Source: Bilabrum cf. latius
Taxonomy: Eukaryota
Length of the DNA: 64,000 bases
Direction: 5' to 3'
Assembly (NCBI GenBank): GCA_965178125.1
Contig: OZ237764.1
Coordinates: 62,001 to 126,000, forward strand
The first letter of the stretch is position 1, and each line of letters starts with the position of its first letter. Position numbers and translations under genes: made by a program. This document shows, one piece after another, positions 1 to 64,000 of the stretch. The notes beneath the pieces are model-generated. The model had not been told where the DNA came from and did no database searches. It saw nothing but the letters and a program-made list of their open reading frames with translations.

Positions 1-3000
1 CACGACAGGCCCCCGCCCCGTGCCGAGGACGCGACACTTGGGCTGCAGCAGGGGCCACAGGGAAGAAGACTAGGCAGTGCAGCCTCGAGCCGCGTGAATC
101 TCCGAACGCCAAAGACAGCTGCCATCACTACGCGACAGCAAGCGGCTGGCGGCACAGCGGGGGCTATTTTGCCGTACGGTCAGCCGCAAGGCGGCGGTGA
201 GCACCCAGATGGGGTCGTGCTGACACCCGCCCAAGAGGCTATTCGACAACGCAACCTGCAGCTGGAGTCCAGGCAATCTGAGCAGCGATCCGATGGTGGC
301 GCCGGCATGCAGTACCACCGTGCTGGGCCAGAATTTGCCGTGGTGCGGTCGGCGGTGCCTATCCCCCGGCACGCGCCCGCCAAGCTTAAGCACCTGCTTG
401 CAGTCCGCGCCGTTGCCCTCACCACCCGCTGGGAGGCTTTTCTCGAGAAACACCGCAGCGAGACATCCAAGACGGACACCAAGGGCCGCAAACTACAAGG
501 AGGCGCTGCTTGGGGCGGTTCCACGGAGGTGCAGGGGATTAATGTGATGGAGCTGTCGGACGTCGACCAGCGGGCGAGAGACCTTCTGGATGAATTAGAC
601 AGGGCAAACGGGTGTGCCAAGCCAACGATGGACTCGGCCGTGCTCTATGGTGTGGAGCAGCGGTACCAGACGATCACCCTTCGTGCAGAGCTCGAGAAGG
701 AGCTCGACCTAGTGCTGCAACGGCAAGTGTTGGAGAGGGAGTAGGTCGAGACGGCACTGCAGCTGGAAATTGCAGACACAAACGCAGCCAAGATCAAGAA
801 GCGGGCTGAGCAGCAGGCCAAGCGGCTCGAGGCAGCCCGCGCAGAGGTCCTAAAGCAGATGAAAGACGAGGACGAGGGCAGGGTCAAGGCAGTGGCTGGC
901 GAGCTGGAGGCCATGAATTCGACGTCTGGTGGACTGCTTTCGGACGACGAGCGCGCCAGGAATGAGGGTATCCAAATTGCCATCGCAAGGGCCAAGGCAG
1001 AACGCGCGAAACTCAGGGGACACGACGCCAGCCTGGCGATGGAGGAGAAGGAGGTGGAGAACAGGGCTAAGGCCGAAGAGCGCGCCATCAAGGAGCAGCT
1101 GGCTCTGGATCTGGCTGGGGTGCGAGGGGGTGCGCAGGAAGACGAGCAGGACCCAATCCAGGAAATCGGGGGGCTGGCCAAGTGGGGTGCCCCCGACAAG
1201 CCGCTTACCCCGCGCCGAGCCAGGGAAATGCGCATTCGCAAGCGGGAGCAGGCAGAGGAGCAGCGGCTGCAGGAGCAGTTGATGGAGGATGGAGACGAGA
1301 TGGACTCCTAGCAGAGAGCCATGGTTAGGGGCAAGTTGAAGACCATCCGAGACCGCAGGCGAGCCCAGGCTTAGACGATGCTGCGCAAACGCAAAGAAGG
1401 AGCGGATGGTGGCGCGGGGGGCAATGGCAGCGAAGGCACGCCGCACGACGACGATGAGGAAGAAGAGTCCAAGCGTGTCGTGCTGCCGCCCTGGCAGTCC
1501 ACTGAGGACGTGGTGGGGCTCAAGGCGCGGCAGGAGGAGCTCGAGCAGGAGCTGCTACGAGTGAGGACGCTGCCCGAGGAGATCGAGGTCGTGGAGACAC
1601 ACGTCCTTCTCTCGGTGCTCCGAGGAGGTCGTGCAAGAGTGACCGTCCAGGATGCAATCATGGAGTTGGCCACCGAGGTGTAGGACGTCCGAAATCGGCT
1701 GCGGCTAGTGGATCTGGACCGGGAGCTTCACGCGGCCTATTCGTCCAAGGAGGCCAGCATCGAGACGACGGCCATGCACGGATACAAACAGACCGCCTGG
1801 AGGCTCGACGCTATCGCTGCACTGGAGCGGGACAGCAACCGCATCGTGGCACGGCAGGTGGCGCTAGGACTGGTGGACGATATTCTCGAGTGGATGCTGG
1901 AGGGCTGGTACTTTGGGGAGAGGGAGTCCGCCGCTGCCGTGTCTGGGTTCGTGCCCTCTCTGCAGAAAGACAGGCCCCTGCGGCCGTACGAGTCTGCCTC
2001 CACAGCAGCGCAGCAGTACAAGATGCAAGGCGCAGCGGCGCAGGCGCAGGCGATGGACGCAGCAAGGGGTCTGGCCCCTGCCATTGGGGACCCCATGGGC
2101 AACGCCAAGGCCGCTGCCACGCTGTAGGACTTGGATCCGTCCGGGCGCATCTTCCCCGTGGCTCGCGCAGGGGATGCGCTAGCCATTGCAAACTCGCTGC
2201 GGGTGCAAGAAGAGCAGGACGGCTTCGAGGGCGGGCGGCCGGATACGTCATGGGCGCGCATCACCACTGCCGAGGCGGGCGACAGGGGCAGGGCGGCCGG
2301 CGCTGGTGGCCCGGGCATGCTCGCTATCGAGGACGGGGATGCCAGCGGCGGTGGGGCGGCGAGGATGGGCTCTGGTAGTACGGCGGGCGGCTAGCTAGTC
2401 CCTGCAGGAGGCAGCGGGGCCAACGCAGGGGCCATGGTGCCCTATGGTTCGCGATCCGGGGGCAGAGGTGGCAGCAGGGGTCAGCTGGTCGGCCGCGTAA
2501 CATCAATGCCGGGCGGGGATGGGCGGGCCCCTCTCAGGTTCCGGTGGGGCGTCCTGCAGGCGACGGTGGACGCCCGTGATTCCCTCCGGCGGGCCATCTC
2601 GAAGCGACAGGAGGTCGATATCACCATGCGCAGAGCGGAGCGAACGCTCAAGTTCGCCATGTTCCTCTACTCCCTCGTGTACTTCCGCGCCATGACGCAG
2701 CTGCGGAAGCAGAAGGACGTGTGGTCTGGGGCCAAAGACGCCGCGCTTGTGGCTGGCGCCCGCCGCACTGTGAAGGTCACCGCGGAGCGACGGCGCATGG
2801 ACGAGGTGGACAAGGCCAGGCAGCTGAGGGAGGACCGGCTGCAGAAATTCGAGCAGCTCGCGGCGCGGGGGTTTGCAGCCCGCGCCCAGCGAGCCACCTA
2901 GGAGCGCAAAGAGGCCGCTGCCAAGCGTACCAAGCAGCAAAAGCTGCGGCGAGCGCGCATCGAGGCGGCAAAGTCTCTGCAGAGGGCCTTCCGCGGGTAC

Positions 3001-3711
3001 CGGGCGCGGGGCCTGGCCTTTGTGCTGGCGCGCAAGAGGAGGCAGGAGGTTGCCGAGAAGGCGCGCCTGCGGGCTGCAGCCACAGCGATTCAGGCAGTGT
3101 TCCGGTCTCATTTGGCGCAGAAGGTGCTCGTAGAGAGGAGGAGAGAGCTGACCGCATTCGTGCGGCTGCTGAGGAGGCAGGAGCAGCAGGAGATGGAGGA
3201 GGAATACTACCGGAACAACCCTCTGGAGAGGTTCAAGAGGGACGTGACAGATTTTTTCAAAACTCGAGGAGAGGCCAAGGCGAAGGCAGACCAGCAGGCA
3301 GCTCGACCCCTGCGGGTGGAAGGCGACGAGAGGCGAGACGAGGAGGAGCTGGGAGAAGGGGACCCAGTGGCTCAGGATGGAGGTGCTCCCTTGGACGTAA
3401 AGGCCCTTGGAAACGATTCCAAGTACTTTGCGTTGCGGAGGCAGTACTCGCCCGTGGTGATCGGGAAAGGCCCTGTGAACACACAGTACCGGGCGGGGGG
3501 CGCCTACAGGGATGTAGCGGAGCGGCTAATGGACATGATGACCCGCAGCAAGGCTCAGGCCAAACAGAAGGGTGCCGCAGATATGGCGGCCTTGGCACGC
3601 AGCCAGGCCGGTCTTGGCGATCCGGATGACTCGGACAGTGACGGAGGGGCAGGCCCCGACTTGGGAAAGGGAACCGGCGCGGGAGGAGCTGCAGCGGGGG
3701 GCGGGTATTGA
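1..3711 (+). CDS. Coiled-coil, IQ-motif protein (5' partial), read with TAG=Gln
   Basis: ORF pieces 94-744, 859-1311, 1378-1683, 1708-2127, 2131-2394, 2434-2901 and 3022-3711 share one frame. They are separated only by TAG (742, 1309, 1372, 1681, 2125, 2392, 2899). The frame is open from position 1 and ends at TGA 3709-3711. IQ-like motifs are AAKSLQRAFRGYRAR and AATAIQAVFRSHLAQ. Confidence 0.8.
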
Positions 3712-4054
3712 TCTAGGGACCAGGAATCAGGATACAAGTTGGAATTTACGCTATTTGGAATCGTCCGATCCGGACAGTTTAAGTCTATAAGAATCCAAGG
3801 ATCAATGCAACACGAGCTCGATAAGCAATCCCCACGCAGACTGAAGCCAGCGTCTCCTGCTCACAGCACCCTACATCCCTCCGGGTCGTAGGAGCAGTGG
3901 CCAGCACACCCCGCCGCATCCGTCCGCGCGAAGGACATGAGGCAGCGGCAGGCCAGCTCCAGCAAGTAGCACCAGAAATATAAGGCAGCGCGTTGCACCC
4001 AAATACACCAAGGTCCAAGTGTTCTGCCTGTCCTCTATTCCGTCAATAGCTCGA

Positions 4055-5304
4055 TCACGTGGGGCCCAGCGCATCCGCTCCTGTCCCAGTCCCAGCCCCG
4101 CTCCCTAGGATCGACGAGAGACCGAGCACATTCCCGCTCTGGAATGCTGAGAAGGGGTCCTCCCGACCCGACCCCCCTTCATCCCCAGCCCCCGCCCCGC
4201 CGCTGGTTCGTCTCTCCGCGCTCATGCTCTTGGCATGCTACCCTTGTCTGGACCACGCCTGGGAGACAGGTGACATGGCGGCTGGGTCTGCACTGGGCTC
4301 GCCAGTCACCAGGGGCGGCGGGGAAACCATCCCACCTACCCCCAGCCCGGCACCTCCGTCAGCAGGTTGCAGCACAGATGGCCCGTGCGTCGGAGACAGC
4401 GTGAGTCCCCTGGACACGATGCTCCGCTCGAAGGACAGCTCCTGACGGGCTGCAGCCAAGCCCATCGGTAGTAGAGGCTCGTGGCCAGCAAGACCAGCAG
4501 CACCTGGACCTGCCCTCTGTCCAGCAAGGGCCCCACGCACGGCCGAGTCGGCGTAGTCCCTGCTGCTGTGCGCCCTGCTGCGGTCTAGCCCACGAGGGCG
4601 GCCGTCTGGATGGGGCTCCGGGCCGTGCTGATGGAAAGTGCCGGGCACAGATGGGTGCTTGCTTGCTGCTTCCCATCCACTACCACCCCGCGCAGCAGCA
4701 GCTGCAGCTGCAACTGCCGCGGCTGCTGGTAGTCCCCCCGTTGCTTGGGAAAGCCCCTCGGATGCCCCCGAGAAGATCATCTGCTGATGCCCAGCGCCGT
4801 ACTGCTGCGTGTGCCGCTGCAGCTGATGTGGCTGCGCGCCATGTGCAGGTGGAGGACCGAGGGGCATGGGTGCAGTGCCGTGCACCCAGGCAGATGCGGG
4901 CATGCCGACCCCAAGTTGCGCCGCGGGGCCCGTTTGGGAGCCCGCACCACCGTGAGTGTGCGGGTCGAAGGGGCGCGCCGAGGGATCCAGCGAGAGAGCA
5001 CCACCGCTAATGCGCTACTGCTAGCCCCACCGCTCTGCCTCTGCATGCGCGTGCGAGCTACCCCCAAGGTGAGGCAGACCCTCCGAGCTAGGGTGCTTGT
5101 GAGCGGCTCCCAGTCCGCGCCTCAAGTCGCCTTGCATGGTGACGTGGCCGTGCAACTGCATCGCCTGCTGCTGAGTCAAGCTGCCTGGCACGCCAGCGAA
5201 GCCTCGAGACGATCCAACTACTGGCACCGCCATGTACTGCACCCGGACTCCATGCCCACCGCTCTCCGTACTACTGGGCTGCGGTGCGGGGTGGACAGCG
5301 TGCA

Positions 5305-5342
<38 letters not shown>

Positions 5343-5408
5343 GACGCTCGGCTACCGCCTTGCTTACCCTGTCCGGGACTGCGGTGCTGTTGCTGGTGTC
5401 TCTAATTC

Positions 5409-5441
<33 letters not shown>

Positions 5442-8400
5442 GCAGCTTTTCTTGCTCTACGAGATCTCTTCTTCTTACCAGGCGTGTGCTCCTTGCCCTA
5501 GCCGTGTCCCTGTCCCCGTCCACTCTGCCTCTCTCCCCCATGCTTGCCCCCGACAGATCCATGGGCATGGCCCCCGCCGTGCTCTTTCCCGCTCTTGCCC
5601 CCTGGCACTCGGTGCCCACCCAGCCCTCGCAGCACCTTGCCTTGGGCAATGAGCTCCTGGCCCTCCTCTGTCACCAAGTCTCGGCAATACACGTGGGGGT
5701 TGAACTGATGGTCCCTGCCGAGTACGAACGCGTCAGGGTAGTGCTCCAGGAATCGCTTCAGGCCCCCGAATCGCTCCTTGAGCAAGGCAGGCAGGCCGTC
5801 GTGAGGCACCGCCTCCTGCAGATGCTTGCCCACCTCACCCACCGGAAGCGATCCATGCTCTAGCAGCACCTCCCGTGCCAGGCTAATGAGCGCCCCAGAG
5901 GTCACGTCAGCGTCCAGTACCATGCAGCAGTAGTCAAGCTAGTCCTCCACCTCCTGCGGATCACTCGCAAAGAAAGAGCTCCACAGCCCACCCAAAGTGC
6001 CGCGCCTGTAGAGCACGCGCACTGCATACAGAGCTGCCAGCTACAAAGCAGGGGCGCTGGGCCGGGACCCCCCGGGCCCAGGGGGCACATACACGATTCC
6101 GCACTGAATTCGGCCTGTTGGCTGGTTGGCGGGCGGTACTCGCCTGCTGGTTAGTGCAGGTGTCGAGGAGCGGGACAAAGTGGATTGCAGCTCCTTCAGT
6201 AGCAGCCCCCCTGCGGTGACTCGCAACTAGGAGCCCACGCGGTCGAGGGCTGTGCCTTGGGGCGTATGAGAGGCGTCCGACGACTGCCCTGCGGAGATAG
6301 TCTGAATACTAGGAGCTCCTGCACGGGCGCACGAGCAGTGGCCAGTCACACAGCAAGCCATCACCAGCGTGTCATCGCAGCCGCACTGACATCTGCACGC
6401 AGAGTATCCGTGCTCCTTGTAGCACCCGCTACCGTCTAGCCCGCACTTCCCCTTGTCCATGTCTTCGTCAATCTTGCCGCACTTGGAGCACACGCCGTCC
6501 GTGTCCGTGCGGCTCAAGCAGCAGCTCTCTATCTCGCAGCACATGTCGAATCCAAGCACGAGCCTCCTCTACTCCTGCGATTGCACAGCAGCTGAGCACG
6601 CAGACGCAGCCAGGCAGGAGTTGAGCGCAGCCTGGGCCTGCTCCTGACGTATGCCGCACTGCTCGCAACAGGCCTTGCGGGAGGACGCATCGTCTGTGCT
6701 GATCAATGTTTCATCGTCCTCGCTGCCAGAGTCGTGCCCCGCACCACGCCCAGCCGCGCGATGCTTTCCGCTGCCGTGCCGCATGGGAGACACGTCCTCT
6801 CCGGGGAGTGGAGGGGCGCATCCAGGACAGCATGGCCCCGCGTGTGTGGTCTAGCGGTTGTTTGCATCACAGCAGCGCGCCTGGCAGCTCACGCAGGCCC
6901 CGCTCGACATCATCCTGGTGAGGTCGTCAAAGTCGCCCAGGTGCTCTGGTCCTGCCCCCGCTGCCTCCCACATGGGCTCAAAGGCGACACACAGCTCCTT
7001 GGCAGCGACAGCTGCTGCCGACTTCGCCTCCGGTGCCAGCATGGATGTGAGCAGGAGTGCCTTGGCCGCCATGGCAGGCTCGCTGGAGGACTACCGACTG
7101 CGGCTGCGACTCCTTGCCCGCTTCTTGTCGCTCTGACGATCTCCCGCATTTCCGCCTGAAGCGGCCCGCTCCGCATAAGGGTAGGCATCCGCTGCTGTAG
7201 ATGCTTCGCTGGGTGGACTTGGTCCGCTGGGGCTGCTGCTGCCTGCGATCGCCCCGGCATGCGCGTCAATCACCGAAGCAACCTCAGCCGCCGTTGCCCG
7301 CAGCACGATGGGGCAAATGACAGCACAGCTCTGCTAGAAGGCGCGCCTGATCCTCCTCGCATCCCTGGCTCTGATCCCCTCGCATAGGTTACGGCCGGGG
7401 AGCAGCGGGTCCTCCACAACCAGCCGGTGACCAGCAGGCGCTTGCAGCGGGGGCGGCACTCTGACCCCTGTGCGGAACTACTCCGAGCCAGGCGGACCAG
7501 CCCGTTTCTGGCACCGGAGCCGGGTCTGCAGCAGCCAAGGGGCGTCAATCAGAGCGTGCAGCGCCGGCTGCTTGGCTCGCACATGCGCTGGCCAGCCAGC
7601 TGCAGGCGGTGGCCGCTGTCTCCTAGACCTGGAGCTGCGGGAGCCTTTGCCGCTTGGGGATCCCACGCCGCTGTTGCTGCTGGACACCCGGTTCGCCCGC
7701 TGTACGCTGCTGGCACTCTCTGTCCTGGCGTGGGACCGCTGCTCTGGCGAAGCCTCGGCTCCGCCTAGCCTTCCCGCCGAAGCCGCGCTCGCTCCCGACA
7801 GAAGCCGAGGGAGGCCGCCTGACGATGAAGACACGGGCCGCTCGAGTTTATGCGCGGCCCCACCACCCGGCTGCTCCCCAGAGGATTGCATCGTGCTGGC
7901 TAGATGGATCGAGTCCGGCGCTGCCGAAGAGCTGCTCCTAGACTGGTGTTTCCGCTCGAGTGCCGCGGCAGAGGCAGAGTACACCTCGTCGGACACCCGG
8001 AGCCCCTGCGCCGCCACGGAAGTCCCCCCGTAGACGTGATCAATGGGCACCGCACCTTCGATGGAAACCGCCTGCTCGTCCCAGCGCAGTTGCGTGCAGT
8101 CGAACAGCAGCCAGGCCAAGGCCTGCAGCGGTTGCGCGATGACGGTCCTCCGACGGGCAAACACCCACATGAGCAATGCTACGAACACGCGCAGATCTAG
8201 CTGTCGGAACGCATCCCCGGCTCCCCTCGTCAGAGCAGGCGCCATGTGGGCAGCCCACGTGCGCACCAGGATGAGCGACCGCAGGAACAAGTGGGTTCTC
8301 TTGAGCGACTGGTCCACCCGCAGGATGGCCGCCACGGTTGCCAGCGAGGCCAAGTCGTCCGCCACCACGCGCACCCTGACTCCGTCAAGTAAGGTTTCGA

Positions 8401-11400
8401 TGCTGTCGCTGCGCTCATGGTCTCCACGCCGGATGGCAACGTGCCCTACTTGGCACAAAGGCAAAGAACCGGATGCACGAGCCACTGCCGCCGCTGGGGG
8501 GGGCGGTGCAGCTGTTTCCGGCTTGTGCGCGGAGTGCGAGGACGAGCGGCGCGCACGTGTTCCCGTATCGGGTGTGTCTCCAGGAGACTTGTGGGGGTAT
8601 GGGGAGGGCCCCGCGGAGCCATCCCCTCCGCTCGTCGCGCTGTTGAAGGAGGCCCGCAGCACAAAGCGGCCAGTCTGGCCGTGCGCGCCCAGTGCATGAC
8701 CAGCGATCGCCCTGGCGGCAGACGACTGGCCTGCAGCGGTGTTGCCCTTTCCTGGGGGCGTCAACGGACTTCCAGCCTTACCCCCCTATCCTCCACGTCC
8801 ATCCCCGCCCATACCCGTGGCTTGCGCCACCGAGTCAGCGAGGTCTGTGAAGCTGCCCTGCTCCCGGCTGGTAAAAGAGCCCACCGCTGAGCTCACAAAG
8901 CTGCCACCGCGCGTGTGCTGCCTCGGCCTAGCCCCTTCGTCGCCGTCAGGCCCCGCTGTGGACCGCCGCACCCTGCGCTCGACACCGGCTCCATCCACCG
9001 ATTTACCATGCGCCATGGATCCCCGTCCATTGCGCTGCGCTGCAGAGCCTTCGATAGCTCTGGCCGCTTCTGCCGCAGCCAGCCGCACCGCCGCATCCTC
9101 TTCATCTTGTTGAGGACCCCCATCATCCTCAACTACAGCGTCCTTGCCGTCGCGCGCAGAGCCTGCCGGGTGTCTTCCCTGCATCCACAAAGTTCGCTGC
9201 TCCCTGTCCATCGAGTCCACCGCTGCGATGGCCTCCTCCACAGCGGCTCCGAGCGTGTGCTGCGAGGCCAGTTTGGTCCTCTCCGTGCTCAGCACCACTG
9301 AGCCAGTAGACTCCCAGCCTGGACCCCCGATACGACCCCTTCGTTCTGAGGACGTCACGGAGCGCACAGAGCTGTGCTCAGACACGGCTGCTGCCACGAT
9401 GGCTCGCTGCATGTCGGCCGGTTGCATGTGCATCAGCGAGCTCGGCCCCGCCGAGCCCGAGCCTGACTGTCCGGGGGATCCGCTGCGGCTCGAACCAAGT
9501 AGCCCAGTCCCAGACGGCACCCCCGGGAGCGCCAGCATCTGATTCAAGCTGCGGCCACGGTCTGCCGGCGATAGCTTGGACCTGGCTCGGACCATTGGTT
9601 GGGCCGTCTCCCCTGATTTTTTCCCGCTGGTGGCGGGCGACGAGTGCAGGAGTGCGTCGCTGCTTGCACTCCTCAAGTCAGGCTGCATGCGCACGGGAGC
9701 TGGTCGAGAGCTCGGGGAGGTCTGGTCTCCTGTCCCCTGCCTTGGCTTTCGCTGTGACTTGGGGTCAACGAGTGCACCCGAGTTGGACCTGCTGGGACGG
9801 CTGCCAGACTCGCTGCTGCGATCCGGATCCAGGTGAGACTCGCCGGCCTCAGAGCCTGCCCGGCCTCGATCTTGCCCCGTCGGCCTGCTGCCTCCTTCCT
9901 GCGGCCACCCGCCGATTCGGGCAGCCGACACCTCCACCTCAGGTAGCGCCAGCAGTGCCTCTGACGCACCCAGCACCCATTTGACTTCGCGGTCGGGCGA
10001 CATGAACAGACTCAAAAGCACGCGATCGCCCGCCATCCCCGCCCCGGCAGGCACGGGCCCAAGCGGGAACACCCGCCCGCCGGCCACCTTGCTGGTCAGC
10101 GCCGCCAACATCGCGGACACCCGCCGCATGAGCTCTCGCTCCGCGTCCCCCGGCACAAGCGACAGCAAGAGGGCGTCAGTCACGTCATCGACTGCTGCAC
10201 GCGAGGGAACAACCTGCTGGGCCCGTGCCTGCAGTCCCTTGGGCAAAGTGGCGCCCTCCTGCAGGCCCTCGGCGGCTTGCACCCGCGCGCACGCTCGGAG
10301 GGTGGCGGACAGTGCGGCCATGTTGCTCTCAAAGTGCTGCGGGGCCAGCAGGGGGGCCTGTTGCGCTGCCTATTCCGCAGAGACTTGCAGAGCACTAATC
10401 AGCGGTGCACCCCCGGCCGGGGCATGAGGGTCGGCGACCTAAAGCTCGTGCTTTCCCACGCTGACGTGGCCCATGCCACGGGGGGGCAGGGTGCCCGGCA
10501 GTCCCCGGGGCAGGGATGTGATCGAGTCTCGTTGCCCGCCCTGCTAGCCCAATGGTTGAGCGCCAGACGCGCCTGCCGAGTGGCCGGTCCCCGCCTCGCT
10601 GACCACACTGTCCACCTAGCTCGCCGCCGCGCTGGCCCTGGATCCCCTCCTCCACTTGGCCTCGCCACCTGCAGACAGAAGACTGCCGCTGGCCCCCGGA
10701 GAGCCCATTTGCACTTGCTCTGGTCGGGGCTGCGAGGGCGAGCTGTATTCCCTGGATCTGGACAATGAAGATGCAGATGCAAGCGCTGCTACACCCGCGG
10801 GGTCCTCGCCGGAGGAGACCCATTGCTTGGGGGGCGGGAGCTGGAGGCTGGAGGGCCTGCTTGAGGCCTCCCCGCCGTACACGCCTTCGCCTGCATCGCC
10901 ACTTCCAAATGTGCGACCCTGCGGCACGGCCAGCGGGGCGGCACCCGGTCCTACTCTAGATAAATCCGTCTGCGCCCTAAGCGGAGGCGATTTCTAAGCA
11001 GGCTCAGGCAGTGGCGGCCTCACTCCAAACCTAGACATGATGCCGGCTAGCTGCTCGTTGCCACCAGGCACCTGCAGAAGGGCCTATTGCAGTGCAGATA
11101 TCATGGCAGCCTGATCGGCGCTCCCATTCGTTGCCTGGGCGAGTGGGGCGCCGAAATCATCGCTGGATTCGGCCGCCCGCGTCGCGCTCGAATGCAGCAT
11201 CGGGACATGTCCAGCAGGTCCAGATGAGCTAGAAGCGGGCGCGGTGCTAGCCGGTAGCTATCCTCCATTGTTGTGCTGGTGCTCGCGTTTCGCTGTCTGG
11301 GCCGCGGCTCGGGGTGGGCTGGAGAAATCCTGCGATTGGAGAGGCGAGAATCGAGTCACGGGTTCAGAGTGCAAAGGCTTCGCGATACAAACAGAACGAA

Positions 11401-12783
11401 GGTGTTGAGTGGCGCGCAGCCACGGCAATGGGATGGATGGACCTCACTAGCAGTCGATCCAGCAGCGGAAGCTGCGAGCTCGCCGTTCTCGTGCCACTGT
11501 CCAGGAACCGCCGGAGTGCTCGCGTGGCTCTCGCAATGGGGATACGCGCGGCAGCCCGCAGGAATGCTTCCAGCCTGCCCTTTCTCTCGTCGATCAGGTC
11601 TCGGCTCAGGCTGCTGAACACGGTTTTGGGCGGCAGTTCCAGTGCCCGCATGGCCTCCAGCTGGGCCTGCCGCTCCACATGGTGCGGGGAGGCGACCCTA
11701 CTGTCGGACACAGAGTCAGCGGCAGCGGCAGAGGCAGACGATGCCCTGCTGCTAGAGCCGCGGGGGGCGCCTCCTTTCCTTTCGGCACCTGTGCCTGCCC
11801 GTGCCCCTGCGCTTGCACTCCCCTGGCTCCCCGCACTCCCCTGGCTCGAAGCACGCGTCGGACCTCCGAACGGGGCACCCCCCACGGACACCAGCCCCGC
11901 GGGAGAAGCCGCCGTGGGTGCCAGCGCGGGGGAAGCCGCTGCAGCGCGACCCACACCCTGATCCACCTCGCTGGCAACCCTGTCGATGTCATCTGCCGCG
12001 GCCCTGAGATCCGAGTGCAGAGAGACGAACTGCTTGAAGCGGCGGAGCACGCGCCACTCGAGGGGGCGGCGGCGGCTCTGGGGCCGGTGGGGGTCCTTGG
12101 ACCTGCGCTGGCTGGGATCTAGGTCCTGTCGCTCGCCCACGCGTACTCGGACTTCGTACTGCGTGAAGGCACCGCCCGCGTCCTGGCTCGTCCTCGTCCC
12201 AACCACCGAGACGTCGAGCGCAGGGTCTGCGAAGGCCGTGTCGGCTTTACCACGCGGATCTCGTTCTGCGATCGTAGGGGACAGACGAAACTTAGGCAGC
12301 AATCATGGTGGGCCAGCAAAGGCACTGTTAGTTGAGATGATTTGGGTACACAAAAATCAGCACTTGAGCGCTACCGTGGCAAGGCTCACTTGATTCGGTA
12401 GACGACATCGCATCTGCCGCTTCGCTATAGCTTGGAGCAGTCACAGGCTGGCCTACCAACACTGTTTCGGGGCCAAATCCCTCTGAGCCTCTTTTGGGAG
12501 ACCTAGGAGCGGCCGGCGAATCCTGTTCTGGATGACCAGATCTCGACCGAGCGCTATCTCTTCGTCTTCCAGGCCCCACATATTCTTGATCCTTCGACAA
12601 TCTACGATTTGTACCATATACATCTGGCGTTGGCACGTGATCGGTCCCACTCTGTGATGAGACAGCGCGCCACGACCTTTGCATCATGCCGTGCTACTGA
12701 CGCTGCGCTGCCCCACCTCTCCGGAAGCTACTTCCTGGCGCATCGCCCGACAGCTTGGGGGATATCCCTTGCCTACGATCCAT
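4055..12783 (-). CDS. ~2,800-aa protein: PX domain, degenerate Pol-beta-type nucleotidyltransferase (PAP/OAS1 substrate-binding-like), Cys-rich insert, OST-HTH/LOTUS-like domain, poly-Q and PAM2-like motif
   Basis: ATG at 12783. Introns 12266-12389 (phase 1) and 11330-11447 (phase 0) preserve frame. One frame then runs, broken only by TAG, to TGA at 4055-4057. PX motifs: TQYEVRV, WRVLRRFKQFVSLHSDL, LPPK, IDERKGRLEAFL. NTase-family motifs: HLFLRSLILVRTW, QPLQAL..LRWDEQAVSIEGAVPI, VEDPLLPGRNL. wHTH: GSLPVGEVGKHL..LKERFGGLKRFLEHYPDAF. Additional small introns cannot be excluded. Confidence 0.75.
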
Positions 12784-12933
12784 AAGGACTGCACCCAGAG
12801 ATTCAAACTATCTGGGTTGTCCACCAACAGAGTGGGAATAATTCGAAGCAAATCAAAATGTAGCGAGCCAATTCGCTGGCAGAAATATCATATCCGCCCA
12901 ATCCATCGAGCTTGCAGAAAGACTCTGGATAGC

Positions 12934-14398
12934 ATGGCTGCAGTTGGAGGCTCAGGTGCATCAAGTGCTGCTGTTCCAAGCAGCCCATCGGGGTCAAGCA
13001 GAAAAGCCGCGGAGGGCGGAGTGCACGCCGTCACCCCCTACTCGGACGCACCTTTCGAGATCGACTACGAAAAGACACCTTCCAATGGAAAAGTAGCCCT
13101 GCTTACGGTAAGTGCTTACAGTAAGTGCTAACATGTATCATCTCTGTACTAGCGTTTATAAACGCTTTGCTGCTCAAATCTATGCGGCTCAATCTGTCGG
13201 CACCCGGTCGGTTTCGCGAGCTCATGTGCGTTGGATTTTACGCACGCGACGTGATCTGAACCAAAGAGGATTCACTCAAGTGCAATTAAAATGACTGTTA
13301 CGTTAAGTTGTAAGATTCGGTGCGATCGCCTTTTGGTTTTCTTTGCAGGGCGTTACTGGCCAGGACGGCTCGTACCTCGCTGAGTTCCTTCTATCAAAGG
13401 GCTACGAGGTGCATGGAATCATCAGGCGCTCCTCTAGCTTCAACACGGCTCGTATCGAGCATTTGTACCGTGACCAGCACGACAGGACCCGTTTCTTCAT
13501 GCACTACGGGGATTTGACGGACAGCAGCAACTTGACCTCCATCGTCGCCAAGACAAAGCCCCACGAGATCTACAACCTCGCTGCTCAGAGTCACGTGAAA
13601 GTCAGTTTCGAGATGAGCGAGTACACCGCGGACGTAGACGGTCTCGGGACGCTCCGCCTGCTGAACGCCATCCGCACGGCCGGGCTGGAGAAGCACTGTA
13701 AGTTCTACTAGGCCTCGACAAGTGAGCTGTACGGCAAGGTGCGGGAGACGCCCCAGAAAGAGACCACCCCCTTCTATCCCCGCTCCCCTTACGCGGTGGC
13801 CAAGCAGTACGCCTTCTGGATGTGCATCAATTACAGGGAGGCCTACGGCATGTTCGCAGCGAACGGGATCTTGTTCAACCACGAGGGCCCACGGAGGGGG
13901 CCCTCCTTCGTGACACGCAAGATCACCAGGGCCGTGGCGCGCATCCACAGGGGCCTGCAGAAGAACATCTACCTGGGCAACCTGGACGCCAAGCGCGACT
14001 GGGGCAGCGCCCGCGACTACGTGCAGGGCATGTGGCTGATCCTGCAGCAGGACGAGCCCGAGGACTTCGTGCTGGCCACTGGCGAGACGCACACGGTCAG
14101 AGAGTTTGTGGATCTGGCCTTCAAGGAGGTGGGCATCTCGGTGTCCTGGCGGGGCGAGGGAGTGGAGGAGCAGGGCTTCGCGACGATGAAGAACGAGGCC
14201 GGGGAGGACGAGGAGCGGGTGCTTGTCAAGGTGGACCCCAAGTACTTTAGGCCCACAGAGGTGGAGTTGCTGCTGGGAGATGCCAGCAAGGCCAAGGAGA
14301 AGCTCGGGTGGGAGCCCGAGACAACCTTCAGGGCGCTCGTGGGGGAGATGGTGCGGTCGGACCTTGCCCTCGTGGACAAGGGGGATCTGCGGTCGTGA
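12934..14398 (+). CDS. GMD: GDP-mannose 4,6-dehydratase
   Basis: Exon 1 is 12934-13107, intron 13108-13348 (GTAAGT..TTTGCAG), exon 2 13349-14398 ending TGA. Splicing gives [18 protein letters not shown]. Other motifs: [32 protein letters not shown]. One in-frame TAG (13709-13711) sits at the conserved Q of [11 protein letters not shown]. Confidence 0.97.
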
Positions 14399-14742
14399 GG
14401 AGTGAGAGAGAAAGAGTGAGGATGGGGTTCGGGATGAGAGTGGGACAACAGTGACTCTCGAGCACTGCGCGCTGCATCCTGTCTAGCTGCAATACGCTCG
14501 GCAGAGCTGCCGTGCAGGTTCGGCAGCAGCGACGCGGCTCCTCACTGGGCATGCACAGAGCCAAAACAAGGAGAATTTTGCAGGGGCCGGAGTCTGCGCT
14601 GCCTTGGAACCGAAAGGAGACTCCAATCCATCGGATCTGTCTTTGTTTCAGGCTCCAGATCACGCGGCCGCAATCTCAGCCACGCTCACAGTCATGGCAC
14701 TGCTGGATGGCACTCGTCCGAAACGCATCCGAACCTCTCGGC

Positions 14743-16599
14743 TCAGCCCTGCACGCCTGGAGGGTATTCACCGTCAGCTGATCGCACCGCGCCCCTCGCA
14801 TTCATGCATCCCACATCGTCATGGTTGCCATTAACCGCAGAAGCATCGTTTGTTGCCGCCTTGCTAGCAGCCTTCTCTTCTTCCTGAGCCCGGCTGGACT
14901 CCTCCCCGTTCACGTACCACACGCTCACCGCGGCTCTCTGGCTCGAGCACGGCATCACCTCGTGTGGGCACCGCCGGTCGCTCCAGAACAGGACCAGCCG
15001 GCCTCCGGCAGGCGCAATATCGATGGCATCCACCGGAGCCCCCTCTCCCTTGACCAGATGGCTCCATTCAGATGCCTGGCCTCCGTCCCCCGAGCATGCG
15101 CTCTTCCCCTGGCTGATCGAACCAAGGTCGAGCACCCGAGGCAGAGCACACGGGCCCACGCACCTCTCAGCAAGCGCCAGCATGGTGGGCCCGTCGCCAT
15201 CAGGGAACAACGCAGGGAGAGGGCGGGCCCACGAGGGCGTGCCAACTCGTCTGCTCGGGGGGTCCGAGTCAGAGGCTGGACCCGCGTCCCCTGCTACCAC
15301 CGGCATGGGCCTGTGCAGCCTGAGGTGACCCCCCTGCGACTCATCGTAGATGCCTGTGGCTGCCACCGGCGGAAAAGACAATGTCCGGTCCCGTGCGAGC
15401 CCGGGATCGTCCACGGGATTCAGGTACAGCAAGGCGGTGATGACCCGGCCGTTGCCGTGGGGGTTGTCCACGTGACGAGTGTACCTCGAACCGGCACCTG
15501 GGTACACCGCTCCCATGGCGCTGCGACGGTACAGGGTGGTACGCTTGAGTTCATCGCACTGCAGCGCCATGCAACCAATTACCAGTTCGTCAATGGAGGC
15601 AGCGCATCGCTGCAGTGCAGTGCAGGCATGGGTCCTCCCGTCGGCGGATGGGGGCAGCCATGCCATCCAGTCCCCTCGCACCTTAACTCGCTCGTGGGAT
15701 GCAGCCAGCCCGGCGCGTCCCCCTCCGACTCTCCCTGGGTGCAGCAAGAACGGACCCTCCACCATCTCGTCCAGCTCATCCGCGCCGCTCGACCCAGCAT
15801 CCTCACCCTCGCCCTCCCCCTCGCCCTCGATCTGCCCCCCTCCTGCCCCTGCCTAGATCTACTCGCTCGACCTGCGTGCCACCGTGACACCCCGCGCGAG
15901 TGCCTCCAAGAGCTCACCCCGGGCCTCCAGCACACTCGTTGCGGAGCACCACCCATCTATCACCGCCACGCGATGCGTCTCGAGCGAATTCACTGCAGCC
16001 GCAGCCAATGCTCTCAATGCCATGTCGCCCAGCGACGAATCAGCGGCAGGTGCGGAGCGCCCCGCACCAGCGACATCCTATGTGACAGCATCCTACCGCG
16101 ATAGGTCTTCTATGGCTCGCGCGGCGGCCAATGCCTGTCTGGATGGCAGCAGAGCGTCGGGCAGTCGGAGTCCTGGCACACGCGGGGACGGCGTGTGACC
16201 CCCCGCCATGATCGCCGACAGGGTATCCCGAGCTGCATGGGCCATGCTCGAATGCTTGAGCGTTTCGCTGCTCACAACAGTACCTGACACCATGCCTATC
16301 GCGACGTCGATTGAGGCAGCCGCCTTGCGCTTCATGCTTTGAAGCTTCTCTAGCTATTGTGCCATTCTGTCTCGCCGTCTAGTCATTTCTTCTACGTTGG
16401 ACCTCATCTTTTCAACCGTGCTCTTCAGCGAATCCCTTGTCCTTTGAAGGGATGCAAACGCTGCATCGATTCTCTTCTGCTCGGCGGCCCGTTTGCGCTC
16501 CCTTTCCAACTTAGCCCTACGCTCCTTCTCTCGGTCAGCAGCGCGCGCTGCCTTTACTCTAGCTTCTATGATTGCCATGATGTCCCTTCCCGAATCCAT
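14743..16599 (-). CDS. EGLN/PHD-like 2OG-Fe(II) prolyl 4-hydroxylase with N-terminal coiled coil
   Basis: ORFs 16354-16599, 16093-16335 and 14743-15765 share a frame joined by TAGs and end at TGA 14743. Motifs: RGDWMAWL, YPGAGSRYTRHVDNPHGNGRVITALLYLN, GRLVLFWSDRRCPHEVMP, RAAVSVWY (HxD...H...R). Confidence 0.85.
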
Positions 16600-16771
16600 G
16601 GCAATGTAACAGGTTAACCCGACATCATATCACTGATTCCACGAATCAGCCTTTTTGTGACATGCTGATCACAGAGCTGATTCTTGGTTGAGCTGCGGCA
16701 CTTCAAGCAGAGCTTCCGGGTTCCATTCGTAAATCCCGTCTCTCTGCAACCAGCAGACCAGCACCACCGCA

Positions 16772-17341
16772 ATGGACGACGATAAGAAACGAAAGAGGTC
16801 CGATCCATTTAACGACACGCTCTGCTCGACAGTTGCGGCCTCGGTCAATGTGCTCGTGCATCTCCTTTCTCATTGATTTCGCAGGCAGGAATCAAACCGA
16901 CGTGCAGCCAAGGAATCACGGTAGCGGAGGAAAGCTAGAACGGAGGAACTGTAGCGCGCTGTAGTATTTGTCACCCGAGAGAACGAGGAGCTACATGAAG
17001 AGAATACCATCCTGGCGGAGACTCTGAAGGCTGCAGCACCGGACTCAGCGGCTCTTGTTGCTCACTTGAAACAAGAGAACGCATCATTGAAAGTCGCATT
17101 GTTTGAGTGCGTGCAAACACTTGCGAGAATAAGCTCGGTGGCACCGGATCTGGTTGCCTCTATCCCTGGGGTGCTGCCTGCCAGAGCAGCTGCAGGTGGG
17201 GCAGCAGCGGAATCTGGGCCAAGCACTGGGTACGCCGGGGGCAGTGCAGGCCCGAGCGCTGCACCGTCGAGCGCATATTCATCCTCTCAGGCCGCAGGAG
17301 CCCAAAGCGGCTCTGCCCCGATGGAGTCAGGAGGCACTTGA
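16772..17341 (+). CDS. bZIP transcription factor
   Basis: Exon 1 is 16772-16797, intron 16798-16884, exon 2 runs to TGA 17339-17341. Spliced protein: MDDDKKRKRQESNRRAAKESR[TAG]RRKARTEEL[TAG]RAVVFVTRENEELHEENTILAE, a basic N-x7-R region followed by a zipper. Confidence 0.85.
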
Positions 17342-17763
17342 CGCCACCGCGCACTGCCCTGTCTCACTGCACCTGCTGCCCACCTCACTGGCCGGCTGTT
17401 GGCAGCTTTCACGAGTGGATGGGGAGCGCGCCGGGGAGACGCACCTGATGACGCTATCTGAAGTACTACCCCGCATATCTTAGTGCGCCGGTGGCCACTG
17501 ATTCGGATAGTGTCCGTCCTGGCGGGCACTGTGTTCGGATGCGGCAGATGCCTGCAACCACTGTGAGCGGCGCTGATTCGCAATTGATCTAGCTCGCAGC
17601 CACGCTTGATCCCATTACTAGATCTACGGTCTGGCAGCTGTTGCCACGTGGTCGTGGCATGTGACGACTCTGCTGGGGGAGGCAATCCTATGGATGTGGT
17701 GGAGTGGTCAGTTGTGGCAGTCCTGATGCCAGGTCTTGCTGCCTGCAAGTGCATCGCACTGTA

Positions 17764-19890
17764 ATGCACCCGATCCCGTTCTCGGAGGTGCTTACGCGTC
17801 ATCTCGGAGGCGCAAGTTCCAGGCAGGTTTGGATGTCTTCACTAGGGGTCTCGAGTGCGACCGGAGTTCGGCATCGCTCGCGTCGACAGTGCTGCGCAGA
17901 TCTGCGCATCGGGACTCTGAATGTTCATGTGTTTAATGAAGCCAGTGGATCAGAGATCGCTAGATTCATCCGAGAAAAATCCGATGCTCCACTTGATGTG
18001 CTGTGTCTAAATGAGGCGAGTTTAAAGCCGGAGAAGTCCAAGGCGGGCAGCTCGCGTTGCGTGATTGCTCTTGCGAAGGCTCTCGGCTTGCCCTTTCTCT
18101 CGCTAGGAAACCTAGGGTGGATCGGGAATGCTGTTTTGTCGCGATTCCCAATAATTAGGCATCAATTGTGCACTATTGAGGACAAGAGGGTCCACAGCCG
18201 CCAACTGGTAGTGGCAACCCTTTTAGTTCCGGTCGATTCTTCACGCCGGAGGAGCGAATGCGCCGGATTTATCCCATTCACGGTCGCATCGACTCACCTA
18301 GAGCATACAGATGAACATGCCCGGCTGAGGCAAGTCGCAGGATTGCACCGTCATCTGCAGTAGTAGCTATCTTTGGAGCCTCAGTTGCCACCGACTTCTC
18401 GCGACGATTGGAAAGGCGCGAAGCCATCGAAGCCATCGCGCGGGTTTGTAGGCGATAAACACCACGGGAAGAGTCATAGGAAGGAAGTTATTGAAATGCT
18501 CCGCAGCACCGGCCTGATAACCCCCCGCAGGCTCCGTGCAGCGAGATGCTGGCGGGATGGGGACTCGGATGCCACCCCTGCTACTGGCACTGGCACTGCC
18601 AGTGGCACCGGCAGGGCTAAGACTGCCAGCGCGGAGGCTGCTTCCAGTAAAGGTGGCAGTGACGGGGGCTTGCACGTCCGCTCCAAACACTCATCGGAAT
18701 CGTCCACGCGCGGTGAAGCGGGTGAAGCATCTCGCGGCAACCTGAAGTGCAAAAAGGGCAAGGGCGAGTATACCACTGGCAGGCATGTCGATGCCACTGG
18801 CAGGGCTTTGTCCTCCGGTGGCTCGCCCATCACCTGCGTGGAGCCCATGTGCAGGCTGCCAACGATGGAGGCAGATACGGTATAGAGCCTTCTCGCCGAC
18901 TTGGGGGGCTGTGTGAAAGCCCGCCGGAGTGCCAAGAGTAGGTCTGGGTCGAGGTCTGGGTCTGGCATGAGTGCGCGCGCTGCCATCCATGCCGGCGGTG
19001 GGCTGGCGCCACCTGCCAGTGGATCCAGCGCCTCCCTGCCCTAGCCACCTGCCAGTGGATCCAGCGCCTCCCTGCCCTACTTGCTGTGCGGGGACTTCAA
19101 CTCCCTACGGTACCAGGACTTGAGCGATGCTGGGCTTAAGGTCATTCAGGACAGGCGGGATAAGTGGGGCTGGCAGGGGCCTCGCTTCGATGTGACCGGT
19201 ATCCTGCTGGGTGAGCACACTGGTGTCGGTGGAGGTGTCGGTGCTGGAGCATCGGATGTACATGCACCACGAAGCGGCAAGGCCATGGTCGTCGCTGCAC
19301 CACGCTCGGGACCAGGCGAAGTATCCGCTGCCTTGAGCTCTGGGGAGGCCGGTGTCCCCAGTGGCAGTGAGCCCGGTGGTAGCGCAGGTGCCGGCTGGGG
19401 ATACGTGGATGCCTGCACTGTGGCGCACCCTCAGCCGCATAGAGCCAAGTGGGACGTCGTTGTTCACAAGAAGAGGAAGGGGTCAAAGGGCCGCAGCCCG
19501 GGCCACGCGACGTCGAGAGGAGGGGCTGCGGGAAGGCCCGGCCCGGCGACGGCCGCGGCAGGCAGCGGCAGACCCAAGCCGGACAGAAAGTGCAGTGGCC
19601 TGGCCAGCCGAACGGCCGTCCTGGATTGGACCAGCCGGCTGCACACCCGCATAGACTACCTGCTGCTCCATCCAGGGCACGCATCTCACGAGGGCGGGCG
19701 CCAGAGGTGCTGCAGGTGGCCCGACGGCTCCTCGCTGGCAGCATCATTCGTGAAGGGGTCCTACCGCGTGCTGCAAACGTGCGGCCCAATGAGCGACCAC
19801 AACCTGGTGCAAGCCCAGGTCCACTTGGAGTGGCAAGGGCCTGCTTGCATGGGGTCGGGGGCCACCGTGGCTGCCCCGCCTGGGTCGTGA
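17764..19890 (+). CDS. Endonuclease/exonuclease/phosphatase (EEP) family protein with long low-complexity inserts
   Basis: Same-frame pieces are joined by TAGTAG (18361-18366), TAG 18883 and TAG 19042, ending at TGA 19888. All EEP motifs appear in order: LRIGTLNVH, DVLCLNE, GNAVLSRFPI, VASTHL, LLCGDFNS, RIDYLLL, SDHNLV. Start is uncertain (17764 or 17833). Confidence 0.85.
19008..19079 (+). repeat. 36-bp tandem duplication inside the EEP CDS (PPASGSSASLP x2)
   Basis: GCCACCTGCCAGTGGATCCAGCGCCTCCCTGCCCTA occurs twice, head to tail. Confidence 0.9.
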
Positions 19891-20117
19891 CCAACGCCGA
19901 AAATATTGAGCAGAGTGCTCGGCTTGGATCATTAATCCAATGAATTTCATGATCAGAGTAGCATCACGACCGATCTTGGTGTGGTCGCTTCTTGTTGCAT
20001 GCCGTGCTGGCCGGAGCAAAGCTATATAAGCACTATAAATAATACCGAACTAAGTACCCGTACCACCTGGGATTAAGGTCATGCCCTCAGCCCATGCATG
20101 ATAATGACGCCGACCAA

Positions 20118-23100
20118 TCACTCGCACACGGCTTGGGCAAGCAAAGCAGCGGCGCCCCTCAGCGATGCGAGCGGATCGGCACTCTCGCCGCGATCTCCGG
20201 GCTGCATCGGCGTCATGATGGAAGCTTGGAGACTGCGGCCGTCCACTCCTACCGCGTCCATGAGCGCCCCTGCCACCTGCATCTTCTACCCGATGGACCG
20301 GGTGGCGCTTGCCGCTGCCTCCTCTACTGTCTTGGAAGCTCCTGCCGCCGCTGGGTCAGCCTCATCTGCCGCCGATGAGCTGCCCACCAGCAGCGGAGCC
20401 AGACACACGACAAGCGCAGCGCGCCCCATGCGGTTGCGGGCCTTGCGCGCCTCTATGGATGCCAGTAGCCGCAGCACGACCTGCAGGCCAGCGTGCGTGA
20501 ACGGCCTGCTCTCCCGCAGGTCATCCAGTGCCGCGAGGGCCGCTAGGACCCTCATCTCCGCTGCCCGCCGCTGCACCACGGGCTTCCTCCGCACGGCCGC
20601 CAGCAGTACATGCACACCTGCCCTGTCTGGCTGTCCCTCGCGCCCGCTGGGCGGCTGGGCCAGTGCAGGCCCCTCCTCTCGCGAGCCCGCTGCCTAGTCC
20701 ACTGCCCCAGAGGACGAGTCGCCCTCGCTGCCAGGCGCACCTCCTGCTGCTCGCCTTGCCCGGGGCCCGGGTCGGGACCGGGTCCCTGGTCCACTCGCCG
20801 CCTGGGCGTGGGCTTCAGCACTCTTGCCCGCGTCCCCCGCCCCTGGCCTCCTCTCCTGCCGCCGCGGGCCGCCCCCGCCCATGCTCCCGCTGCTCCTGCC
20901 CCTGCGCTATGGACCGCCCGTTTCTCTCCCGATGGACCGCGAGCTCGCATCCCTCGCCAAGAAGCCCACGCCTCCACCGCGGGGGCTCCCCTCTGTAACC
21001 CCTGCGCCGCTCCCTATGGACCGCGCACTGCGAGACCATGGCCCTGACTTGGACCCAGACCCAGGCCCAGATCCAGACCCCGGCGAGGAGCCCCCGCTGG
21101 CTTCTTCCGTGCCGAGGCGGGGAGGCCTGCGCCGCTTGGAAGTACCCGGCGAGCCATCTAGGACTGCAGATTCGGGTCCTTCCCCTGCATCTCTCTCTCC
21201 AGAATGTCGGTCGTCTCGCTGGGGCATGAGGGCCCTGACAGGGGCTCGGCTGGGAGCGATTGATGCCGCTTCTGCTGCGGCATGCACCACTCCGGCGCTC
21301 GCCCACACCTCCCCACTGTCCTTCTCACCCTCACTGCCCGCTCTGGCCTCTTGCGACATCCCACCTGCGCCGGTGCGTTCGACAGATGCGGTCGATGTCC
21401 TGGCAGGCGCGCTGTCTATCGGTGCACCCACCCGCCGCTCGATAGAGGCCCCCACATCGGCGACACCCTGGCAGCATGCGAGGGCCTGGCTCAGCTGCGC
21501 AGATAGAGCCCCGGACACGATCGGCTCGGGCAGCAGCCGCATGTACTCTGCGAGCACACCGGCCACCACGTGCGCCTCGACTGGCAGAATGTCCGCCTTT
21601 GGAATCGAAATGTCGCGTCCCTTACTTGACTGCTGCGTCCAGGTTTGCAGCCCTGCCCGCAGCAGGTTCATGTACCTATCGCACCCACTGGATTCACCTC
21701 CGGATGCCCCCTCGCGCTCCACCGGGGAGGTCCCACCCACGAGCTCCTCGCCCCCTCGAGCGCACGCTCTGCAGAGCACCTGCATCACCGCATCCTTCCT
21801 GGGAGGCACGCGCATGAGGCCCTCTGCGTCCAGCCCAAGCCACCGGCACGAAACCTCATCCCCTGCCCGAGCCTGACCACCTGGACCGCTGGGCCCCTCG
21901 CCTCCAGCACCGGCCCTTCTTCGCATGGGCAGCAGCAGCGCGCCAGCACACGCAGCAATAATCACTGGTGGACTCACCTCAACCACCCCCGGGCCCTGGA
22001 CGCGCCCAGCCACCTCGGGGTCCAGCCCAAGCAGGCTAGGGGCCTCTGCCCGCTTGCTGCCCATCGCCAGCCGGCGCCAACTCACCTCCCGGCGAACCCC
22101 TGCAGCAGCAGCAGCAGCAGCAGCAGCAGCCCGCCTGGCAGTGGCGGGAGATGGGCCATCTTCCTGACCAGTACCCTCCCTGCCATCGGCACCGCTGCCC
22201 CCTGCCTCGATACCATCGCCCTCTCCCACCCCCTCGCGCTCGTCGGCAGTCGCCCTGCCCTCCAACGGGCCCCCTGTCCCTCTACCTCCATCCCCATGCC
22301 GCCCCAGCAGCTCAATGACGCGACTCTGTCTGCTCTCAGCAGCGGCCCATGCGGACTGCGACCGCAGCAGCACCAGCGTGCCCCTGCCTCGCTCGATCAG
22401 CTGCCCCACTCGAGGCAGGGCCGGCCTCAGGCTCAGCACGGGGTCGCCCTCTCGCGCCAGCGCGGGACTCCACAGCAACGCCTGGAATCGACTCGACTCT
22501 GGGGCCGCGCTCAATGGACCGTGCTCTGAAGAGCGCGTCTATAGCAAGGGGAGGCCGCAGCTGAGCACCTCAAGGGGCAGCGAGGGCTCAAGGGTGCGTG
22601 CTGCAGCAGCAGCTGCAGCAGCACGCCCAGAGGCGCCCTGCGGCAGAGACCCGGTCGAGTTGGCGCTGAGCATGGAAGACCCGCTGGAATCACGGGGGGC
22701 TCGGACCTATCCCTCTGCATCTGGATGCATGCCTGGATTGGGATGCTGAGACCAGGATGGAGCGGGGGCCAGCAGGGGCCCCGCAAACACGCCAAGCGGC
22801 GCAGGGGCCTGGCCTACCCCAGCCGCGGGTGCACCTTTCGCGCTCGAGCCTATCAGTGCGCCGTCCGACCCATCCCCGCTGCGATTTGGCATGGAGGGGC
22901 TGGATTCGGCGATCAGGGCCGCTTCGAGGCTGGCAGCCGCAGCGTCGGACCGCTCGCCTGCCAGTGCGAGAACGTCGCGAGGCAGCACGAGGCCTTCCGG
23001 CGTCGCGACCGCTGCTGCTTCGTCGCACGAGTGAAGGTACTGCAATTTCTTCCAAAACTTAGATGATATAAATGGGCTGACAACCGCGAATATCGCCCTC

Positions 23101-23531
23101 AGCGTGAACGTAGGATGAAGGATCCACAGTCGTTTCATGTTCTTTTTGTACCGCCGCGGAAGCCATCCGTACGCGCTTTGAAGCCATGAATAATTGCCCG
23201 TTCCCAAGAAATCAGATCCATTATGGCAAATTAACATTGCGAATGGCCCCCTAGTAACGGCGTCCATGGCCTGAACCATAGCAAGGGCTGCGACATCCAG
23301 GGATGACGAGCTGCTTGGCGATTCGGCGGCTTGCAGCATTCCAGGGCTCAAGATAACGATAGGCAGCCCCTCTGTAGATGTACCACCAATATACACAAAG
23401 AAAGTCTCCAGCAATCGCCTTGCCGCATCACACTGTGACCCAGCCGCTCCAACTTGTAGATTGTCTTTGTATATACCGCCATCTAGCCACTTGTTGGATG
23501 TAGTCTCGAGCGCGCTGATGGAGCCGGACAT
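20118..23531 (-). CDS. BCH (CRAL-TRIO-like) + RhoGAP protein, ARHGAP1/Cdc42GAP-like architecture
   Basis: One frame runs from ATG 23531 to TGA 20118-20120, broken only by TAGs. BCH: WLQSAYGWLPRRYKKNMKRLWILHPTF..SPFISSKFWKKL. RhoGAP: GLDAEGLMRVP (arginine finger), HVVAGVLAEYMRLLPEPIV, NRMGRAALVVCLAPLL. Confidence 0.85.
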
Positions 23532-23702
23532 GTGCAGAGTAACAAATGCCGCTTCAAATCATAATGCTGTAATCTACCGTCTGAGAATGGTTGCAATGGA
23601 CAAAAAGAATCCCAGCTGCAACCATGGAGTCTGGTTTATCCAACAGCACCTTACAGTATCCCTGCACGAATCCAACATGGTAAGACATGGCAAATTTACG
23701 TG

Positions 23703-24850
23703 ATGCTAAGACGGACTGCGGCCACAGCAAGACACAATGTCGTAAAATAGCTACTAGTTACCCCCCTGGGTTGTTAGAGGCGTTGGGCAGGTGAGGCGAT
23801 ACCAATTTCTTGCCACCAATCCAACATCAGCAATCAATCACGGGCTGTAACTTTCGCAATCTCTACATATTCTGCACAGGACACTCCAAGTGGCACAATA
23901 TACGCGTGAGAATCCTGGTGGTGCTGCACCAAGCACAGTTTGATTAGGAACTAGGGTGATGTAGCAATCCATGCCACACGGTCATCTCTACCACGCAGCA
24001 CAAAAAAGCGCACAACGACAGGAGAAAGTCTGCCGTTCTTGAGAAAGCATCCAAGGGCATTACAATTGCAGTTAAGGTAGGAGGATCACCAGATCCCGAT
24101 GATAACGTGGATCTGCACGCCGCAATATAGCGAGCCAAGTCAGTTAATCTACCGAAAGACAAAATTGAAGCAGCAATTAAGCGAGGCGCGGACCATGGAG
24201 CCAGTGGAGGCTCGGACTTGATGGAGTTAGTGTACGAAGGAGTGGCCAAGCACGGTGTGCAGGCTGTAGTGGAGGTCCTGACCGACAGCAAGACCCGAGC
24301 AGCGCAGCAGGTTCGCCTGGTCTTCAAGGAGGCCGGCGGGGAGCTGCAGCCCCCTGGGGCGCTGGATTACAACTTCAAGCACGTGGGCGTGGTGGACGTG
24401 CGCTGCGACAGGGCCCAGCACGAGGAAGCCCTGCTGGAGCTTGCGCTCGGGGCGGGCTGCGAGGATGTGGAGTGGCCTGACGAGGGCACGCTTGCGGCGG
24501 AGGGGGCGGCGGAGGCGGTGGTGGACCACCACTTGCACCACGAGCTGGCGTCGCATGCCGTGGAACCGGAGGAGGGGGATGGGCACGCGGAGTCGGTCTA
24601 GCACTCGATCGGCAAGGACGTGGCACGAGCCATCTGCAGCCGGGCACAGCTGCATGCCGCTGCGAGGGCGTTCCGGAAGGAAGGGGCGCTGCCTGCTGGG
24701 TGCGAGGTGCTGCGTGCTGAGGCGACGAGGCTGCCTCTTACAACGGTTGATTTGGAAGGGGAGCAGGAGTAGGAGGACCTAGCTTCGTTCTTGCATGCGC
24801 TAGAGGACTTGGAGGACGTCTAGCACGTGTACCACAACGTGAGGGGGTGA
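23703..24850 (+). CDS. TACO1: YebC/TACO1-family protein with a probable mitochondrial transit peptide
   Basis: Exons 23703-23790, 23880-23905 and 23999-24850 (TGA). Spliced protein: MLRRTAATAR..WAGHSKWHNIRHKKAHND..PDPDDN..NLPKDKIEAAIKR..YEG..LEDLEDV[TAG]HVYHNV. Confidence 0.9.
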
Positions 24851-24984
24851 GAGGTGGTGACTCGAGGTGTTTGTACAACGCAGCATCTTACCTCTGATTC
24901 GATATCAAGCATAGCATGGTCTAAGATTGTCCCTTCCCCCTCCCTTTGTCCACGAGAACGAGACATGGATCCCCTACGCAGCTA

Positions 24985-27028
24985 TCAATCCTCCTGGTAG
25001 TAGACTCCCGCCCTGTCCTCGGCTCGCTTCAGCGCCTCCAGCATGCGAGCCACGCCGCTCCGCACGGCTGGGTTCACCTGCAAGGTACCTCCACTCGAAG
25101 AGGGCGAGCTCAGCATGGAGCTGTCCGGCAGTTTCCGCCTCAGCTTTGCCCTGCGCCCGGGTGTCAGCGGGGTCTTGGTCTTGGTAGCAGCACCCGCGCC
25201 AGACAACGGCTGCCTCCCAGCCCCTCGTCCCTTCTGTAGGACTGCACCCTTGGCTTCTTTCAGGGCGCGGGAGCCGCCAATGCCCTTGACCTTGCCGCGA
25301 GACGCCCCTACACGAGATGCCCCGCCGATGCGTCCCTCACCGCTGGCCCCTGACTCATCGCCGCTCGTGTCATCCCCCTCCATCTCCACTGCGCATCGGG
25401 GGGAACTCACAGACCCGCCCGCCTTGCCCTTGCTCTTCTTGCCTCGCGGCCTGGAGGCCCTTCCTGTCGCGGTCTTCCGCCGCTTGGGCGGACTCTCGTC
25501 CTCACCTTGCCCCTCCTCGCCCTGCTCTTCCTCCTCCTCGTGACCGCTGGCAGCTCCAGCAGCCTCCATCTCCACCTCCACCTCCACGTCGCTGTCGTCC
25601 ACCTCATCGCGCTTGCGACGCCGGCCCAGACCATTTCTGGTCTTGTTCCCCCCTGCCATTGCCTTGCCTGCCCTGCGCTTGACCCCAGCCTTGGCCTTGC
25701 GACTGGCTGAGGCCCTGGAGCGCGGCTGCCGCTCTCTCACGGTCCGTCTGCGCATGGCTCGGATCTACCTTGGGCTCGGGTGCTCATCCACCTCGTCCTC
25801 GTCTTCGTCAGAGTCGGTGTCAGAGGTAAGATCCATGGCGGCAGCGGATGAGGACGCTGCGCCACTCTTGCTTTTACCCCTTGCCTTGCCCTTGCCGCGG
25901 CCTCCACCGGGAGCCACCGCAGATGATGAGGACGAGGCGGCCGCCGCCGCCCTGCCCGCGCCGCTTTCGTACAGGTAGAACGAGTCCGCGGCATGCGGGG
26001 CCCAGATCTTGAGGAGCTTGTCCACGTCTACGGAGCGCTCGATGGGCAGCGAGCGGGCTGCTTGGAGGAATTTCCCGACTGGCGGTGGGAGTGCTCTGGT
26101 CAGCTCTGACGGGTCTGTCTCGGTCTTGACCCGGACGAGCTCGTCCCTGCTGCCCGCCTATCCCCAAGGGAGGGATCCCCTGCCCCCGATGAGCTCCACC
26201 ATCATGTATGCCACCGCCTCGTAGTCCATGCGCGGGCAGAGGTCCTTGCCCTGGTGCTTGGCCAAGGACAGGTACTTGGCCGTGCCGTCCTCCCCCTCGC
26301 ACGGCTTGAGGCTGCCGTCCATGGCCACAATCTCCGTGCAGGTACCCATGTCAATTGTCACACACACATCCGCGTGGTCAGCGGGGCTGGCGTCCCGGGG
26401 TCGAATCATGAAGTTGTACGGCTTGGTGTCCGAGTACAGCCGATTCTGGGCGTGGATCAGCGATATTCCACGGATGATGTGTACCGCAGCTCGAGCTGCC
26501 ACTGTGAAAGGGAGAGTCCCGCCGTACCGCTCCGCCAGCTCCCACAGGTTGCAGTCCAGCCGCTCCAGCGGGAGGTACCTGAATCCATCCGCTTTGTCGG
26601 TGGAAAAGGCCATCGAAGGCGGCAACCTTGCAAAGAATGGGCTTCTTGGCAACGTCAATTCATACATTTCTCGTTCTACATTCAGGCAGATTCCCTCCAT
26701 GGACCGAGTGGGCTTCTTCGGCTTCTTCGGCTTTTTGCCACTTTTTAGCAGCTTCGGGGGCTCGAGTAGTGGTGCCACCTTGAGGATCCAACGACCCTCC
26801 GGTGCAAATCTATGTGTTGCTGCGAGGTTCTGAAAATAATCCAGACTGGAAAGATGGATTGGAGTGAAACTGCACCACGACTACCCACGACGCGCCAAAG
26901 GGCACCTTTGGAAACTTACATTCGAATACTCTTCCAAACGCGCCACTTCCCAACTCTTTCACTAACTTCCAGCCTCCGAGAGATATTCCTTCCTTGAGTT
27001 CAACCTGCGGCTGCTCAGCTCTCTTCAT
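24985..27028 (-). CDS. Ser/Thr protein kinase, CK1/VRK-like, with a basic/acidic C-terminal tail
   Basis: Exon 1 is 27028-26920 (LGSGAFGRVF), intron 26820-26919. Downstream motifs: WILKVAP, YLPLERL, LYSDTKPYNFM, TIDMG, GTAKYLS, PRMDYE, LPW. TAGs at 26158 and 25765, TGA at 24985. Confidence 0.85.
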
Positions 27029-27170
27029 CGTTGCTGTGGTACCTTGTAGTGCACGGTCCTATTTGCCGACCGTTGCGATCCCCATGCCGTGACGAGTGCG
27101 GATCCTGTCGGAAGCCAAAAAACGCTAGCGATCAAGTAACCACAGGATATTGACGGCAAGAAAGTCAACC

Positions 27171-27993
27171 ATGGGCTCTTATATTAGCTCAGCCATTGGA
27201 GACACTGCTGATGGTCTCATGCTGAAGCAGCAGGACAGGATGAAGGAGATGCAGAATCAGATGGTCCGCAGACAGATGGCGATTGGTGTAGCTTCAGCAC
27301 GAGATTTTGTCAATTGGTTCGGTGCTTTTTATGCCACAATATCACCCATTTTACTGGCTGGGTGAGCCGAGCGGCGTTGCTGTCCGTAGATTGTGAATTC
27401 GAGTGGTCGGACGCGGAGTTTTCCAGTTTCTCCACTTCTCCGCCTTACCTTTCGTTGAGCAGGGCCCTACGGAGCAAAAGTCCGGGCATGATTATACCAA
27501 TCATACCATTAACCTTTGTTCTCGCGTACTAGTACGATGTGAGCAGAGGGAAAGGGAGCCGTTGGCACGGACCTCATGTCAAGCAGACACGAAATCGCTC
27601 GTTGTCGCCATTGGCGGCATAACTATATTCCTCCCAAGCACAAGTACCATGCGACCCAATCATAGTTCATCCTTACAGATGGCGTACAACGGCAAGATGG
27701 TGCGCATTCGCGAGGAGGCCTCCAGGATCCTGCAGTCAGCTGCTGGCAAGCGACTCGGGCTTCCGGACCTGCCGGCGGAGGAGGGGCACGAGCAGCTACA
27801 CGCGGCAGTGCGGGAGGAGGCCAGGCCCTGGGTGGTGCTACCGATGGTAGGAGGCTTTGGCTGGCTCCCGGATGTATCGATCGACGCCGCAGCACAGGAG
27901 AGAGTTGGGGGGAGTGCGGACTCAGAGCAGGACTCCTCGGAGGCTGCCAGCACTAGGCAGGACGTGGAAACTCAGGCAACAGGGCGGCAGTAA
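27171..27993 (+). CDS. PLGRKT: Plasminogen receptor KT (PLGRKT/DUF2368)-like membrane protein
   Basis: Exons 27171-27361, 27463-27538 and 27679-27993, ending in TAA. Protein: MQNQMVRRQMAIGVASARDFVNWFGAFY..IIPIIPLTFVLAY[TAG]YDMAYNGKMVRIREEA, matching the family pattern RQMAMQIA..PIVPLSF..YQYD. Confidence 0.85.
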
Positions 27994-28193
27994 TGTTTGA
28001 GATTTTACCGCTCGATAAATGCATGTGGCTTCTCTGCTGCCTGCGACCTAGCCTAGCGATGCGACCAAATCGGCGCCGCGGACACTTGCGGAACCAAATC
28101 CACCACAACGAATACTTTGTTATATACCAACAGTATACACAATTTGGGCGTAGATTTAGAACAACGAGACTCTAATTCATACCCACATTGTAC

Positions 28194-31100
28194 ATGTCTC
28201 GTCATGGCAGAAGGGCCAGCAATGCAGCATCAGTTCTTTCCGATGCTCTAGGGGCATTGCAGCTGGGAATGGGTTTATCCGACTCTTCCGGCTCTGTGCA
28301 AAGCTTTGAGTCAAATAATAACGATGCAAGGGATAATCACGGGGCAGTATCACTTGAAATCGGTAGTCCTGCATCGCGGTCGCCCCCATTCAGGGTCGAC
28401 AATCCAGATGGTGGTGCTGGAAGTCCAGGCGGGTCGGAGCCACCGACGGCTAGGTCTAGCCATCAACGGTTCGGGTTTGGAGAAGGCAAAGACATCACTG
28501 ATCAGCCAGACAGTGCAGGAGCAAGCGAGACGCCTGAAGCAGGTGCAAGTGGCCAGCTGGCTGCCGAATCTGCACATAGCCAAGCAAGCGACGTCAGTGA
28601 TGTAATGAAGAAGTTTCGAAACCTGCAGTCCACTAGAGCACTGGGATCAGGAGAACGGCCATCTACAGCGCGCCCATCGGCCTCCAGGAACCGGCGGGCC
28701 TCTGCCCCGAACACCTCGGCAGCCATGAAGGCGCTCGCGATGGCCCGCGCCCGGCCGTCCACCGCCCGAGCCTCCTCCGTGGACATGGAGGCGGTGGCTG
28801 CCAGCAGGTCCTCAGTGGCGGGTGCAAGAGGCAGGGCCCCGTTCTAGCCCGGGCCAGGCTCCTGCGTAGCCTCTGACTCTGGCTCTGGCTCTGGCTCCGA
28901 CTCTGACTCCGACGGTCCCCTCGCCATCCCTGCCTCGCCCAGTCTGGCGAGCGCGATGCGGAGGAGGTCCATCGAGAGCGGGGGCAGCGGAGGACTGGGG
29001 GCGCTGGGAGGGGGCGAAGATGGGAGTGGGAATGGGAGTGGGAGTGCTGCTGCGGGGGTGGGTCGGTTTGGGTGGGCAGAAAGGCAGGGCGGACGCCCCG
29101 GATCTGGAGCCAGCGGGGATGCGGCTGATTCTGGCATGGGCATTGGTGCCGGTGCAGGTGCAGGTGTGGCGGCGGGGCGTCGAAGGTCCAGCGTGGGGGC
29201 AGGTGGAGCAAGTGGTGGCATTACAACTGGTTCCCAGAGGCCTCGCACTGCCTTACAACCCCCACCTTCCGGCGGCACGGGAAGAAGCACCACGGATCTC
29301 AGCCAAACCATGCGACCAGAAGCAATGCTTGAGGCAGCCACTGCTGCACGGGCCCGGCGCATCTCCGGCACCAAGTCGGTTGACTTGAATGCGCGTCGGC
29401 CCTCAACGAGCGCAGGATCGTTTCGGGGCAAAAAAGGGCGGCGCATGTCGCAGGACCTGCTGTTTGGAGGACTGGGTGATTACATGGGGCAGCTGGAGGC
29501 AGAGGCGGAAGAAGAGGATGACGCCAAGGCCAAGGCCAAGCAGGAAGCTGACGCCAAGGCCAAGCAGGAAGCTGACGCCAAGGCCAAGCAGGAAGCTGAC
29601 GCCAAGGCCAAGCAGGAAGCTGACGCCAAGGCCAAGCAGGAAGCTGACGCCAAGGCCAAGCAGGAAGCTGACGCCAAGGCCAAGCAGGAAGCTGACGCCA
29701 AGGCCAAGCAGGAAGCTGAGGCCAAGGCCAAGCAGGAAGCTGACGCCAAGGCCAAGCAGGAAGCTGTCCGAGAGGTAGTTTAGACTGATGCGAGCCAGGA
29801 AGCCGATCCTGCTGACCTTGCTGGTGGCTACCGCCGCACGAAAGAAGCCGGTTTGCTGGCCGTTCGCACCACTCCTGATACTCCCGTGGCAAGTCGCAAA
29901 TCGATTGATCTGAGTGCTGGCTAGGAAGGAGAGCCAATGGCATCGGCTGGGGCACATCAATTGACCCGCGGTGCATCGGGAACAGAATCGAGTGGCGGTG
30001 CTGGCAGCAGCGATACCATTGCTACCTCGCACGCTGCGGGCAGGTCTGACAACTCACGGCACCTCACAGGCGAGACCCCTGGCTAGAGTTCCAGCACACC
30101 GGAGAAGCCGCCTTTGGCCCAGGAGACGACTGGGTCAAAGGCGCAGATGAGGAGGAGGAGATCTTCGTATGAGCGGCAGCGGATGGCCACGGGACACCCG
30201 CTGGCCTCCCTCGTGATCCAGTCACCGTCTCAGGCGACCCCTGGTAGCACGAGCGAGGGATAGAAGCACTTCGGGGGCGGGGATGACGTTCTATCCAGCA
30301 GCAGCAGCGAGGATGAAGAGAAGGAAAAGGATAATGATAGTGACAGTGCAAGCAGTAGAAATGGTGGCGCTGCTGCTGGCAGTGGTAGGGATGGTGGGGG
30401 CGGTGCAGAGTCACCCGGACCTTCTCCGGACACAATTGCTGATGCTAAACATGTGGACCTTAGCGATGGTACAGGCGCGCAGTCAAGCGCAAGTCATGCA
30501 GGAGATGATGCCAGTGGGGCTCCCAATGAAGCGACCGGAAGCAAGGACGGGCACAATGAGGTCGACCTGCACGCCACAGGTATCGAGTCGGAGGCAGATG
30601 ACAGCCATCCAGATCACGCCACAGGTATCGAGTCAGAGGCAGATGACAGCCACAATGGTAGCCCCGAAGCCGACGCATCGGATTCTCAGGCAAAGGAAGG
30701 TACATAGGCCGGCGACGGCCGATCCCGCCGGGCCCGCCGCAACAGCGTGGAGTGGAGCACGATGATGCGCATGCGGGCCATCAACACGCCAAGTTCCACT
30801 CTGGCCGCGCGAGCATCCCAGGTTGTGCACACGTTCCAGGAGGAGGAGGGGGTGGGTGCAGCCAGCGGTGATGCCGGTCGCAGCTCGGCCGACGATGATG
30901 CAGCAGAACCAGGGTAGGGAAGTGGTGCCCCGAGCAGACGCCCCTCTTCCACGCGGTCCTATTGGCAGAGCAAGCGGAGAAGGGCTAGCGCCATTGCGAC
31001 GGAGAGCCAAGGAGTGCATGCGGCTCCGGGCCAGGGTGGATCCCCGGGCCTCGCATCCGGAGCGGGTCTGATGAGTCCAACTGCCGGGATCGCATCGATC

Positions 31101-34100
31101 CGCAGGCGCAGGGCCTCAGAGCCGCTTGGTGCTGACGCAGCAGGGGCGAGGGAGGCGCTTGCTTCGAGCCAATCGAAGTTGGGCAGCACAGCAGGCAGCG
31201 GGAGCGGGTCTATGCGGGAGGAAGGCCTGGGTGCCCTCGCCCGGCAGAACAGCTCCACGACGATCGTTGAGCACTCCAGCTCGACTTCCATTGGGCCGGG
31301 TGGAGGCATGTACCGCCGTGGGGCCAGGCTCAAGGCGCCCAGCGGTGCCGGCGGTAGCCCCGGGCCAGTGAATGCTCCTCCGCTGACTCCAGATGCAGAC
31401 AGCAAGGTGGACGAGGACGTTCTATCGGATAGCAGCGAGGACGGTGACGAGGAAGAAAATAGCAATGACGATGCAGTTGGATAGGAAGAGGACTAGGGTG
31501 AGACGGGGTCTGGTGAGGATGACAGCGAGGATGAACGGGGCGAAAGTAGCGGAGAGGAGAGCGAGTCCACGGACAGCGAGGAGGAGGAGGAGGATGATAG
31601 CGAGGCAAGCGGAGTCAGCAAGACCGATGACGAGGATCAGGCCGAAGAGGATCGTCGTAAGGCGCTTCTCTCAGATATGGAGGCGCTTGAGGAGGCCAGA
31701 AGGAAAGAGCAGGAACGGATACTACGGGCAGCGGGGCTGTCCAGCAGCAGCGATGAGGAGGAGGAAGAGGAGGAGGAGGAGGAAGAAGAGGAAGAGCAAG
31801 AAGAAGAAGATAGCAGCGGAGCAAGCGATGGGGATCATGGATCGATTAGTGCCGAGAGTGTGACGAGTGCGGGGTCAAGCGCGACGACTGCGACAGGCGG
31901 AAGCGGCGGTGATGGCGAGCCGGGGGGTCGGAACAGCCGTCGGCTGTAGGCCAAGGCCACAATGCCTGTGCTCAGCGCAGGCGCAGCACAGTGGCATGCA
32001 GCGACCGACTCTAGCTAGCCATCGACCCCAATGCACTCGACCGGCCATGGCTCCCGGCCGATCCCGCCAGTAACCAGTTCGTAGAATCGCGCTCCTCGTG
32101 GCAAGCCCGGTCTGAGAATGCGGAAGGATAGAGACCCGGACGGTCGCAACCTAGAGTGGCAGCAGCCGCTGGCACAGGCCACGCCGGTCCCAGCGCATCA
32201 GGCCGCCCATGACCTGCAGCAGTCTCTGTCGGCCATGCATTCGGTGGATCCACGCGCCGTGGCAAGACGGACGCACCTCTCTGCTCTCTCAGTGGCGAGC
32301 CACAGCACGGGTCCCCCGCGCGCCCCCAGCCACGCTGGCACGTACACGTCGGCCAACCGATACACGCACAGGGCAGGACCGAGGGTCATGCGCAGGCAGG
32401 GGCCTGGCGGGCCAGCTTTCCCTCCGCATGGTGGCATGGGGGCCGGCGTGGCGGGTCGGGCCTCCCCCTCCCGCGCATCGTTCACCTCCGAGGACGCTTC
32501 TCGATGGGGCCCCTTGGGCAGCGTGCGGGAGGTGGAGGACGAGGACGCAGAGGACGCAGTCTCGGGGACGGGCCCATCCCCGAGACTGCCGAACGGGCGC
32601 ATGCGGGGCTTGGCGTCCTGGGCCGATGCCGCGGCCGAGCAGCATCCTGGCGTCGGGTTCGGTACAGGTGGACCTGCTGCCTCCGGTGCTGCTTCCGTAT
32701 CCACGTCCAACCCTCGGCGGGCTCGCCCCGCCTCTGCTCGCCGTGTCGCGGACAGCCGCCCGAGGCATGTTGCCAGGGACCGACCCACCTCGGCGGACCC
32801 GCGGGGGCGCAGGTCCAGGGCAGCAGGTCGTGTGGATGGCCAGTCGCCGACCCCTGGGCACGGGCCGGGGACAACGGTGGTTCGTGGCGCGGCGTGGGGC
32901 GAGCTGGCGGAGGATGATGATGATGACGAGGAGGAGCCGCTGCAAACACCAGTGAGGCAAGTCATGCGTGCAGCAAGTCATGGAATTTCTGCCGAGGAGG
33001 CCGTTGTGCTGGATGACGGACACACCGTTGCTAGCGTCACCGTGGATGAACAGGCTGGCGTCATGCGGGTGCAGGGCAGGCGAGACTCGCTTGGATCTCT
33101 GCAGCGCGATGCACCTGCTGATGGCCCGCTGCAGGCATGGGCTGCTGCGGGGCGCATTCACCGAACGATGGAAATGGGTAAAAGGGATGGTACCGGCGCA
33201 GGCGGGGCACAGGCAGCGCAGCCCAGCTCGCCAGGGAAGCCCAGCCACCCGGGGCTGGAGCGAGGCCGTGAGCCAGGTTCGAGTCAACAGGCTGCTGGCG
33301 TGGGCCAGGGAACACATGCAGAGACCAAGGCAGGACCCCCAGTGCCCGACCCGACACATGCACCAGGTGCTTCCGATGCCGCACCCAATACCACAGGCAC
33401 GCGACAGTCACCCCGCAGCAGCCGAGAGAGTGCACGCGTGATCTTGGCGGCGTGCACGCAGAGGGCGCTGGGGCAGCGCAAGGCAGCCAGACTGGCAGCC
33501 CCCGTGATGCAACCAGTGGGCCGGGCGCTGCAAGAGCAGCTGCAGCTGTGGGCCCGGAGGGGTGGGGCTGCCGCTGCTCGGGCCAGAGCCTCCGCTCGTG
33601 TGCGAGGGGTGCGTCAGAGCGTTGATGTGGTGCCACCAGGGGCCGCCGAGGAGCTATCAAAGTGCGTGTATCCTCTCGAGACGGCTCTCTGGGAGTCCGC
33701 CAGCGCTCTATGGGCCTCAAGGGGGGTGGTGCAGAAGCCGCTCCATGGCACAGCCGGCGTGGGGACTGTAGGAGGTGACTAGCAACGACGGGAGGGACTG
33801 GCCAGGGAGGCAGCGGTGGCTGCGTTTGCGCTGAACGCCGAGACGGAGGACCATAAAGAGCAGGACAAAGAGCGCGGTGCGAGGGGGGGACAGCCGGAGT
33901 CCAAGTCGGCAGAGGCACGTGATGAGCCCGGGGGAGAGTGCGCGGATCCTGCGAGGCGAGGGGAGTCGGTCTCCGGTCTGGGGGCGGGGCTCCACCTGCA
34001 GTCCACTGCACTGCCAGCACCGTGGGGTGCCCCTGGTCTTGAGGGGTCCTCGCAGTCTCGCAGCGGGCAGAAGGACACGTTGGTGGGTAGGTTGCTGTAG

Positions 34101-35513
34101 GTGGACGGGCTGCATGCGGCTGCAAGGGAGGCTCGGTGTCCTCGGGGCGTGATCTTCGCTGCATCGGCGATGCAGGCCCTGAGTGACGGGATGAACGCGG
34201 CTGCAGGCAAGCTGCTGGAGGAGGGGCGGCTGGGTGCAGCCATGCTGGTGTTGCTGCACTGCGAAGACTGCTTGCTGCAGGGGAGGGCCGAATGCGTCAG
34301 GGCACTAGAGGCGGGGCGTGCCATGGCCGGGTGCGCAAGGGTCCCGCCAGCACGAGAGGCAGGGACAGGGACAGGGACAGGGACAGAGACAGGGGCGCAG
34401 GACAGGGACGATGGGTTCTTGGCCAGGGCAGTGCCCAGGGCCCGCATGGCACTCGTCACACGGGCTGTCCGCCTGTCTGTGCTGCCACTTGGCAGTGTGC
34501 TCCGTCGCGCACACGGACAGACCCTGCACAACCTCGCTCGCGTGCTGCGCGCACAGGACGACAAGGGGCCCTCTGCAGAGGCCCTGCGCTGGGCCGATCG
34601 CATGCAGGTGGCTGGCTTCGGGGATGCCCTCGATGCTGCGCTAGGGCGAGAGCTGCAGCGCAAGGTGGGGCGGCGGGCTGGCATGACGAGTGTGGTAGCG
34701 GCCAGTGACGGAGGCATGCGAGTGCAAGTGGGTCCCGGCCGCCAGGTGGGCCTGCAGTCGGGGGATGGGGGAGGCAGACCCGGGGAACTGGGAGGTTGGG
34801 TGACGGCGGGGAACAGCGCGCACTCCAGTGGCAGGGTTGTCAGGTCGAAGCCGGCCTGGGTGGGCCCCAGAGGGGCGGGGGGCCACCCTGTGGGCAGAAG
34901 CAGCAGCACGCGAGGCTGGGGAGTTATTCGTGTAGGGGCGTCCACCGATCCACAGCGGGGTACAGAGGCCCAGGGGGGAAGCAAGCGGCGGCCCATGTCC
35001 GCGGTGCTGCCCCGGGAACGCGACATGCATCCAAAGAGGATGCGTGAGCGGTCTAGTTCTGGTCCACGGGGCAAGGCTCGGCGTGGCCGCCGGGGGTCCT
35101 CCACCGGCGTGCAGAGGTTCCTGAAGGTTCGGCGCAGCTCGATGGAGGGCGAGTCCATGCCCGTGAGAGGTACCGGGCATCACACAACGTCTGGTGGCAG
35201 CACCAGCGGTGTAGATACTGGCCCGAGGGTGCAGGAAGGTGTTGGCGGTAGCGGGGCTTCTGGCGTGCACTCCTCAGGTTCTGCGGTGTTGCCGCCGGTG
35301 GGCCAGGTGTCCCGCGGGGAGGGTGCTGAGCTCCGGGGGGAGCTGGGAGGTGAGGAGGTGCTTGCGGTCGGGGATGGTACCTCTGGAAGCGGGATACTGC
35401 TCTCGATCGGGGGCAGTCGCAGGCCGCAGCCACCCCCCAAGGGCACGAGGCACCCAGGGCTTGGTGCTAGGCCAGGAGGCAGAAAGCTTGCAGGGGGGCG
35501 GTACCATCGCTGA
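28194..35513 (+). CDS. Hypothetical ~2,400-aa low-complexity protein with AKAKQEAD repeats, acidic tracts and a possible helical-repeat C-terminal segment
   Basis: ORFs 28188-28847, 28956-29783, 30453-30707, 31014-31484, 31677-31949, 32118-33782, 33816-34100 and 34101-35513 share one frame. In the gaps checked they are separated only by TAG. Ends at TGA 35511. No family recognised. Confidence 0.65.
29529..29768 (+). repeat. Coding minisatellite, 10 x 24 bp (GCCAAGGCCAAGCAGGAAGCTGAC; AKAKQEAD)
   Basis: A near-perfect tandem array is directly visible, with one GAG variant and a terminal GTC variant. Confidence 0.95.
30570..30653 (+). repeat. 45-bp-period tandem duplication (HATGIESEADDSH x2)
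   Basis: CACGCCACAGGTATCGAGTC(G/A)GAGGCAGATGACAGCCA occurs at 30570 and 30615. Confidence 0.85.
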
Positions 35514-35705
35514 TTGCCTAAAATACATGTTGCTAATGTTTTTCCGGTGGTCTTTGCCGTCTCAGCCTGCGCGCAATTATGATCGAGGGGATTGCAGTGG
35601 GCACAGCGGCCGGAGCCGCGGCACTGCAGTCGCAGTTGCAGTTGGTCCCCACTGCCGGTGCATCGGCACACCGATCCTCTCATAACGCGAGCCATCCATC
35701 ATGGT

Positions 35706-37793
35706 ATGACAATGCCGAGCGTGTCATGGGTTGGGTTTGCCTTGCTATCTATTGTAATCATGGCACCACTCTAGACGTTGTGGAGTATTGAATATGTTTT
35801 AATGACGCCCATGCTGCTGCAGAATGGTGCGTCAGCTCTCGTTGGATCGTACGCATGGATTCCATCTCCACTCCTTCAAATATTTCTTGTTCCGTATTTT
35901 GGCCACGTGTCAGATGCATGTGGGAGCCGCTGGCAGTTTCTGATCGCTTCGGCTCTACTTTCCTCCTGCTTGATAGCGATCGTGCCTTTCGCTCCAGCAC
36001 TCGGTTCCTTGCTCGGTGACAGCGGTGATGGACCCAGGATGGCTACAATATCCATCTTGGCAGTGGTCTTTCCACTGGCAGACGCTGCATGCTCTATCAC
36101 AGAGCAGTTTGTGAGGATAATGGTTACCGATTTGGGTGTAGGAGACAAGGAATTGGTGATGCAGGGCCATGGGGTGCTGTCTGCCGTGGCAGGTCTTGGC
36201 AGCGCAATGGGGTACGGCATCGGGGCAATAAACTGGAGCAAGCTGTTTCACGAGTTTGACTCGAGCGGGGATTCGGGCAGCAGAAGGCTCTCGTCGGTCC
36301 ATCTGTCGCTGCCTCACTGGGCTAAGCCGAGGGCAAGCGCGACCGTGCTTGCCCTGACCGGAGCTGTCCTGCTGGCACCAGGAGCAATCGTTGGCGCAGT
36401 GTTATTTCTGCGGTGGAAATCAGTCCAGGCCGCCTCGACTGGGACTCCTCCTGATGCGAACCACAGGCAGCCAGCGGGCCCAATCGCAGATGCCACTGCC
36501 AATGGTTCCATCCCTATCGCAGCAGCGGGACAGTCGACCCTCCCAGTCCCTGCAGCATCAGAGTCGCAGAATGCCGCCACATCGAGCGAAAAGAGTCTTG
36601 CTGCTGCACGGCAATCCGAGTCAGGACGGAGGGAGGGTGCAGGAGGAGGCCAAGACGTCGAGCCATAGAGCCGATTGGCGCTAGAAGAGGATCCTTCGGG
36701 GCTGTGTGGGGCCATTCTCGGACTGCGGCTGGGCGGGTACCCTTTGGGAAGCCTCTGCCTCCAGCAGGTGGTGGCCTGGATGGGCCTGTGGCCCCTGTGG
36801 CAGTACACCACCACCTGGATTGGGGTGGTCGTGCTGGGTGGCAGCGCCTCGGCCCCGCCCTCGTCCCCCGCCGGCAGGCTGTTCGAGCAGGGCGTCAGGC
36901 TGGGCTCGCTGGCGCAGGCGCTGCTTGCACTGATGGCACTGGCGGCCGGCGGGCTGCTCCCTGCCCTGGCTCGTTGGATGGGGCCCGTGAGAGGCTATGT
37001 CGGGCTGGAGGCGCTGGCTGCCTTGCTGGTGGCAGGGGCTGCCGCTGTCGGTGTGGCAGCGAGTGCATCGCATGGTGGTGAGGGGCAGGGTACACCCGTT
37101 GTGTACACTGCACTGGCGGTGGGATTGCTGGGGCTGGTTGGTGTCGCATGGGCTAGCAACAACTCTACACCGTTTGCGCTGGCTGCAGGGATCGCAACAC
37201 GGTGCTCCGGGGATGAGAACAAGCTCGTGGGAGCGGACATGGACGTTGGAGCGAGGGGCACTGTATCAGATTGGGACGGATAGCAGCAGGGGATGGAGAA
37301 GGGAACCCAAGGTCCTCGTCCATGGGCGCCGCAGGGAGGCCAGGGAACACAAGCACCGGGGCGCGAGGAGGCAGTGCCGCTGCTGGGGGGGCAGGTCTAG
37401 CCAGCGGGGGTGCAGGGAGGGAGGTCAGTCAATGGCCCCGTAAGCTAGTCAAGGGAGTTGGCGAGCAGCTCAGGGCAGGATGCAGTTGACGCTGCCGGGG
37501 AGAAGTGGGCGCCAGTGGCGGTGTCGGCGCACGCAGAGGACGGTCCTCGAGGAGGGCACGGGGCCCCGACCGGCAGTGATCCGGGCGAGAAGCTCGTGGG
37601 GGCATTCACTGGGGCGCTGTACCTGTCCCAGACACTGCCACAGCTGGTGGCCACTCTGGTCCTGGGCCCCCTCGTGCATGCCCTCGGCGGGGCCTGGGGG
37701 GCGGCCATGTGGTGGGCGGCGGGGAGCAGTGCAGCAGGGGCGCTGCTTGCCTGGGTCCTTTTCGACGCGTCGCTGCTGGAGTCGCACTCGTGA
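35706..37793 (+). CDS. MFS sugar transporter, SUT/SLC45 (GPH) family
   Basis: One frame with TAGs, ending at TGA 37791. Motifs: PL[TAG]TLWSIEYVLMTP, WIPSPLLQIFLVPYFGHVSD, WMGLWPLWQYTTTWIG, FEQGVRLGSL, TPFAL, GAFTGALYLSQTLPQL, plus multiple TM segments. Confidence 0.85.
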
Positions 37794-37879
37794 CCATGAG
37801 ACGTTGTTGGCAGATCCGATGAATCCGGTTCTGGTTCTGCACAGCTATACGCAGTAGAAGATATTTAAACTCATTCCTT

Positions 37880-38941
37880 TCATTTCTTTTTCTTCTTCTT
37901 GCCCTTTCCTTTCTTCTTTTTCTTCTTGCCCCCGACCCTGTTGAGCACGTCAAAGATTTCCTTCGGCAGTGCGGTGTCCACCAGCAGCTGCTCCAGCTTG
38001 GTGTTGTCCGGGCCCACGTACTTGAGAAGCACGCCCGCGTCTGCCGCGTCCACCGCGTTCATTGTGAGGTCCACGTCGCACAGGGCGCACTTCTCCACGG
38101 GGGCCACCAGCGCCTGCCCCAGAGCCTCCAGGGCAGCGGCGTTGTCCTCCGCCGACTCGGCCCCGATCCCATTATCCGAGACGTTGATGCTCTTCAGCTT
38201 GGGCGCCCGCATCGCGCCCTCGCTCAGCACACGCAGTCCCGTGGAGCCCAGTCGATTGCCCCTCAGGTCCAGGGACTGCAGGGCGGACCCCTCCCCCGCG
38301 GCTGCCTCGGCCAGAGCCACCGAGGCAGCCGGCCCCAGCCCGCAGAATGACATGGTCAGGGTGGCCAGCGTACCGTTCGACCGGAGCCCGCGGCACAGCT
38401 CCGCTGCCCCCAGGTCGCCAATGGCAGGATTGAGGTCCAGCCGAAGCGTGCCCAGCGTGGTGTTGCCCCCCAGCTGCAGGGCCCGGCCCAGCGCGCGGCA
38501 GGCAGGCGCGCCCAGGTGGTTGTCCATCATCTCCACGTGTGCCAAGCCGACGCCCAGGGGAGGGCCAGCCACGAGAACCTCGGCCACAGCGGCAGCTCCG
38601 GCATCTTTCAAGCCGCAAGACCAGAACCTCAGCGACTTGAGCGGGGCGTAGGCCGCCGGGGCTGGCCCTGCACGGACCATGGTAGATCCGCGCGATAGAA
38701 TCGCAGAGCACAATGCGCGCGTGCCCCCAGGGCCAAGTTCTTTATCAAAGCAAATCTGCACAATAGGAGCTTCTGGGTCTTCTTCTGGCACCAATACCTT
38801 CATCAGGTCGTCATTCTTCGGCAAACCAAGAGCGCTGCGACATCGGGGCTAGGCATCGACCAAGCGGTGCAACGTGGGCGCACATGCATTCCGCTGGATC
38901 TGAAGCAAAGGCATCTTCAGCTCACCCGCAAGCTGATCCAT
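37880..38941 (-). CDS. RNI-type leucine-rich repeat protein with a Lys-rich C-terminus
   Basis: ATG 38941 is in frame (one TAG) with ORF 37880-38824. Repeated LxxLxLxxNxLG motifs. Ends KKKKKKGKGKKKKKK-TGA. Confidence 0.85.
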
Positions 38942-39225
38942 AGTTCTGGACCAGAGCTGCATTCAGGTCGACTGCGCCAAACACTCGGAACGGAACGGGG
39001 TTTCGCCAAGAACTCATTTGTTCGAAATGATTTCTGCACTTGCAATGAAGCTTGCTGTGTGGTTACTTACTATCATCTTCTCCCCCCTTCTTTTTCTTGT
39101 CGCCTTTGCCCATGCCACTCGCACTGGACAGGTTTGTGAACCTACTTTGCCGTTGACGATGCACTCGTCACACTTGAACCAGCCGAAAAGAGCTTCCCAT
39201 GTTCTTCATTTAATTGACGCTAAGC

Positions 39226-40015
39226 ATGGGCAAAAGTATTCGCTCAAAGTCCAAGCGAAAGTTTAGGACATTGAAGCGAACCACATTCTTGCGCGAGCAG
39301 GTGAGTCGATCTCAGTATGTCGCGTTGATGCCTGCTTTCATCACAGGGCACTCTTACTGCAACTTCCCGTTTATTTGCCGCGATATGCTTCTTTTGGGCA
39401 ACGCAGTAGGACAAAATTATTCGGATTACAAGAAAAGTTAGGGAGAAGAGCTTGGCAGCCACAACAGGAACTACGATTGGCTTGTTAGGAGCGCTTGGGA
39501 GCCGAGCAACTGGACAGGCGGTGGTGGCAACTGATTCGGATGGAACGGTACGAGCAAGGGCAAAGGTGGGCGCAATGGGAGATGATGCAGCGTGGCGCTC
39601 AGCCGTGCTTGCTCACGAGAAGGCAGCGGCGGAGGCGGGCTCAGGGTCCTCGGTGCCTCTGCACCCCGACGATGCAGCCGCCATGCAGTCGACCAAGCGC
39701 AAGCTGGTGAGGAGCAAGCTGGCGCTGGCCGCGGTGCGGAGCGCGCACTAGGCAGACGAGTCAGATGATGTGGTGGAGGAGGACGACCAGGAGCGCGGCT
39801 TCTCCTTCTAGAAGCTGGCGCGGGAGGTCCAGTCCAAGCGGGGGCCCAGGCAAGGGCACCTCGGGGGGTCTGCCTCGGCGCCGCATGCCGCTGGGGAGGC
39901 CGCGTTTGCTGCCATCCGTGAGGGGCGAGGACATCGCGGCAAGAAGGGGGACAAGGCTGCCAGAGGCAAGGGCAAGGGCAAGCGCAAGGCGGGGGCAGCC
40001 GACATGGAAGAGTGA
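39226..40015 (+). CDS. LLPH/LAPS18-like basic nucleolar protein
   Basis: Exon 1 is 39226-39300 (MGKSIRSKSKRKFRTLKR, resembling the MAKSLRSK..RK.R..KR family start). The intron starts at 39301 (GTGAGT) and ends at 39406 or 39409. Two further TAGs follow, then TGA 40013-40015. Confidence 0.65.
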
Positions 40016-40113
40016 TAATCTTGCATTGTATTGCGCCGCAAAAGCGAGCCATTGGTTGTTTACAGTCGCATCACAGCGACGCGAAAATACAGTTTCAAAA
40101 CATCGAATCAACA

Positions 40114-41850
40114 TCATGTCATGGGTGCCATGCCCTTGAGCAAATCCACAGGCCCTCCGATCAATCGGACACCGCTGCCAGCCGCCCCGCCCGGTGCCGG
40201 AGCCCCGTCCTCCTTACCATCCTCCACACTCGTCACATCCAGGATGGAAGGGGCCACCCCTTCCAACGAGCCTCCCCCAGCCCCGGCGGGGGTTGCCTCC
40301 CCCCTGCAGGGGGACTCGAAAATCTCCCTCCTGATCTCGGGCCCCATCTTGGGGTGCAGGTGCCTCTGCAGCAAGTCACGGAGCCTGCCCTTCTGCTCCC
40401 GCGTCAGGTGGGTCTTGTATCTCTGCGCGAAGGACAGCAGTGACTGATGCCATATGACGGGCAGCTGCCCCTGAACTCCCTGGAACCGCATGAAATGGTC
40501 CACGAGGGCATCGATCACCGGCAGCGGCAGAGCGTACTTTTTGTTGACCAGCGCCCGGATGAGGACAGAGTTGGCCGCGAAGTACGGGGCCAGCGCGAGC
40601 TTCATGAGAGCCACGGCGGAGTGCATGGGCGGGATGGAGAACTTGGCCAGCACGGCACCCACCACCCTGGCCTCTAGCAGGGAGCAGTCTCCCGAGGCGG
40701 CAAGGGGCAGGAGGAACCCCTTGAAGAAGGCAGCGGGCTTGTAGAGAGCCTTCCTGAGGGCCTGGAACAGGTGGTAGTTGAGCTTCTTGTTCTCGTGCAC
40801 GTCCTACCTGAAGGCCGGCAGCAGCACGAGGTTCATGAACCGCTGCGCCCGCACGCTGCCCAGGTTGGAAGCGAAGATTCGGGTGGCTGCAGAGACAGCG
40901 TGCGGCGACCACGTCTCTGGCTCGGTGACGGCCAGCAACTCCTCCCAGTCAGCCAGCCCGGGGAGCATCTTGAATACCTTGGGCAGCTTCCCGCTCTTGT
41001 ACCTCCGCAGGAAGGCCCCCACCTCCTTGTACACGCGCACCACCTTGGAGCCGAACTTGCCGCTGAGGCTGTCCTCCATCAGGTCCCCCCCCTCCCCGCC
41101 CCCCATGCCATCGCCTTCCCCGCCACCTGCCGCCCCCAGTCGCTCCAGCACCATGTCTCCCAGCGTCCTCCTGTCCTCGGCGGACTGCCCCATGAACCTG
41201 CGCACGAGCTCCTCGTCCTCCGCGTCGCCACCCTCCACCGCCATCACCTCCACGAACCCGCCCTCGCTGTCCAGCCTGAGCCCGTCCTCACCACCGAACT
41301 CGAAATCGTCGTCAGCTTCCTCGTCATCACCCCCGAGGACCCCTTCCTCGGCCCGCTGCGCCGCTCGCATCAACGCCTCAGTGGCTGGGCCGTCAGCACC
41401 GTCTCCAGCTCCGCTAGAGACGGGTACGCTCAGCCCACCAGCCATGTCCCTGGTCGCAGCCTCTCGCTCCTCTTCCTCTTCCTGCTACTCCTTTGCCACC
41501 TTCATAATCTTCTCAGATGTCCTCGGATCGATGTACTCTGCCTTTGCTCGCATGGCTGCCTCTGCCTCTTTCTGCTCTTCCTTTCGCGCCCTAGCCTTTG
41601 CGTGCTACTTTTCTTGCTTTTTCAAGAACTCAGTCTGACCGGTGATCTGCGAATACGTGTGTGAGAAGAGAAGCGCTTGATGCTTCCCGGTGCAATGCGC
41701 TGTCGGGGTGCGGTTGCACCTGAGCGGGGTCCGGCATTCCCCACCACGACAGAACAGTATCCGTTGCGCCATACCAATCATGCACCTCATGAGTCAATTG
41801 AAACTTACAGCAGATGCCAAATCAGGTCTCGATCGCGCTTTTTTAGGCAT
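40114..41850 (-). CDS. BYSL: Bystin (Enp1), 40S ribosome biogenesis factor
   Basis: Exon 1 is 41850-41809, intron 41647-41808, and the gene ends at TGA 40114. Motifs: YKSGKLPKVFK, WSPHAVSAATRIFASN, KKLNYHLFQALRKALYKPAAFFKG, NKKYALP, LPVIWHQSLLSFAQRYK. TAGs include 41485 and 40804. Confidence 0.95.
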
Positions 41851-42024
41851 AATTCGGCCACAGGTGCGGTTTATGTGAGATTGAAGAGAACTGGCAAGTG
41901 CGCTCGTCATCACGGGCCGGGGATGGATTTTCCGTTGCGGATCGCTCTGGCGAGTCTTAGAACAGTACTCGTCCATTCACTGGTGCTCATGGCACCTGAG
42001 CAATAAGTAGTATATTTTGAGGAT

Positions 42025-45000
42025 ATGTCGGGCACGAGTATGGACAGGGTGATGCCAAAAAAGGCAGACCCCAAAGAGTTGGATGCGATAGTTGAGCACG
42101 GCATGACTGGGCCAATGGCCGGACAAGTATATGATGCTGTGCTACCGTTCTCTGAGGATAGACACCAGGAAATGGTTCGAGCCAGGGAGGGAAGGCTGGC
42201 GGACAAGATTGAGGCCCTGAAAGACTAGTTGCACAGCAGGCACCTCTCCATCGCGACACCTGGAAAGAGCGGGCATGAACGTCTCTTGGCTTTGAAGCAG
42301 AGGCTCCACGAGTCCGATATGCGGATTGCCCGCTAGAAGCTGCGAGAGCGCCTCGGCGACACCGCGCAGCGCGCCAACCGCACCCGCCAGTTCCGTGCGA
42401 AGAGGTCCATGCGAGAGCTGGAGCGCTCTCTCGCCCGCGCCGACCTCGATTCGGCCCTCGTGGCCGTCAACCAGGGCGCCCCGCCGAATGCGATCCTCCG
42501 GAATGGCGAGACCCCCGCCGTCACCATGACCCGGCTGGGCGCCGCCGAGCACCTCGCGGCTCTGGTGCACATGGGGGCGCGGCTGGACCACCCTGCCCCC
42601 AGGACAGGGCTGACCCCGCTGATGCTGGCAGTGCGGGCGAACGATCGCAGGATGGTGCAGGCGGTGCTGGAGCTGGGAGCCCCCGTGGATCAGGTGCTGC
42701 AGCCGGTGGAGGTGTTCCTGCCGGGGGAGGGTGGCAGGGGTGACGTGGGCATGAGCCGGCCCACCGGCGGGCTTGCTGGGGCTGGGGCTGGTAGGAGGAC
42801 AGGAACGATAGAGACCAAGGCGGGCGAGGCCGGAGACGGGGAAGATGGGAATGGGAAGGGGGTGTTGCTGCCCCGGCTCGGTCACAGCGAGGGCATGAGT
42901 CCTCTGATGATGGCGGCGGGACTGGGCACCAAGTGGCTGGCTATCCTGGTGGATCTGCTGGATGCGGGGGCGAGTCCCGACCTGCCGAATGAACAGGGCC
43001 GGACTGCACTGATGTTTGCCGCACGATTCGGGTGCATAGGCACCGCCCGAGTGCTGCTGGATGACGGTTGCAACCCCTTTTTGCTGGACGCGGGGGGCTT
43101 CTCGGCGGGAGACTGGGTGCGGGCCTGCGCGCGGGAGAGAGCAGCACGGGAGAGGAGAGAGGGCGGGGATGGGGGGGCGGAGGAGGAGGCGGGGGAATTC
43201 CCCGAGGGGTACCCGCAATCTGACCCCCTCGATGGGGACAGGGACATGGGTGGGGGAGCGGAGGGCGACCCCGTCGATGATGCTGCCAGCCTCCGCAGCA
43301 GCGCCATCACTGGGGCGGGGCTGGAGCTGCTGCCGCACGAGCAGCAGCTGGTGCAGATGCTCCGTCGTGCGGAGATGCGGGTGCTCAAGAAGGCGCGCGG
43401 GGCCGCGGGGGACGATGCAGCGGCTGGGTTTGGGGAACAAGTGCTGGACGTGGCACTGAAACGGCTGGCGAGTGCAGCGAGCCGTGGCCGCGGGAAGGCT
43501 AGCACGGCTGGCTCGAGCGGTAAGGGGGGGCAGCTGGGCCTAGAGGCCGGGGGTGGGGCAGATGACGAGTCGGGGCCCCGGTCGATCGTGACGAGTGAGC
43601 TGGTGAAGGAGCTCCGGCAGGAGAGGAAGAGGCAGGAGCGGCTGGGTGCGGCTGTACTGGGTGCGGTGCTGCCTGCGCTCGGTGAGAGCGATGAGGAGCA
43701 GGGGGAAGAGGACAGGGCGGGGGCTGCCGGCGGTTAGGACTCGGGGAAGGGTGGGGCCGGGGCTGGTGCCATGGAGGATAGGGAGGCGCGGGAGAGAAGA
43801 GAAGAGCGTGAGGCTGCGCTTGCGGGCCCCATTGACGTGGTGCCGCCCCCTGGGTTTTTCCTTCCAGACCCCCAGGGCCTCCGGGGCCCAGTGCTTCCGC
43901 GGATGAAGAAGAAAAAGAAGCAGCGTGTCGTGAAGCAAGATCTCGTGGTCAAGGGGCGCTAGGGGTCTGGGGCAGGCAGTCCGGCCGCCATCGCGCAGGC
44001 TGCATTCAAGGGCAAACTGGCGGGTCCCGGTGATGCCACTGCCGAGGGGGCAGCACGGGGCGCGCAGTACACCCTGCTGAAAGACAGGCTCAAGGTAACC
44101 GCGGGTGCGTCCGACGATGCTTCAAGTCCTGGTGCTGGACCGGATGCGCAGGCTGCCGGCAGGGCGAGGCCCAGCACTCTCAGGGCAGTGAGGCGGGAGC
44201 TAGAAGACGCGATCGGCGCGGGGCAGCTGGAGCGGGCGGGGGCCAGCGGCAGCACTGCGGCGGCCCTGCAGCGGCGCTCGTACGGCAGCAGCAGAGCGCA
44301 GACACCGGCGGAGCACGCGGCCCGTAAACCACTGGAATCCTTCGGTCCTCTGTCCGTGATTTGCAGGCACTGCAAGCGGCGACCGGCGCGATACAAGAGC
44401 CTGAACACTGGCGAGAAGTTGTGCCAGACGTGCACCGTGTGGCTGCACAGACAGCCGGAGCGGCGGCACCACCGCATCAAGGCGCTGCTCCCGGGCGAGA
44501 TGACAGAGGGTGTGCTGGTGCAGAGACTGCAGCGAGCCGCCGAGGAAGAAGCCGCCGGGGAGGCCGCGGAGGAGCAGGCGCTGGCCTCGATGCAGATGCA
44601 CGTGGACAGCACGAGGCGCACGGTGAAGAAGATCCGAGCCCAGCTAGACGAGGCCAGGGGCATGGGCTCGGGTGCCCTTGCCGCTGCTAGCAAGGAGAAG
44701 GAGGAGGGGATCCGGCGGGCGGCGGCCAGGGCGAGGGAGAGAAGGTAGTCGCTTCGGAGCAAGGAGGACAGGGATAGGGACAGGGCCTCGGGGTCGGCCT
44801 CGGGGCGCGGGTCGGACGCGTCCAGCGCGATGGCAGGCGTGGGCGGGGTTGACAGCGGATAGGCGGCACAGCCCGGCAGCGCCAGGAGCCGCGGGACAGC
44901 CGGTGCCGGGGGCGGGCCGCTGCCGAGCGCCCGAAGCGTGAGGAGCACTGGGAGCGGGATCGGAGGGGCTCCCAGTGGTGGGCAAGGGTCGCCGGGTGTA

Positions 45001-48000
45001 TCGCATGGCGGTGCGTCCATGTCCCACGTGCCGGCAGTCCACCGCAGTCTGATAGAGGAAGTGCGCGCCAGGGGCAGGCGGGAGGTTCGCATGGCGCAGC
45101 ACGAGGTGCGCGTGGACCGCATGCAGCACACATTCTTGGCCAAGGAGGGGCTAGTGGACCAGGGGTCCAGCGCGTGGCGGGCCTTCGAGGTCCGGGTGCA
45201 GAGGGGGGAGGAGCAGGTGCTGGACGTGCGGCGGCGGGCCGCCGAGCGGGAGATCGAGCTGCTGGCGAGGCTATTGAACCCAGAGAGGCCCGGAGGTTCT
45301 CGGCCGGGGACTGCGCTGGGAGGCCGGGACGGTGCTCGTGGCTCACGGAGAGGCTCTCGAGAGTGGGTGCTGCGGATCCATGGCATGCCGCAGGGCGACG
45401 CGGCGCGGGCTGCGCGAGGGAGGGGCGGGGAGAGGGTCCGCGGCGGGGATCCCCAGAGCAAGGCCGTGCGGCCGCACTCGCTGCTAGAGGGCAAGGATGC
45501 GGCGGGGCTCAAGCGAGGGGACGGGCGGCCCAGGACAGCGAGGGCGAGGGCGGAGGCGGCCGGTAGGGAGGCGCTGTGGGAGGCCGAGGTGGAGAGGAGG
45601 AGGAGGAGGCAAGACGCAGCGGAGGCAGAGGTCAAGGGACTCGTGACCGGGGACGGGACGGGGAGGGACGGGAGGTTCGGTGGGCCGCGCATTCGGGGTC
45701 CCGCCCCAGCGGCCGGGGCGCATCTCCTCGGCGACGTGCTTCATCGGTTTGGCAACGAGCCCGGGGCAGGGGCTGGACACAGGGATCGCGCGGGCTAGGG
45801 TGATCCATTGGGCGAGTTTGCAGGGGCGGTGCGCAGGGAGAAGAGGGGGCCGCAGGACGGTCGGCTGCCCGGCGACGCGGCGCCTGCGATGGCAGCCGAG
45901 GTGGCCGCAGGTCTTGGCCGGGAACGGCCGGGGTCGGCACCTGCGGGTGTCTCTGGCGTGGACGTGTCTGCCGAGAAGCGCGAGCCCCTGCGCCGGTTTG
46001 GTGGCAGCACGGCCAAGGACGTGGGGCGTGGAGCCTTCCTGCAGCAGTTTGGCGCGCAGGTGGGGGAGAAAGCGGCCCCGAGGGGTGGTCAAAGGGGTGG
46101 GCGGGTGGCCAAACCCATATGGTTGCGCAGCGATGACGAGGTAGGCGGCGACAGGGCCGGCAGCCGGGGGCTCGGCATCTCTGCTACGCTGGGTCAGGCG
46201 GCTAGGGCTGCACGGGAGGAGCTGCTGAGGGCGGGCCATGGGGACGGGGACGGGGACGGGGAAGGGGACGGGCAAGGACAGCGGGGAGGCAAAGAGGCCA
46301 AGAGACACAGGCAGGTGCACGCACACGCAACCACGGTCGGGCTGGAGCTAGGCCAGGCGGTGGCGAGCGGTGCCTACCGCCCCGAGCAGAGGGGTCGGCA
46401 CGCCCGCCTTGAGGAGGAGGGGCCTCGCGCGGCTCTGCAAGGAGGCCATGCCTTGCCTCCCGCCTCTCCGCTCGCTCTGCAGCCACCCGGGCCGGTGTTT
46501 GGCGGTGTGCCCACTCCCAGGAGCGTAGCCTCGTCAACAGGGGGTGGCGCTGTCCCGCGGGCTAGCGGAAGACTGCCGCCGATCGGGTCCGATCCACCCG
46601 TGGACCACAGCCCGAGAGACGGCCGCCGTGTGGCCGCTCTTCTGGACCCCTTGCCTCCCATGGAGCAAGTGGACGAACGAAATGAAGAAGATGCAGACGT
46701 GGGTCCCGCCGAGGAGCTGCCCGGTGGAGTAGGTGCGGAGGAGGCACTGCGCCGCCGCCGGGAGCTGGCGCAGGCGCAGGCCGAATCTCGTCGCCGGCGC
46801 CAGCAGGAGCGGGCGGCTCGGCTGCGGGAGTGGCAGGCCCTCAGAGAACAGCGGATCCTGGAGAGGAGGCGCCGCGCTCTGGCGGTCAAGCTGAGGCGAC
46901 TGCAGCTAGCCGTGGCTGTGCATCGGCTGGGGGCCCAGGATGACCCGGAGGAGGCGCTGGCCAAGCTCACGGGGGGACTGGCGGGCCGACTGGGGAGTGG
47001 CAAGGGCGATCATGGGGGAGCGTCTGGGCGGCGTGGGGGGCCTCAGGTGGAGGAGCGAAGGCGCAAGCAAAGGCGCATGTCTGCCCTGGCCGCCGGGGTG
47101 GAGGTGGGCGCGGCCCCAGGGCCTGTGCGTGCCGCGGCGGACGAGCAGCGGTTCCGCGCGGGCGCCTTCTCGGCAGGGGCGGGGGACATGGGTGCTGCCA
47201 CCGCGGCGGCGACCGGGGCCATCCTGACGGCGCAGCCAGTGGGCGGGCCGCGGGTGCAGCTGGACACGGCTATCGGCAGCATGGCCGGCGCCATCGGGTC
47301 TGGTGGCGTTGTGGGTGACGCGGGGTCCATCATGGCCTCCAGCGCAGGTGTGCGCGCGGCGAGGGCGGCGGGCATGGCCCCGGGGCCGCTGGATCCCGTG
47401 GGAGCAGCCGGCGCGGCGGAGAAATTCCAGGGCATCAAAGAGACGGCGGATCGCCTGGCGGAAGCAGCCATCGGGCGGCCCATCGGTGAAGGTGCTCCCG
47501 GGGACCCGCTGCGCGCCTCACGAGACGCGATGACGGAGAAGGAGCGGCGCAAGCTGGAGGAGCAGCGGCGCAAGGAGAGGAGGCAGGCAGCTCGCCGCAT
47601 GGCCCAGAAGCGGGCCAAGCGCAAGGTGGAAGCGCTCTACCGCAGACCGGCCGAGCTGGAGCTGATCGAGTTCCTGGTCAAGCAGGATCGTCTGGCGGAG
47701 GCAGACAAGATGCTGCGGGACGTGTCCGAGGTGCAGCGCAAGAAGCTGGACAAGGAGGACAGAGGTCTGGCCCCCACCTTTGTGTCTACCTCCGTGGTGC
47801 GCGTGGCCCAGCGGCGGGTGGACGACGCCAGGGAGGCAGCGGAGCGAGCCCTGGAGCTGTGCGAGCTGGCGGGGGGGCACCCGGGCGCGAGGGACATGCG
47901 GGAGGCAACGGAGCAGCGTGTGCGCGTGTTCTAGTCCGAGGGGGAGTGGGAGCAGGGGGTCATCGAGGCGGAGCGGGCCCTGGGGCGGTTCGACGAGGTG

Positions 48001-50283
48001 GAGGACCGGAGGAATCGGATCCGGTTGCGGCTGCAGAGCATCGGGCGCGGGCGGCCCCTGAGCCTGGAGGAGCTGAACGTGGACGGCTGTTTCGAGGAGC
48101 TGGGCAAGTTCGAGGTGAGGCGGGCCCGCTTCGAGCTGTCGGCGGTGTGCGACAGGGCGAGGGAGGCTTTGGAGCGGCGGCGCATGATGCGGGAGGATTC
48201 GAGGCTGCAGGGGCGCGTCAAGGCCGCGAGACACAGGGCGAGGCGGGCATCTGCTATGGCGGCGGCGGACATGCGCTGGAAGATCCGGAGGGGATCTGTC
48301 ACGGTGCAGGGGGGCAAGGATGCCCAGGAGGCCATGGTCAAAGCGGCGCAGGATGCTGCCTTTAGGGCTGCAGAGGCCATGGGGTCGTTCGGCGGGCCCG
48401 GTGCCGGGCAGCAGGACGAGGAGTGCATGAGCGATTACGAGGACTCAGACACTGATGTGCCTGCCAGCGAGCGGGCGGGTGCACCTGGGAGAACCTACCA
48501 GCTTCGGCTGCGGCCCACTCGCAACGAGCTGGAGACTGTGCTGGAGGAGCCCAGGTGGAGGCAGATGCTGCTGGTCTCGGCCCGCGGGGAGCTGGCGGAG
48601 GCGCCCGTGCGGTTCCTCGCCGCTGCAGCCGAGTACAAGCGGCGGGCCATCAACCCACGAGCGGGGGAGAGCAGGGGCGAGCTGGCTGGGAAGGTGTTCC
48701 ACACGTTTCTGCAGGCCACCACGCGCCTGCCCTCCGTGCCTATGAGTCTGAGGAACAGGGTCAAGGAGCAGGTGCGCATGAACCCGGACCCCGGTGTCTT
48801 TGATGCGGTCGAGAAGATCGTACGAAGGGGCATGCTCAAAGGTACCTTCCGTCGATTCTGGCGGTCCAAGCGCGGCCGTCGGTACCGGAAGGAGCGCATC
48901 CTCGCCCTGGGACTGCCCGAATGGAGCATAGAGCAGATCGGCAAGCTGGCGGGGTCCAAGCGGCTGGATAAGGTGGTCTGGATGCAGGCGGGTGTGCGGG
49001 GGCTGCTGGCCCGCATGCGGGCGAGGGGCGGCTCGCTGCGTGCAGGGGGTCAGTCAGCTAGAGGCAAGGGGGGTCAGTCGCTGCTGGATGTCGCGAGGAG
49101 GGCGGGGAGAGTAGACCTAGAGAGCGGCGCAGATGGGTCTGTGGTAGGGGCAGGGGCAGGGGCAGGGGCCAGCGAGAGCAAAAAGGGTGGGGACGGGTCG
49201 GATAGCGAGGACAGCGCGCTGGAGCCTGACGTGGATGACGTGGTCGGCGGCAAGGGAGGCGGGCTCGGTGGGGCGGCTGGGGCGGCTCTCGGCATGGGAG
49301 GCGGGGGCCAGCAGGACGCGGCAACGGGCGGGGACGTGCTTGGGCAGTGGGGGGCTGGTGCAGCGGCGCTGCCGACTGCTACCGAGCCGGCTGCGGGTGT
49401 GGCGGAGGCTGGTGATGGAGCTGTAAATCAGGAAGCGAGCGATGCGGTGGCCGGCGAGCAGTCAGAATACGGCGGCTCGGATGCGTAGCAAGCGTATGGC
49501 GCTTCCTTGCAGGCGTATGACTGGAACACGGGGGCGTACTACGTTCCTGAGACTGACCAGGACCCCAACATCGTGCAGTACGATGAAGCGGGCATGGCGT
49601 ACACACAGGCGGGGTATTGGGCCGAGGATGGGTACTTCTACGGGTGGGGGCAGCAGCAGCAACAGCAGCAGCAAGCGGGGTATGATCAACAAACGGGCTA
49701 TGGTTACGATCAGCAAGCGGGGTATGATCAACAAGCGGGCTATGGTTACGATCAGCAAGCGGGGTACGATCAACAAGCGGGCTATGGTTACAATCAGCAA
49801 GCGGGGTACGATCAACAAGCGGGCTATGGTTACAATCAGGAAGCGGGGAACGATCAGCAACTTGAAGCGGGGTATGATCAGCAAGGGATCAAAGAACCGA
49901 GCACCGATGCTAGTGCAAGCGTTGCTGCTAGTGGCGAAGTAGGTACTGACAATGATGCCGATGCTAGTACGACTGGCCCTGCTGCCGCCGGGGCTGAAAC
50001 TGGAGCTGCCAGTGATACCGTGGGAGCTGATGCTGATGCCGATGCTGATGCCGATGCCGCCGGTGCTAGGGCTGATACCGCTGGAGCTGCGGCTGGAGCT
50101 GGCGCTACCGAAGATGGGGCCAATGCCTGGCAGTATGATGAGTGGGGTCGTGCCTATAACGACCAGGGCTACTATGACGAGCACGGGCAATTCTGGACCT
50201 GGGAACAGCAGGCCGAGTATGAAGCGCAGATGCAGCTGCAGGGAGAAGGATAGGGTCAGGTGGAGGGATACTAGTAGCCATGA
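42025..50283 (+). CDS. ~2,750-aa protein: ankyrin repeats, B-box-like Zn finger, coiled coils, RGS-like domain, IQ motif and Y/G/Q-rich repeat tail
   Basis: Eight listed ORFs share frame 1, are joined by TAGs and end ..GY[TAG][TAG]P-TGA (50281-50283). Ankyrin: GLTPLMLAV, GMSPLMMAA, GRTALMFAA. B-box-like: CRHC..LCQTC..LH..RHH. RGS-like: LETVLEEP..VRFL..EYK..VFDAVEKIV..TFRRFWRS. IQ: WMQAGVRGLLAR. Confidence 0.8.
49672..49881 (+). repeat. Coding tandem repeat with a 42-bp unit (QAGYDQQAGYGYDQ), about 4 copies plus a degenerate copy
   Basis: Units resembling CAAGCGGGGTAYGATCAACAAGCGGGCTATGGTTACRATCAG are directly visible. Confidence 0.9.
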
Positions 50284-50457
50284 TTTGCTTAGAGCGGTGT
50301 CTTGATCTGCTTTTGCTTTTGATCGCAACTGATAATACGACACTGTCCACTGACCCACTGCGCAACAGTGTAAAGATCCGATCGGACGGCCTGGTGAGGC
50401 ATGAATCACCCAGGCGAGATCGCCGCAGGCGTCCCACAACTGCAGCGTAGCTCACGT

Positions 50458-50760
50458 ATGGATTGGCTAAGGTACATTCCTTACTTCCAAGTGTATGAGA
50501 AGTACACAATTTTCGTTACTCCGCTGGACTCGTTTCATCTCAACGTGCCAGAGCAACAGGGACGAAATATTCGCTTTGTGTTCTACTTCTTGATCGCAAT
50601 CATACTGGCAGCTCTGGCTGGTGGTGTATACGTAGCTCTGTGGTCGATTCATGATTGCTTGTGGAAACGAGACAGCGATGAGGAGGCAGACAAAGGAGCG
50701 GTCGCACAGGCGAAACGCTTCGAAGCTGCAGTAGATGCCATCAAGGACAAACTAGAGTAA
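50458..50760 (+). CDS. Small hypothetical single-pass membrane protein
   Basis: Uninterrupted ORF from ATG 50401 or 50458 to TAA 50758. It has one strong hydrophobic segment (FVFYFLIAIILAALAGGVYVALW) followed by a charged tail. No family recognised. Confidence 0.5.
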   Translation: MDWLRYIPYFQVYEKYTIFVTPLDSFHLNVPEQQGRNIRFVFYFLIAIILAALAGGVYVALWSIHDCLWKRDSDEEADKGAVAQAKRFEAAVDAIKDKLE

Positions 50761-53700
50761 ATGCGCCACTGCGGTGTCATTGATCTTCTTTGTATTCTTA
50801 AGCTTAGATGCATCGCGCGCGGTGTCTGCTCCAGTTGACCTGCTCGCGCTGAACGACATCGCCGCAGTTTCGCGGAGATTGCTAGTTCGCGGGGAAGCAG
50901 GAGCAGCGGTCGAGGCGGCAGCCAAGGCATTAATTGACACCAGAGTGTGCTAGACTAGTGTTACTCGAATCAGCCATGCCGGTCGCCCAGGATCTTCGGC
51001 GATCGAGCGCACGAGCGTGGATTGTTCGGGTGCAGGCACCCCGTCCTCCCTGGCGCTCGTCCCTCTGCAGCACCGGTCCGCCGTGTCCTCGCTCCTCTCC
51101 ACTCTAGGGGTCGCGCTGCACAGGGCCCACTAGACAGTGGCCGCTGCACCAATTCTATTGGGCGCCGCTCGATTCTCCGGCTGCAGCTGGCAGGACTGGG
51201 CAAACGCCGGCGATGTTTACCTCATGGCCCTGCGGCCCGGGCCCGCCCTCTCTTGCTTCCGACAGGCCCTGCTGTGCTGCGATCGGGCGCTAGATCAAGG
51301 AAAAGACCCTTCGAGGGTAGAGCCGGGCCGCATGCGCGTGCTGGGCAAGCTGCACAAGGCCAGCGGATGGTCTCTAGACTGGGGGCAGCGGGAGGGGCTG
51401 GGCCTGTCGCCGGATCGGCAGATTGCACGGTACTTGAAGAGGCTGTCTGCCAGCGCCAGGTCCAGGTCCAGGTCCAGGTCGAGGCTCAACCCGGATTCGA
51501 CACTTTGGCTGCTGCTTGGCGTCCGTCGTCACACCAACGACACCGCTGCTGCCCGCGAGGCCAGCGAGCAGCGCGCGGTCGGGGTGATCCTGCAGCAGAC
51601 TGGGGGCTGCACCGGGCTGGCGGCGCTGGGGGAGTGCGCGGGCTGGGGGGCGCCGGACCGCCGCAGCTCCATGCTGGCTATCCGCATGGCCAGGCGGTCT
51701 TGTTCCCTGGGGAACACGCTGTAGGTCGGGCTCCAGGACCGCGCCCTCACCGCCACCGCCGCGCGTGCCTCACCTGCACCTGCACCTGCACCTGTGGCCG
51801 TCCTCCCTCCTCCTGCCGGCTCCTTCCCCAGCTCTGCCGACCTGCATGGGCTCGATCCCGTGCTGGCTGCGGCGGCGGCTCACAGCGAGCCACTGGTGCG
51901 GGACGATGCACTCGTCACGCCGGCTGCCGAGCTGCGGTGCGGTGGGATTGCGAGCACGAACGATCCGACGGGTGCACCTCGAGGAAGTTCTTACGCGCCC
52001 GTGCGGCTGCCACGGTTCGGCCTGCCTTTCGTGCCTCTGCTGGATGGCAGGGGAATAGGCGGGGGCGGGGTCAACACAACCGGGACAAGTTATGGATCTC
52101 GCGGTCGGACCGGGTCATACCCCCGCAACCTGTCCGTTGGGTTTCTGTCGTCCGACTTCGGCGTGCACCCCGTGGCTCAGCTGGTGCGGGGGGTCATCAG
52201 GGACTTGGCGGCTTCTGGGTGTGACGAGTGCAGTGGGCCCCCGTGCGAGAGTGTCGCCCTTCCGCTCAAGCAGGCGGACTCTTGGTGGGGCCGGGCCATT
52301 GCTGAGGAGGCGACAAGGGTCGTCCGGCTGTGGGATGCTGATGAGGAAGCGGATCGAGATGGTGGTGGGGCGGGCGGAGCTGATCCTGCGGCGAGCAGGG
52401 GCGATGGCAAGGGCGATGGCGAGGGCGGGCATCACCCGAGCAGTGCCTGGCAGCAGGTGCAGCGCATTGCAGGGGAGGCAATCGACGTGCTGATAGAACT
52501 CAACGGACACACGATGGGCAGCGGGCTTTCTCTACTGGCGGCTCGGCTGGCGCCTGTGCAGGCCACCTGGCTGGGCCACTGGCAGTCCACCGGTGGACTG
52601 GACGTGGACTACTTCCTGGCAGATGCGGACACAGCCCCCCCTGACGTGCTCGTCACACCATCGGGCCGCGGAATCACCGAGGGTCTGGTGCTGCTGCCGC
52701 TGCCCTCACTCTTCAACGACTACGCCTCCGCACAGAGGCATGTCGCGCTGCGTGCGGGTGCATTGCATGCAGGTGCGCAATGGCGCGGAGCCAGCAGCCA
52801 CTCGGATCCTCTGGGCATTGCCTGCCGATTGCAGCTGAGGCGCAGTGAATCGCGGGGCGTAGGTGTGTTGGCGTCGGCATCGGCATCGCGCGGCGATGTG
52901 CGAGGTCTGGACGAGGCGTGGAGGGAGGGCAGGTGGGCGGCGCTGGCCGAGCTTTTGGCTCCGGATGGGACTGGGACCGGGTACATGCAGCCCTAGGGCT
53001 AGGGCTAGGGCTAGTCATTGCCACAGCCAGTCGCTGGGGGCCAGATGCCGCTGGGACTCAGGCTCGGTGTGGAGTGGGCGCTCCGGTCGCAAGAGCAAGA
53101 GCAAGACGGAGAGGGGGGCTATTACGGCGCAGATGATGGCCCGTCTGAAACCGATGGCCGCTCTCCTGCTCCACATCCCTGGGTGGTGCTGGCAACATTC
53201 TGCGGGTTCGGCAAGTGGACCCCTGCCGTGGTGGACGCATGGGCGGCGCTGCTGCGGTTGCAACCTAGATCCGTGCTGTGGGTGCCCCGGCACGCGGGCT
53301 GGGAGGAGGCGGGGCCCCGTGCCAGAGCCGAGCTGGAGGCGCGCGGGGTGGCGGGGCACCGCCTGCTGCTGGTCCCCAAGGCTGCGTGGCTGCAGCACAT
53401 CGAGGCCAAGGGAGGAGCCACCGACCTCGCGCTGGACACGGCGGCCAAGAACGGACACACGAGCTCGCTGGATGCGCTGTGGGGAGGGGTTCCACTCGTC
53501 ACATTGCGGGGGCAAGGCATGGCCCAGCGGCTGGCCGGCAGTATGGTAGACAACGCTGTCCCGTGGCCTAGTTCGACTGGGCTGGGAACTCGGCCGTTGG
53601 CAGATCGAGGAGGACGAGGAAGTGGAAGGGGGGACGGGAGCGGCATGCAGGTTGCGTCTGCCCCTGGCAAGCTCACGGGGTCCTCCCTGCCCGTCTCCTC

Positions 53701-54190
53701 CTCGCCTCTGGCCATGCACTCGCTCAGGAGCTACGAGAGTGCGGCCAGTCGACTGGTGCAGGGCGGCTCACGGGGTGCCTTCCTGCTGGGGGCCATGCGG
53801 GCCAGGATTGAAGGGGCCAGGCGGCCGGCGACAGGAAACCAGGGGTCCCGGGATCACGGTAGAGCAGGCAGTGAGCGACTCCAAGGGGCAGAGACGGGAG
53901 TTGGTGCATGCCCCGCCAGGGCCAGGCTGGCGGGGGGAAGCGGCGGGGGCGCGAGGGCGACCCTCTTCGACCAAGGGCTGCAGGCAGAGGCGCTGAGGAG
54001 GGCAGCGGCTGCCATGGTCGAAGCAAGCAGCTGCAGGCAGGTTGATACTGGCAATCGCGGCCACAAGGGCGGGTCTAGTGAGGCTAAGGACGGGCATGCA
54101 GTGCGGGGAAACCAGCCGAGAGCCAAGCGCTGGCAAATCATAGTCGCGCCTCAGCTCCGAGCAGACGGCTGTACCCGTGAATCGGCCTGA
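50735..54190 (+). CDS. GT41 (OGT/SPINDLY-like) glycosyltransferase with degenerate TPRs and a predicted signal peptide
   Basis: Frame 2 is open (TAG=Gln) from ATG 50735 to TGA 54188. Motifs: LSVGFLSSDFGVHPVAQL, IDVLIELNGHT, APVQATWLG, VDYFLAD, KWTPAVVDAWAALL, DLALDT..NGHTSSLDALWGGVPLVTL. Start is inferred. Confidence 0.85.
52994..53014 (+). repeat. (TAGGGC)n coding microsatellite, QGQGQGQ under TAG=Gln
   Basis: TAG GGC TAG GGC TAG GGC TAG is in frame between the two GT41 catalytic halves. Confidence 0.85.
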
Positions 54191-54514
54191 ACTTGAGCGG
54201 CCGGCGCAGCGGCTTCCATGTGCGTGAGCAGCATTGGGTTGAGCGCAACCGCGCCGTCAAGCAGTGGCCTCAGCATTTCCGTTTGTTTTGCGTTGGTTCG
54301 GGACCATACTCTGCCAGCAACCACTCACAAATACACCACAAACCCTGAGATCAATACTTCCCACGGCAGTCGACGACTACACGACGAACCAAGTGGTCTA
54401 GCAAACCCTCAACCATCACCGACAGCGCTCCAAATTCTGCGCCTGCACCCTTGCGGGTCCAAGCTAGAGCATCGTACGAACCCCCACTAAAGTGCACCAA
54501 ATCAAGTACAACGC

Positions 54515-55191
54515 TCAGGCGAACTCGATGTGCTTGGTGCGCTTAAGGGGCCTGTTCCACCTGATCTTGCACTCCTTGCACTCAAGTCGGATAGCCAAGC
54601 GCTTGGTGGTCTTCGCCTTCTTGTGGAAGATGGGCTTGGTCTGCCCACCATATCCGGACTGCTTCTCGTCGTAACGGCGCTTTCCTGCGAGGAGGTGATT
54701 TGTTGAGCCGGTGCGATTCAAGAGGGATGCATCCCAGCAGCAACGTAGGCAAGTCCCGTCGACCTAGAATCATCGTTGGACGCATGCACGGTTACGATGG
54801 GACCTCGCACGCATCCAAACAGTGATCTAATTATATTTAAACATGGGCGGTGGTGCACTGCCCTCAAAGCATGTCTTACCCTGAGCGAAAAGGGAGGCCT
54901 TGCCCTTGGGGGCCTGGCCGATCTTGCAGGTCGTGTGCTTCTTGCACCTCCGGCAGTGCGTACGCATGGTCTTTGGCATAACCACCTGCACAACAAAATA
55001 GTGGGTGCGCGAGGCAATCAAAGGGCGTGAGAAGCACAATTGGGCCGGAAATAGGCCGCATGAGCAACCGAGCGAGGCCTCATTGACCCCGCACAGCTCC
55101 ATGAGGGGTCAAAGCAGCAATATGCAGCCGAGAACATAATCTATCATGACAGTTTTAGCGTTGGTTAGCACTGCTTGAGCTATCTTACCAT
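54515..55191 (-). CDS. RPL44: 60S ribosomal protein eL42 (L44/L36a)
   Basis: Exons 55191-55189 (ATG only), 54985-54880 and 54684-54515 (TGA). Protein: [60 protein letters not shown]. It contains no TAG codons. Confidence 0.95.
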
Positions 55192-55326
55192 GCTTCCCCC
55201 TGTTCACGAATATATGCTACTCTTAGGCGCACTTGGTGGTGGGCACGATTTGATCCGATCGATATTTGGTTACAACCGCAAGCGAGAGTTGGCGCCGCCA
55301 ACTGCAACCGTACCTTGCCGCAAAGA

Positions 55327-57176
55327 ATGCGGTCAATATTCTGCCTTTTCGCAGCGCTCGCACTTGCTTCTATTAAACATGTATTGGCAGCAGGTGCTGC
55401 CAAGAATGTAATTGTGCTGCTTACTGATGACCAGGTGAGGATCCGGGTCAGTCTGGTGATGCTGTTTTCTTCGAGATAGGCGATTATCTGTGCTGTATGT
55501 CAAATGCATTCGCTTTTTCAATATATTCATTATTCGTTTCTTCACAGGACTACACTCTTGGCTCTTTGGAAACGATGCCGGGCCTGCGATCTCTGGTTCA
55601 GCAGACCGGCCTGACCTTCGAGCACGGGCTTGTCAACACCCCCGTGTGTTGCCCGTCACGGTCGGAGGGAATCACATCTAGATATGGCCATAATCTTTAT
55701 ACCAAGTCTGGTGGCTGCATGTACATGAACTCGAACTCGCCCGAGTGGAAGTCTGCGAACGTCGGAGCGCAAGTCAAGTCGGCCGTCGGCGCGGGAGTGC
55801 GCACCGGCATGTTCGGCAAGTGGCTCAACACGCGCGGATGGTTCTGCGGCAAGAACGCAGACTAGGTGCCTCCTGGGTGGGACCACTTCCAGGCGCTGTG
55901 CACCGGCGATTTCTTCAACCAGACGTACAACGTGAACGGGAAGGAGGTCCCCACGACGGGGTACCAGACCGCCGTGCTGGGCAACGCCACAGTGCAGTTC
56001 ATACGGGAGGCCGTGGGCGCGGGAGACCGCTTCTTTATCTACCTAGCCCCCCACGCCCCCCACATCGCGGACTCCGTGTACCCCTACATCACCCAGCCGG
56101 CGCCTTGGTACGACAACGCCACGCTGTCGCGAGACACGTCCCCCCGCGTGCCGAACTGGAACCACAGCGGCAGCGACCACCACTGGCTGATCCGGCAGCA
56201 GCCTCCGCTGGTCCCCTTCGAGGTCGACTGGAGTGACTCGCTCTTCCGTGCCCGCTGGAGGTCTCTGCTCTCTGTGGACGACATGCTGCGGTCCATCGTG
56301 TCCGAGCTGGTCGCCCTGGGCGAATTCGATGACACTGGGATCCTGTACCAGGCGGACCATGGGTACTCTCTTGGCTCCCTCAGGATGGTCAGCGGGAAGT
56401 GGAACGTGTACGACAATGACGTGCGCATCCCGTTCCTGATGCGCGGGCCGGGGGTGCCTCAGGGGGCGCGCACGGATGCCATCGCCAGCAACATCGACGT
56501 TGTCCCGACCGTCCTTGACTGGATGGGGGGCACGGCACACCCCGACAACGACGGCCGCTCTCTCATGCCACTGGCCCAGGATCTCGACCGCAGGCTGCAG
56601 CAGAGGTAGGCGCTCGAGGCACAGGGCAAGCAGGCAGACCCCGCCTCGGGGCTTGCCCTCCCCGCGCACCTCGACTTGGCCCGCTCTGCGGCACAGGTGC
56701 TGGCCCGCGACGCACCAGGCGGGCCCACTGGGGCCAACGATGTGCCGGGCGGTAGCCTCCCTCTGCTGCCCGCGGGTCCGATGGCCCCCCACGAGACGTT
56801 CTTGATCGAGTACTGGGGCCTCGGCGAGGTCATGAGGGGAGCGCCCACGTCACCCGAGTGCAACCCCCACAACGGGTTCTGCAAGCCGGGGTGCCCTTGC
56901 TACTTTAGGCTGGAGGACACCGCGAACAACACCTACATTGCGGCCAGGAGAGTCAACTCGACCACCAACGTCATGTACGCCGAGTTCTACCCAAACAACC
57001 ACCAGAGCGCCTTCAACACGACCCCGTACTTCAAGGAGCTCTACGACCTGGACAAAGACCCCTGGCAGATGAACAACCTGGCGCAGGGCTCCCAGGCGCC
57101 CCAGGGTCTCATGCAGGAGCTCAGCGACTGGATGCACAGGCAGGTCAAGTGCGCCGGGCAATCGTGCGAGGCGTGA
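55327..57176 (+). CDS. Secreted/lysosomal sulfatase, N-acetylglucosamine-6-sulfatase-like
   Basis: Signal peptide MRSIFCLFAALALAS.. then NVIVLLTDDQ|D across intron 55435-55547. Motifs: TPVCCPSR (CxPxR), GMFGKWLN, LLSVDD, ADHGY, YDNDVRIPF, ELYDLDKDPWQMNNL. TAGs at 55863 and 56607, TGA at 57174. Confidence 0.92.
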
Positions 57177-57384
57177 CAGGGATAAGGGCGTGTTTTTCAA
57201 TTATCCGGATCTCTAGCCGTGGGTGTGGCTGACGTGTGCAGTGCGCCAATGTGTACGAATACTTCGATCTGGTTCAGAAGTGTCTGTGTAATGCGCAGTC
57301 AGCCAAAGGCCATCTGCTCATTAGGGAGACCGATCCATCCAGTTCTCCCACAATCCGGGAATTGGGGTCATCCATCGATCTTCG

Positions 57385-60300
57385 TCACTCTTCCCCGGGA
57401 GCGTCACCACCTGCCGAAGCTACCTCCTGCCCTCGCCGGCGCCGCAACCCTTCATCATCACCTGCCTCCCCGCCCCCAGCGCCATTCCTTTCCTCACCGT
57501 CCACTGCACCCTCCCCAACCCCCCCACCCCCTTCCTAGGTCTCCCGCTCCGCCGCCGCTGCCGCCATTGCCTCCACCTCTGCCCTCCGCAGTGCATCCAC
57601 GGCCGCGGGCTCGCCAGGGAACGGCAGGCCCCGCCTCAGTCGGGCCAGCACCCGCGGGGGCAGCTGCTCTGGTGCCCTCCAGAATGGCAGCAGCGACAAG
57701 AAGAGAGAGGACACGAAGAGCCACGAGTCCCACAGCGGATGGAAGCCGGGCGGCCGCTGCCTCAGCCGCACCGCCGCTCTGTGCTCCGCCTCTCTCCTCC
57801 TCATCGCCGCCTCCTCCTCCCCTTCTCCTGGCTGCCCGCCTCCCTCTCCTCCCCCCTGCCCCGCCCCTGCAGCACCATTGCCGTTCCCTGCCGCCGCATC
57901 CTGCCCTCCCCGGCAGCAGGAGCAGCAGCAGCAGCAGCACCTCCTCATGCAGCACGGACCCAGGCACTCCCCCACGGCCTTCAACGCGCCCGAGTAGGCC
58001 AAGTACAGCACCACGCTCATCACCGTCACAGTCCAGAATCTGGTGCTGGGCGCACCTTGCGCAAACACGAACCACATGATGCCCACCCGCAGCAGCAGCC
58101 CCAGCTACACGAAGCGAAGCAGCCCGCCCTGCTGCTGCTGCAGCTGCTGCTGCTACTGCTGCTCGCCAGCCTCCCCATCCTCACCCTCGTCCCCATTCTC
58201 ATCCTCTGCATCTTCTTCCTCGTCTGCATCGCTCCCGTCATCCTCAACACCTTCACCTTCACCTGCACCTTGCTCAGTTCCTCTCCCAGCATCCTGCTCT
58301 GACGCATCATCGCCTGGGCTGCTTCCTGCCCTGTGTTCGCCACCACTCCCGCTCGGCTCCACCTTCCTCGTCTAGCCTAGCCCAGCCGATCCCTCCTCCG
58401 ATGCAGGCGCACTGGCCACTACTCTGTTTGTCTCTTGGCTGAAACTGACGGACTCGACCCTGGGTCGGCCACCGCCTCCTCTCAAGCTAGTTCCCTCGTC
58501 GGCCGCACCTTCCCCTTCCCCCAACCCTTCCCCGTTGCCCCCGGCAGAGCCAGCGTCCTTGTCGTTGTCGCTGTCGCTGTCGCTTCCCGAGCTCGAGTCA
58601 GAGTCGGAGTCGGAGTCGGAATCCGAGTCAGTATCCGAATCTGAGTCAGTGTCGGTGTCACCCGAAACCTCCGATACCCTCCCTTCGATGTGCCGCTCCA
58701 CCCCCGCGGGTACCGCTCTCACCCCCATTCCCCCGAGAGAGGAGAGGAGAGGGGAGCTGGCAGGCACCCTCAACGGCGTCCTAGGGCTGGCCGAGTCACC
58801 AGCAACCCCTCGCTCCACGTCAACCAAGCCCGCGCTGTGGCCCGCCCCCGCCCCCGCGTACGTGGATGGGCCCATGGACAGCGATCGGACCACGGCAGTG
58901 GGAGGCATCAGACCCGAGCTGGCGCCTGGGCTCAGCAGCCCAGCGGAGTGTGCCCCCGGCCCCATCTGGGTCAGGGCAGCAGTGCCGGGGTCCAGAGCAC
59001 CCATGGGAGACACGCCCGAACTCGCGCGTGCCCTGGCCTGTGGGGGCGAGGGCACGCCGACTGCCTGCTCCAGCGCGGAAGCCTGCAGCAGCAGGTGGTC
59101 TGCCTGCGCCCTCAGCTGCTGGGCCCGCTGGGCGGCAGCCAGCTGCAGGGGCGAGAACCGCTACGCTGCATGTCCGTTGAGTTCTGCGAGCCCGCCGAGT
59201 CCAGCGGCTGCATCCTAGGCAGGGGTGGAAGGGGCACTCCTGGACTCGCCGGATTGGCCACCCACAGGTAGGCCGGTAACCATCACCGACACCGGCCGCA
59301 GCGGAGACTACGTGGGAGTGGAAGCCGCGTGCATCCGAGCCGGGGGCACCTGCGGGCCATGCGAGGGCGAGAGGGGGGGCCTCGAGGAACTGGGGGGTGC
59401 CGCCGCGTCTGAGACTGACCTGCGCTTTCTGTTGGCAAGGTGCTGCTCTGGGCTACCGATAGGCCCCGCGTATCCTGCAGGTCCCGTCTGATTTCTCTCG
59501 ATCCCCATCGTGGCTCCCAGAGCGCGGATGCGCTGAGCAGCTGCGGCTCCTGCCGGCATGGACTTGCGACCGCCCTGCTGCCTCCTCGCGGCATGTGGGT
59601 GCGGCCTGGAGCGCGGTCTCTCGTGCGCGGGCAGCGTGGCTGCGTCCCCTTCCCCCGATGAGCCGGACACCCAGGAGAGGCCGGCCGTCTCTGGCGTGGC
59701 ACCACCTCCGTCCAGGTCGCCAGAGTCGGGCTGGCTAGCATCTGCGGGCATTTGCACGCGCTGCGGGGGAGACATGGAAGCGTTCAGCCCCCGCATGGCA
59801 GTCAGCAAGCCGCCCTCCTCGTGGCCAGTATTGCGGTGGTGAGGGTGGTGCGAGCCAGGGGCGAGGGGCTGGCTCGCGGCTGGAAGGGGCTGCTAGGCCG
59901 AGTTGTGCTCGTGTCCGTGGTCATTTGCGCTGCCAGTGGGCGCCCCTCGCACCGCCACAGCCGCCCTGCCCATCTGCGGGGACCGCAGCGCGATGGGAGA
60001 CCCAATGTCGTCGCCGGGGTGTCCCCTTGTGCCGGCTCCTGTCTGCCCACCGGTCCCATGCTGCCCGTACTGAGTTGGCATGGTAAGGAAAGACGTGCTG
60101 GATCGCTCGCTGCCGATGCTGTGCGCATCCACAGTGTTGAAATGGCCTGGGTGCACCGCTGGAGCCGCAACATGCATGTGGGCAGGGCTACCAGCAAATC
60201 CAGTGGGCGCCGCTCGGACCGCCACAGCCGCCCTGCCCATCTGCGGGGACCGCAGCGCGATGGGAGACCCAATGTCGTCGCCGGGGTGTCCCCTTGTGCG

Positions 60301-62310
60301 GGCTCCTGTCTGCCCACCGGTCCCATGCTGCCCGTACTGAGTTGGCATGGTAAGGAAAGACGTGCTGGATCGCTCGCTGCCGATGCTGTGCGCATCTGCT
60401 GGCCCCGCGCTCGCCTCCCCGCCGCTCTGCTACGACGTCTGTCGCCCTGCGGCGGCGATCTGCATGGGCGAGGACACAGCCCGTTGCATGCCACCGGGTG
60501 TGCTGGGCGTCAGCAGGCGATCGTCTGATCCAGGCACTGACGTAGTTGCGATCGAGGTGTTGGTGCTCGATGCCTGCGTGTCTTGCTGAGCCGCTGCGGC
60601 AGAACTTGAGCTGGAGCTGGAGCTGGAGCCAGAGGCCGACCCGGTGGCAGTGGCAGGCATCGGAGTGGATGCTCCGGACAGGTCCCCAGCGCGACTGTCC
60701 GCGTCGGGCGCTCTGATGCCCCCAGCAGGCTGCATGGAGGGCGTCATCACGCTGGCTCCGTCCTGGGATTGGGGGCCTCGCTCCACGCTTGCGGCGTCCC
60801 CGCTGCTCAAGTCTCTTCCTGCCGCAGCGATGAACGATGCCAGCTGCTGTTCCGCTGACTACCTAGCAGATTGCACCCTCGCAGGTACATGGACGGAAGA
60901 AGCAGCAATGCCCGCGATTTGGGCTCGACCAGTAGACTCGCCCCCGTCTCTGCCTCTGCCTCTGCCTCCATGCTCGTGCTCGTGCCCATCGCCCTTCCCC
61001 TCTTCCTCCTAATCTCGCGGGGACAACAAAGCCCCCTGGGCCGACTGAGCACGAGTCTGCGACCACCCTGCGCGCGCCACTGCGGGATTGGCCAGCCCCG
61101 CCTCGCTGCGAGAGTCATCCGCGCCAGTGCCAGTGGGGGGATGCCCCCCGGGGAACTCACCCTCGCCATGTCCATGTCCAGGTCCATGTCCATGCTCTGG
61201 CTCGTACGCCGCCCCATCCTATCCCCCCGTACCTTGTGCTGCCCGCGCCGCCTCCTCGCTAGCCCCCGCCACCCTTTTGGCCCCCGCCTCTTTTGTGTCC
61301 AGCTCGATGGACCGCTGGGATGGCTGCAACGAGCTCAGCAGCAGCGCATGCATGTCCCCGCGAGGAGCGCTGTCGGCTCGCGACTGGAACACGAGCCTGC
61401 CCATCGGCGCTTGTTGACTCTCTTGTCCGTCTCCTTGCCTCTGTCCGTCCGGCCGCGACACCTCCAGGCCGCTACCCTCGCCCAACTGCCCCTGCCCCTG
61501 CTCGTCCTCCTGCCTGTCCCCGCCGTCCCCGCTCTGCAGCTGGTCCTGGAAGGAAACCCGCCCTTTTGACCGTCTGCGAGCCAACGTCGAGCCTGCAGGT
61601 GTCTTGCTTCCTCTGCTGCTATCGCTGCTGGTGGGCACCTGCCCAGAGGGACTATCCCCGTCATCAACGTCCTGCCCCGCCGGTGGCTCGTGGGGGGTGT
61701 CGGACGAGCGGCCTGAGCCCATGGAGCGCACGGCTGCATCCAGCAGGGGAGTCGCGACGCCGATATCGGAAGATACTGAATGCAGCCGGCCGGCGACGCG
61801 TGGAGATTTGCCGAGGCTGTCTGCGGGCCTCTCGTGCTCACTGGAGGACGATTCTGAGCTGTCGTCTGCATCTAGGTGGTGATCCCCGCTTACTGCTCCA
61901 GTGCTTACACGCCTAGCCATCGAGCCGGGATCTTCCAGGTTAGCATGCTATTCTCGAACATCTGGGGATAGCATGAGGTGGAGAGTTTTTCGACTGGCCT
62001 GCGAGGTGTGGAGCGTTCTGACAATCTACAGCAACCGGTGGCATCCAGCGATTATCTGCATCAGAGCAAGTGGTTTCGGGGCACTGGCAAAGCATCATAC
62101 CTAGATACGTTTTAGTGGCGTTGTGTCATCCCCACTAAGCTCCGCGCCACCCATCAGCAGTCGAAATGCTGCAGGCTCCAAAGGCAAGGGCAACACGGGG
62201 TGCTTCTCTGCTACTTGCTATCGAATTGTCGCAAGCGTCGAGTCACTCGGCACCTCGATGTGGAAAGAGCCTTTCTCCTTGTTGTAGACGTCGATCACCT
62301 GCACTCTCAT
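57385..62310 (-). CDS. HERP/Usa1-like protein: N-terminal ubiquitin-like domain, long disordered linker, C-terminal TM region
   Basis: ATG 62310 begins a UBL-like sequence (MRVQVID..FHIEVPSDSTLATIR[TAG]QVAE..DDTTPLK..KTLHLML). Intron 61999-62100. A single frame with TAGs runs to TGA 57385. C-terminal hydrophobic segments: LLLRVGIMWFVF..VVLYLAY and WLFVSSLFLSLLP. Confidence 0.65.
59933..60396. repeat. ~197-bp near-identical direct repeat (59933-60129 and 60200-60396), period 267 bp
   Basis: The copies are nearly identical. The period equals 89 codons, so frame is preserved in the minus-strand CDS. Confidence 0.9.
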
Positions 62311-62480
62311 GTCATATATTGTGAATATCCACGGCCCAGTGTACACGTTGCGTGCTCTTTCACGCATCATCCTGGTCAAATCGGATCTGTTGCGTGCTCC
62401 GCTCTGCATCCCAACTTCGTTCGTCTTGGAGGCAGCTTCCTTCCATAGCTACTTACTTTGCAATTGCATCTAGGATCGAG

Positions 62481-64000
62481 ATGGAAATGAGCCACAACGA
62501 GCTGAGAGAACTCCAAAACGGTGAGCTGCCCGTTGTCTACTCCCAACTCCGACTCATTCGTTTGGATGGCCTAATACAGCGGAACATAAATGGTAGAATA
62601 GATTTCTTAGTTAGGCATTGAGGCAACGATTGGCGCCAAGTTGTCGCATAGTTAGTGGTCCGTGGAACTGGGTGTTTCCGTTCGGTTGCAGTACGCTCTT
62701 CTTTCGCAGGCTTCGTGGGGTACAAGGTGAACAAGAAAGGAAACTACAGCAAAGTGAGAAAAAATTGTCTAGTATACTAGTCAGAGCTTCGCCTGCCTTG
62801 CATTTAATACCTCTAAGCTCCACACAACACGGCGACGCAGAAAGCTGTGTTTTTTACATCTGACGGTTGCAAGCTGGGCTGGAAGCCATCTAAGAACGCA
62901 ACAGAGTACAGTGAGTGGACATGCACGAGTCTATTTTGTAGCTATCCGTACTCAGAGGTTCCACCTCGATGGTGTCCCGCTTCCCTACCCGCAGTCCCGC
63001 TGCAAGAGATCGAGCATGTCGCCGGGATCACACACGATGATAGCTGGCAGTCCTTCCTGGGAACGTATGCAGCAACTCTGCGGAAGCAGCTCAGCACGGA
63101 TCGTGCTGTTGATACTCCCGACTCCACGGTGGTGGAGCTAGAGAAACTGGGAGGAGCAAAGGGCGGCTGGGCCTCGTGGGCCGCCAGAGTGTTCCGCCTC
63201 CGCGGCAGGGAGCTCGCCTACCACAAAGGGTCCCTGGACCAGCCCATGGCAGGCACCATAGACGTCCCACTTGGCACAGGGGTGGAGACGCGCGGGGAGG
63301 GCCCCGTCCACATGCTGCTGCGGCCCCCGGCCCAGGCGGAGGGCCCCGTCAGGGAGCTGAGGTCCAGCGACACTGCTGCGGTGGCCAGGCTGAGCGCAGC
63401 GATCCGGACCTCGTGCAGTGTGCCGCTGCACCGATGCCTGCAGCAGGCTGCATCCATTGCGGAGGGCAGGGGCATGGAGCCAGATCGAGGAGGAGGTGCA
63501 CCTGGCTCTGGCTCTGGGTCGTCGCTTGAAGCCCGCGCGACGAGGGCGGGCACTGGCACCGGCATCAGTGCACTTGGTGCTGCCGCCAGCCGCTGCATAG
63601 GCGAAGCGGCCGGGAGCACACCCCGGGAAGCAGACCGGTCGGAGGACTTTGCCAGCCTCATGGGCCGACGGGCGATCACAATCGTCACACGCCGCCGGTC
63701 TCTCCGTCTGGTGGCCAGCAGCCCTGCCAACGCCTCCAGGCTGCTGTTCCTGCTGTCCTCGCACCTCATGCAGAGAGAGCAAGGAGGGGCCACTGGATCC
63801 GCCGGGAGAGGTCCCACTGTGCCTGGCCTGGATGCCGTGCAGCGGGCCTCTGCAGTGCTGGCGCGGCCCCTGGAGAGCGAGCCACCGATCAGGGCCTCGG
63901 CTGCGGGGGTGCTCCTGAGGGCGGGGCGGGCATGGGAGGCGCTGGGGCTGGTGTGCACCCGCGGCACGGAGGGATGCCCCGCCTGCATGGAGGTGCGGGG
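62481..64000 (+). CDS. PH-domain protein (3' partial), split PH with a nested second PH
   Basis: Predicted exons 62481-62520, 62710-62753, 62841-62910 and 62995->64000, with all phases consistent. Protein: ELQNGFVGYKVNKKGNYSKKAVFFTSDGCKLGWKPSK..IPLQEIEHV, then LEKLGGAKGGWASWAARVFRLRGRELAYHK..AGTIDV, then AITIVTRRRSLRLVASSPANASRLL. Open to the window end. Confidence 0.7.

Follow-up and report, generated by a model that had tools for sequence, protein, structure and literature searches.

Known Codes in Which UAG Is Sense

The code of the fornicate Iotanema spirale reads UAG as glutamine and keeps UAA and UGA as stops (Panek et al. 2017, PMC5304391). The evidence described there is transcriptomic, termination falls primarily to UAA, and the predicted mechanism combines a tRNA-Gln of anticodon CUA with an altered eRF1. 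UAG is also glutamine in phyllopharyngean ciliates and Protocruzia tuzeti, in which the changes are described as recent and independent, UAG is found where Gln is conserved, the stop said to be preferred is UAA, and G+C content is 27-54% (McGowan et al. 2024, PMC11687900). UAG has acquired other meanings in the rhizarian exLh (Leu) and in Scotinosphaera (Ser), according to the same two sources (PMC5304391, PMC11687900). Amoeboaphelidium protococcarum is reported to translate both UAA and UAG as glutamine (Karpov et al. 2013, as cited in PMC5304391, PMC6299283 and PMC11687900). NCBI translation table 15, with TAG as Q and TAA and TGA as stops, is applied to TAG-recoded phages as well (PMC9523058).

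The window, which is the whole stretch of 64,000 nucleotides analyzed here, is a new instance of this already known code type, that of Iotanema and some ciliates. It shares with Iotanema a non-ciliate eukaryotic setting, the change of UAG alone to glutamine and a UAA that is not reassigned, and the same tRNA and eRF1 mechanism would be predicted (PMC5304391). Unlike in Iotanema, UGA terminates 23 of 23 genes in the window and in its relative L001, UAA is seen in neither role, and the material is DNA of 64% G+C (PMC5304391). The window resembles the phyllopharyngeans and Protocruzia in UAG-only reassignment to Gln, but those are ciliates, of lower G+C content and with UAA as the described preference (PMC11687900). 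As in exLh and Scotinosphaera, UAG has been reassigned apart from UAA in the nuclear code of a non-ciliate; the amino acid differs, conserved columns and strain comparisons pointing to Gln in the window. Amoeboaphelidium protococcarum is an alga-associated organism that has also undergone a stop-to-Gln change, but its genome has 40.5% G+C (PMC10608142, Table 1), its UAA is described as Gln too, and the window bystin falls on the non-opisthokont side. Table 15 fits the window as to TAG and TGA, although the recoded cases it serves are phages and the window is part of a spliced eukaryotic nuclear genome (PMC9523058).

The favored explanation, held with high confidence, is that this is GC-rich eukaryotic nuclear DNA with UAG completely converted from a stop into a glutamine codon, UGA serving as terminator, and UAA avoided within reading frames.

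Reading Frames and Stop-Codon Usage

Long frames appear in the window (Table 1) only when TAG is read as sense. By the standard code no stop-to-stop frame exceeds 711 codons, the next longest having 593 and 565; once TAG counts as sense, the top frames are 2758, 2462, 2445, 1569, 1236, 1198, and 1146 codons, and making TAA sense instead of TAG leaves the list of frame lengths unchanged. In the 16 large ORFs (17,800 codons), TAG is not depleted, with 106 in frame versus 110 (+1) and 106 (+2), whereas internal TGA numbers 0 in frame versus 253 and 300 out of frame and TAA 0 versus 32 and 44. Of the out-of-frame codons in this set 1.77% are TAA or TGA, so the chance of a frame of at least 1146 codons with neither is ~1e-9.

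Table 1. Genes and open reading frames of the window, with in-frame TAG codons and terminators
Feature	Position	Strand	In-frame TAG	Terminator
ORF with IQ motif, 5' end open	1..3711	+	7	TGA
2462-codon ORF, no Pfam family	4055..11443	-	21; strain protein P0393 has Q at residue 886	TGA
PX-domain gene	11364..12302	-	0	TGA
GDP-mannose 4,6-dehydratase (GMD), main exon	13307..14398	+	13709-13711, in KFY[TAG]ASTSELYG	TGA
2OG-Fe(II) oxygenase-domain gene	14743..16629	-	5	TGA
bZIP gene, last exon	16877..17341	+	2 (16922, 16952)	TGA
Endonuclease/exonuclease/phosphatase-family gene	17665..19890	+	4	TGA
CRAL-TRIO + RhoGAP gene	20118..23558	-	5	TGA
TACO1/YebC-like gene	23960..24850	+	4 (24128, 24599, 24770, 24821)	TGA
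Kinase-like gene	24985..26958	-	3	TGA
2445-codon low-complexity ORF	28176..35513	+	14	TGA
Membrane-protein-like ORF	35583..37793	+	5 (5/5 within difference-free contigs of runs X5 and X6)	TGA
LRR gene, spliced (joints 38834/38926, 38971/39071)	37880..39100, upstream (5') limit approximate	-		TGA (37880-37882)
Small basic protein, second exon (joint 39296/39403)	39404..40015	+	3 (39407, 39749, 39809)	TGA, then TAA
Bystin exon 2 (intron joint 41646/41809)	40114..41646	-	3 (codons at 41605, 41485, 40804)	TGA
2758-codon ankyrin/TPR/RGS ORF	42007..50283	+	12 (final three at most 11 codons from the terminal TGA)	TGA
GT41 (OGT-like) glycosyltransferase ORF	50594..54190	+	10 (10/10 within one X5 contig)	TGA
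Ribosomal protein L44 (eL42), spliced (joint 54683/54879)	54515..54986	-	none in last exon	TGA (54515-54517)
Sulfatase gene	55431..57176	+	2	TGA
1569-codon low-complexity ORF	57385..62094	-	14	TGA
ORF running past window end	62817..63998	+	0	

The initial annotation had put the in-frame TAGs at about 100, across nearly all genes, and had seen no internal TAA or TGA. The count is now 115 in 17 of 21 gene ORFs (106 in the 16 large ORFs, 4 in the TACO1/YebC-like gene, 2 in the bZIP gene, and 3 in the small spliced gene), and the absence of the other two triplets holds in the large ORFs. The TAGs are distributed along entire ORFs, and in 17 ORFs 105 of 110 lie downstream of the first ATG; the few upstream may belong to UTR or intron. 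Pfam families identified on the TAG-sense frames include GDP-mannose dehydratase, bystin, sulfatase, GT41, 2OG-Fe(II) oxygenase, CRAL-TRIO/RhoGAP, ankyrin/RGS, TACO1/YebC, ribosomal L44, bZIP, and LRR. Several domains span TAGs: GMD residues 15-348, bystin 207-499, sulfatase 44-366, and TACO1/YebC 89-294.

Transcripts and Coding Signal

The in-frame TAGs might not be translated as such, being instead assembly or sequencing errors, sites in pseudogenes, U-to-C edited sites, or parts of introns. Contigs from runs X5 and X6 have joints, bounded by CT..AC or GT..AG, that X1 lacks, and X5 and X6 contigs are therefore spliced; their standing as transcripts is deduced from these joints, the run labels being a guess at RNA for both and "probably DNA" for X5. 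Such joints also bear out the earlier assignment of the DNA to a eukaryotic nucleus, through GT..AG introns. Between 35001 and 55000 the X5 and X6 contigs report zero letter differences, and the pieces listed for them include 24 of the 30 in-frame TAGs of that interval. Retention of TAG in spliced contigs indicates that there is no editing. Four runs from four studies have identical letters, with zero listed differences over 20 kb, which speaks against error. No TAG is lost at a joint apart from the triplet at 38849, already assigned to an intron. Editing or splicing-out of TAG, the objection foreseen in the initial annotation, is thus not what these contigs display.

Pseudogenes are opposed by the conserved domains and by a coding signal of equal strength before and after TAG. 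A leave-one-gene-out codon score over 40-codon stretches is +0.20 before TAG and +0.21 after it (n=106, 91% positive), the downstream score being negative at 9% of TAGs; after the terminal TGA it drops to -0.15 (n=16, 12% positive). TAG belongs to genuine, transcribed coding sequence and is neither edited nor spliced out. Nothing was found in favor of untranslated TAGs, a reading to which virtually no credence is given and which is refuted as far as present data go.

Identity of the Amino Acid

Three conserved homologue columns point to glutamine. At the GMD column holding the TAG, 119 of 119 homologues have Q; at bystin residue 54 (the second TAG, 41485) 113 of 119 do, and at TACO1/YebC residue 288 (TAG 24821) 95 of 139, as well as 3 of 4 solved structures. 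Other TAG columns depart from Q among distant homologues: bystin residue 14 is variable, bystin residue 281 has D 79, E 14, A 11, and Q 8, YebC residue 57 has D 43, E 35, and Q 25, and YebC residue 271 has A 50.

Close strains, 89-99% identical, were compared through Logan gene calls made with standard stops, in which TAG is a stop. These calls do terminate at TAG: P0241 ends exactly at the window TAG of YebC residue 214 (24599), and P0391 and P0392 end at that of residue 288 (24821). A call that reads through the site of a window TAG must therefore have a true sense codon there. Across seven such sites the strain residue is Q at six and K at one. Glutamine stands opposite all three bystin TAGs in P0001 (3/3), opposite the GMD TAG in P0121 and P0122, opposite YebC residue 271 in a close-strain call, and opposite residue 886 of the 2462-codon ORF in P0393; one strain has K opposite YebC residue 214.

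L001, a relative from a metagenome with 53% G+C and 56-85% protein identity to the window, has the same TAG habit. Over 656 aligned codons there are nine TAG pairings, consisting of five TAG-CAG, one shared TAG, one TAG-CAC, and two TAG-GCN, the non-Gln partners thus being His once and Ala twice. One CAG partner encodes the glutamine of the bystin WHQ motif, which is invariant in alignment A1. In the LRR gene, which is syntenic with L001, two L001 TAGs lie opposite window CAG, and TAG 39407 of the small basic protein is common to both. These comparisons with homologues, close strains, and L001 support UAG as a sense codon for glutamine, the amino acid proposed in the initial annotation.

Termination by UGA and the Status of UAA

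TGA is the terminator in 20 of 20 complete window genes and in 3 of 3 L001 genes, and together with the fall in coding score after it this substantiates UGA as a stop. In six genes a match extends to or near the last residue before TGA: the C-termini of GMD and bystin are matched by solved structures or by strain protein P0001, that of YebC by solved structures, that of L44 by the Pfam model, and those of the LRR gene and the small basic protein by L001.

Stop codons can also carry two meanings, as in Condylostoma, karyorelicts, and Blastocrithidia, and UAG could by analogy be sense within genes and a terminator near mRNA 3' ends. The final three TAGs of the 2758-codon ORF lie 3, 4, and 11 codons upstream of its TGA, so that a terminator role at those TAGs is possible, and most of the large low-complexity ORFs have no homologue to fix the true C-terminus. 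The matched C-termini of the six genes just listed nevertheless end at TGA, the TAG 9 codons before the YebC stop occupies a conserved Gln column, and TAGs are scattered over full ORF lengths. Among the window genes none requires TAG as its terminator, the C-termini of the large orphan ORFs being those that lack homologue support. A dual UAG is judged quite improbable.

Another alternative is that UAA and UAG both encode glutamine, as in many ciliates, hexamitin diplomonads, some ulvophytes, and Amoeboaphelidium, UAA being scarce here only because the genome is GC-rich. UGA as the only terminator seen is what that code predicts, and 64% G+C disfavors TAA. Against this, the CAA:CAG ratio of 149:623 leads to an expectation of ~25 in-frame TAAs in 17,800 codons if TAA were Gln, and 0 are observed where the other two frames hold 32 and 44. 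TAA is therefore not sense. No long frame is extended by reading TAA as sense; when both TAA and TAG are sense two ORFs grow, solely upstream of the start region, since each has TGA at its 3' end. Glutamine for both codons is very improbable on this evidence.

TAA terminates none of the 23 genes (20 window, 3 L001), a small sample that places its share of terminators below ~12% at 95% confidence; UAA could be either a stop of infrequent use or an unused codon. The code first proposed for this DNA therefore stands in part. UAG as glutamine, UGA as a stop, and a UAA not reassigned alongside UAG are upheld, but the statements that UAA remains a stop and that gene models end in TGA or TAA find no example.

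Mechanism and Lineage

By analogy with known cases, full reassignment of UAG with UGA as terminator and UAA excluded from reading frames would involve a tRNA-Gln with anticodon CUA that reads UAG. This anticodon would be one base from that of tRNA-Gln(CUG) and would be unable to pair with UAA. The same cases suggest an eRF1 that has lost efficient recognition of UAG. A search for tRNA genes in the window and L001 found none, and the window does not contain the eRF1 gene.

No ciliate is present among the best 120 named matches of bystin or among those of GMD, consistent with the non-ciliate appearance noted at first. The bystin tree places the window on the non-opisthokont, stramenopile side, in a well-supported clade whose members are all unnamed environmental sequences. 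The lineage is not opisthokont, and a stramenopile affinity is weakly suggested. The window proteins give no pointer to Metamonada, in trees that contained no metamonad.

Implications

A glutamine code confined to UAG is rare and is so far known from few other eukaryotes. A literature search covering a minority of subscription journals found no matching report of the code. A more radical possibility, regarded as unlikely, is that this GC-rich lineage has UAG as Gln, UGA as its sole working terminator, and UAA as neither sense nor stop. If true, the three stop codons would form a three-state system of sense (UAG), stop (UGA), and unassigned (UAA), in contrast to Iotanema and the ciliates with this code, which terminate mainly at UAA. 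Such a system could represent a GC-driven route of codon disappearance, or a half-way stage toward a code in which UAA and UAG both encode glutamine.

Reading Frames and Gene Content

The 64,000-base window has a G+C content of 64%, and its longest stop-to-stop frame under the standard code is 711 codons. Reading TAG as sense opens frames of 2758, 2462, 2445, 1569, 1236, 1198, and 1146 codons; reading TAA as sense instead of TAG does not change the frame list of the window. A Pfam search of the TAG-sense frames recovers eleven kinds of match (see table), and the matched frames are real eukaryotic genes. Spliceosomal introns of ~90-200 bases are present, and the segments skipped at the splice joints are bounded by GT..AG, or by CT..AC for the minus strand.

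Gene products, splice joints, and repeat-bearing reading frames of the window
Feature	Position	Strand	Basis or observation
GDP-mannose 4,6-dehydratase (GMD)			Pfam, E 5e-153
Bystin			Pfam, E 4e-114
Sulfatase			Pfam
GT41 glycosyltransferase			Pfam
2OG-Fe(II) oxygenase			Pfam
CRAL-TRIO/RhoGAP			Pfam
Ankyrin/TPR/RGS			Pfam
TACO1/YebC			Pfam
Ribosomal protein L44			Pfam
bZIP factor			Pfam
LRR protein			Pfam
Splice joint	38834/38926		Contigs from two runs
Splice joint	38971/39071		Contigs from two runs
Splice joint	39296/39403		Contigs from two runs
Splice joint	41646/41809		Contigs from two runs
Splice joint	54683/54879		Contigs from two runs
ORF	17665-19890	+	11-residue tandem duplication (PPASGSSASLP twice) at residues ~470-495; TAG after first copy, Tyr codon after second
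ORF	28176-35513	+	~10 tandem copies of 8-residue unit AKAKQEAD near residue 470; long acidic and serine-rich runs elsewhere
ORF	57385-62094	-	Internal direct duplication of ~95 residues (VDAHSIGSERSSTSFLTMPTQYGQHGTGGQTG...); copies differ little

In-frame Stop Triplets

Stop triplets were tallied in all three frames of 16 large ORFs, which together span 17,800 codons. The reading frame has 106 TAG triplets, and the two alternative frames have 110 and 106. TGA is never internal in frame (253 and 300 out of frame), and neither is TAA (32 and 44 out of frame). Similar TAG counts across the frames, together with the in-frame absence of TGA and TAA, indicate that TAG is handled as a sense triplet and that the other two are excluded. 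Adding three further genes raises the in-frame TAG count to 115, distributed over 17 of 21 gene ORFs. The abundance of in-frame TAG without internal TAA or TGA, claimed by the initial annotation, thus stands. In 17 ORFs, 105 of 110 TAG codons lie downstream of the first ATG; the few near the 5' ends of stop-to-stop frames may belong to UTRs or introns.

Coding character continues past TAG. With the gene under test left out of training, a codon-usage score is +0.21 per codon in the 40-codon stretch that follows TAG (n=106, 91% positive) and +0.20 before it, compared with -0.15 after terminal TGA (n=16, 12% positive). In the GT41 gene, four TAG codons at 52994-53014 alternate with glycine codons (MQP-X-G-X-G-X-G-X-S), an arrangement resembling a short TAG-GGN repeat; all four are found within one contig of sequencing run X5.

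TAG in Transcripts

The organism is found in several independent sequencing runs. Four of these, from four studies, were compared with the window over 35001-55000, and no differing letter is listed among them across this interval. The indels listed there amount to two small insertions, both in a single X5 contig (44559-44560). The inserted 2-3 bases fall inside the 2758-codon ORF, are absent from the other runs, and may reflect strain variation or assembly of a repetitive region. Of the 30 in-frame TAG codons in the interval, 24 are covered by the zero-difference pieces listed for the spliced runs X5 and X6, and two of the bystin TAG codons lie on a contig that also bears the bystin intron joint. 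X5 and X6 are taken as transcripts on the strength of such spliced joints, because no run listed for the organism is recorded as RNA and the RNA label of these two is only a guess. The initial annotation had named editing to CAG, splicing-out, and C in raw reads as ways in which its reading could fail; in the contigs compared over this interval, in-frame TAG is neither an artefact nor a product of editing.

Sequencing depth varies widely among neighboring genes, as expected for RNA. One X5 contig (50445-54986) spans the GT41 gene (+) into the convergent L44 gene (-), so that their transcript 3' ends abut or overlap.

Which Amino Acid Is Inserted

The columns of three TAG codons are strongly conserved. 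The GMD column at KFY[TAG]ASTSELYG is Gln in 119 of 119 homologues, and also in the Escherichia coli and Naegleria structures. The column of the second bystin TAG is Gln in 113 of 119 homologues, and the TACO1/YebC column at LEDV[TAG]HVY is Gln in 95 of 139 representatives and in three of four solved structures. At other TAG sites the homologues vary, usually among polar residues (D/E/A/Q, D/E/Q, or A-rich), and these columns speak neither for nor against the assignment. At the sulfatase TAG, alignment with solved structures is too poor to read.

Close strains provide a second line of evidence. Logan proteins were called with standard stops; because such calls end at TAG, a Logan protein that crosses a window TAG site must have a true sense codon there. 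P0001 (97% identical) has Gln at all three bystin TAG sites, P0121 and P0122 have Gln at the GMD site, another close-strain protein has Gln at residue 271 of the YebC-like protein, and P0393 has Gln at residue 886 of the 2462-codon ORF. The exception is P0392, with Lys at YebC residue 214. Overall, close strains have Gln at six of seven window TAG sites, and TAG and CAG visibly replace one another between strains. Calls also end where the window has TAG: P0241 begins at Met88 and ends exactly where the YebC-like protein has the window TAG as its residue 214, and P0391 and P0392 end at its residue 288. A search with the 2462-codon ORF for shorter fragments from strains returned three proteins, because low-complexity words crowded the candidate list.

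A related organism provides the third line. A metagenome scan with bystin yielded one locus, L001 (3074 bases, 53% G+C), with the gene order of the window: the bystin 3' end, a small basic protein gene, and an LRR gene. Compared with window positions 37880-41646, L001 (1-3074) displays the same TAG habit. Nine TAG pairings fall within 656 aligned codons. Four L001 TAG codons lie opposite window CAG, one of them at the bystin WHQ glutamine that is invariant in alignment A1; one window TAG lies opposite L001 CAG; one TAG is common to both. The others comprise one pairing with CAC and two with GCN, both of the latter in poorly conserved stretches. The code is common to both organisms. The glutamine assignment of the initial annotation is thus borne out by conserved columns, strain sites, and the CAG pairings with L001.

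The G+C gap between L001 and the window (53% versus 64%) is large at 56-85% protein identity. In the small basic protein gene, within 39297-39409, TAG is the first whole codon past a splice junction (CAG|TAG), and L001 has a TAG in the same place.

Termination and the Status of UAA

All 20 complete genes of the window end in TGA, as do all three of L001. The initial annotation, in which gene models end in TGA or TAA, was too generous, since TAA ends none of these 23 genes. From 0 of 23, the TAA share of terminators is below ~12% at 95% confidence. If TAA:TAG tracked CAA:CAG (149:623), ~25 in-frame TAA codons would be expected; none is observed, which clearly excludes TAA as a sense codon. Among TAA-ended frames, leaving aside those antisense to known genes, the top score belongs to a 198-codon frame (27397-27993, +) upstream of the 2445-codon ORF. 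A Pfam search with this frame gave no family; were the frame a real gene, it would have the sole TAA terminator in the window.

The UAG-only cases described in PMC5304391 and PMC11687900 have UAA as their main or preferred terminator. The predominance of UGA genuinely sets the window apart from these published cases, whatever the status of UAA, and termination by UGA only, with UAA unused, would be a possibly new twist.

Placement of the Organism

Among the best 120 bystin matches, the best named ones come from chytrids, zygomycetes, and oomycetes and have identities of 43-50%. In a quick maximum likelihood tree of 44 rows chosen from these matches plus the window, the window and P0001 fall in a nine-row clade of unnamed environmental sequences (support 99), opposite fungi and a crustacean and on the same side as diatom, ochrophyte, and oomycete sequences. 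The best named GMD matches, again among the best 120, are stramenopiles, haptophytes, and one cryptophyte at 69-72% identity. In a tree of 41 rows chosen from these matches plus the window, the window groups with Cafeteria, though weakly (SH-aLRT 94, quick search). As both trees are without Alveolata, Rhizaria, Archaeplastida, Amoebozoa, and Excavata, they show only that the organism is not an opisthokont and lies near stramenopiles.

An aphelid origin was at first suggested by chytrids among the best named bystin matches, by "algae metagenome" runs, and by Amoeboaphelidium, reported with UAR = Gln (cited in PMC5304391 and PMC11687900). It is rejected: Amoeboaphelidium has 40.5% G+C (PMC10608142) versus 64% in the window, and contributes no protein to the best 120 bystin matches, and the bystin tree sets the window outside opisthokonts. 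Nuclearia, with 44% G+C and no code change mentioned, was also dismissed.

Mechanism

UAG is present in mRNA, is read through, and corresponds to Gln. Reading UAG without UAA would need a CUA anticodon, and the decoder would be a tRNA-Gln(CUA), one base from tRNA-Gln(CUG). According to the accounts in PMC5304391 and PMC11687900, from which these steps are drawn, tRNA-Gln(CUA) is known from UAR = Gln organisms, whose eRF1 is usually altered in N-domain motifs; the Iotanema eRF1 has the change T32G, close to the GTS motif. By analogy, we infer decoding by tRNA-Gln(CUA) and a change in eRF1 here. tRNA scans found no tRNA gene in the window or in L001, and the window has no Rfam match.

Relation to Known Codes and Consequences

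The code itself is already known as NCBI table 15 and from Iotanema, Protocruzia, and some phyllopharyngeans; the UAG-only reassignments listed in PMC11687900 comprise Iotanema, a rhizarian, Scotinosphaera, and a few ciliates. In a full-text collection that excludes most subscription journals, no report was found of UAG = Gln in a stramenopile or a GC-rich non-ciliate lineage. Iotanema is represented by a transcriptome only, whereas the present case comes from genomic DNA.

Standard-code calls in Logan cut proteins at every TAG, splitting the gene at 23960-24850 into pieces of 126, 67, and 200 residues (P0241, P0391, P0392). Public catalogues will therefore hold a fragmented proteome for this organism unless table 15 is applied. 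UAG-only reassignments inform whether UAA and UAG are mechanistically coupled, and this case adds a GC-rich, UGA-terminating genome, a code-sharing relative, and turnover of TAG and CAG between strains.

Follow-up and report, generated by a model that had tools for sequence, protein, structure and literature searches.

UAG as a probable glutamine codon in a GC-rich eukaryote: an in-frame TAG at the invariant glutamine of GDP-mannose 4,6-dehydratase

Nuclear genetic codes in which UAG and UAA differ in meaning are few, and a further case would be an independent datum on the uncoupling of the two UAR codons. Those described include Iotanema, an uncultured rhizarian, Scotinosphaera, Protocruzia and a few other ciliates (PMC11687900). 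The arrangement of NCBI table 15, in which UAG is glutamine and UAA is not reassigned, is attributed to Iotanema spirale, Protocruzia tuzeti, Hartmannula sinica and Trochilia petrani (PMC11687900, PMC5304391). We have analysed a 64-kb stretch of DNA, referred to here in its entirety as the window, in which the same assignment appears to hold. The fornicate I. spirale is comparable in that UAG alone has become glutamine, UAA is no sense codon and the organism is not a ciliate (PMC5304391). In I. spirale UAA is the predominant terminator (PMC5304391), whereas all 18 of the supported reading frames of the window terminate in TGA and TAA ends none of them. The window differs further from Iotanema in being about 64% GC and in encoding oxygen-dependent enzymes, for example a 2OG-Fe(II) oxygenase. 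H. sinica, T. petrani and P. tuzeti share the assignment, which was made for them on the same type of evidence as is presented here, namely internal UAG at conserved glutamine columns (McGowan et al., 2024, PMC11687900). In the two phyllopharyngeans, H. sinica and T. petrani, 93.5–100% of the C-terminal alignments end at UAA (PMC11687900), in contrast to UGA in the window.

Two other kinds of code invite comparison. The users of NCBI table 6, among them many ciliates, Hexamita, ulvophycean green algae, Streblomastix and Amoeboaphelidium, resemble the window organism in having stop codons reassigned to glutamine and UGA as the terminator, but they read UAA as sense, and the supported coding sequence of the window contains no TAA where about 21 would be expected. 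The long genes, the GT–AG introns of 87–241 bases and the 64% GC content of the window are, we presume, unlike those of a ciliate macronuclear genome. In Amoebophrya sp. ex Karlodinium veneficum in-frame stops occur in about half of the genes and are kept in the transcripts, as is the TAG in the window, and suppressor tRNAs for UAA and UAG are described; however, all three stops are found in frame there, their meaning is contextual and the genome is more AT-rich than those of other Amoebophrya, whereas the window is GC-rich and uses TAG only (PMC12005148). In the literature covered by our search, with subscription journals mostly outside it, we found no GC-rich non-ciliate eukaryote that combines UAG as glutamine with termination at UGA. 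The code of the window looks like one of a known kind, and this GC-rich non-ciliate lineage ending at UGA looks like a new member of it, distinctive in its GC content, its UGA termination and a UAA that is apparently unused.

The gene for GDP-mannose 4,6-dehydratase (GMD) lies on the forward strand of the window and consists of two exons. Exon 1 (12934–13107) starts with the ATG at 12934 and contributes 58 codons ending ...KVALLT, its frame having been traced back from the splice donor; the N-terminus so obtained is similar to those of the homologues P0005 and P0006 (...GKVALLTGITGQDG). The intron (13108–13348) has 241 bases, GT..AG borders and phase 0, and the joint across it is seen in run X6 (one contig, depth 128). 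Exon 2 (13349–14398), which carries the Pfam and PDB matches, has 349 codons and a TGA stop (14396–14398). Within it, positions 13700–13735 read AAG TTC TAC TAG GCC TCG ACA AGT GAG CTG TAC GGC, which translates as K F Y stop A S T S E L Y G; the in-frame TAG occupies 13709–13711.

When this TAG is read through, exon 2 matches the Pfam family PF16363 (GDP_Man_Dehyd) at 1e-153 over profile positions 4–332 of 332, with a score of 512 bits against a cut-off of 27. The matches to GMDs in the PDB begin at 5e-150 with the E. coli enzyme (1db3) and range to 2e-145, with Naegleria fowleri (5uzh) and human GMDS (6gpj) among them. The likeness to these three structures is full-length and all motifs are kept: a nucleotide-binding motif of the GxTGQDGSY type, YQASTSE with the TAG at the Q, and SPYAVAK. 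The window GMD is unlike 1db3, 6gpj and 5uzh only in the codon for the invariant glutamine and in its 58-residue N-terminal exon. The best named matches are to stramenopiles and haptophytes at 70–72% identity.

The TAG faces glutamine in each of the three printed PDB alignments (E. coli, N. fowleri and human). In a MAFFT alignment of the best 120 matches from a search of 5.8 billion proteins the column is glutamine in 120/120 homologues, and the neighbouring columns (Y, A, S, T, S, E, L and G) are likewise invariant in all 120. The original prediction, that the TAG occupies a conserved glutamine position of GMD, is confirmed by this alignment. Downstream of the TAG lie the Thr-Ser-Glu of the STSE motif (13718–13726), whose columns are invariant in 120/120 homologues, and YAVAK (13790–13804), the Tyr-x-x-x-Lys motif of short-chain dehydrogenases, placed by alignment to the PDB GMDs. 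We take the Thr and Glu of STSE to be catalytic in GMD, and presumably the Tyr-x-x-x-Lys motif has a catalytic role as well. Both motifs are 3' of the TAG, and a protein stopped at this codon would therefore lack them.

A lone in-frame stop can usually be put down to an error of assembly or sequencing, to RNA editing (U to C, restoring CAG), to a pseudogene or to gene-specific programmed readthrough, and it is solely for this reason that we retain an untranslated TAG among the explanations, as an extremely unlikely one. Apart from this codon the gene is intact, no conserved motif is missing and the catalytic motifs come after the TAG, and the sequencing evidence speaks against error and editing. 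Four public runs, each from a different study (X1, X5, X6 and X7, of which X1 is possibly the source sample), provided contigs that were aligned on positions 4000–23999 of the window, and in all four the contigs cover 13709 with TAG and with no other letter. The contigs of X1 and X5 run through the GMD intron and are in this respect DNA-like. In X6, record 21 (1413 bases) starts at 12917, joins 13106 to 13348 with GT..AG borders, skipping 241 bases, and reaches 14570 with no differing letter. In X7, record 26, a contig of 1302 bases, covers 13348–14632, again with no differing letter, and its loose 5' end consists of the last bases of exon 1. Five joints with GT..AG (or CT..AC) borders were found in positions 4000–23999, and they are confined to X6 and X7, which therefore hold spliced RNA; it is on these joints that we base the identification, the RNA label of the two runs being a guess of the tool.

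The mature GMD transcript thus contains UAG, with the qualification that contigs may mask rare variants and that UAG is accordingly the majority form at 13709. Reads or a transcript with CAG at this site would have refuted the original prediction, but the spliced contigs of both X6 and X7 keep the TAG. With its ATG, intron and TGA in place, its motifs intact and its transcripts spliced, GMD is a normal, spliced, transcribed gene, and the view that it is no pseudogene is upheld. The same holds beyond this one codon, since contigs of the RNA runs extend without a break across at least 24 of the 38 TAGs in 4000–23999, counting the listed pieces; parts of this region with no listed RNA piece carry no weight either way. 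We also note that contig depth over GMD is higher in X5–X7; the runs having been found with GMD, this is no measure of expression.

The TAG at 13709 on its own fixes no code, and evidence from the whole window is needed. With TGA as the sole stop, the window contains frames of 2462, 2656 and 2872 codons, and it takes read-through of TAG to obtain the frames of 2462, 2445 and 2758 codons. Fourteen long TGA-bounded frames contain 108 TAG and three TAA. For 18 frames there is support in the form of Pfam matches or RNA contigs. These include bystin (3.9e-114), sulfatase, GT41, TACO1/YebC, 2OG oxygenase, bZIP and PX matches, together with matches to CRAL-TRIO/RhoGAP, ankyrin/RGS, LRR, casein-kinase-like, endonuclease/phosphatase and IQ-motif sequences. 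Over their 18,187 codons the 18 supported frames contain TAG 113 times in frame, close to its frequency out of frame (219 for two frames); TGA, by comparison, occurs 0 times in frame and 574 times off frame. The bystin domain, the OGT-like catalytic lobes and the GMD catalytic motifs are all located downstream of TAGs. With 113 in-frame TAGs spread over 18 frames, a device specific to one gene is ruled out, and in-frame TAG is an organism-wide property that is not peculiar to GMD. If these codons are glutamine, UAG makes up about 13% of the glutamine codons in the window.

The identity of the inserted residue can be addressed with close relatives, since the databases contain protein fragments from an organism 95–99% identical to that of the window. 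At all five of the window TAG sites spanned by called proteins the relative has glutamine, a figure that is conditioned by the fact that called proteins cannot span sites where the relative too has TAG. One of the five is 13709 itself, where the 99% identical GMD of the relative, P0002, has Q. Another is the TAG at 8786–8788 on the reverse strand, in the 2462-codon frame 4058–11443, where the 95% identical P0122 has GDGRGGQGGKAGS and the window has GDGRGG-TAG-GGKAGS. The remaining three are in bystin: P0125, 97% identical, has Q at 41605, 41485 and 40804, although distant bystins mostly have D at the last of these.

The called proteins also indicate which codons the relative uses. P0002 starts at a TTG inside the end of the GMD intron, as does the 122-codon open reading frame of the window, and the proteins of the relative were therefore called by a bacterial-type caller. 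The protein P0246, from a relative 78% identical, ends ...VPARLQSAR exactly where the window has ...VPARVQSAR followed by TAG (60859–60861, reverse strand), so that the gene caller behind the database evidently stops at TAG. It follows that the glutamines of the relative come from ordinary glutamine codons, and from the TTG start and the fragment ends we infer that they are CAG or CAA. Two of the three called fragments of the relative in frame 4058–11443 end just before a CAG in the window, a coincidence with a chance of 0.006. Judged from these sequences, TAG and CAG appear to replace each other between the window organism and its close relative. A scan of JGI metagenomes with the GMD of the relative confirmed 580 stretches, of which 80 were kept; the best was 69% identical and no close relative was among them.

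Distant homologues give a second view of the residue, although just three or four of the TAGs fall in strongly conserved columns. Besides GMD, the clearest is in the bystin/Enp1 gene on the reverse strand (40114–41793; Pfam Bystin, 3.9e-114), which ends at TGA and carries TAGs at 41605–41607, 41485–41487 and 40804–40806. The column of the second of these is glutamine in 95 of 100 non-gap homologues. In the TACO1/YebC frame on the forward strand (23960–24847; Pfam PF01709 at 3e-34) a TAG at the 'DDVQ' motif (24821–24823) faces glutamine in three of five printed PDB homologues, with V and D in the remaining two. A TAG at 58105–58107 on the reverse strand lies in a conserved membrane block of frame 57388–62094; the distant homologue P0245, 45% identical, has LGFVQIGLLIRVGIMWFVFAQGAP where the window has LRFV-TAG-LGLLLRVGIMWFVFAQGAP, which places Q at 58105. 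The library search behind this comparison used a 1200-residue piece of the frame and gave 15 matches, three of them usable, and the TAGs at query positions 962 and 1035 were left uncounted as they fall in unalignable low-complexity sequence.

Elsewhere the columns are variable. In bystin, the column of the TAG at 40804 is D in 91, E in 12 and Q in four of 120 homologues; the TAG at 26158 faces K in TTBK2, that at 55863 faces N and that at 61009 faces A in P0246. The K, N and A are what one would expect of positions under no constraint. When the kinase-like, sulfatase and GT41 frames are aligned to PDB entries, their TAGs lie in variable or unaligned parts (K, N or none), and these sites appear to be uninformative on residue identity. 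One could read the variable columns, with D or E at bystin 40804 (103 of 120) and K, N or A at others, as a sign that UAG specifies another amino acid (Glu, Lys, Leu, Ser, Tyr, Trp or pyrrolysine) that is tolerated at the GMD site, and codes with UAG as Glu, Leu or Ser do occur in other eukaryotes (PMC11687900). We consider this very improbable. The conserved columns favour glutamine (120/120, 95/100, 3/5 and 1/1), and the close relative has Q at 5/5 sites, bystin 40804 included, and never E, K, L, S, W or Y. In addition, fragments of the relative end at a CAG of the window, 11 of 110 TAGs are directly followed by a glutamine codon, compared with 4.3% as background, and a poly-Q run includes one TAG. 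The claim that the residue in GMD is glutamine is therefore borne out by the invariant column, by the Q of P0002 and by the other sites of the window.

Whether UAA shares the meaning of UAG was assessed in the TGA-bounded frames, as the use of TAA-bounded frames would have been circular. The A-ending codon makes up 19% of CAR (CAA), 21% of GAR (GAA) and 19% of AAR (AAA) in the window, and if TAA were also glutamine about 21 TAA would be expected among the 111 TAR codons of these frames. Only three were found (P ≤ 3 of 2e-7), one in the GMD intron and two in 5' leaders of low GC3, while the supported coding sequence contains none. With three TAA against about 21 expected, only TAG has been reassigned. 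The competing explanation is that of NCBI table 6, with UAA and UAG both glutamine and UAA merely rare owing to the high GC content. It draws on the GC content of about 64%, on the standing of table 6 as the commonest variant in the literature (PMC11687900), and on the termination of the supported frames, 18/18 of which end at TGA and none at TAA, leaving TAA as a stop without support. Against it stand the absence of in-frame TAA from supported coding sequence that carries 108–113 TAG, the low probability given above and the location of the three TAA in the intron and leaders. In our view, a table 6 code is quite unlikely for this organism.

The absence of TAA from the 18 ends has a probability of 0.15 if TAA accounts for 10% of stops and of 0.018 if it accounts for 20%; TAA as a rare stop thus agrees with the count, and a share of 20% begins to sit poorly with it. 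Since TAG was read through in delimiting the frames, ends at TAG would escape notice. This bears on the possibility that UAG is ambiguous, acting as glutamine inside genes and as a stop near the 3' ends of mRNAs, as in Condylostoma, karyorelict ciliates, Blastocrithidia (for UAA) and Amoebophrya sp. ex K. veneficum. One frame, 42007–50280, gives some reason to consider it: TAGs at 50251, 50272 and 50275 all fall within the last 11 codons before its TGA, a density far above the 0.6% average, and the first of them may be the true end. In the other frames the last TAG is at least 50 codons from the TGA, and one case in 18 is weak evidence. Furthermore, GMD (...DKGDLRS) and bystin (...KGMAPMT), the C-termini of which are fixed by homology, both end at TGA and at the same residue as their relatives. 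An ambiguous UAG is on these grounds unlikely.

The interpretation most consistent with the data is that the window comes from the nuclear genome of a GC-rich eukaryote in which UAG is glutamine under a code of the table 15 type, with UGA as the sole terminator seen; we assign it a probability of roughly 0.78. On this interpretation the UAG at 13709 would be translated as the invariant glutamine of GMD. Decoding would probably be by a dedicated tRNA-Gln with the anticodon CUA, which would pair with UAG and not with UAA and differs from tRNA-Gln(CUG) by a single mutation. For Iotanema spirale, too, the proposed decoder is a tRNA-Gln(CUA) that descends from tRNA-Gln(CUG) (Panek et al., 2017, PMC5304391). 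The release factor eRF1 may be expected to lack efficient release at UAG: one frame contains 21 TAGs, and by simple arithmetic, even with 90% read-through at each of them, about one tenth of the product would reach full length. ARAGORN found no tRNA gene in the 64-kb window, nor was there an Rfam match in it at gathering thresholds, and the gene for eRF1 lies outside it.

A more specific form of the glutamine reading is that UAG changed independently, in an event as yet unreported, in a GC-rich non-ciliate protist lineage without a named close relative, where termination is at UGA alone and UAA is unassigned and avoided. We regard it as tentative, and somewhat doubtful. It would require a release factor that no longer reads UAR, in a cell where the only tRNA-Gln available to these codons has the anticodon CUA. 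If correct, it would represent an intermediate stage, with the standard code on one side and table 6 on the other, that is undescribed for nuclear genomes.

A tree of bystin comprises 29 rows: the window and 28 sequences from the best 120 matches, namely the 97% identical relative, eight high-scoring sequences and 19 named ones, with no fornicate included. In this tree the window lies on a long branch with environmental (ENA/Logan) sequences only, apart from fungi, animals and ochrophytes. Its separation from fungi and animals does not agree with Amoeboaphelidium, a user of table 6, as the source of the DNA. After the 97% identical relative, the next-best bystin is 58% identical.

With UGA as the single terminator observed, the window organism is a natural system of this kind, and its code has a practical consequence for annotation. 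Gene callers set to the standard code would split most of its long genes at TAG, and the public protein sets of the relative are already fragmented in this manner.

The public protein sets of a relative, in which the sequences matching genes of the window (P0002, P0122-P0125 and P0246) are 78-99% identical to them, are fragmented, with ends that fall at sites where the window lineage uses TAG. The relative's genes are broken by standard-code gene calling.

Four additional introns, at 11328-11447, 12265-12390, 16795-16883 and 23787-23877, are 87-124 bases long and have GT..AG borders on their own strand. Among the four public runs, the joints of these introns are present only in X6 and X7, which are of the RNA type. 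The two minus-strand introns lie on either side of the PX-domain frame; one intron of the four is located upstream of the bZIP exon and another upstream of the TACO1 frame.

Contig depth rises abruptly at 18007-18673 in all four runs, reaching 223 in the DNA-like run X1 compared with about 14 elsewhere, and contig joints connect 18603 both with 4677 and with the region around 22600. The likely cause is a short CAG-rich repeat that is common to several genes. Tandem repeats are also found within coding sequence on the plus strand, namely a 24-base unit present in 9.9 copies at 29529-29766 (AKAKQEAD repeats) and a 42-base unit present in 4.6 copies at 49669-49885 (QQAGYDQQAGYGYN-type repeats). 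The ankyrin/RGS frame (2758 codons) has three TAGs within its final 11 codons before TGA (50251-50277, plus strand). This cluster may hint at occasional termination at UAG; alternatively, the protein may simply have a Q-rich tail.

In the GT41/OGT-like frame, four TAGs at 52994-53014 (plus strand) are interleaved with GGN codons, as TAG-Gly-TAG-Gly-TAG-Gly-TAG, between the two catalytic lobes. Provided that this stretch is coding and is not a small intron, reading TAG as glutamine would give QGQGQGQ.

Two long frames overlap on opposite strands at the end of the window. The plus-strand frame (62817-63998) contains no TAG and its start appears PH-domain-like by eye; a Pfam search with this frame returned no match. 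The minus-strand frame (62804-64000), which is the sole long frame to end at TAA, is probably spurious.

Follow-up and report, generated by a model that had tools for sequence, protein, structure and literature searches.

The 64,000-nucleotide stretch of DNA analysed here (the window) very probably comes from the nucleus of a unicellular, GC-rich eukaryote in which UAG encodes glutamine, UGA serves as the main stop codon and UAA as a rare one, a state that would have been reached through changes in a tRNA and in eRF1. The G+C content is ~64%, with values of 0.555–0.718 in 2-kb windows, and the DNA carries spliceosomal introns as well as the mitochondrial translation factor TACO1. The code follows the pattern of NCBI table 15, in which UAG is Gln and translation stops at UAA or UGA (UAA presumably so in the present case); it is rare but already described for Iotanema and some ciliates.

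In-frame TAG and open reading frames

Reading TAG as sense extends the longest open reading frame (ORF) in six frames from 711 to 2758 codons, and raises the number of ORFs of at least 1000 codons from zero with standard stops to seven. The longest ORF stays at 711 codons when TAA alone is taken as sense, and reaches 1150 codons when TGA is, with one ORF of at least 1000. Over the 19 gene ORFs of the 64-kb window (18,399 codons) there are 113 in-frame TAGs, an approximate count, part of which lies upstream of true starts or within unrecognised introns. Frame counts were taken on the seven largest ORFs (12,814 codons), where TAG is not depleted, with 83 occurrences in frame versus 80 and 83 in the two shifted frames; TGA occurs 0 times in frame versus 167 and 225 off frame, and TAA 0 times versus 15 and 27. 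As triplets on both strands of the whole window, TAA, TAG and TGA are found 306, 797 and 1333 times, respectively.

The canonical Gln codons are used in a CAA:CAG ratio of 152:644, and TAG accounts for ~12% of Gln codons. Almost all genes, well-covered and highly conserved ones among them, use UAG as a normal Gln codon, and TAG codons are also found two or three places upstream of the real stop. With 113 sites distributed over 19 genes whose long frames are intact, the TAGs are not lesions.

The residue encoded by TAG

Contigs from X5 and X6, two runs of one study, behave as RNA, and the X1 run is DNA-like. Contigs of X5, X6 and X7 display GT..AG or CT..AC joints that have no counterpart in X1, and not a single letter in them differs from the window; TAG 13709 (covered by RNA-like contigs of all three), TAG 24128 and TAG 27530 therefore remain TAG after splicing, and UAG is unedited in RNA. 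The introns defined by joints in the RNA-like contigs are 87–241 bases long. The exons of TACO1 and the TAG codons considered in this section are:

13709..13711, plus strand: TAG codon in GDP-mannose 4,6-dehydratase (GMD), FY[TAG]ASTSELYG
16922..16924, plus strand: TAG in the basic region of a bZIP protein, ESR[TAG]RRK, with Pfam bZIP_1 and bZIP_2 matches
23703..23790, plus strand: TACO1 exon 1, ATG at 23703, presequence-like N-terminus, exon border seen in spliced X5, X6 and X7 contigs
23880..23905, plus strand: TACO1 exon 2, 26 bases, with the GHSKWHNIR motif of the family N-terminus, joints 23787>23877 and 23905>23999 in X5, X6 and X7
23999..24850, plus strand: TACO1 exon 3, stop TGA at 24848–24850, Pfam PF20772 and PF01709
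24821..24823, plus strand: TAG in the DDVQxVY motif of TACO1/YebC, LEDLEDV[TAG]HVYHNVRG
41485..41487, minus strand: TAG codon in bystin, VAKE[TAG]QEEE
52994..53014, plus strand: run of (TAG GGC)x3 TAG, read as QGQGQGQ, in a GT41-like gene
58153..58155, minus strand: TAG codon within a poly-Gln run, EQQ[TAG]QQQLQQQQ

The joint 23787>23877 between the first two TACO1 exons is of the GT..AG type with the cut at +3 (X5, X6 and X7). Both domains of the TACO1/YebC protein score above their cut-offs, PF20772 with 81.3 bits (cut-off 36) and PF01709 with 122.9 bits (cut-off 27), and seven PDB relatives were retrieved with E values from 7.4e-32 to 2e-16. Exon 1 contains in-frame TAGs at 23748 and 23775, and exon 3 at 24128, 24599, 24770 and 24821. 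The column of TAG 24821 is dominated by Q, which is present in 101 of 149 representatives (138 with a residue and 11 with a gap), followed by N and D with six each; Q is likewise found in three of the four solved YebC structures among those listed, the fourth having V. When the C-terminal segment was scored against Pfam, Q was the best of 20 readings (39.4 bits, the next 36.8).

In GMD, the residue aligned with TAG 13709 is Q in all 119 homologues and in both PDB alignments among those listed. In bystin, the column of TAG 41485 has Q in 113 of 119 homologues and a gap in the other six, so that every residue present is Q; human bystin has Q and the Chaetomium protein L. Other columns are variable and not Gln-dominated, namely bystin 40804 (D 85, E 15, A 8 and Q 6 of 119 homologues), TACO1 24128 (D 43, E 39 and Q 26 of 149 representatives) and TACO1 24770 (A 56, I 12, E 10 and Q 8 of 149). 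A preliminary description of this DNA had proposed the TAGs at 24821 in TACO1 and 27530 in PLGRKT as independent conserved Gln sites, with bystin and the bZIP protein in agreement. The four TAG coordinates and that of the TAA at 27991 proved correct throughout, and the alignments bear out the assignments for TACO1 (101 of 138 residues) and bystin. For the bZIP site, coordinate and frame are right, but the position is weakly informative, Q being the best reading with bZIP_1 (38.1 bits; E 37.0) and E with bZIP_2 (40.5 bits; Q 39.2). The basic region contains a further TAG at 16952.

For a summed comparison, TAG was read as each of the 20 residues in a Pfam scan, and the bit scores were added over six informative segments with eight TAGs. 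Q obtained the highest sum (501.2 bits), followed by E (492.9), H (491.3), K (490.7) and D (489.3); it was the single best residue in four of the six segments, and E or D came slightly ahead in the other two. For the sulfatase and kinase segments, no residue assigned to TAG produced a Pfam match. The residue most enriched beside TAG is Q (1.74x), compared with 1.01x for E. Judged from these alignments and profile scores, TAG is to be read as Gln, and the variable or acidic columns leave a slight opening for Glu. The run at 52994..53014 is a coding microsatellite built on TAG.

PLGRKT and the use of TAA and TGA

PLGRKT is the gene in which the meanings of TAG and TAA come together:

27171..27361, plus strand: PLGRKT/DUF2368 exon 1, ATG at 27171, PF10166 positions 26–68, 40.7 bits
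27362–27462, plus strand: PLGRKT intron, joint in X5 and X6
27463..27538, plus strand: PLGRKT exon 2, 76 bases between two GT..AG joints, in-frame TAG at 27530–27532, FVLAY[TAG]YD, PF10166 positions 73–96
27679..27993, plus strand: PLGRKT exon 3, ending in TAA at 27991–27993, PF10166 positions 97–124, weak (13.4 bits, E 0.062)

The exons were scanned singly, not as a spliced protein, and their matches to PF10166 are collinear, with exons 1 and 2 above the cut-off of 25 and exon 3 weak. Contigs of X5 and X6 contain the joints 27361>27463 and 27538>27679, both with GT..AG borders and absent from X1. As these joints flank 27463–27538, TAG 27530 is located in an exon that is retained in the spliced transcript. 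Reading this TAG as Q gives the best of the 20 scores of exon 2 against the PF10166 profile (30.2 bits, with R at 28.9 and K at 28.8), an indirect test that agrees with the conserved Gln proposed earlier.

UGA is the main terminator. TGA ends 18 of the 19 ORFs and TAA one, that of PLGRKT, the only TAA-ended gene of ~21; the TGA of GMD lies seven residues after its alignment to E. coli GMD ends, and that of TACO1 two residues beyond the final position of its Pfam profile. TAA is shut out of the frames as strictly as TGA and is not a sense codon: if it shared the meaning of TAG, the CAA:CAG ratio would predict ~27 in-frame occurrences, and none is observed. Across the PLGRKT TAA, G+C falls from 0.64 to 0.48, and a G+C drop likewise follows 16 of 17 TGA-ended genes. 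In exon 3, G+C is 0.66 and GC3 0.75, versus 0.47 and 0.50 in the 180 bases 3' of the TAA.

The PLGRKT C-terminus extends 65–75 residues beyond the family profile, and homology for this reason does not fix the end of the protein. With one TAA-ended gene, and these C-terminal residues outside the profile, we infer that UAA terminates translation. The preliminary description had further held that UAG and UAA would act as sense and stop within a single mRNA; the frame does end at TAA 27991, and the claim, which depends on this one gene, agrees with the spliced exon structure, with the absence of TAA from reading frames and with the G+C drop.

It seems to us very unlikely that UAG encodes Gln and UAA is unassigned or avoided, neither coding nor terminating efficiently, in which case the PLGRKT end would be an exception, mis-modelled (through an unseen 3' intron) or the product of read-through. 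Such a reading would account for the single TAA-ended gene and for the missing homology anchor of its C-terminus; however, the G+C drop at 27991 resembles that at TGA stops, and none of the 15 listed joints lies downstream of 27679. Eukaryotes have one eRF1 for all stops, and it would be costly for this factor to stop recognising UAA if the codon were not also reassigned. UAA is also described as still a stop in exLh, Iotanema spirale and phyllopharyngean ciliates (PMC5304391, PMC11687900).

We give somewhat less credence to UAA and UAG both being Gln, with UGA as the sole stop, TAA merely rare and PLGRKT continuing past 27991. The predominance of TGA ends and the general scarcity of TAA relative to TAG and TGA in the window could be read in this way, as could the frame 3' of TAA 27991, which is open for 203 codons. 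These 203 codons matched no Pfam family, though, and past 28176 the frame overlaps, in another frame, the ORF of the next gene; together with the lower GC3 this speaks against a continuation of PLGRKT. The complete exclusion of TAA from frames in which TAG is undepleted, and the missing ~27 in-frame TAAs, also argue against a shared meaning. Read as sense, TAA merges no two coding ORFs, and read-through lengthens two large ORFs only 5' of the first ATG, into the territory of neighbouring genes. The UAR=Gln code of NCBI table 6 was rejected, since TAA as sense alters no coding ORF and in-frame TAA numbers zero.

Less probable again is an ambiguous UAG, sense within genes and terminator in some contexts, as in codes of the Condylostoma or Blastocrithidia type. 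The end of the Ank-RGS gene, TAC TAG TAG CCA TGA, could alternatively represent two TAG stops in tandem, and 64 kb is a small sample; but the two TAGs precede a TGA stop by 2–3 codons, in a tail rich in Q, G and Y that accommodates QQ well, and none of the 19 ORFs requires TAG as a stop. The conserved C-termini of GMD and TACO1 stop at TGA, at the end of the family, and in-frame TAG is as frequent as off-frame TAG. Hardly credible, finally, is that TAG is another residue (chiefly Glu), is edited out in RNA, or stems from errors or pseudogene lesions: D or E in 100 of 119 homologues at bystin 40804 and in 82 of 149 at TACO1 24128, and the marginally higher score of E in two Pfam comparisons, are outweighed by Gln columns that are invariant or dominant (119/119, 113/113 and 101/138), by the Pfam sums, by the enrichment of Q rather than E beside TAG, by the unchanged TAG in spliced RNA contigs and by long frames intact across the 113 sites in 19 genes.

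Known codes, proposed mechanism and significance

The reading of UAG as Gln, with UGA as main and UAA as probable rare stop, resembles that of Iotanema spirale (Metamonada, Fornicata), described as an anaerobic fornicate known from its transcriptome, with UAG as Gln, UAA and UGA as stops and UAA the primary stop (Panek et al. 2017, PMC5304391). In both cases UAG alone is reassigned, to Gln, and UAA is kept (here probably), and a route through tRNA-Gln(CUA) and the eRF1 N-domain may be expected here as well. Unlike Iotanema, the window organism has TACO1, is GC-rich and has TGA at the end of 18 of the 19 ORFs; fornicates are not known to have a mitochondrial genome. Among ciliates, Hartmannula sinica, Trochilia petrani and Protocruzia tuzeti are given as having UAG alone as Gln (McGowan et al. 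2024, PMC11687900). The window organism shares with them UAG as Gln, UAA not reassigned and a code of independent origins, but prefers UGA. The window, 64 kb of GC-rich DNA with many genes and with introns of 87–241 bases, would be unusual for phyllopharyngean macronuclear DNA. In a bystin tree whose rows included no ciliate, the window protein groups with environmental sequences and one dinoflagellate.

Codes with UAR as Gln (NCBI table 6) are described for many ciliates, ulvophycean green algae, hexamitids, oxymonads and Amoeboaphelidium protococcarum (PMC2984419, PMC6299283, PMC5304391, PMC11687900). They share with the window the conversion of a nuclear UAG stop to Gln and an excess of the reassigned codon in Gln-rich tracts, but there UAA is also sense, whereas here it is absent from the frames. 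An identity with Amoeboaphelidium was rejected, since its genomes are reported to have 40% G+C (PMC10608142), compared with ~64% here, and no aphelid protein is among the best 120 bystin matches. In the rhizarian exLh and a TARA phyllopharyngean clade UAG is described as Leu, and in Scotinosphaera as Ser (PMC5304391, PMC11687900). UAG is decoupled from UAA in these lineages as in the window, but the Pfam sums point to Gln here (501.2 bits, versus 480.7 for Leu and 486.8 for Ser).

As to mechanism, cytoplasmic ribosomes would decode UAG as glutamine by means of a tRNA-Gln whose CUA anticodon differs by a single base from the CUG that reads CAG. This tRNA would pair with UAG and not with UAA, and a glutaminyl-tRNA synthetase would have to accept it; a tRNA-Gln with anticodon UUA would be missing. 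The eRF1 N-domain would have lost its hold on the G of UAG, through changes at the sites that recognise the third base (GTS, NIKS, YxCxxxF), while binding of UAA and UGA is kept. UAA would be retained as a terminator, seldom used because the genome is GC-rich, and PLGRKT would combine UAG as sense in exon 2 with UAA as stop in exon 3. The 64-kb window contained no tRNA gene and, in a Pfam survey, no eRF1 gene, and both changes are for this reason argued by analogy, a tRNA-Gln(CUA) together with an eRF1 N-domain change having been proposed for UAG-only codes (Panek et al. 2017, PMC5304391).

The window organism looks like a new lineage for the UAG=Gln code, a GC-rich, UGA-preferring, mitochondriate protist that is probably not a ciliate. 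More tentatively, and with the balance tilted somewhat against it, it could belong to a eukaryotic lineage not yet described, outside both the ciliates and the metamonads, which reassigned UAG to Gln independently while keeping UAA, and would be the first GC-rich, UGA-terminating case. We know of no nuclear-code change splitting UAG from UAA before 2017, and of few lineages since. Each independent UAG-only case tests whether a tRNA(CUA) and a small eRF1 change suffice, and a GC-rich case with UGA as main stop would, if true, make this route independent of AT pressure and of a preference for UAA. Gene callers that apply the standard code truncate these proteins at TAG, and annotation of such DNA requires TAG to be read as Gln; a public protein set contains an example in a 126-residue fragment of TACO1 that ends exactly before TAG 24599.

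In-frame TAG codons and their meaning

The window is eukaryotic nuclear DNA, with a G+C content of 0.555–0.718 across 2-kb windows and genes on both strands. A Pfam survey assigned the genes below, and in addition the window encodes several long proteins of low complexity that matched no Pfam family.

GDP-mannose 4,6-dehydratase (GMD)
2OG-Fe(II) oxygenase
bZIP factor
Endo/exonuclease-phosphatase protein
CRAL-TRIO/RhoGAP protein
TACO1 (YebC family): 23703–23790 + 23880–23905 + 23999–24850, plus strand, six in-frame TAGs
Kinase-like protein
DUF2368/PLGRKT protein: 27171–27361 + 27463–27538 + 27679–27993, plus strand
LRR protein
Bystin
Ankyrin-TPR-RGS giant
GT41-like transferase
Sulfatase

In-frame tandem repeats occur in one giant low-complexity gene at 29529–29766 (24-base unit, 9.9 copies, giving AKAKQEAD repeats) and in another at 49669–49885 (42- and 84-base units, giving Q/A/G/Y/D repeats). 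The 2758-codon ankyrin-TPR-RGS gene has a Q/G/Y-rich tail, and its 3' end (50251–50283) reads ...TAC TAG TAG CCA TGA, with two TAGs 2 and 3 codons ahead of TGA. An open frame of 394 codons with zero TAGs (62817–63998) continues past the window end; it has no Pfam match, and weak Atlas matches (0.86 at best) make it look PH-domain-like.

Under the standard stops, the six frames yield a longest ORF of 711 codons and none of 1000, whereas reading TAG alone as sense gives a longest ORF of 2758 codons and seven above 1000. Reading TAA as sense leaves the maximum at 711 codons, and reading TGA as sense gives at most 1150 codons. A total of 113 TAGs lie in frame within the 19 gene ORFs, which comprise 18,399 codons; the TAG count is approximate because some ORF parts precede true starts or fall in unmodelled introns. 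Across the seven largest ORFs, 12,814 codons in all, TAG is not avoided at all, with 83 in frame versus 80 and 83 when the frame is shifted; the corresponding counts are 0 versus 167 and 225 for TGA, and 0 versus 15 and 27 for TAA.

The preliminary description had proposed that TAG stands for a conserved glutamine at separate sites in TACO1 and PLGRKT, with agreeing sites in bystin and the bZIP factor, and that PLGRKT ends in TAA. Its coordinates are all correct: the TACO1 frame includes TAG 24821 and stops at TGA 24848; TAG 27530 lies in frame in ...FVLAY[TAG]YD, and the PLGRKT frame is closed by TAA 27991; bystin contains TAG 41485 (minus strand), and the basic region of the bZIP factor contains TAG 16922. 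None of these sites is exceptional.

That TAG encodes glutamine is as good as shown. Homologue columns were read with X at each TAG. The column of GMD TAG 13709 holds Q in 119/119 homologues and in both displayed PDB alignments, and that of bystin TAG 41485 in 113 of 119, the other six being gaps. The TACO1 column at TAG 24821 is indeed dominated by glutamine (101 of 149 representatives, with N and D following at 6 each and 11 gaps), as it is in three of the four displayed YebC structures, one having V. Other TAGs fall in variable columns. In bystin these are 40804 (D 85, E 15, A 8, Q 6) and 41605 (R 72, K 24), the latter within an N-terminus that aligns poorly; in TACO1 they are 24128 (D 43, E 39, Q 26) and 24770 (A 56, I 12, E 10, Q 8). 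TACO1 TAG 24599 lies within an insertion absent from all homologues.

An alignment-free check compared Pfam scores for all 20 possible residues at TAG, in six informative short segments carrying 8 TAGs. Glutamine was the sole best residue for GMD (172.5 bits), the TACO1 C-terminus (39.4, next 36.8), PLGRKT exon 2 (30.2; R 28.9, K 28.8) and bZIP_1 (38.1; E 37.0); it came second in the TACO1 N-terminus (64.6, after E with 64.8) and fourth at bystin 40804 (156.4, after D 157.3, E 157.0 and N 156.6). Summed over the six segments, Q scores 501.2, followed by E 492.9, H 491.3, K 490.7, D 489.3, S 486.8 and L 480.7; with bZIP_2 replacing bZIP_1 the sum for Q becomes 502.3 and that for E 496.4. Two further segments, from the sulfatase and kinase genes, gave no Pfam match with any of the 20 residues. 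Among residues adjoining TAG, a measure that uses no homology, Q is the most enriched (1.74-fold; E 1.01-fold).

The three PLGRKT exons match PF10166, the Pfam profile of DUF2368, collinearly at positions 26–68, 73–96 and 97–124 (40.7, 30.2 and 13.4 bits), and the gene is therefore a member of the DUF2368/PLGRKT family. Searching with exon 1 and admitting longer proteins returned no family members, so the YQYD column was gauged solely via the Pfam profile, which favours Q at the column of TAG 27530; human PLGRKT presumably has YQYD at the matching position.

TAG supplies 113 of the 909 glutamine codons, next to 644 CAG and 152 CAA. One TAG (58153) sits inside a poly-Q run, and the GT41-like gene contains a perfect hexamer run, CCC TAG GGC TAG GGC TAG GGC TAG (52994–53014); the run, (TAG GGC)3 TAG, forms a TAG-based coding microsatellite read QGQGQGQ, i.e., (QG)n.

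Transcript-like contigs

Contigs of sequencing run X1 are collinear with the window and DNA-like. Those of runs X5, X6 and X7, from two studies, lack short segments bounded by GT..AG or CT..AC, and differ from the window by 0 letters; the records do not list these runs as RNA, and they are taken as RNA-bearing by the GT..AG joints alone. The joints of the TACO1 and PLGRKT models are present in contigs. TAG 27530 lies within the 76-base exon 2 of PLGRKT, which is present, flanked by both joints, in contigs of X5 and X6, and GMD exon 2 with TAG 13709 is covered by deep contigs in X5, X6 and X7 with 0 differences. Editing of UAG in the RNA is rejected as an explanation, because the RNA-like contigs keep TAG and are identical to the window at these codons.

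The TACO1 N-terminus (MLRRTAATARH..., 23703–23790) is presequence-like and contains further in-frame TAGs at 23748 and 23775; the use of TAG therefore extends to a probable mitochondrial targeting peptide. A representative of a public protein set (P0241, 126 residues, 99% identical) corresponds exactly to TACO1 24221–24598; it begins at an internal Met and stops one residue short of TAG 24599, and thus gene calling with the standard code has already truncated proteins of this organism at TAG in public data.

At 13348–15811, one contig of run X5 leads from GMD exon 2 (plus strand) directly into the oxygenase gene on the minus strand, in its 3' portion. The two genes are convergent, with at most ~350 bases between them, and their 3' ends may overlap.

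TAA as a stop codon

In the window TAA clearly does not serve as a sense codon. If it had the meaning of TAG, with an A:G bias equal to that of CAA:CAG (152:644), the number of in-frame TAAs should be ~27 over the 19 ORFs and ~19 over the seven largest; 0 were observed, and ORFs of 2445–2758 codons are unbroken by TAA. When TAA is read through, just two large ORFs grow, solely upstream of the first ATG, one extension entering the PLGRKT 3' region and the other the bystin promoter side.

TGA ends 18 of the 19 ORFs and TAA one. At TAA 27991, G+C falls from 0.64 in the last 150 bases to 0.48 in the next 150, and GC3 from 0.75 to 0.50; a drop in G+C past the stop is seen in 16 of 17 TGA-ended genes. 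The 203 codons past TAA 27991 matched no family. Contig cover there is thin or absent in some runs and was not counted as evidence. No second TAA-ended gene was found among the 84 TAA-ended ORFs of at least 60 codons, all of which, except PLGRKT, overlap other genes' frames, are intronic or have low GC3. The economical reading is that TAA terminates, a reading based on one gene, whose tail extends beyond the family profile. The earlier proposal is thus upheld for TAG as glutamine, while its second part, TAA as a stop, is well supported by frame exclusion and one gene end rather than demonstrated.

Affinity of the organism and known codes

Glutamine at UAG with UAA retained is a known code, described for Iotanema spirale (PMC5304391) and for Hartmannula sinica, Trochilia petrani and Protocruzia tuzeti (PMC11687900). 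The window appears to share this code with these four species; however, their main stop is given there as UAA, whereas the window is GC-rich with UGA as main stop. The organism fits none of the hosts described. No GC-rich non-ciliate protist with UAG as glutamine is described in the literature searched, the coverage of which is incomplete, and the 2025 runs may have a paper.

According to Panek et al. 2017 (PMC5304391), a code reading UAG without UAA requires a tRNA with a CUA anticodon, a tolerant synthetase and probably an eRF1 weakened for UAG, and Iotanema eRF1 carries T32G in the GTS motif. The present organism would accordingly be expected to have a tRNA-Gln with anticodon CUA, one change from CUG, a glutaminyl-tRNA synthetase tolerating it and, probably, an eRF1 weakened for UAG alone. 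The 64-kb window contains no tRNA gene, glutaminyl-tRNA synthetase or eRF1.

Amoeboaphelidium, which is reported to read UAR as glutamine and has 40% G+C (PMC10608142, Table 1), is rejected, as no aphelid is among the best 120 bystin matches and its G+C differs from that of the GC-rich window. The organism is probably not a fornicate either, because TACO1 is present. The best named bystin matches are early-diverging fungi and stramenopiles (41–52% identity), and the best named GMD matches are stramenopiles, haptophytes and one cryptophyte, Rhodomonas (70–72%). In a quick tree of bystin as the one gene, built from best matches alone and without ciliates because none is among the best bystin or GMD matches, the window bystin groups with relatives of 46–57% identity, the next after a near-identical one, and with the dinoflagellate Symbiodinium, apart from Fungi and stramenopiles (97 SH-aLRT).

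A metagenome scan with the GMD protein returned 80 loci, the best 68% identical, with zero close relatives and no further genes of the organism or its kin. Public assemblies contain a bystin 98% identical to window 40117–41793 (P0001), a GMD 99% identical to window 13349–14395 (P0121) and another GMD at 89% (P0123). Run X1 also includes contigs 90–99% alike. There seems to be another haplotype, strain or closely related species.
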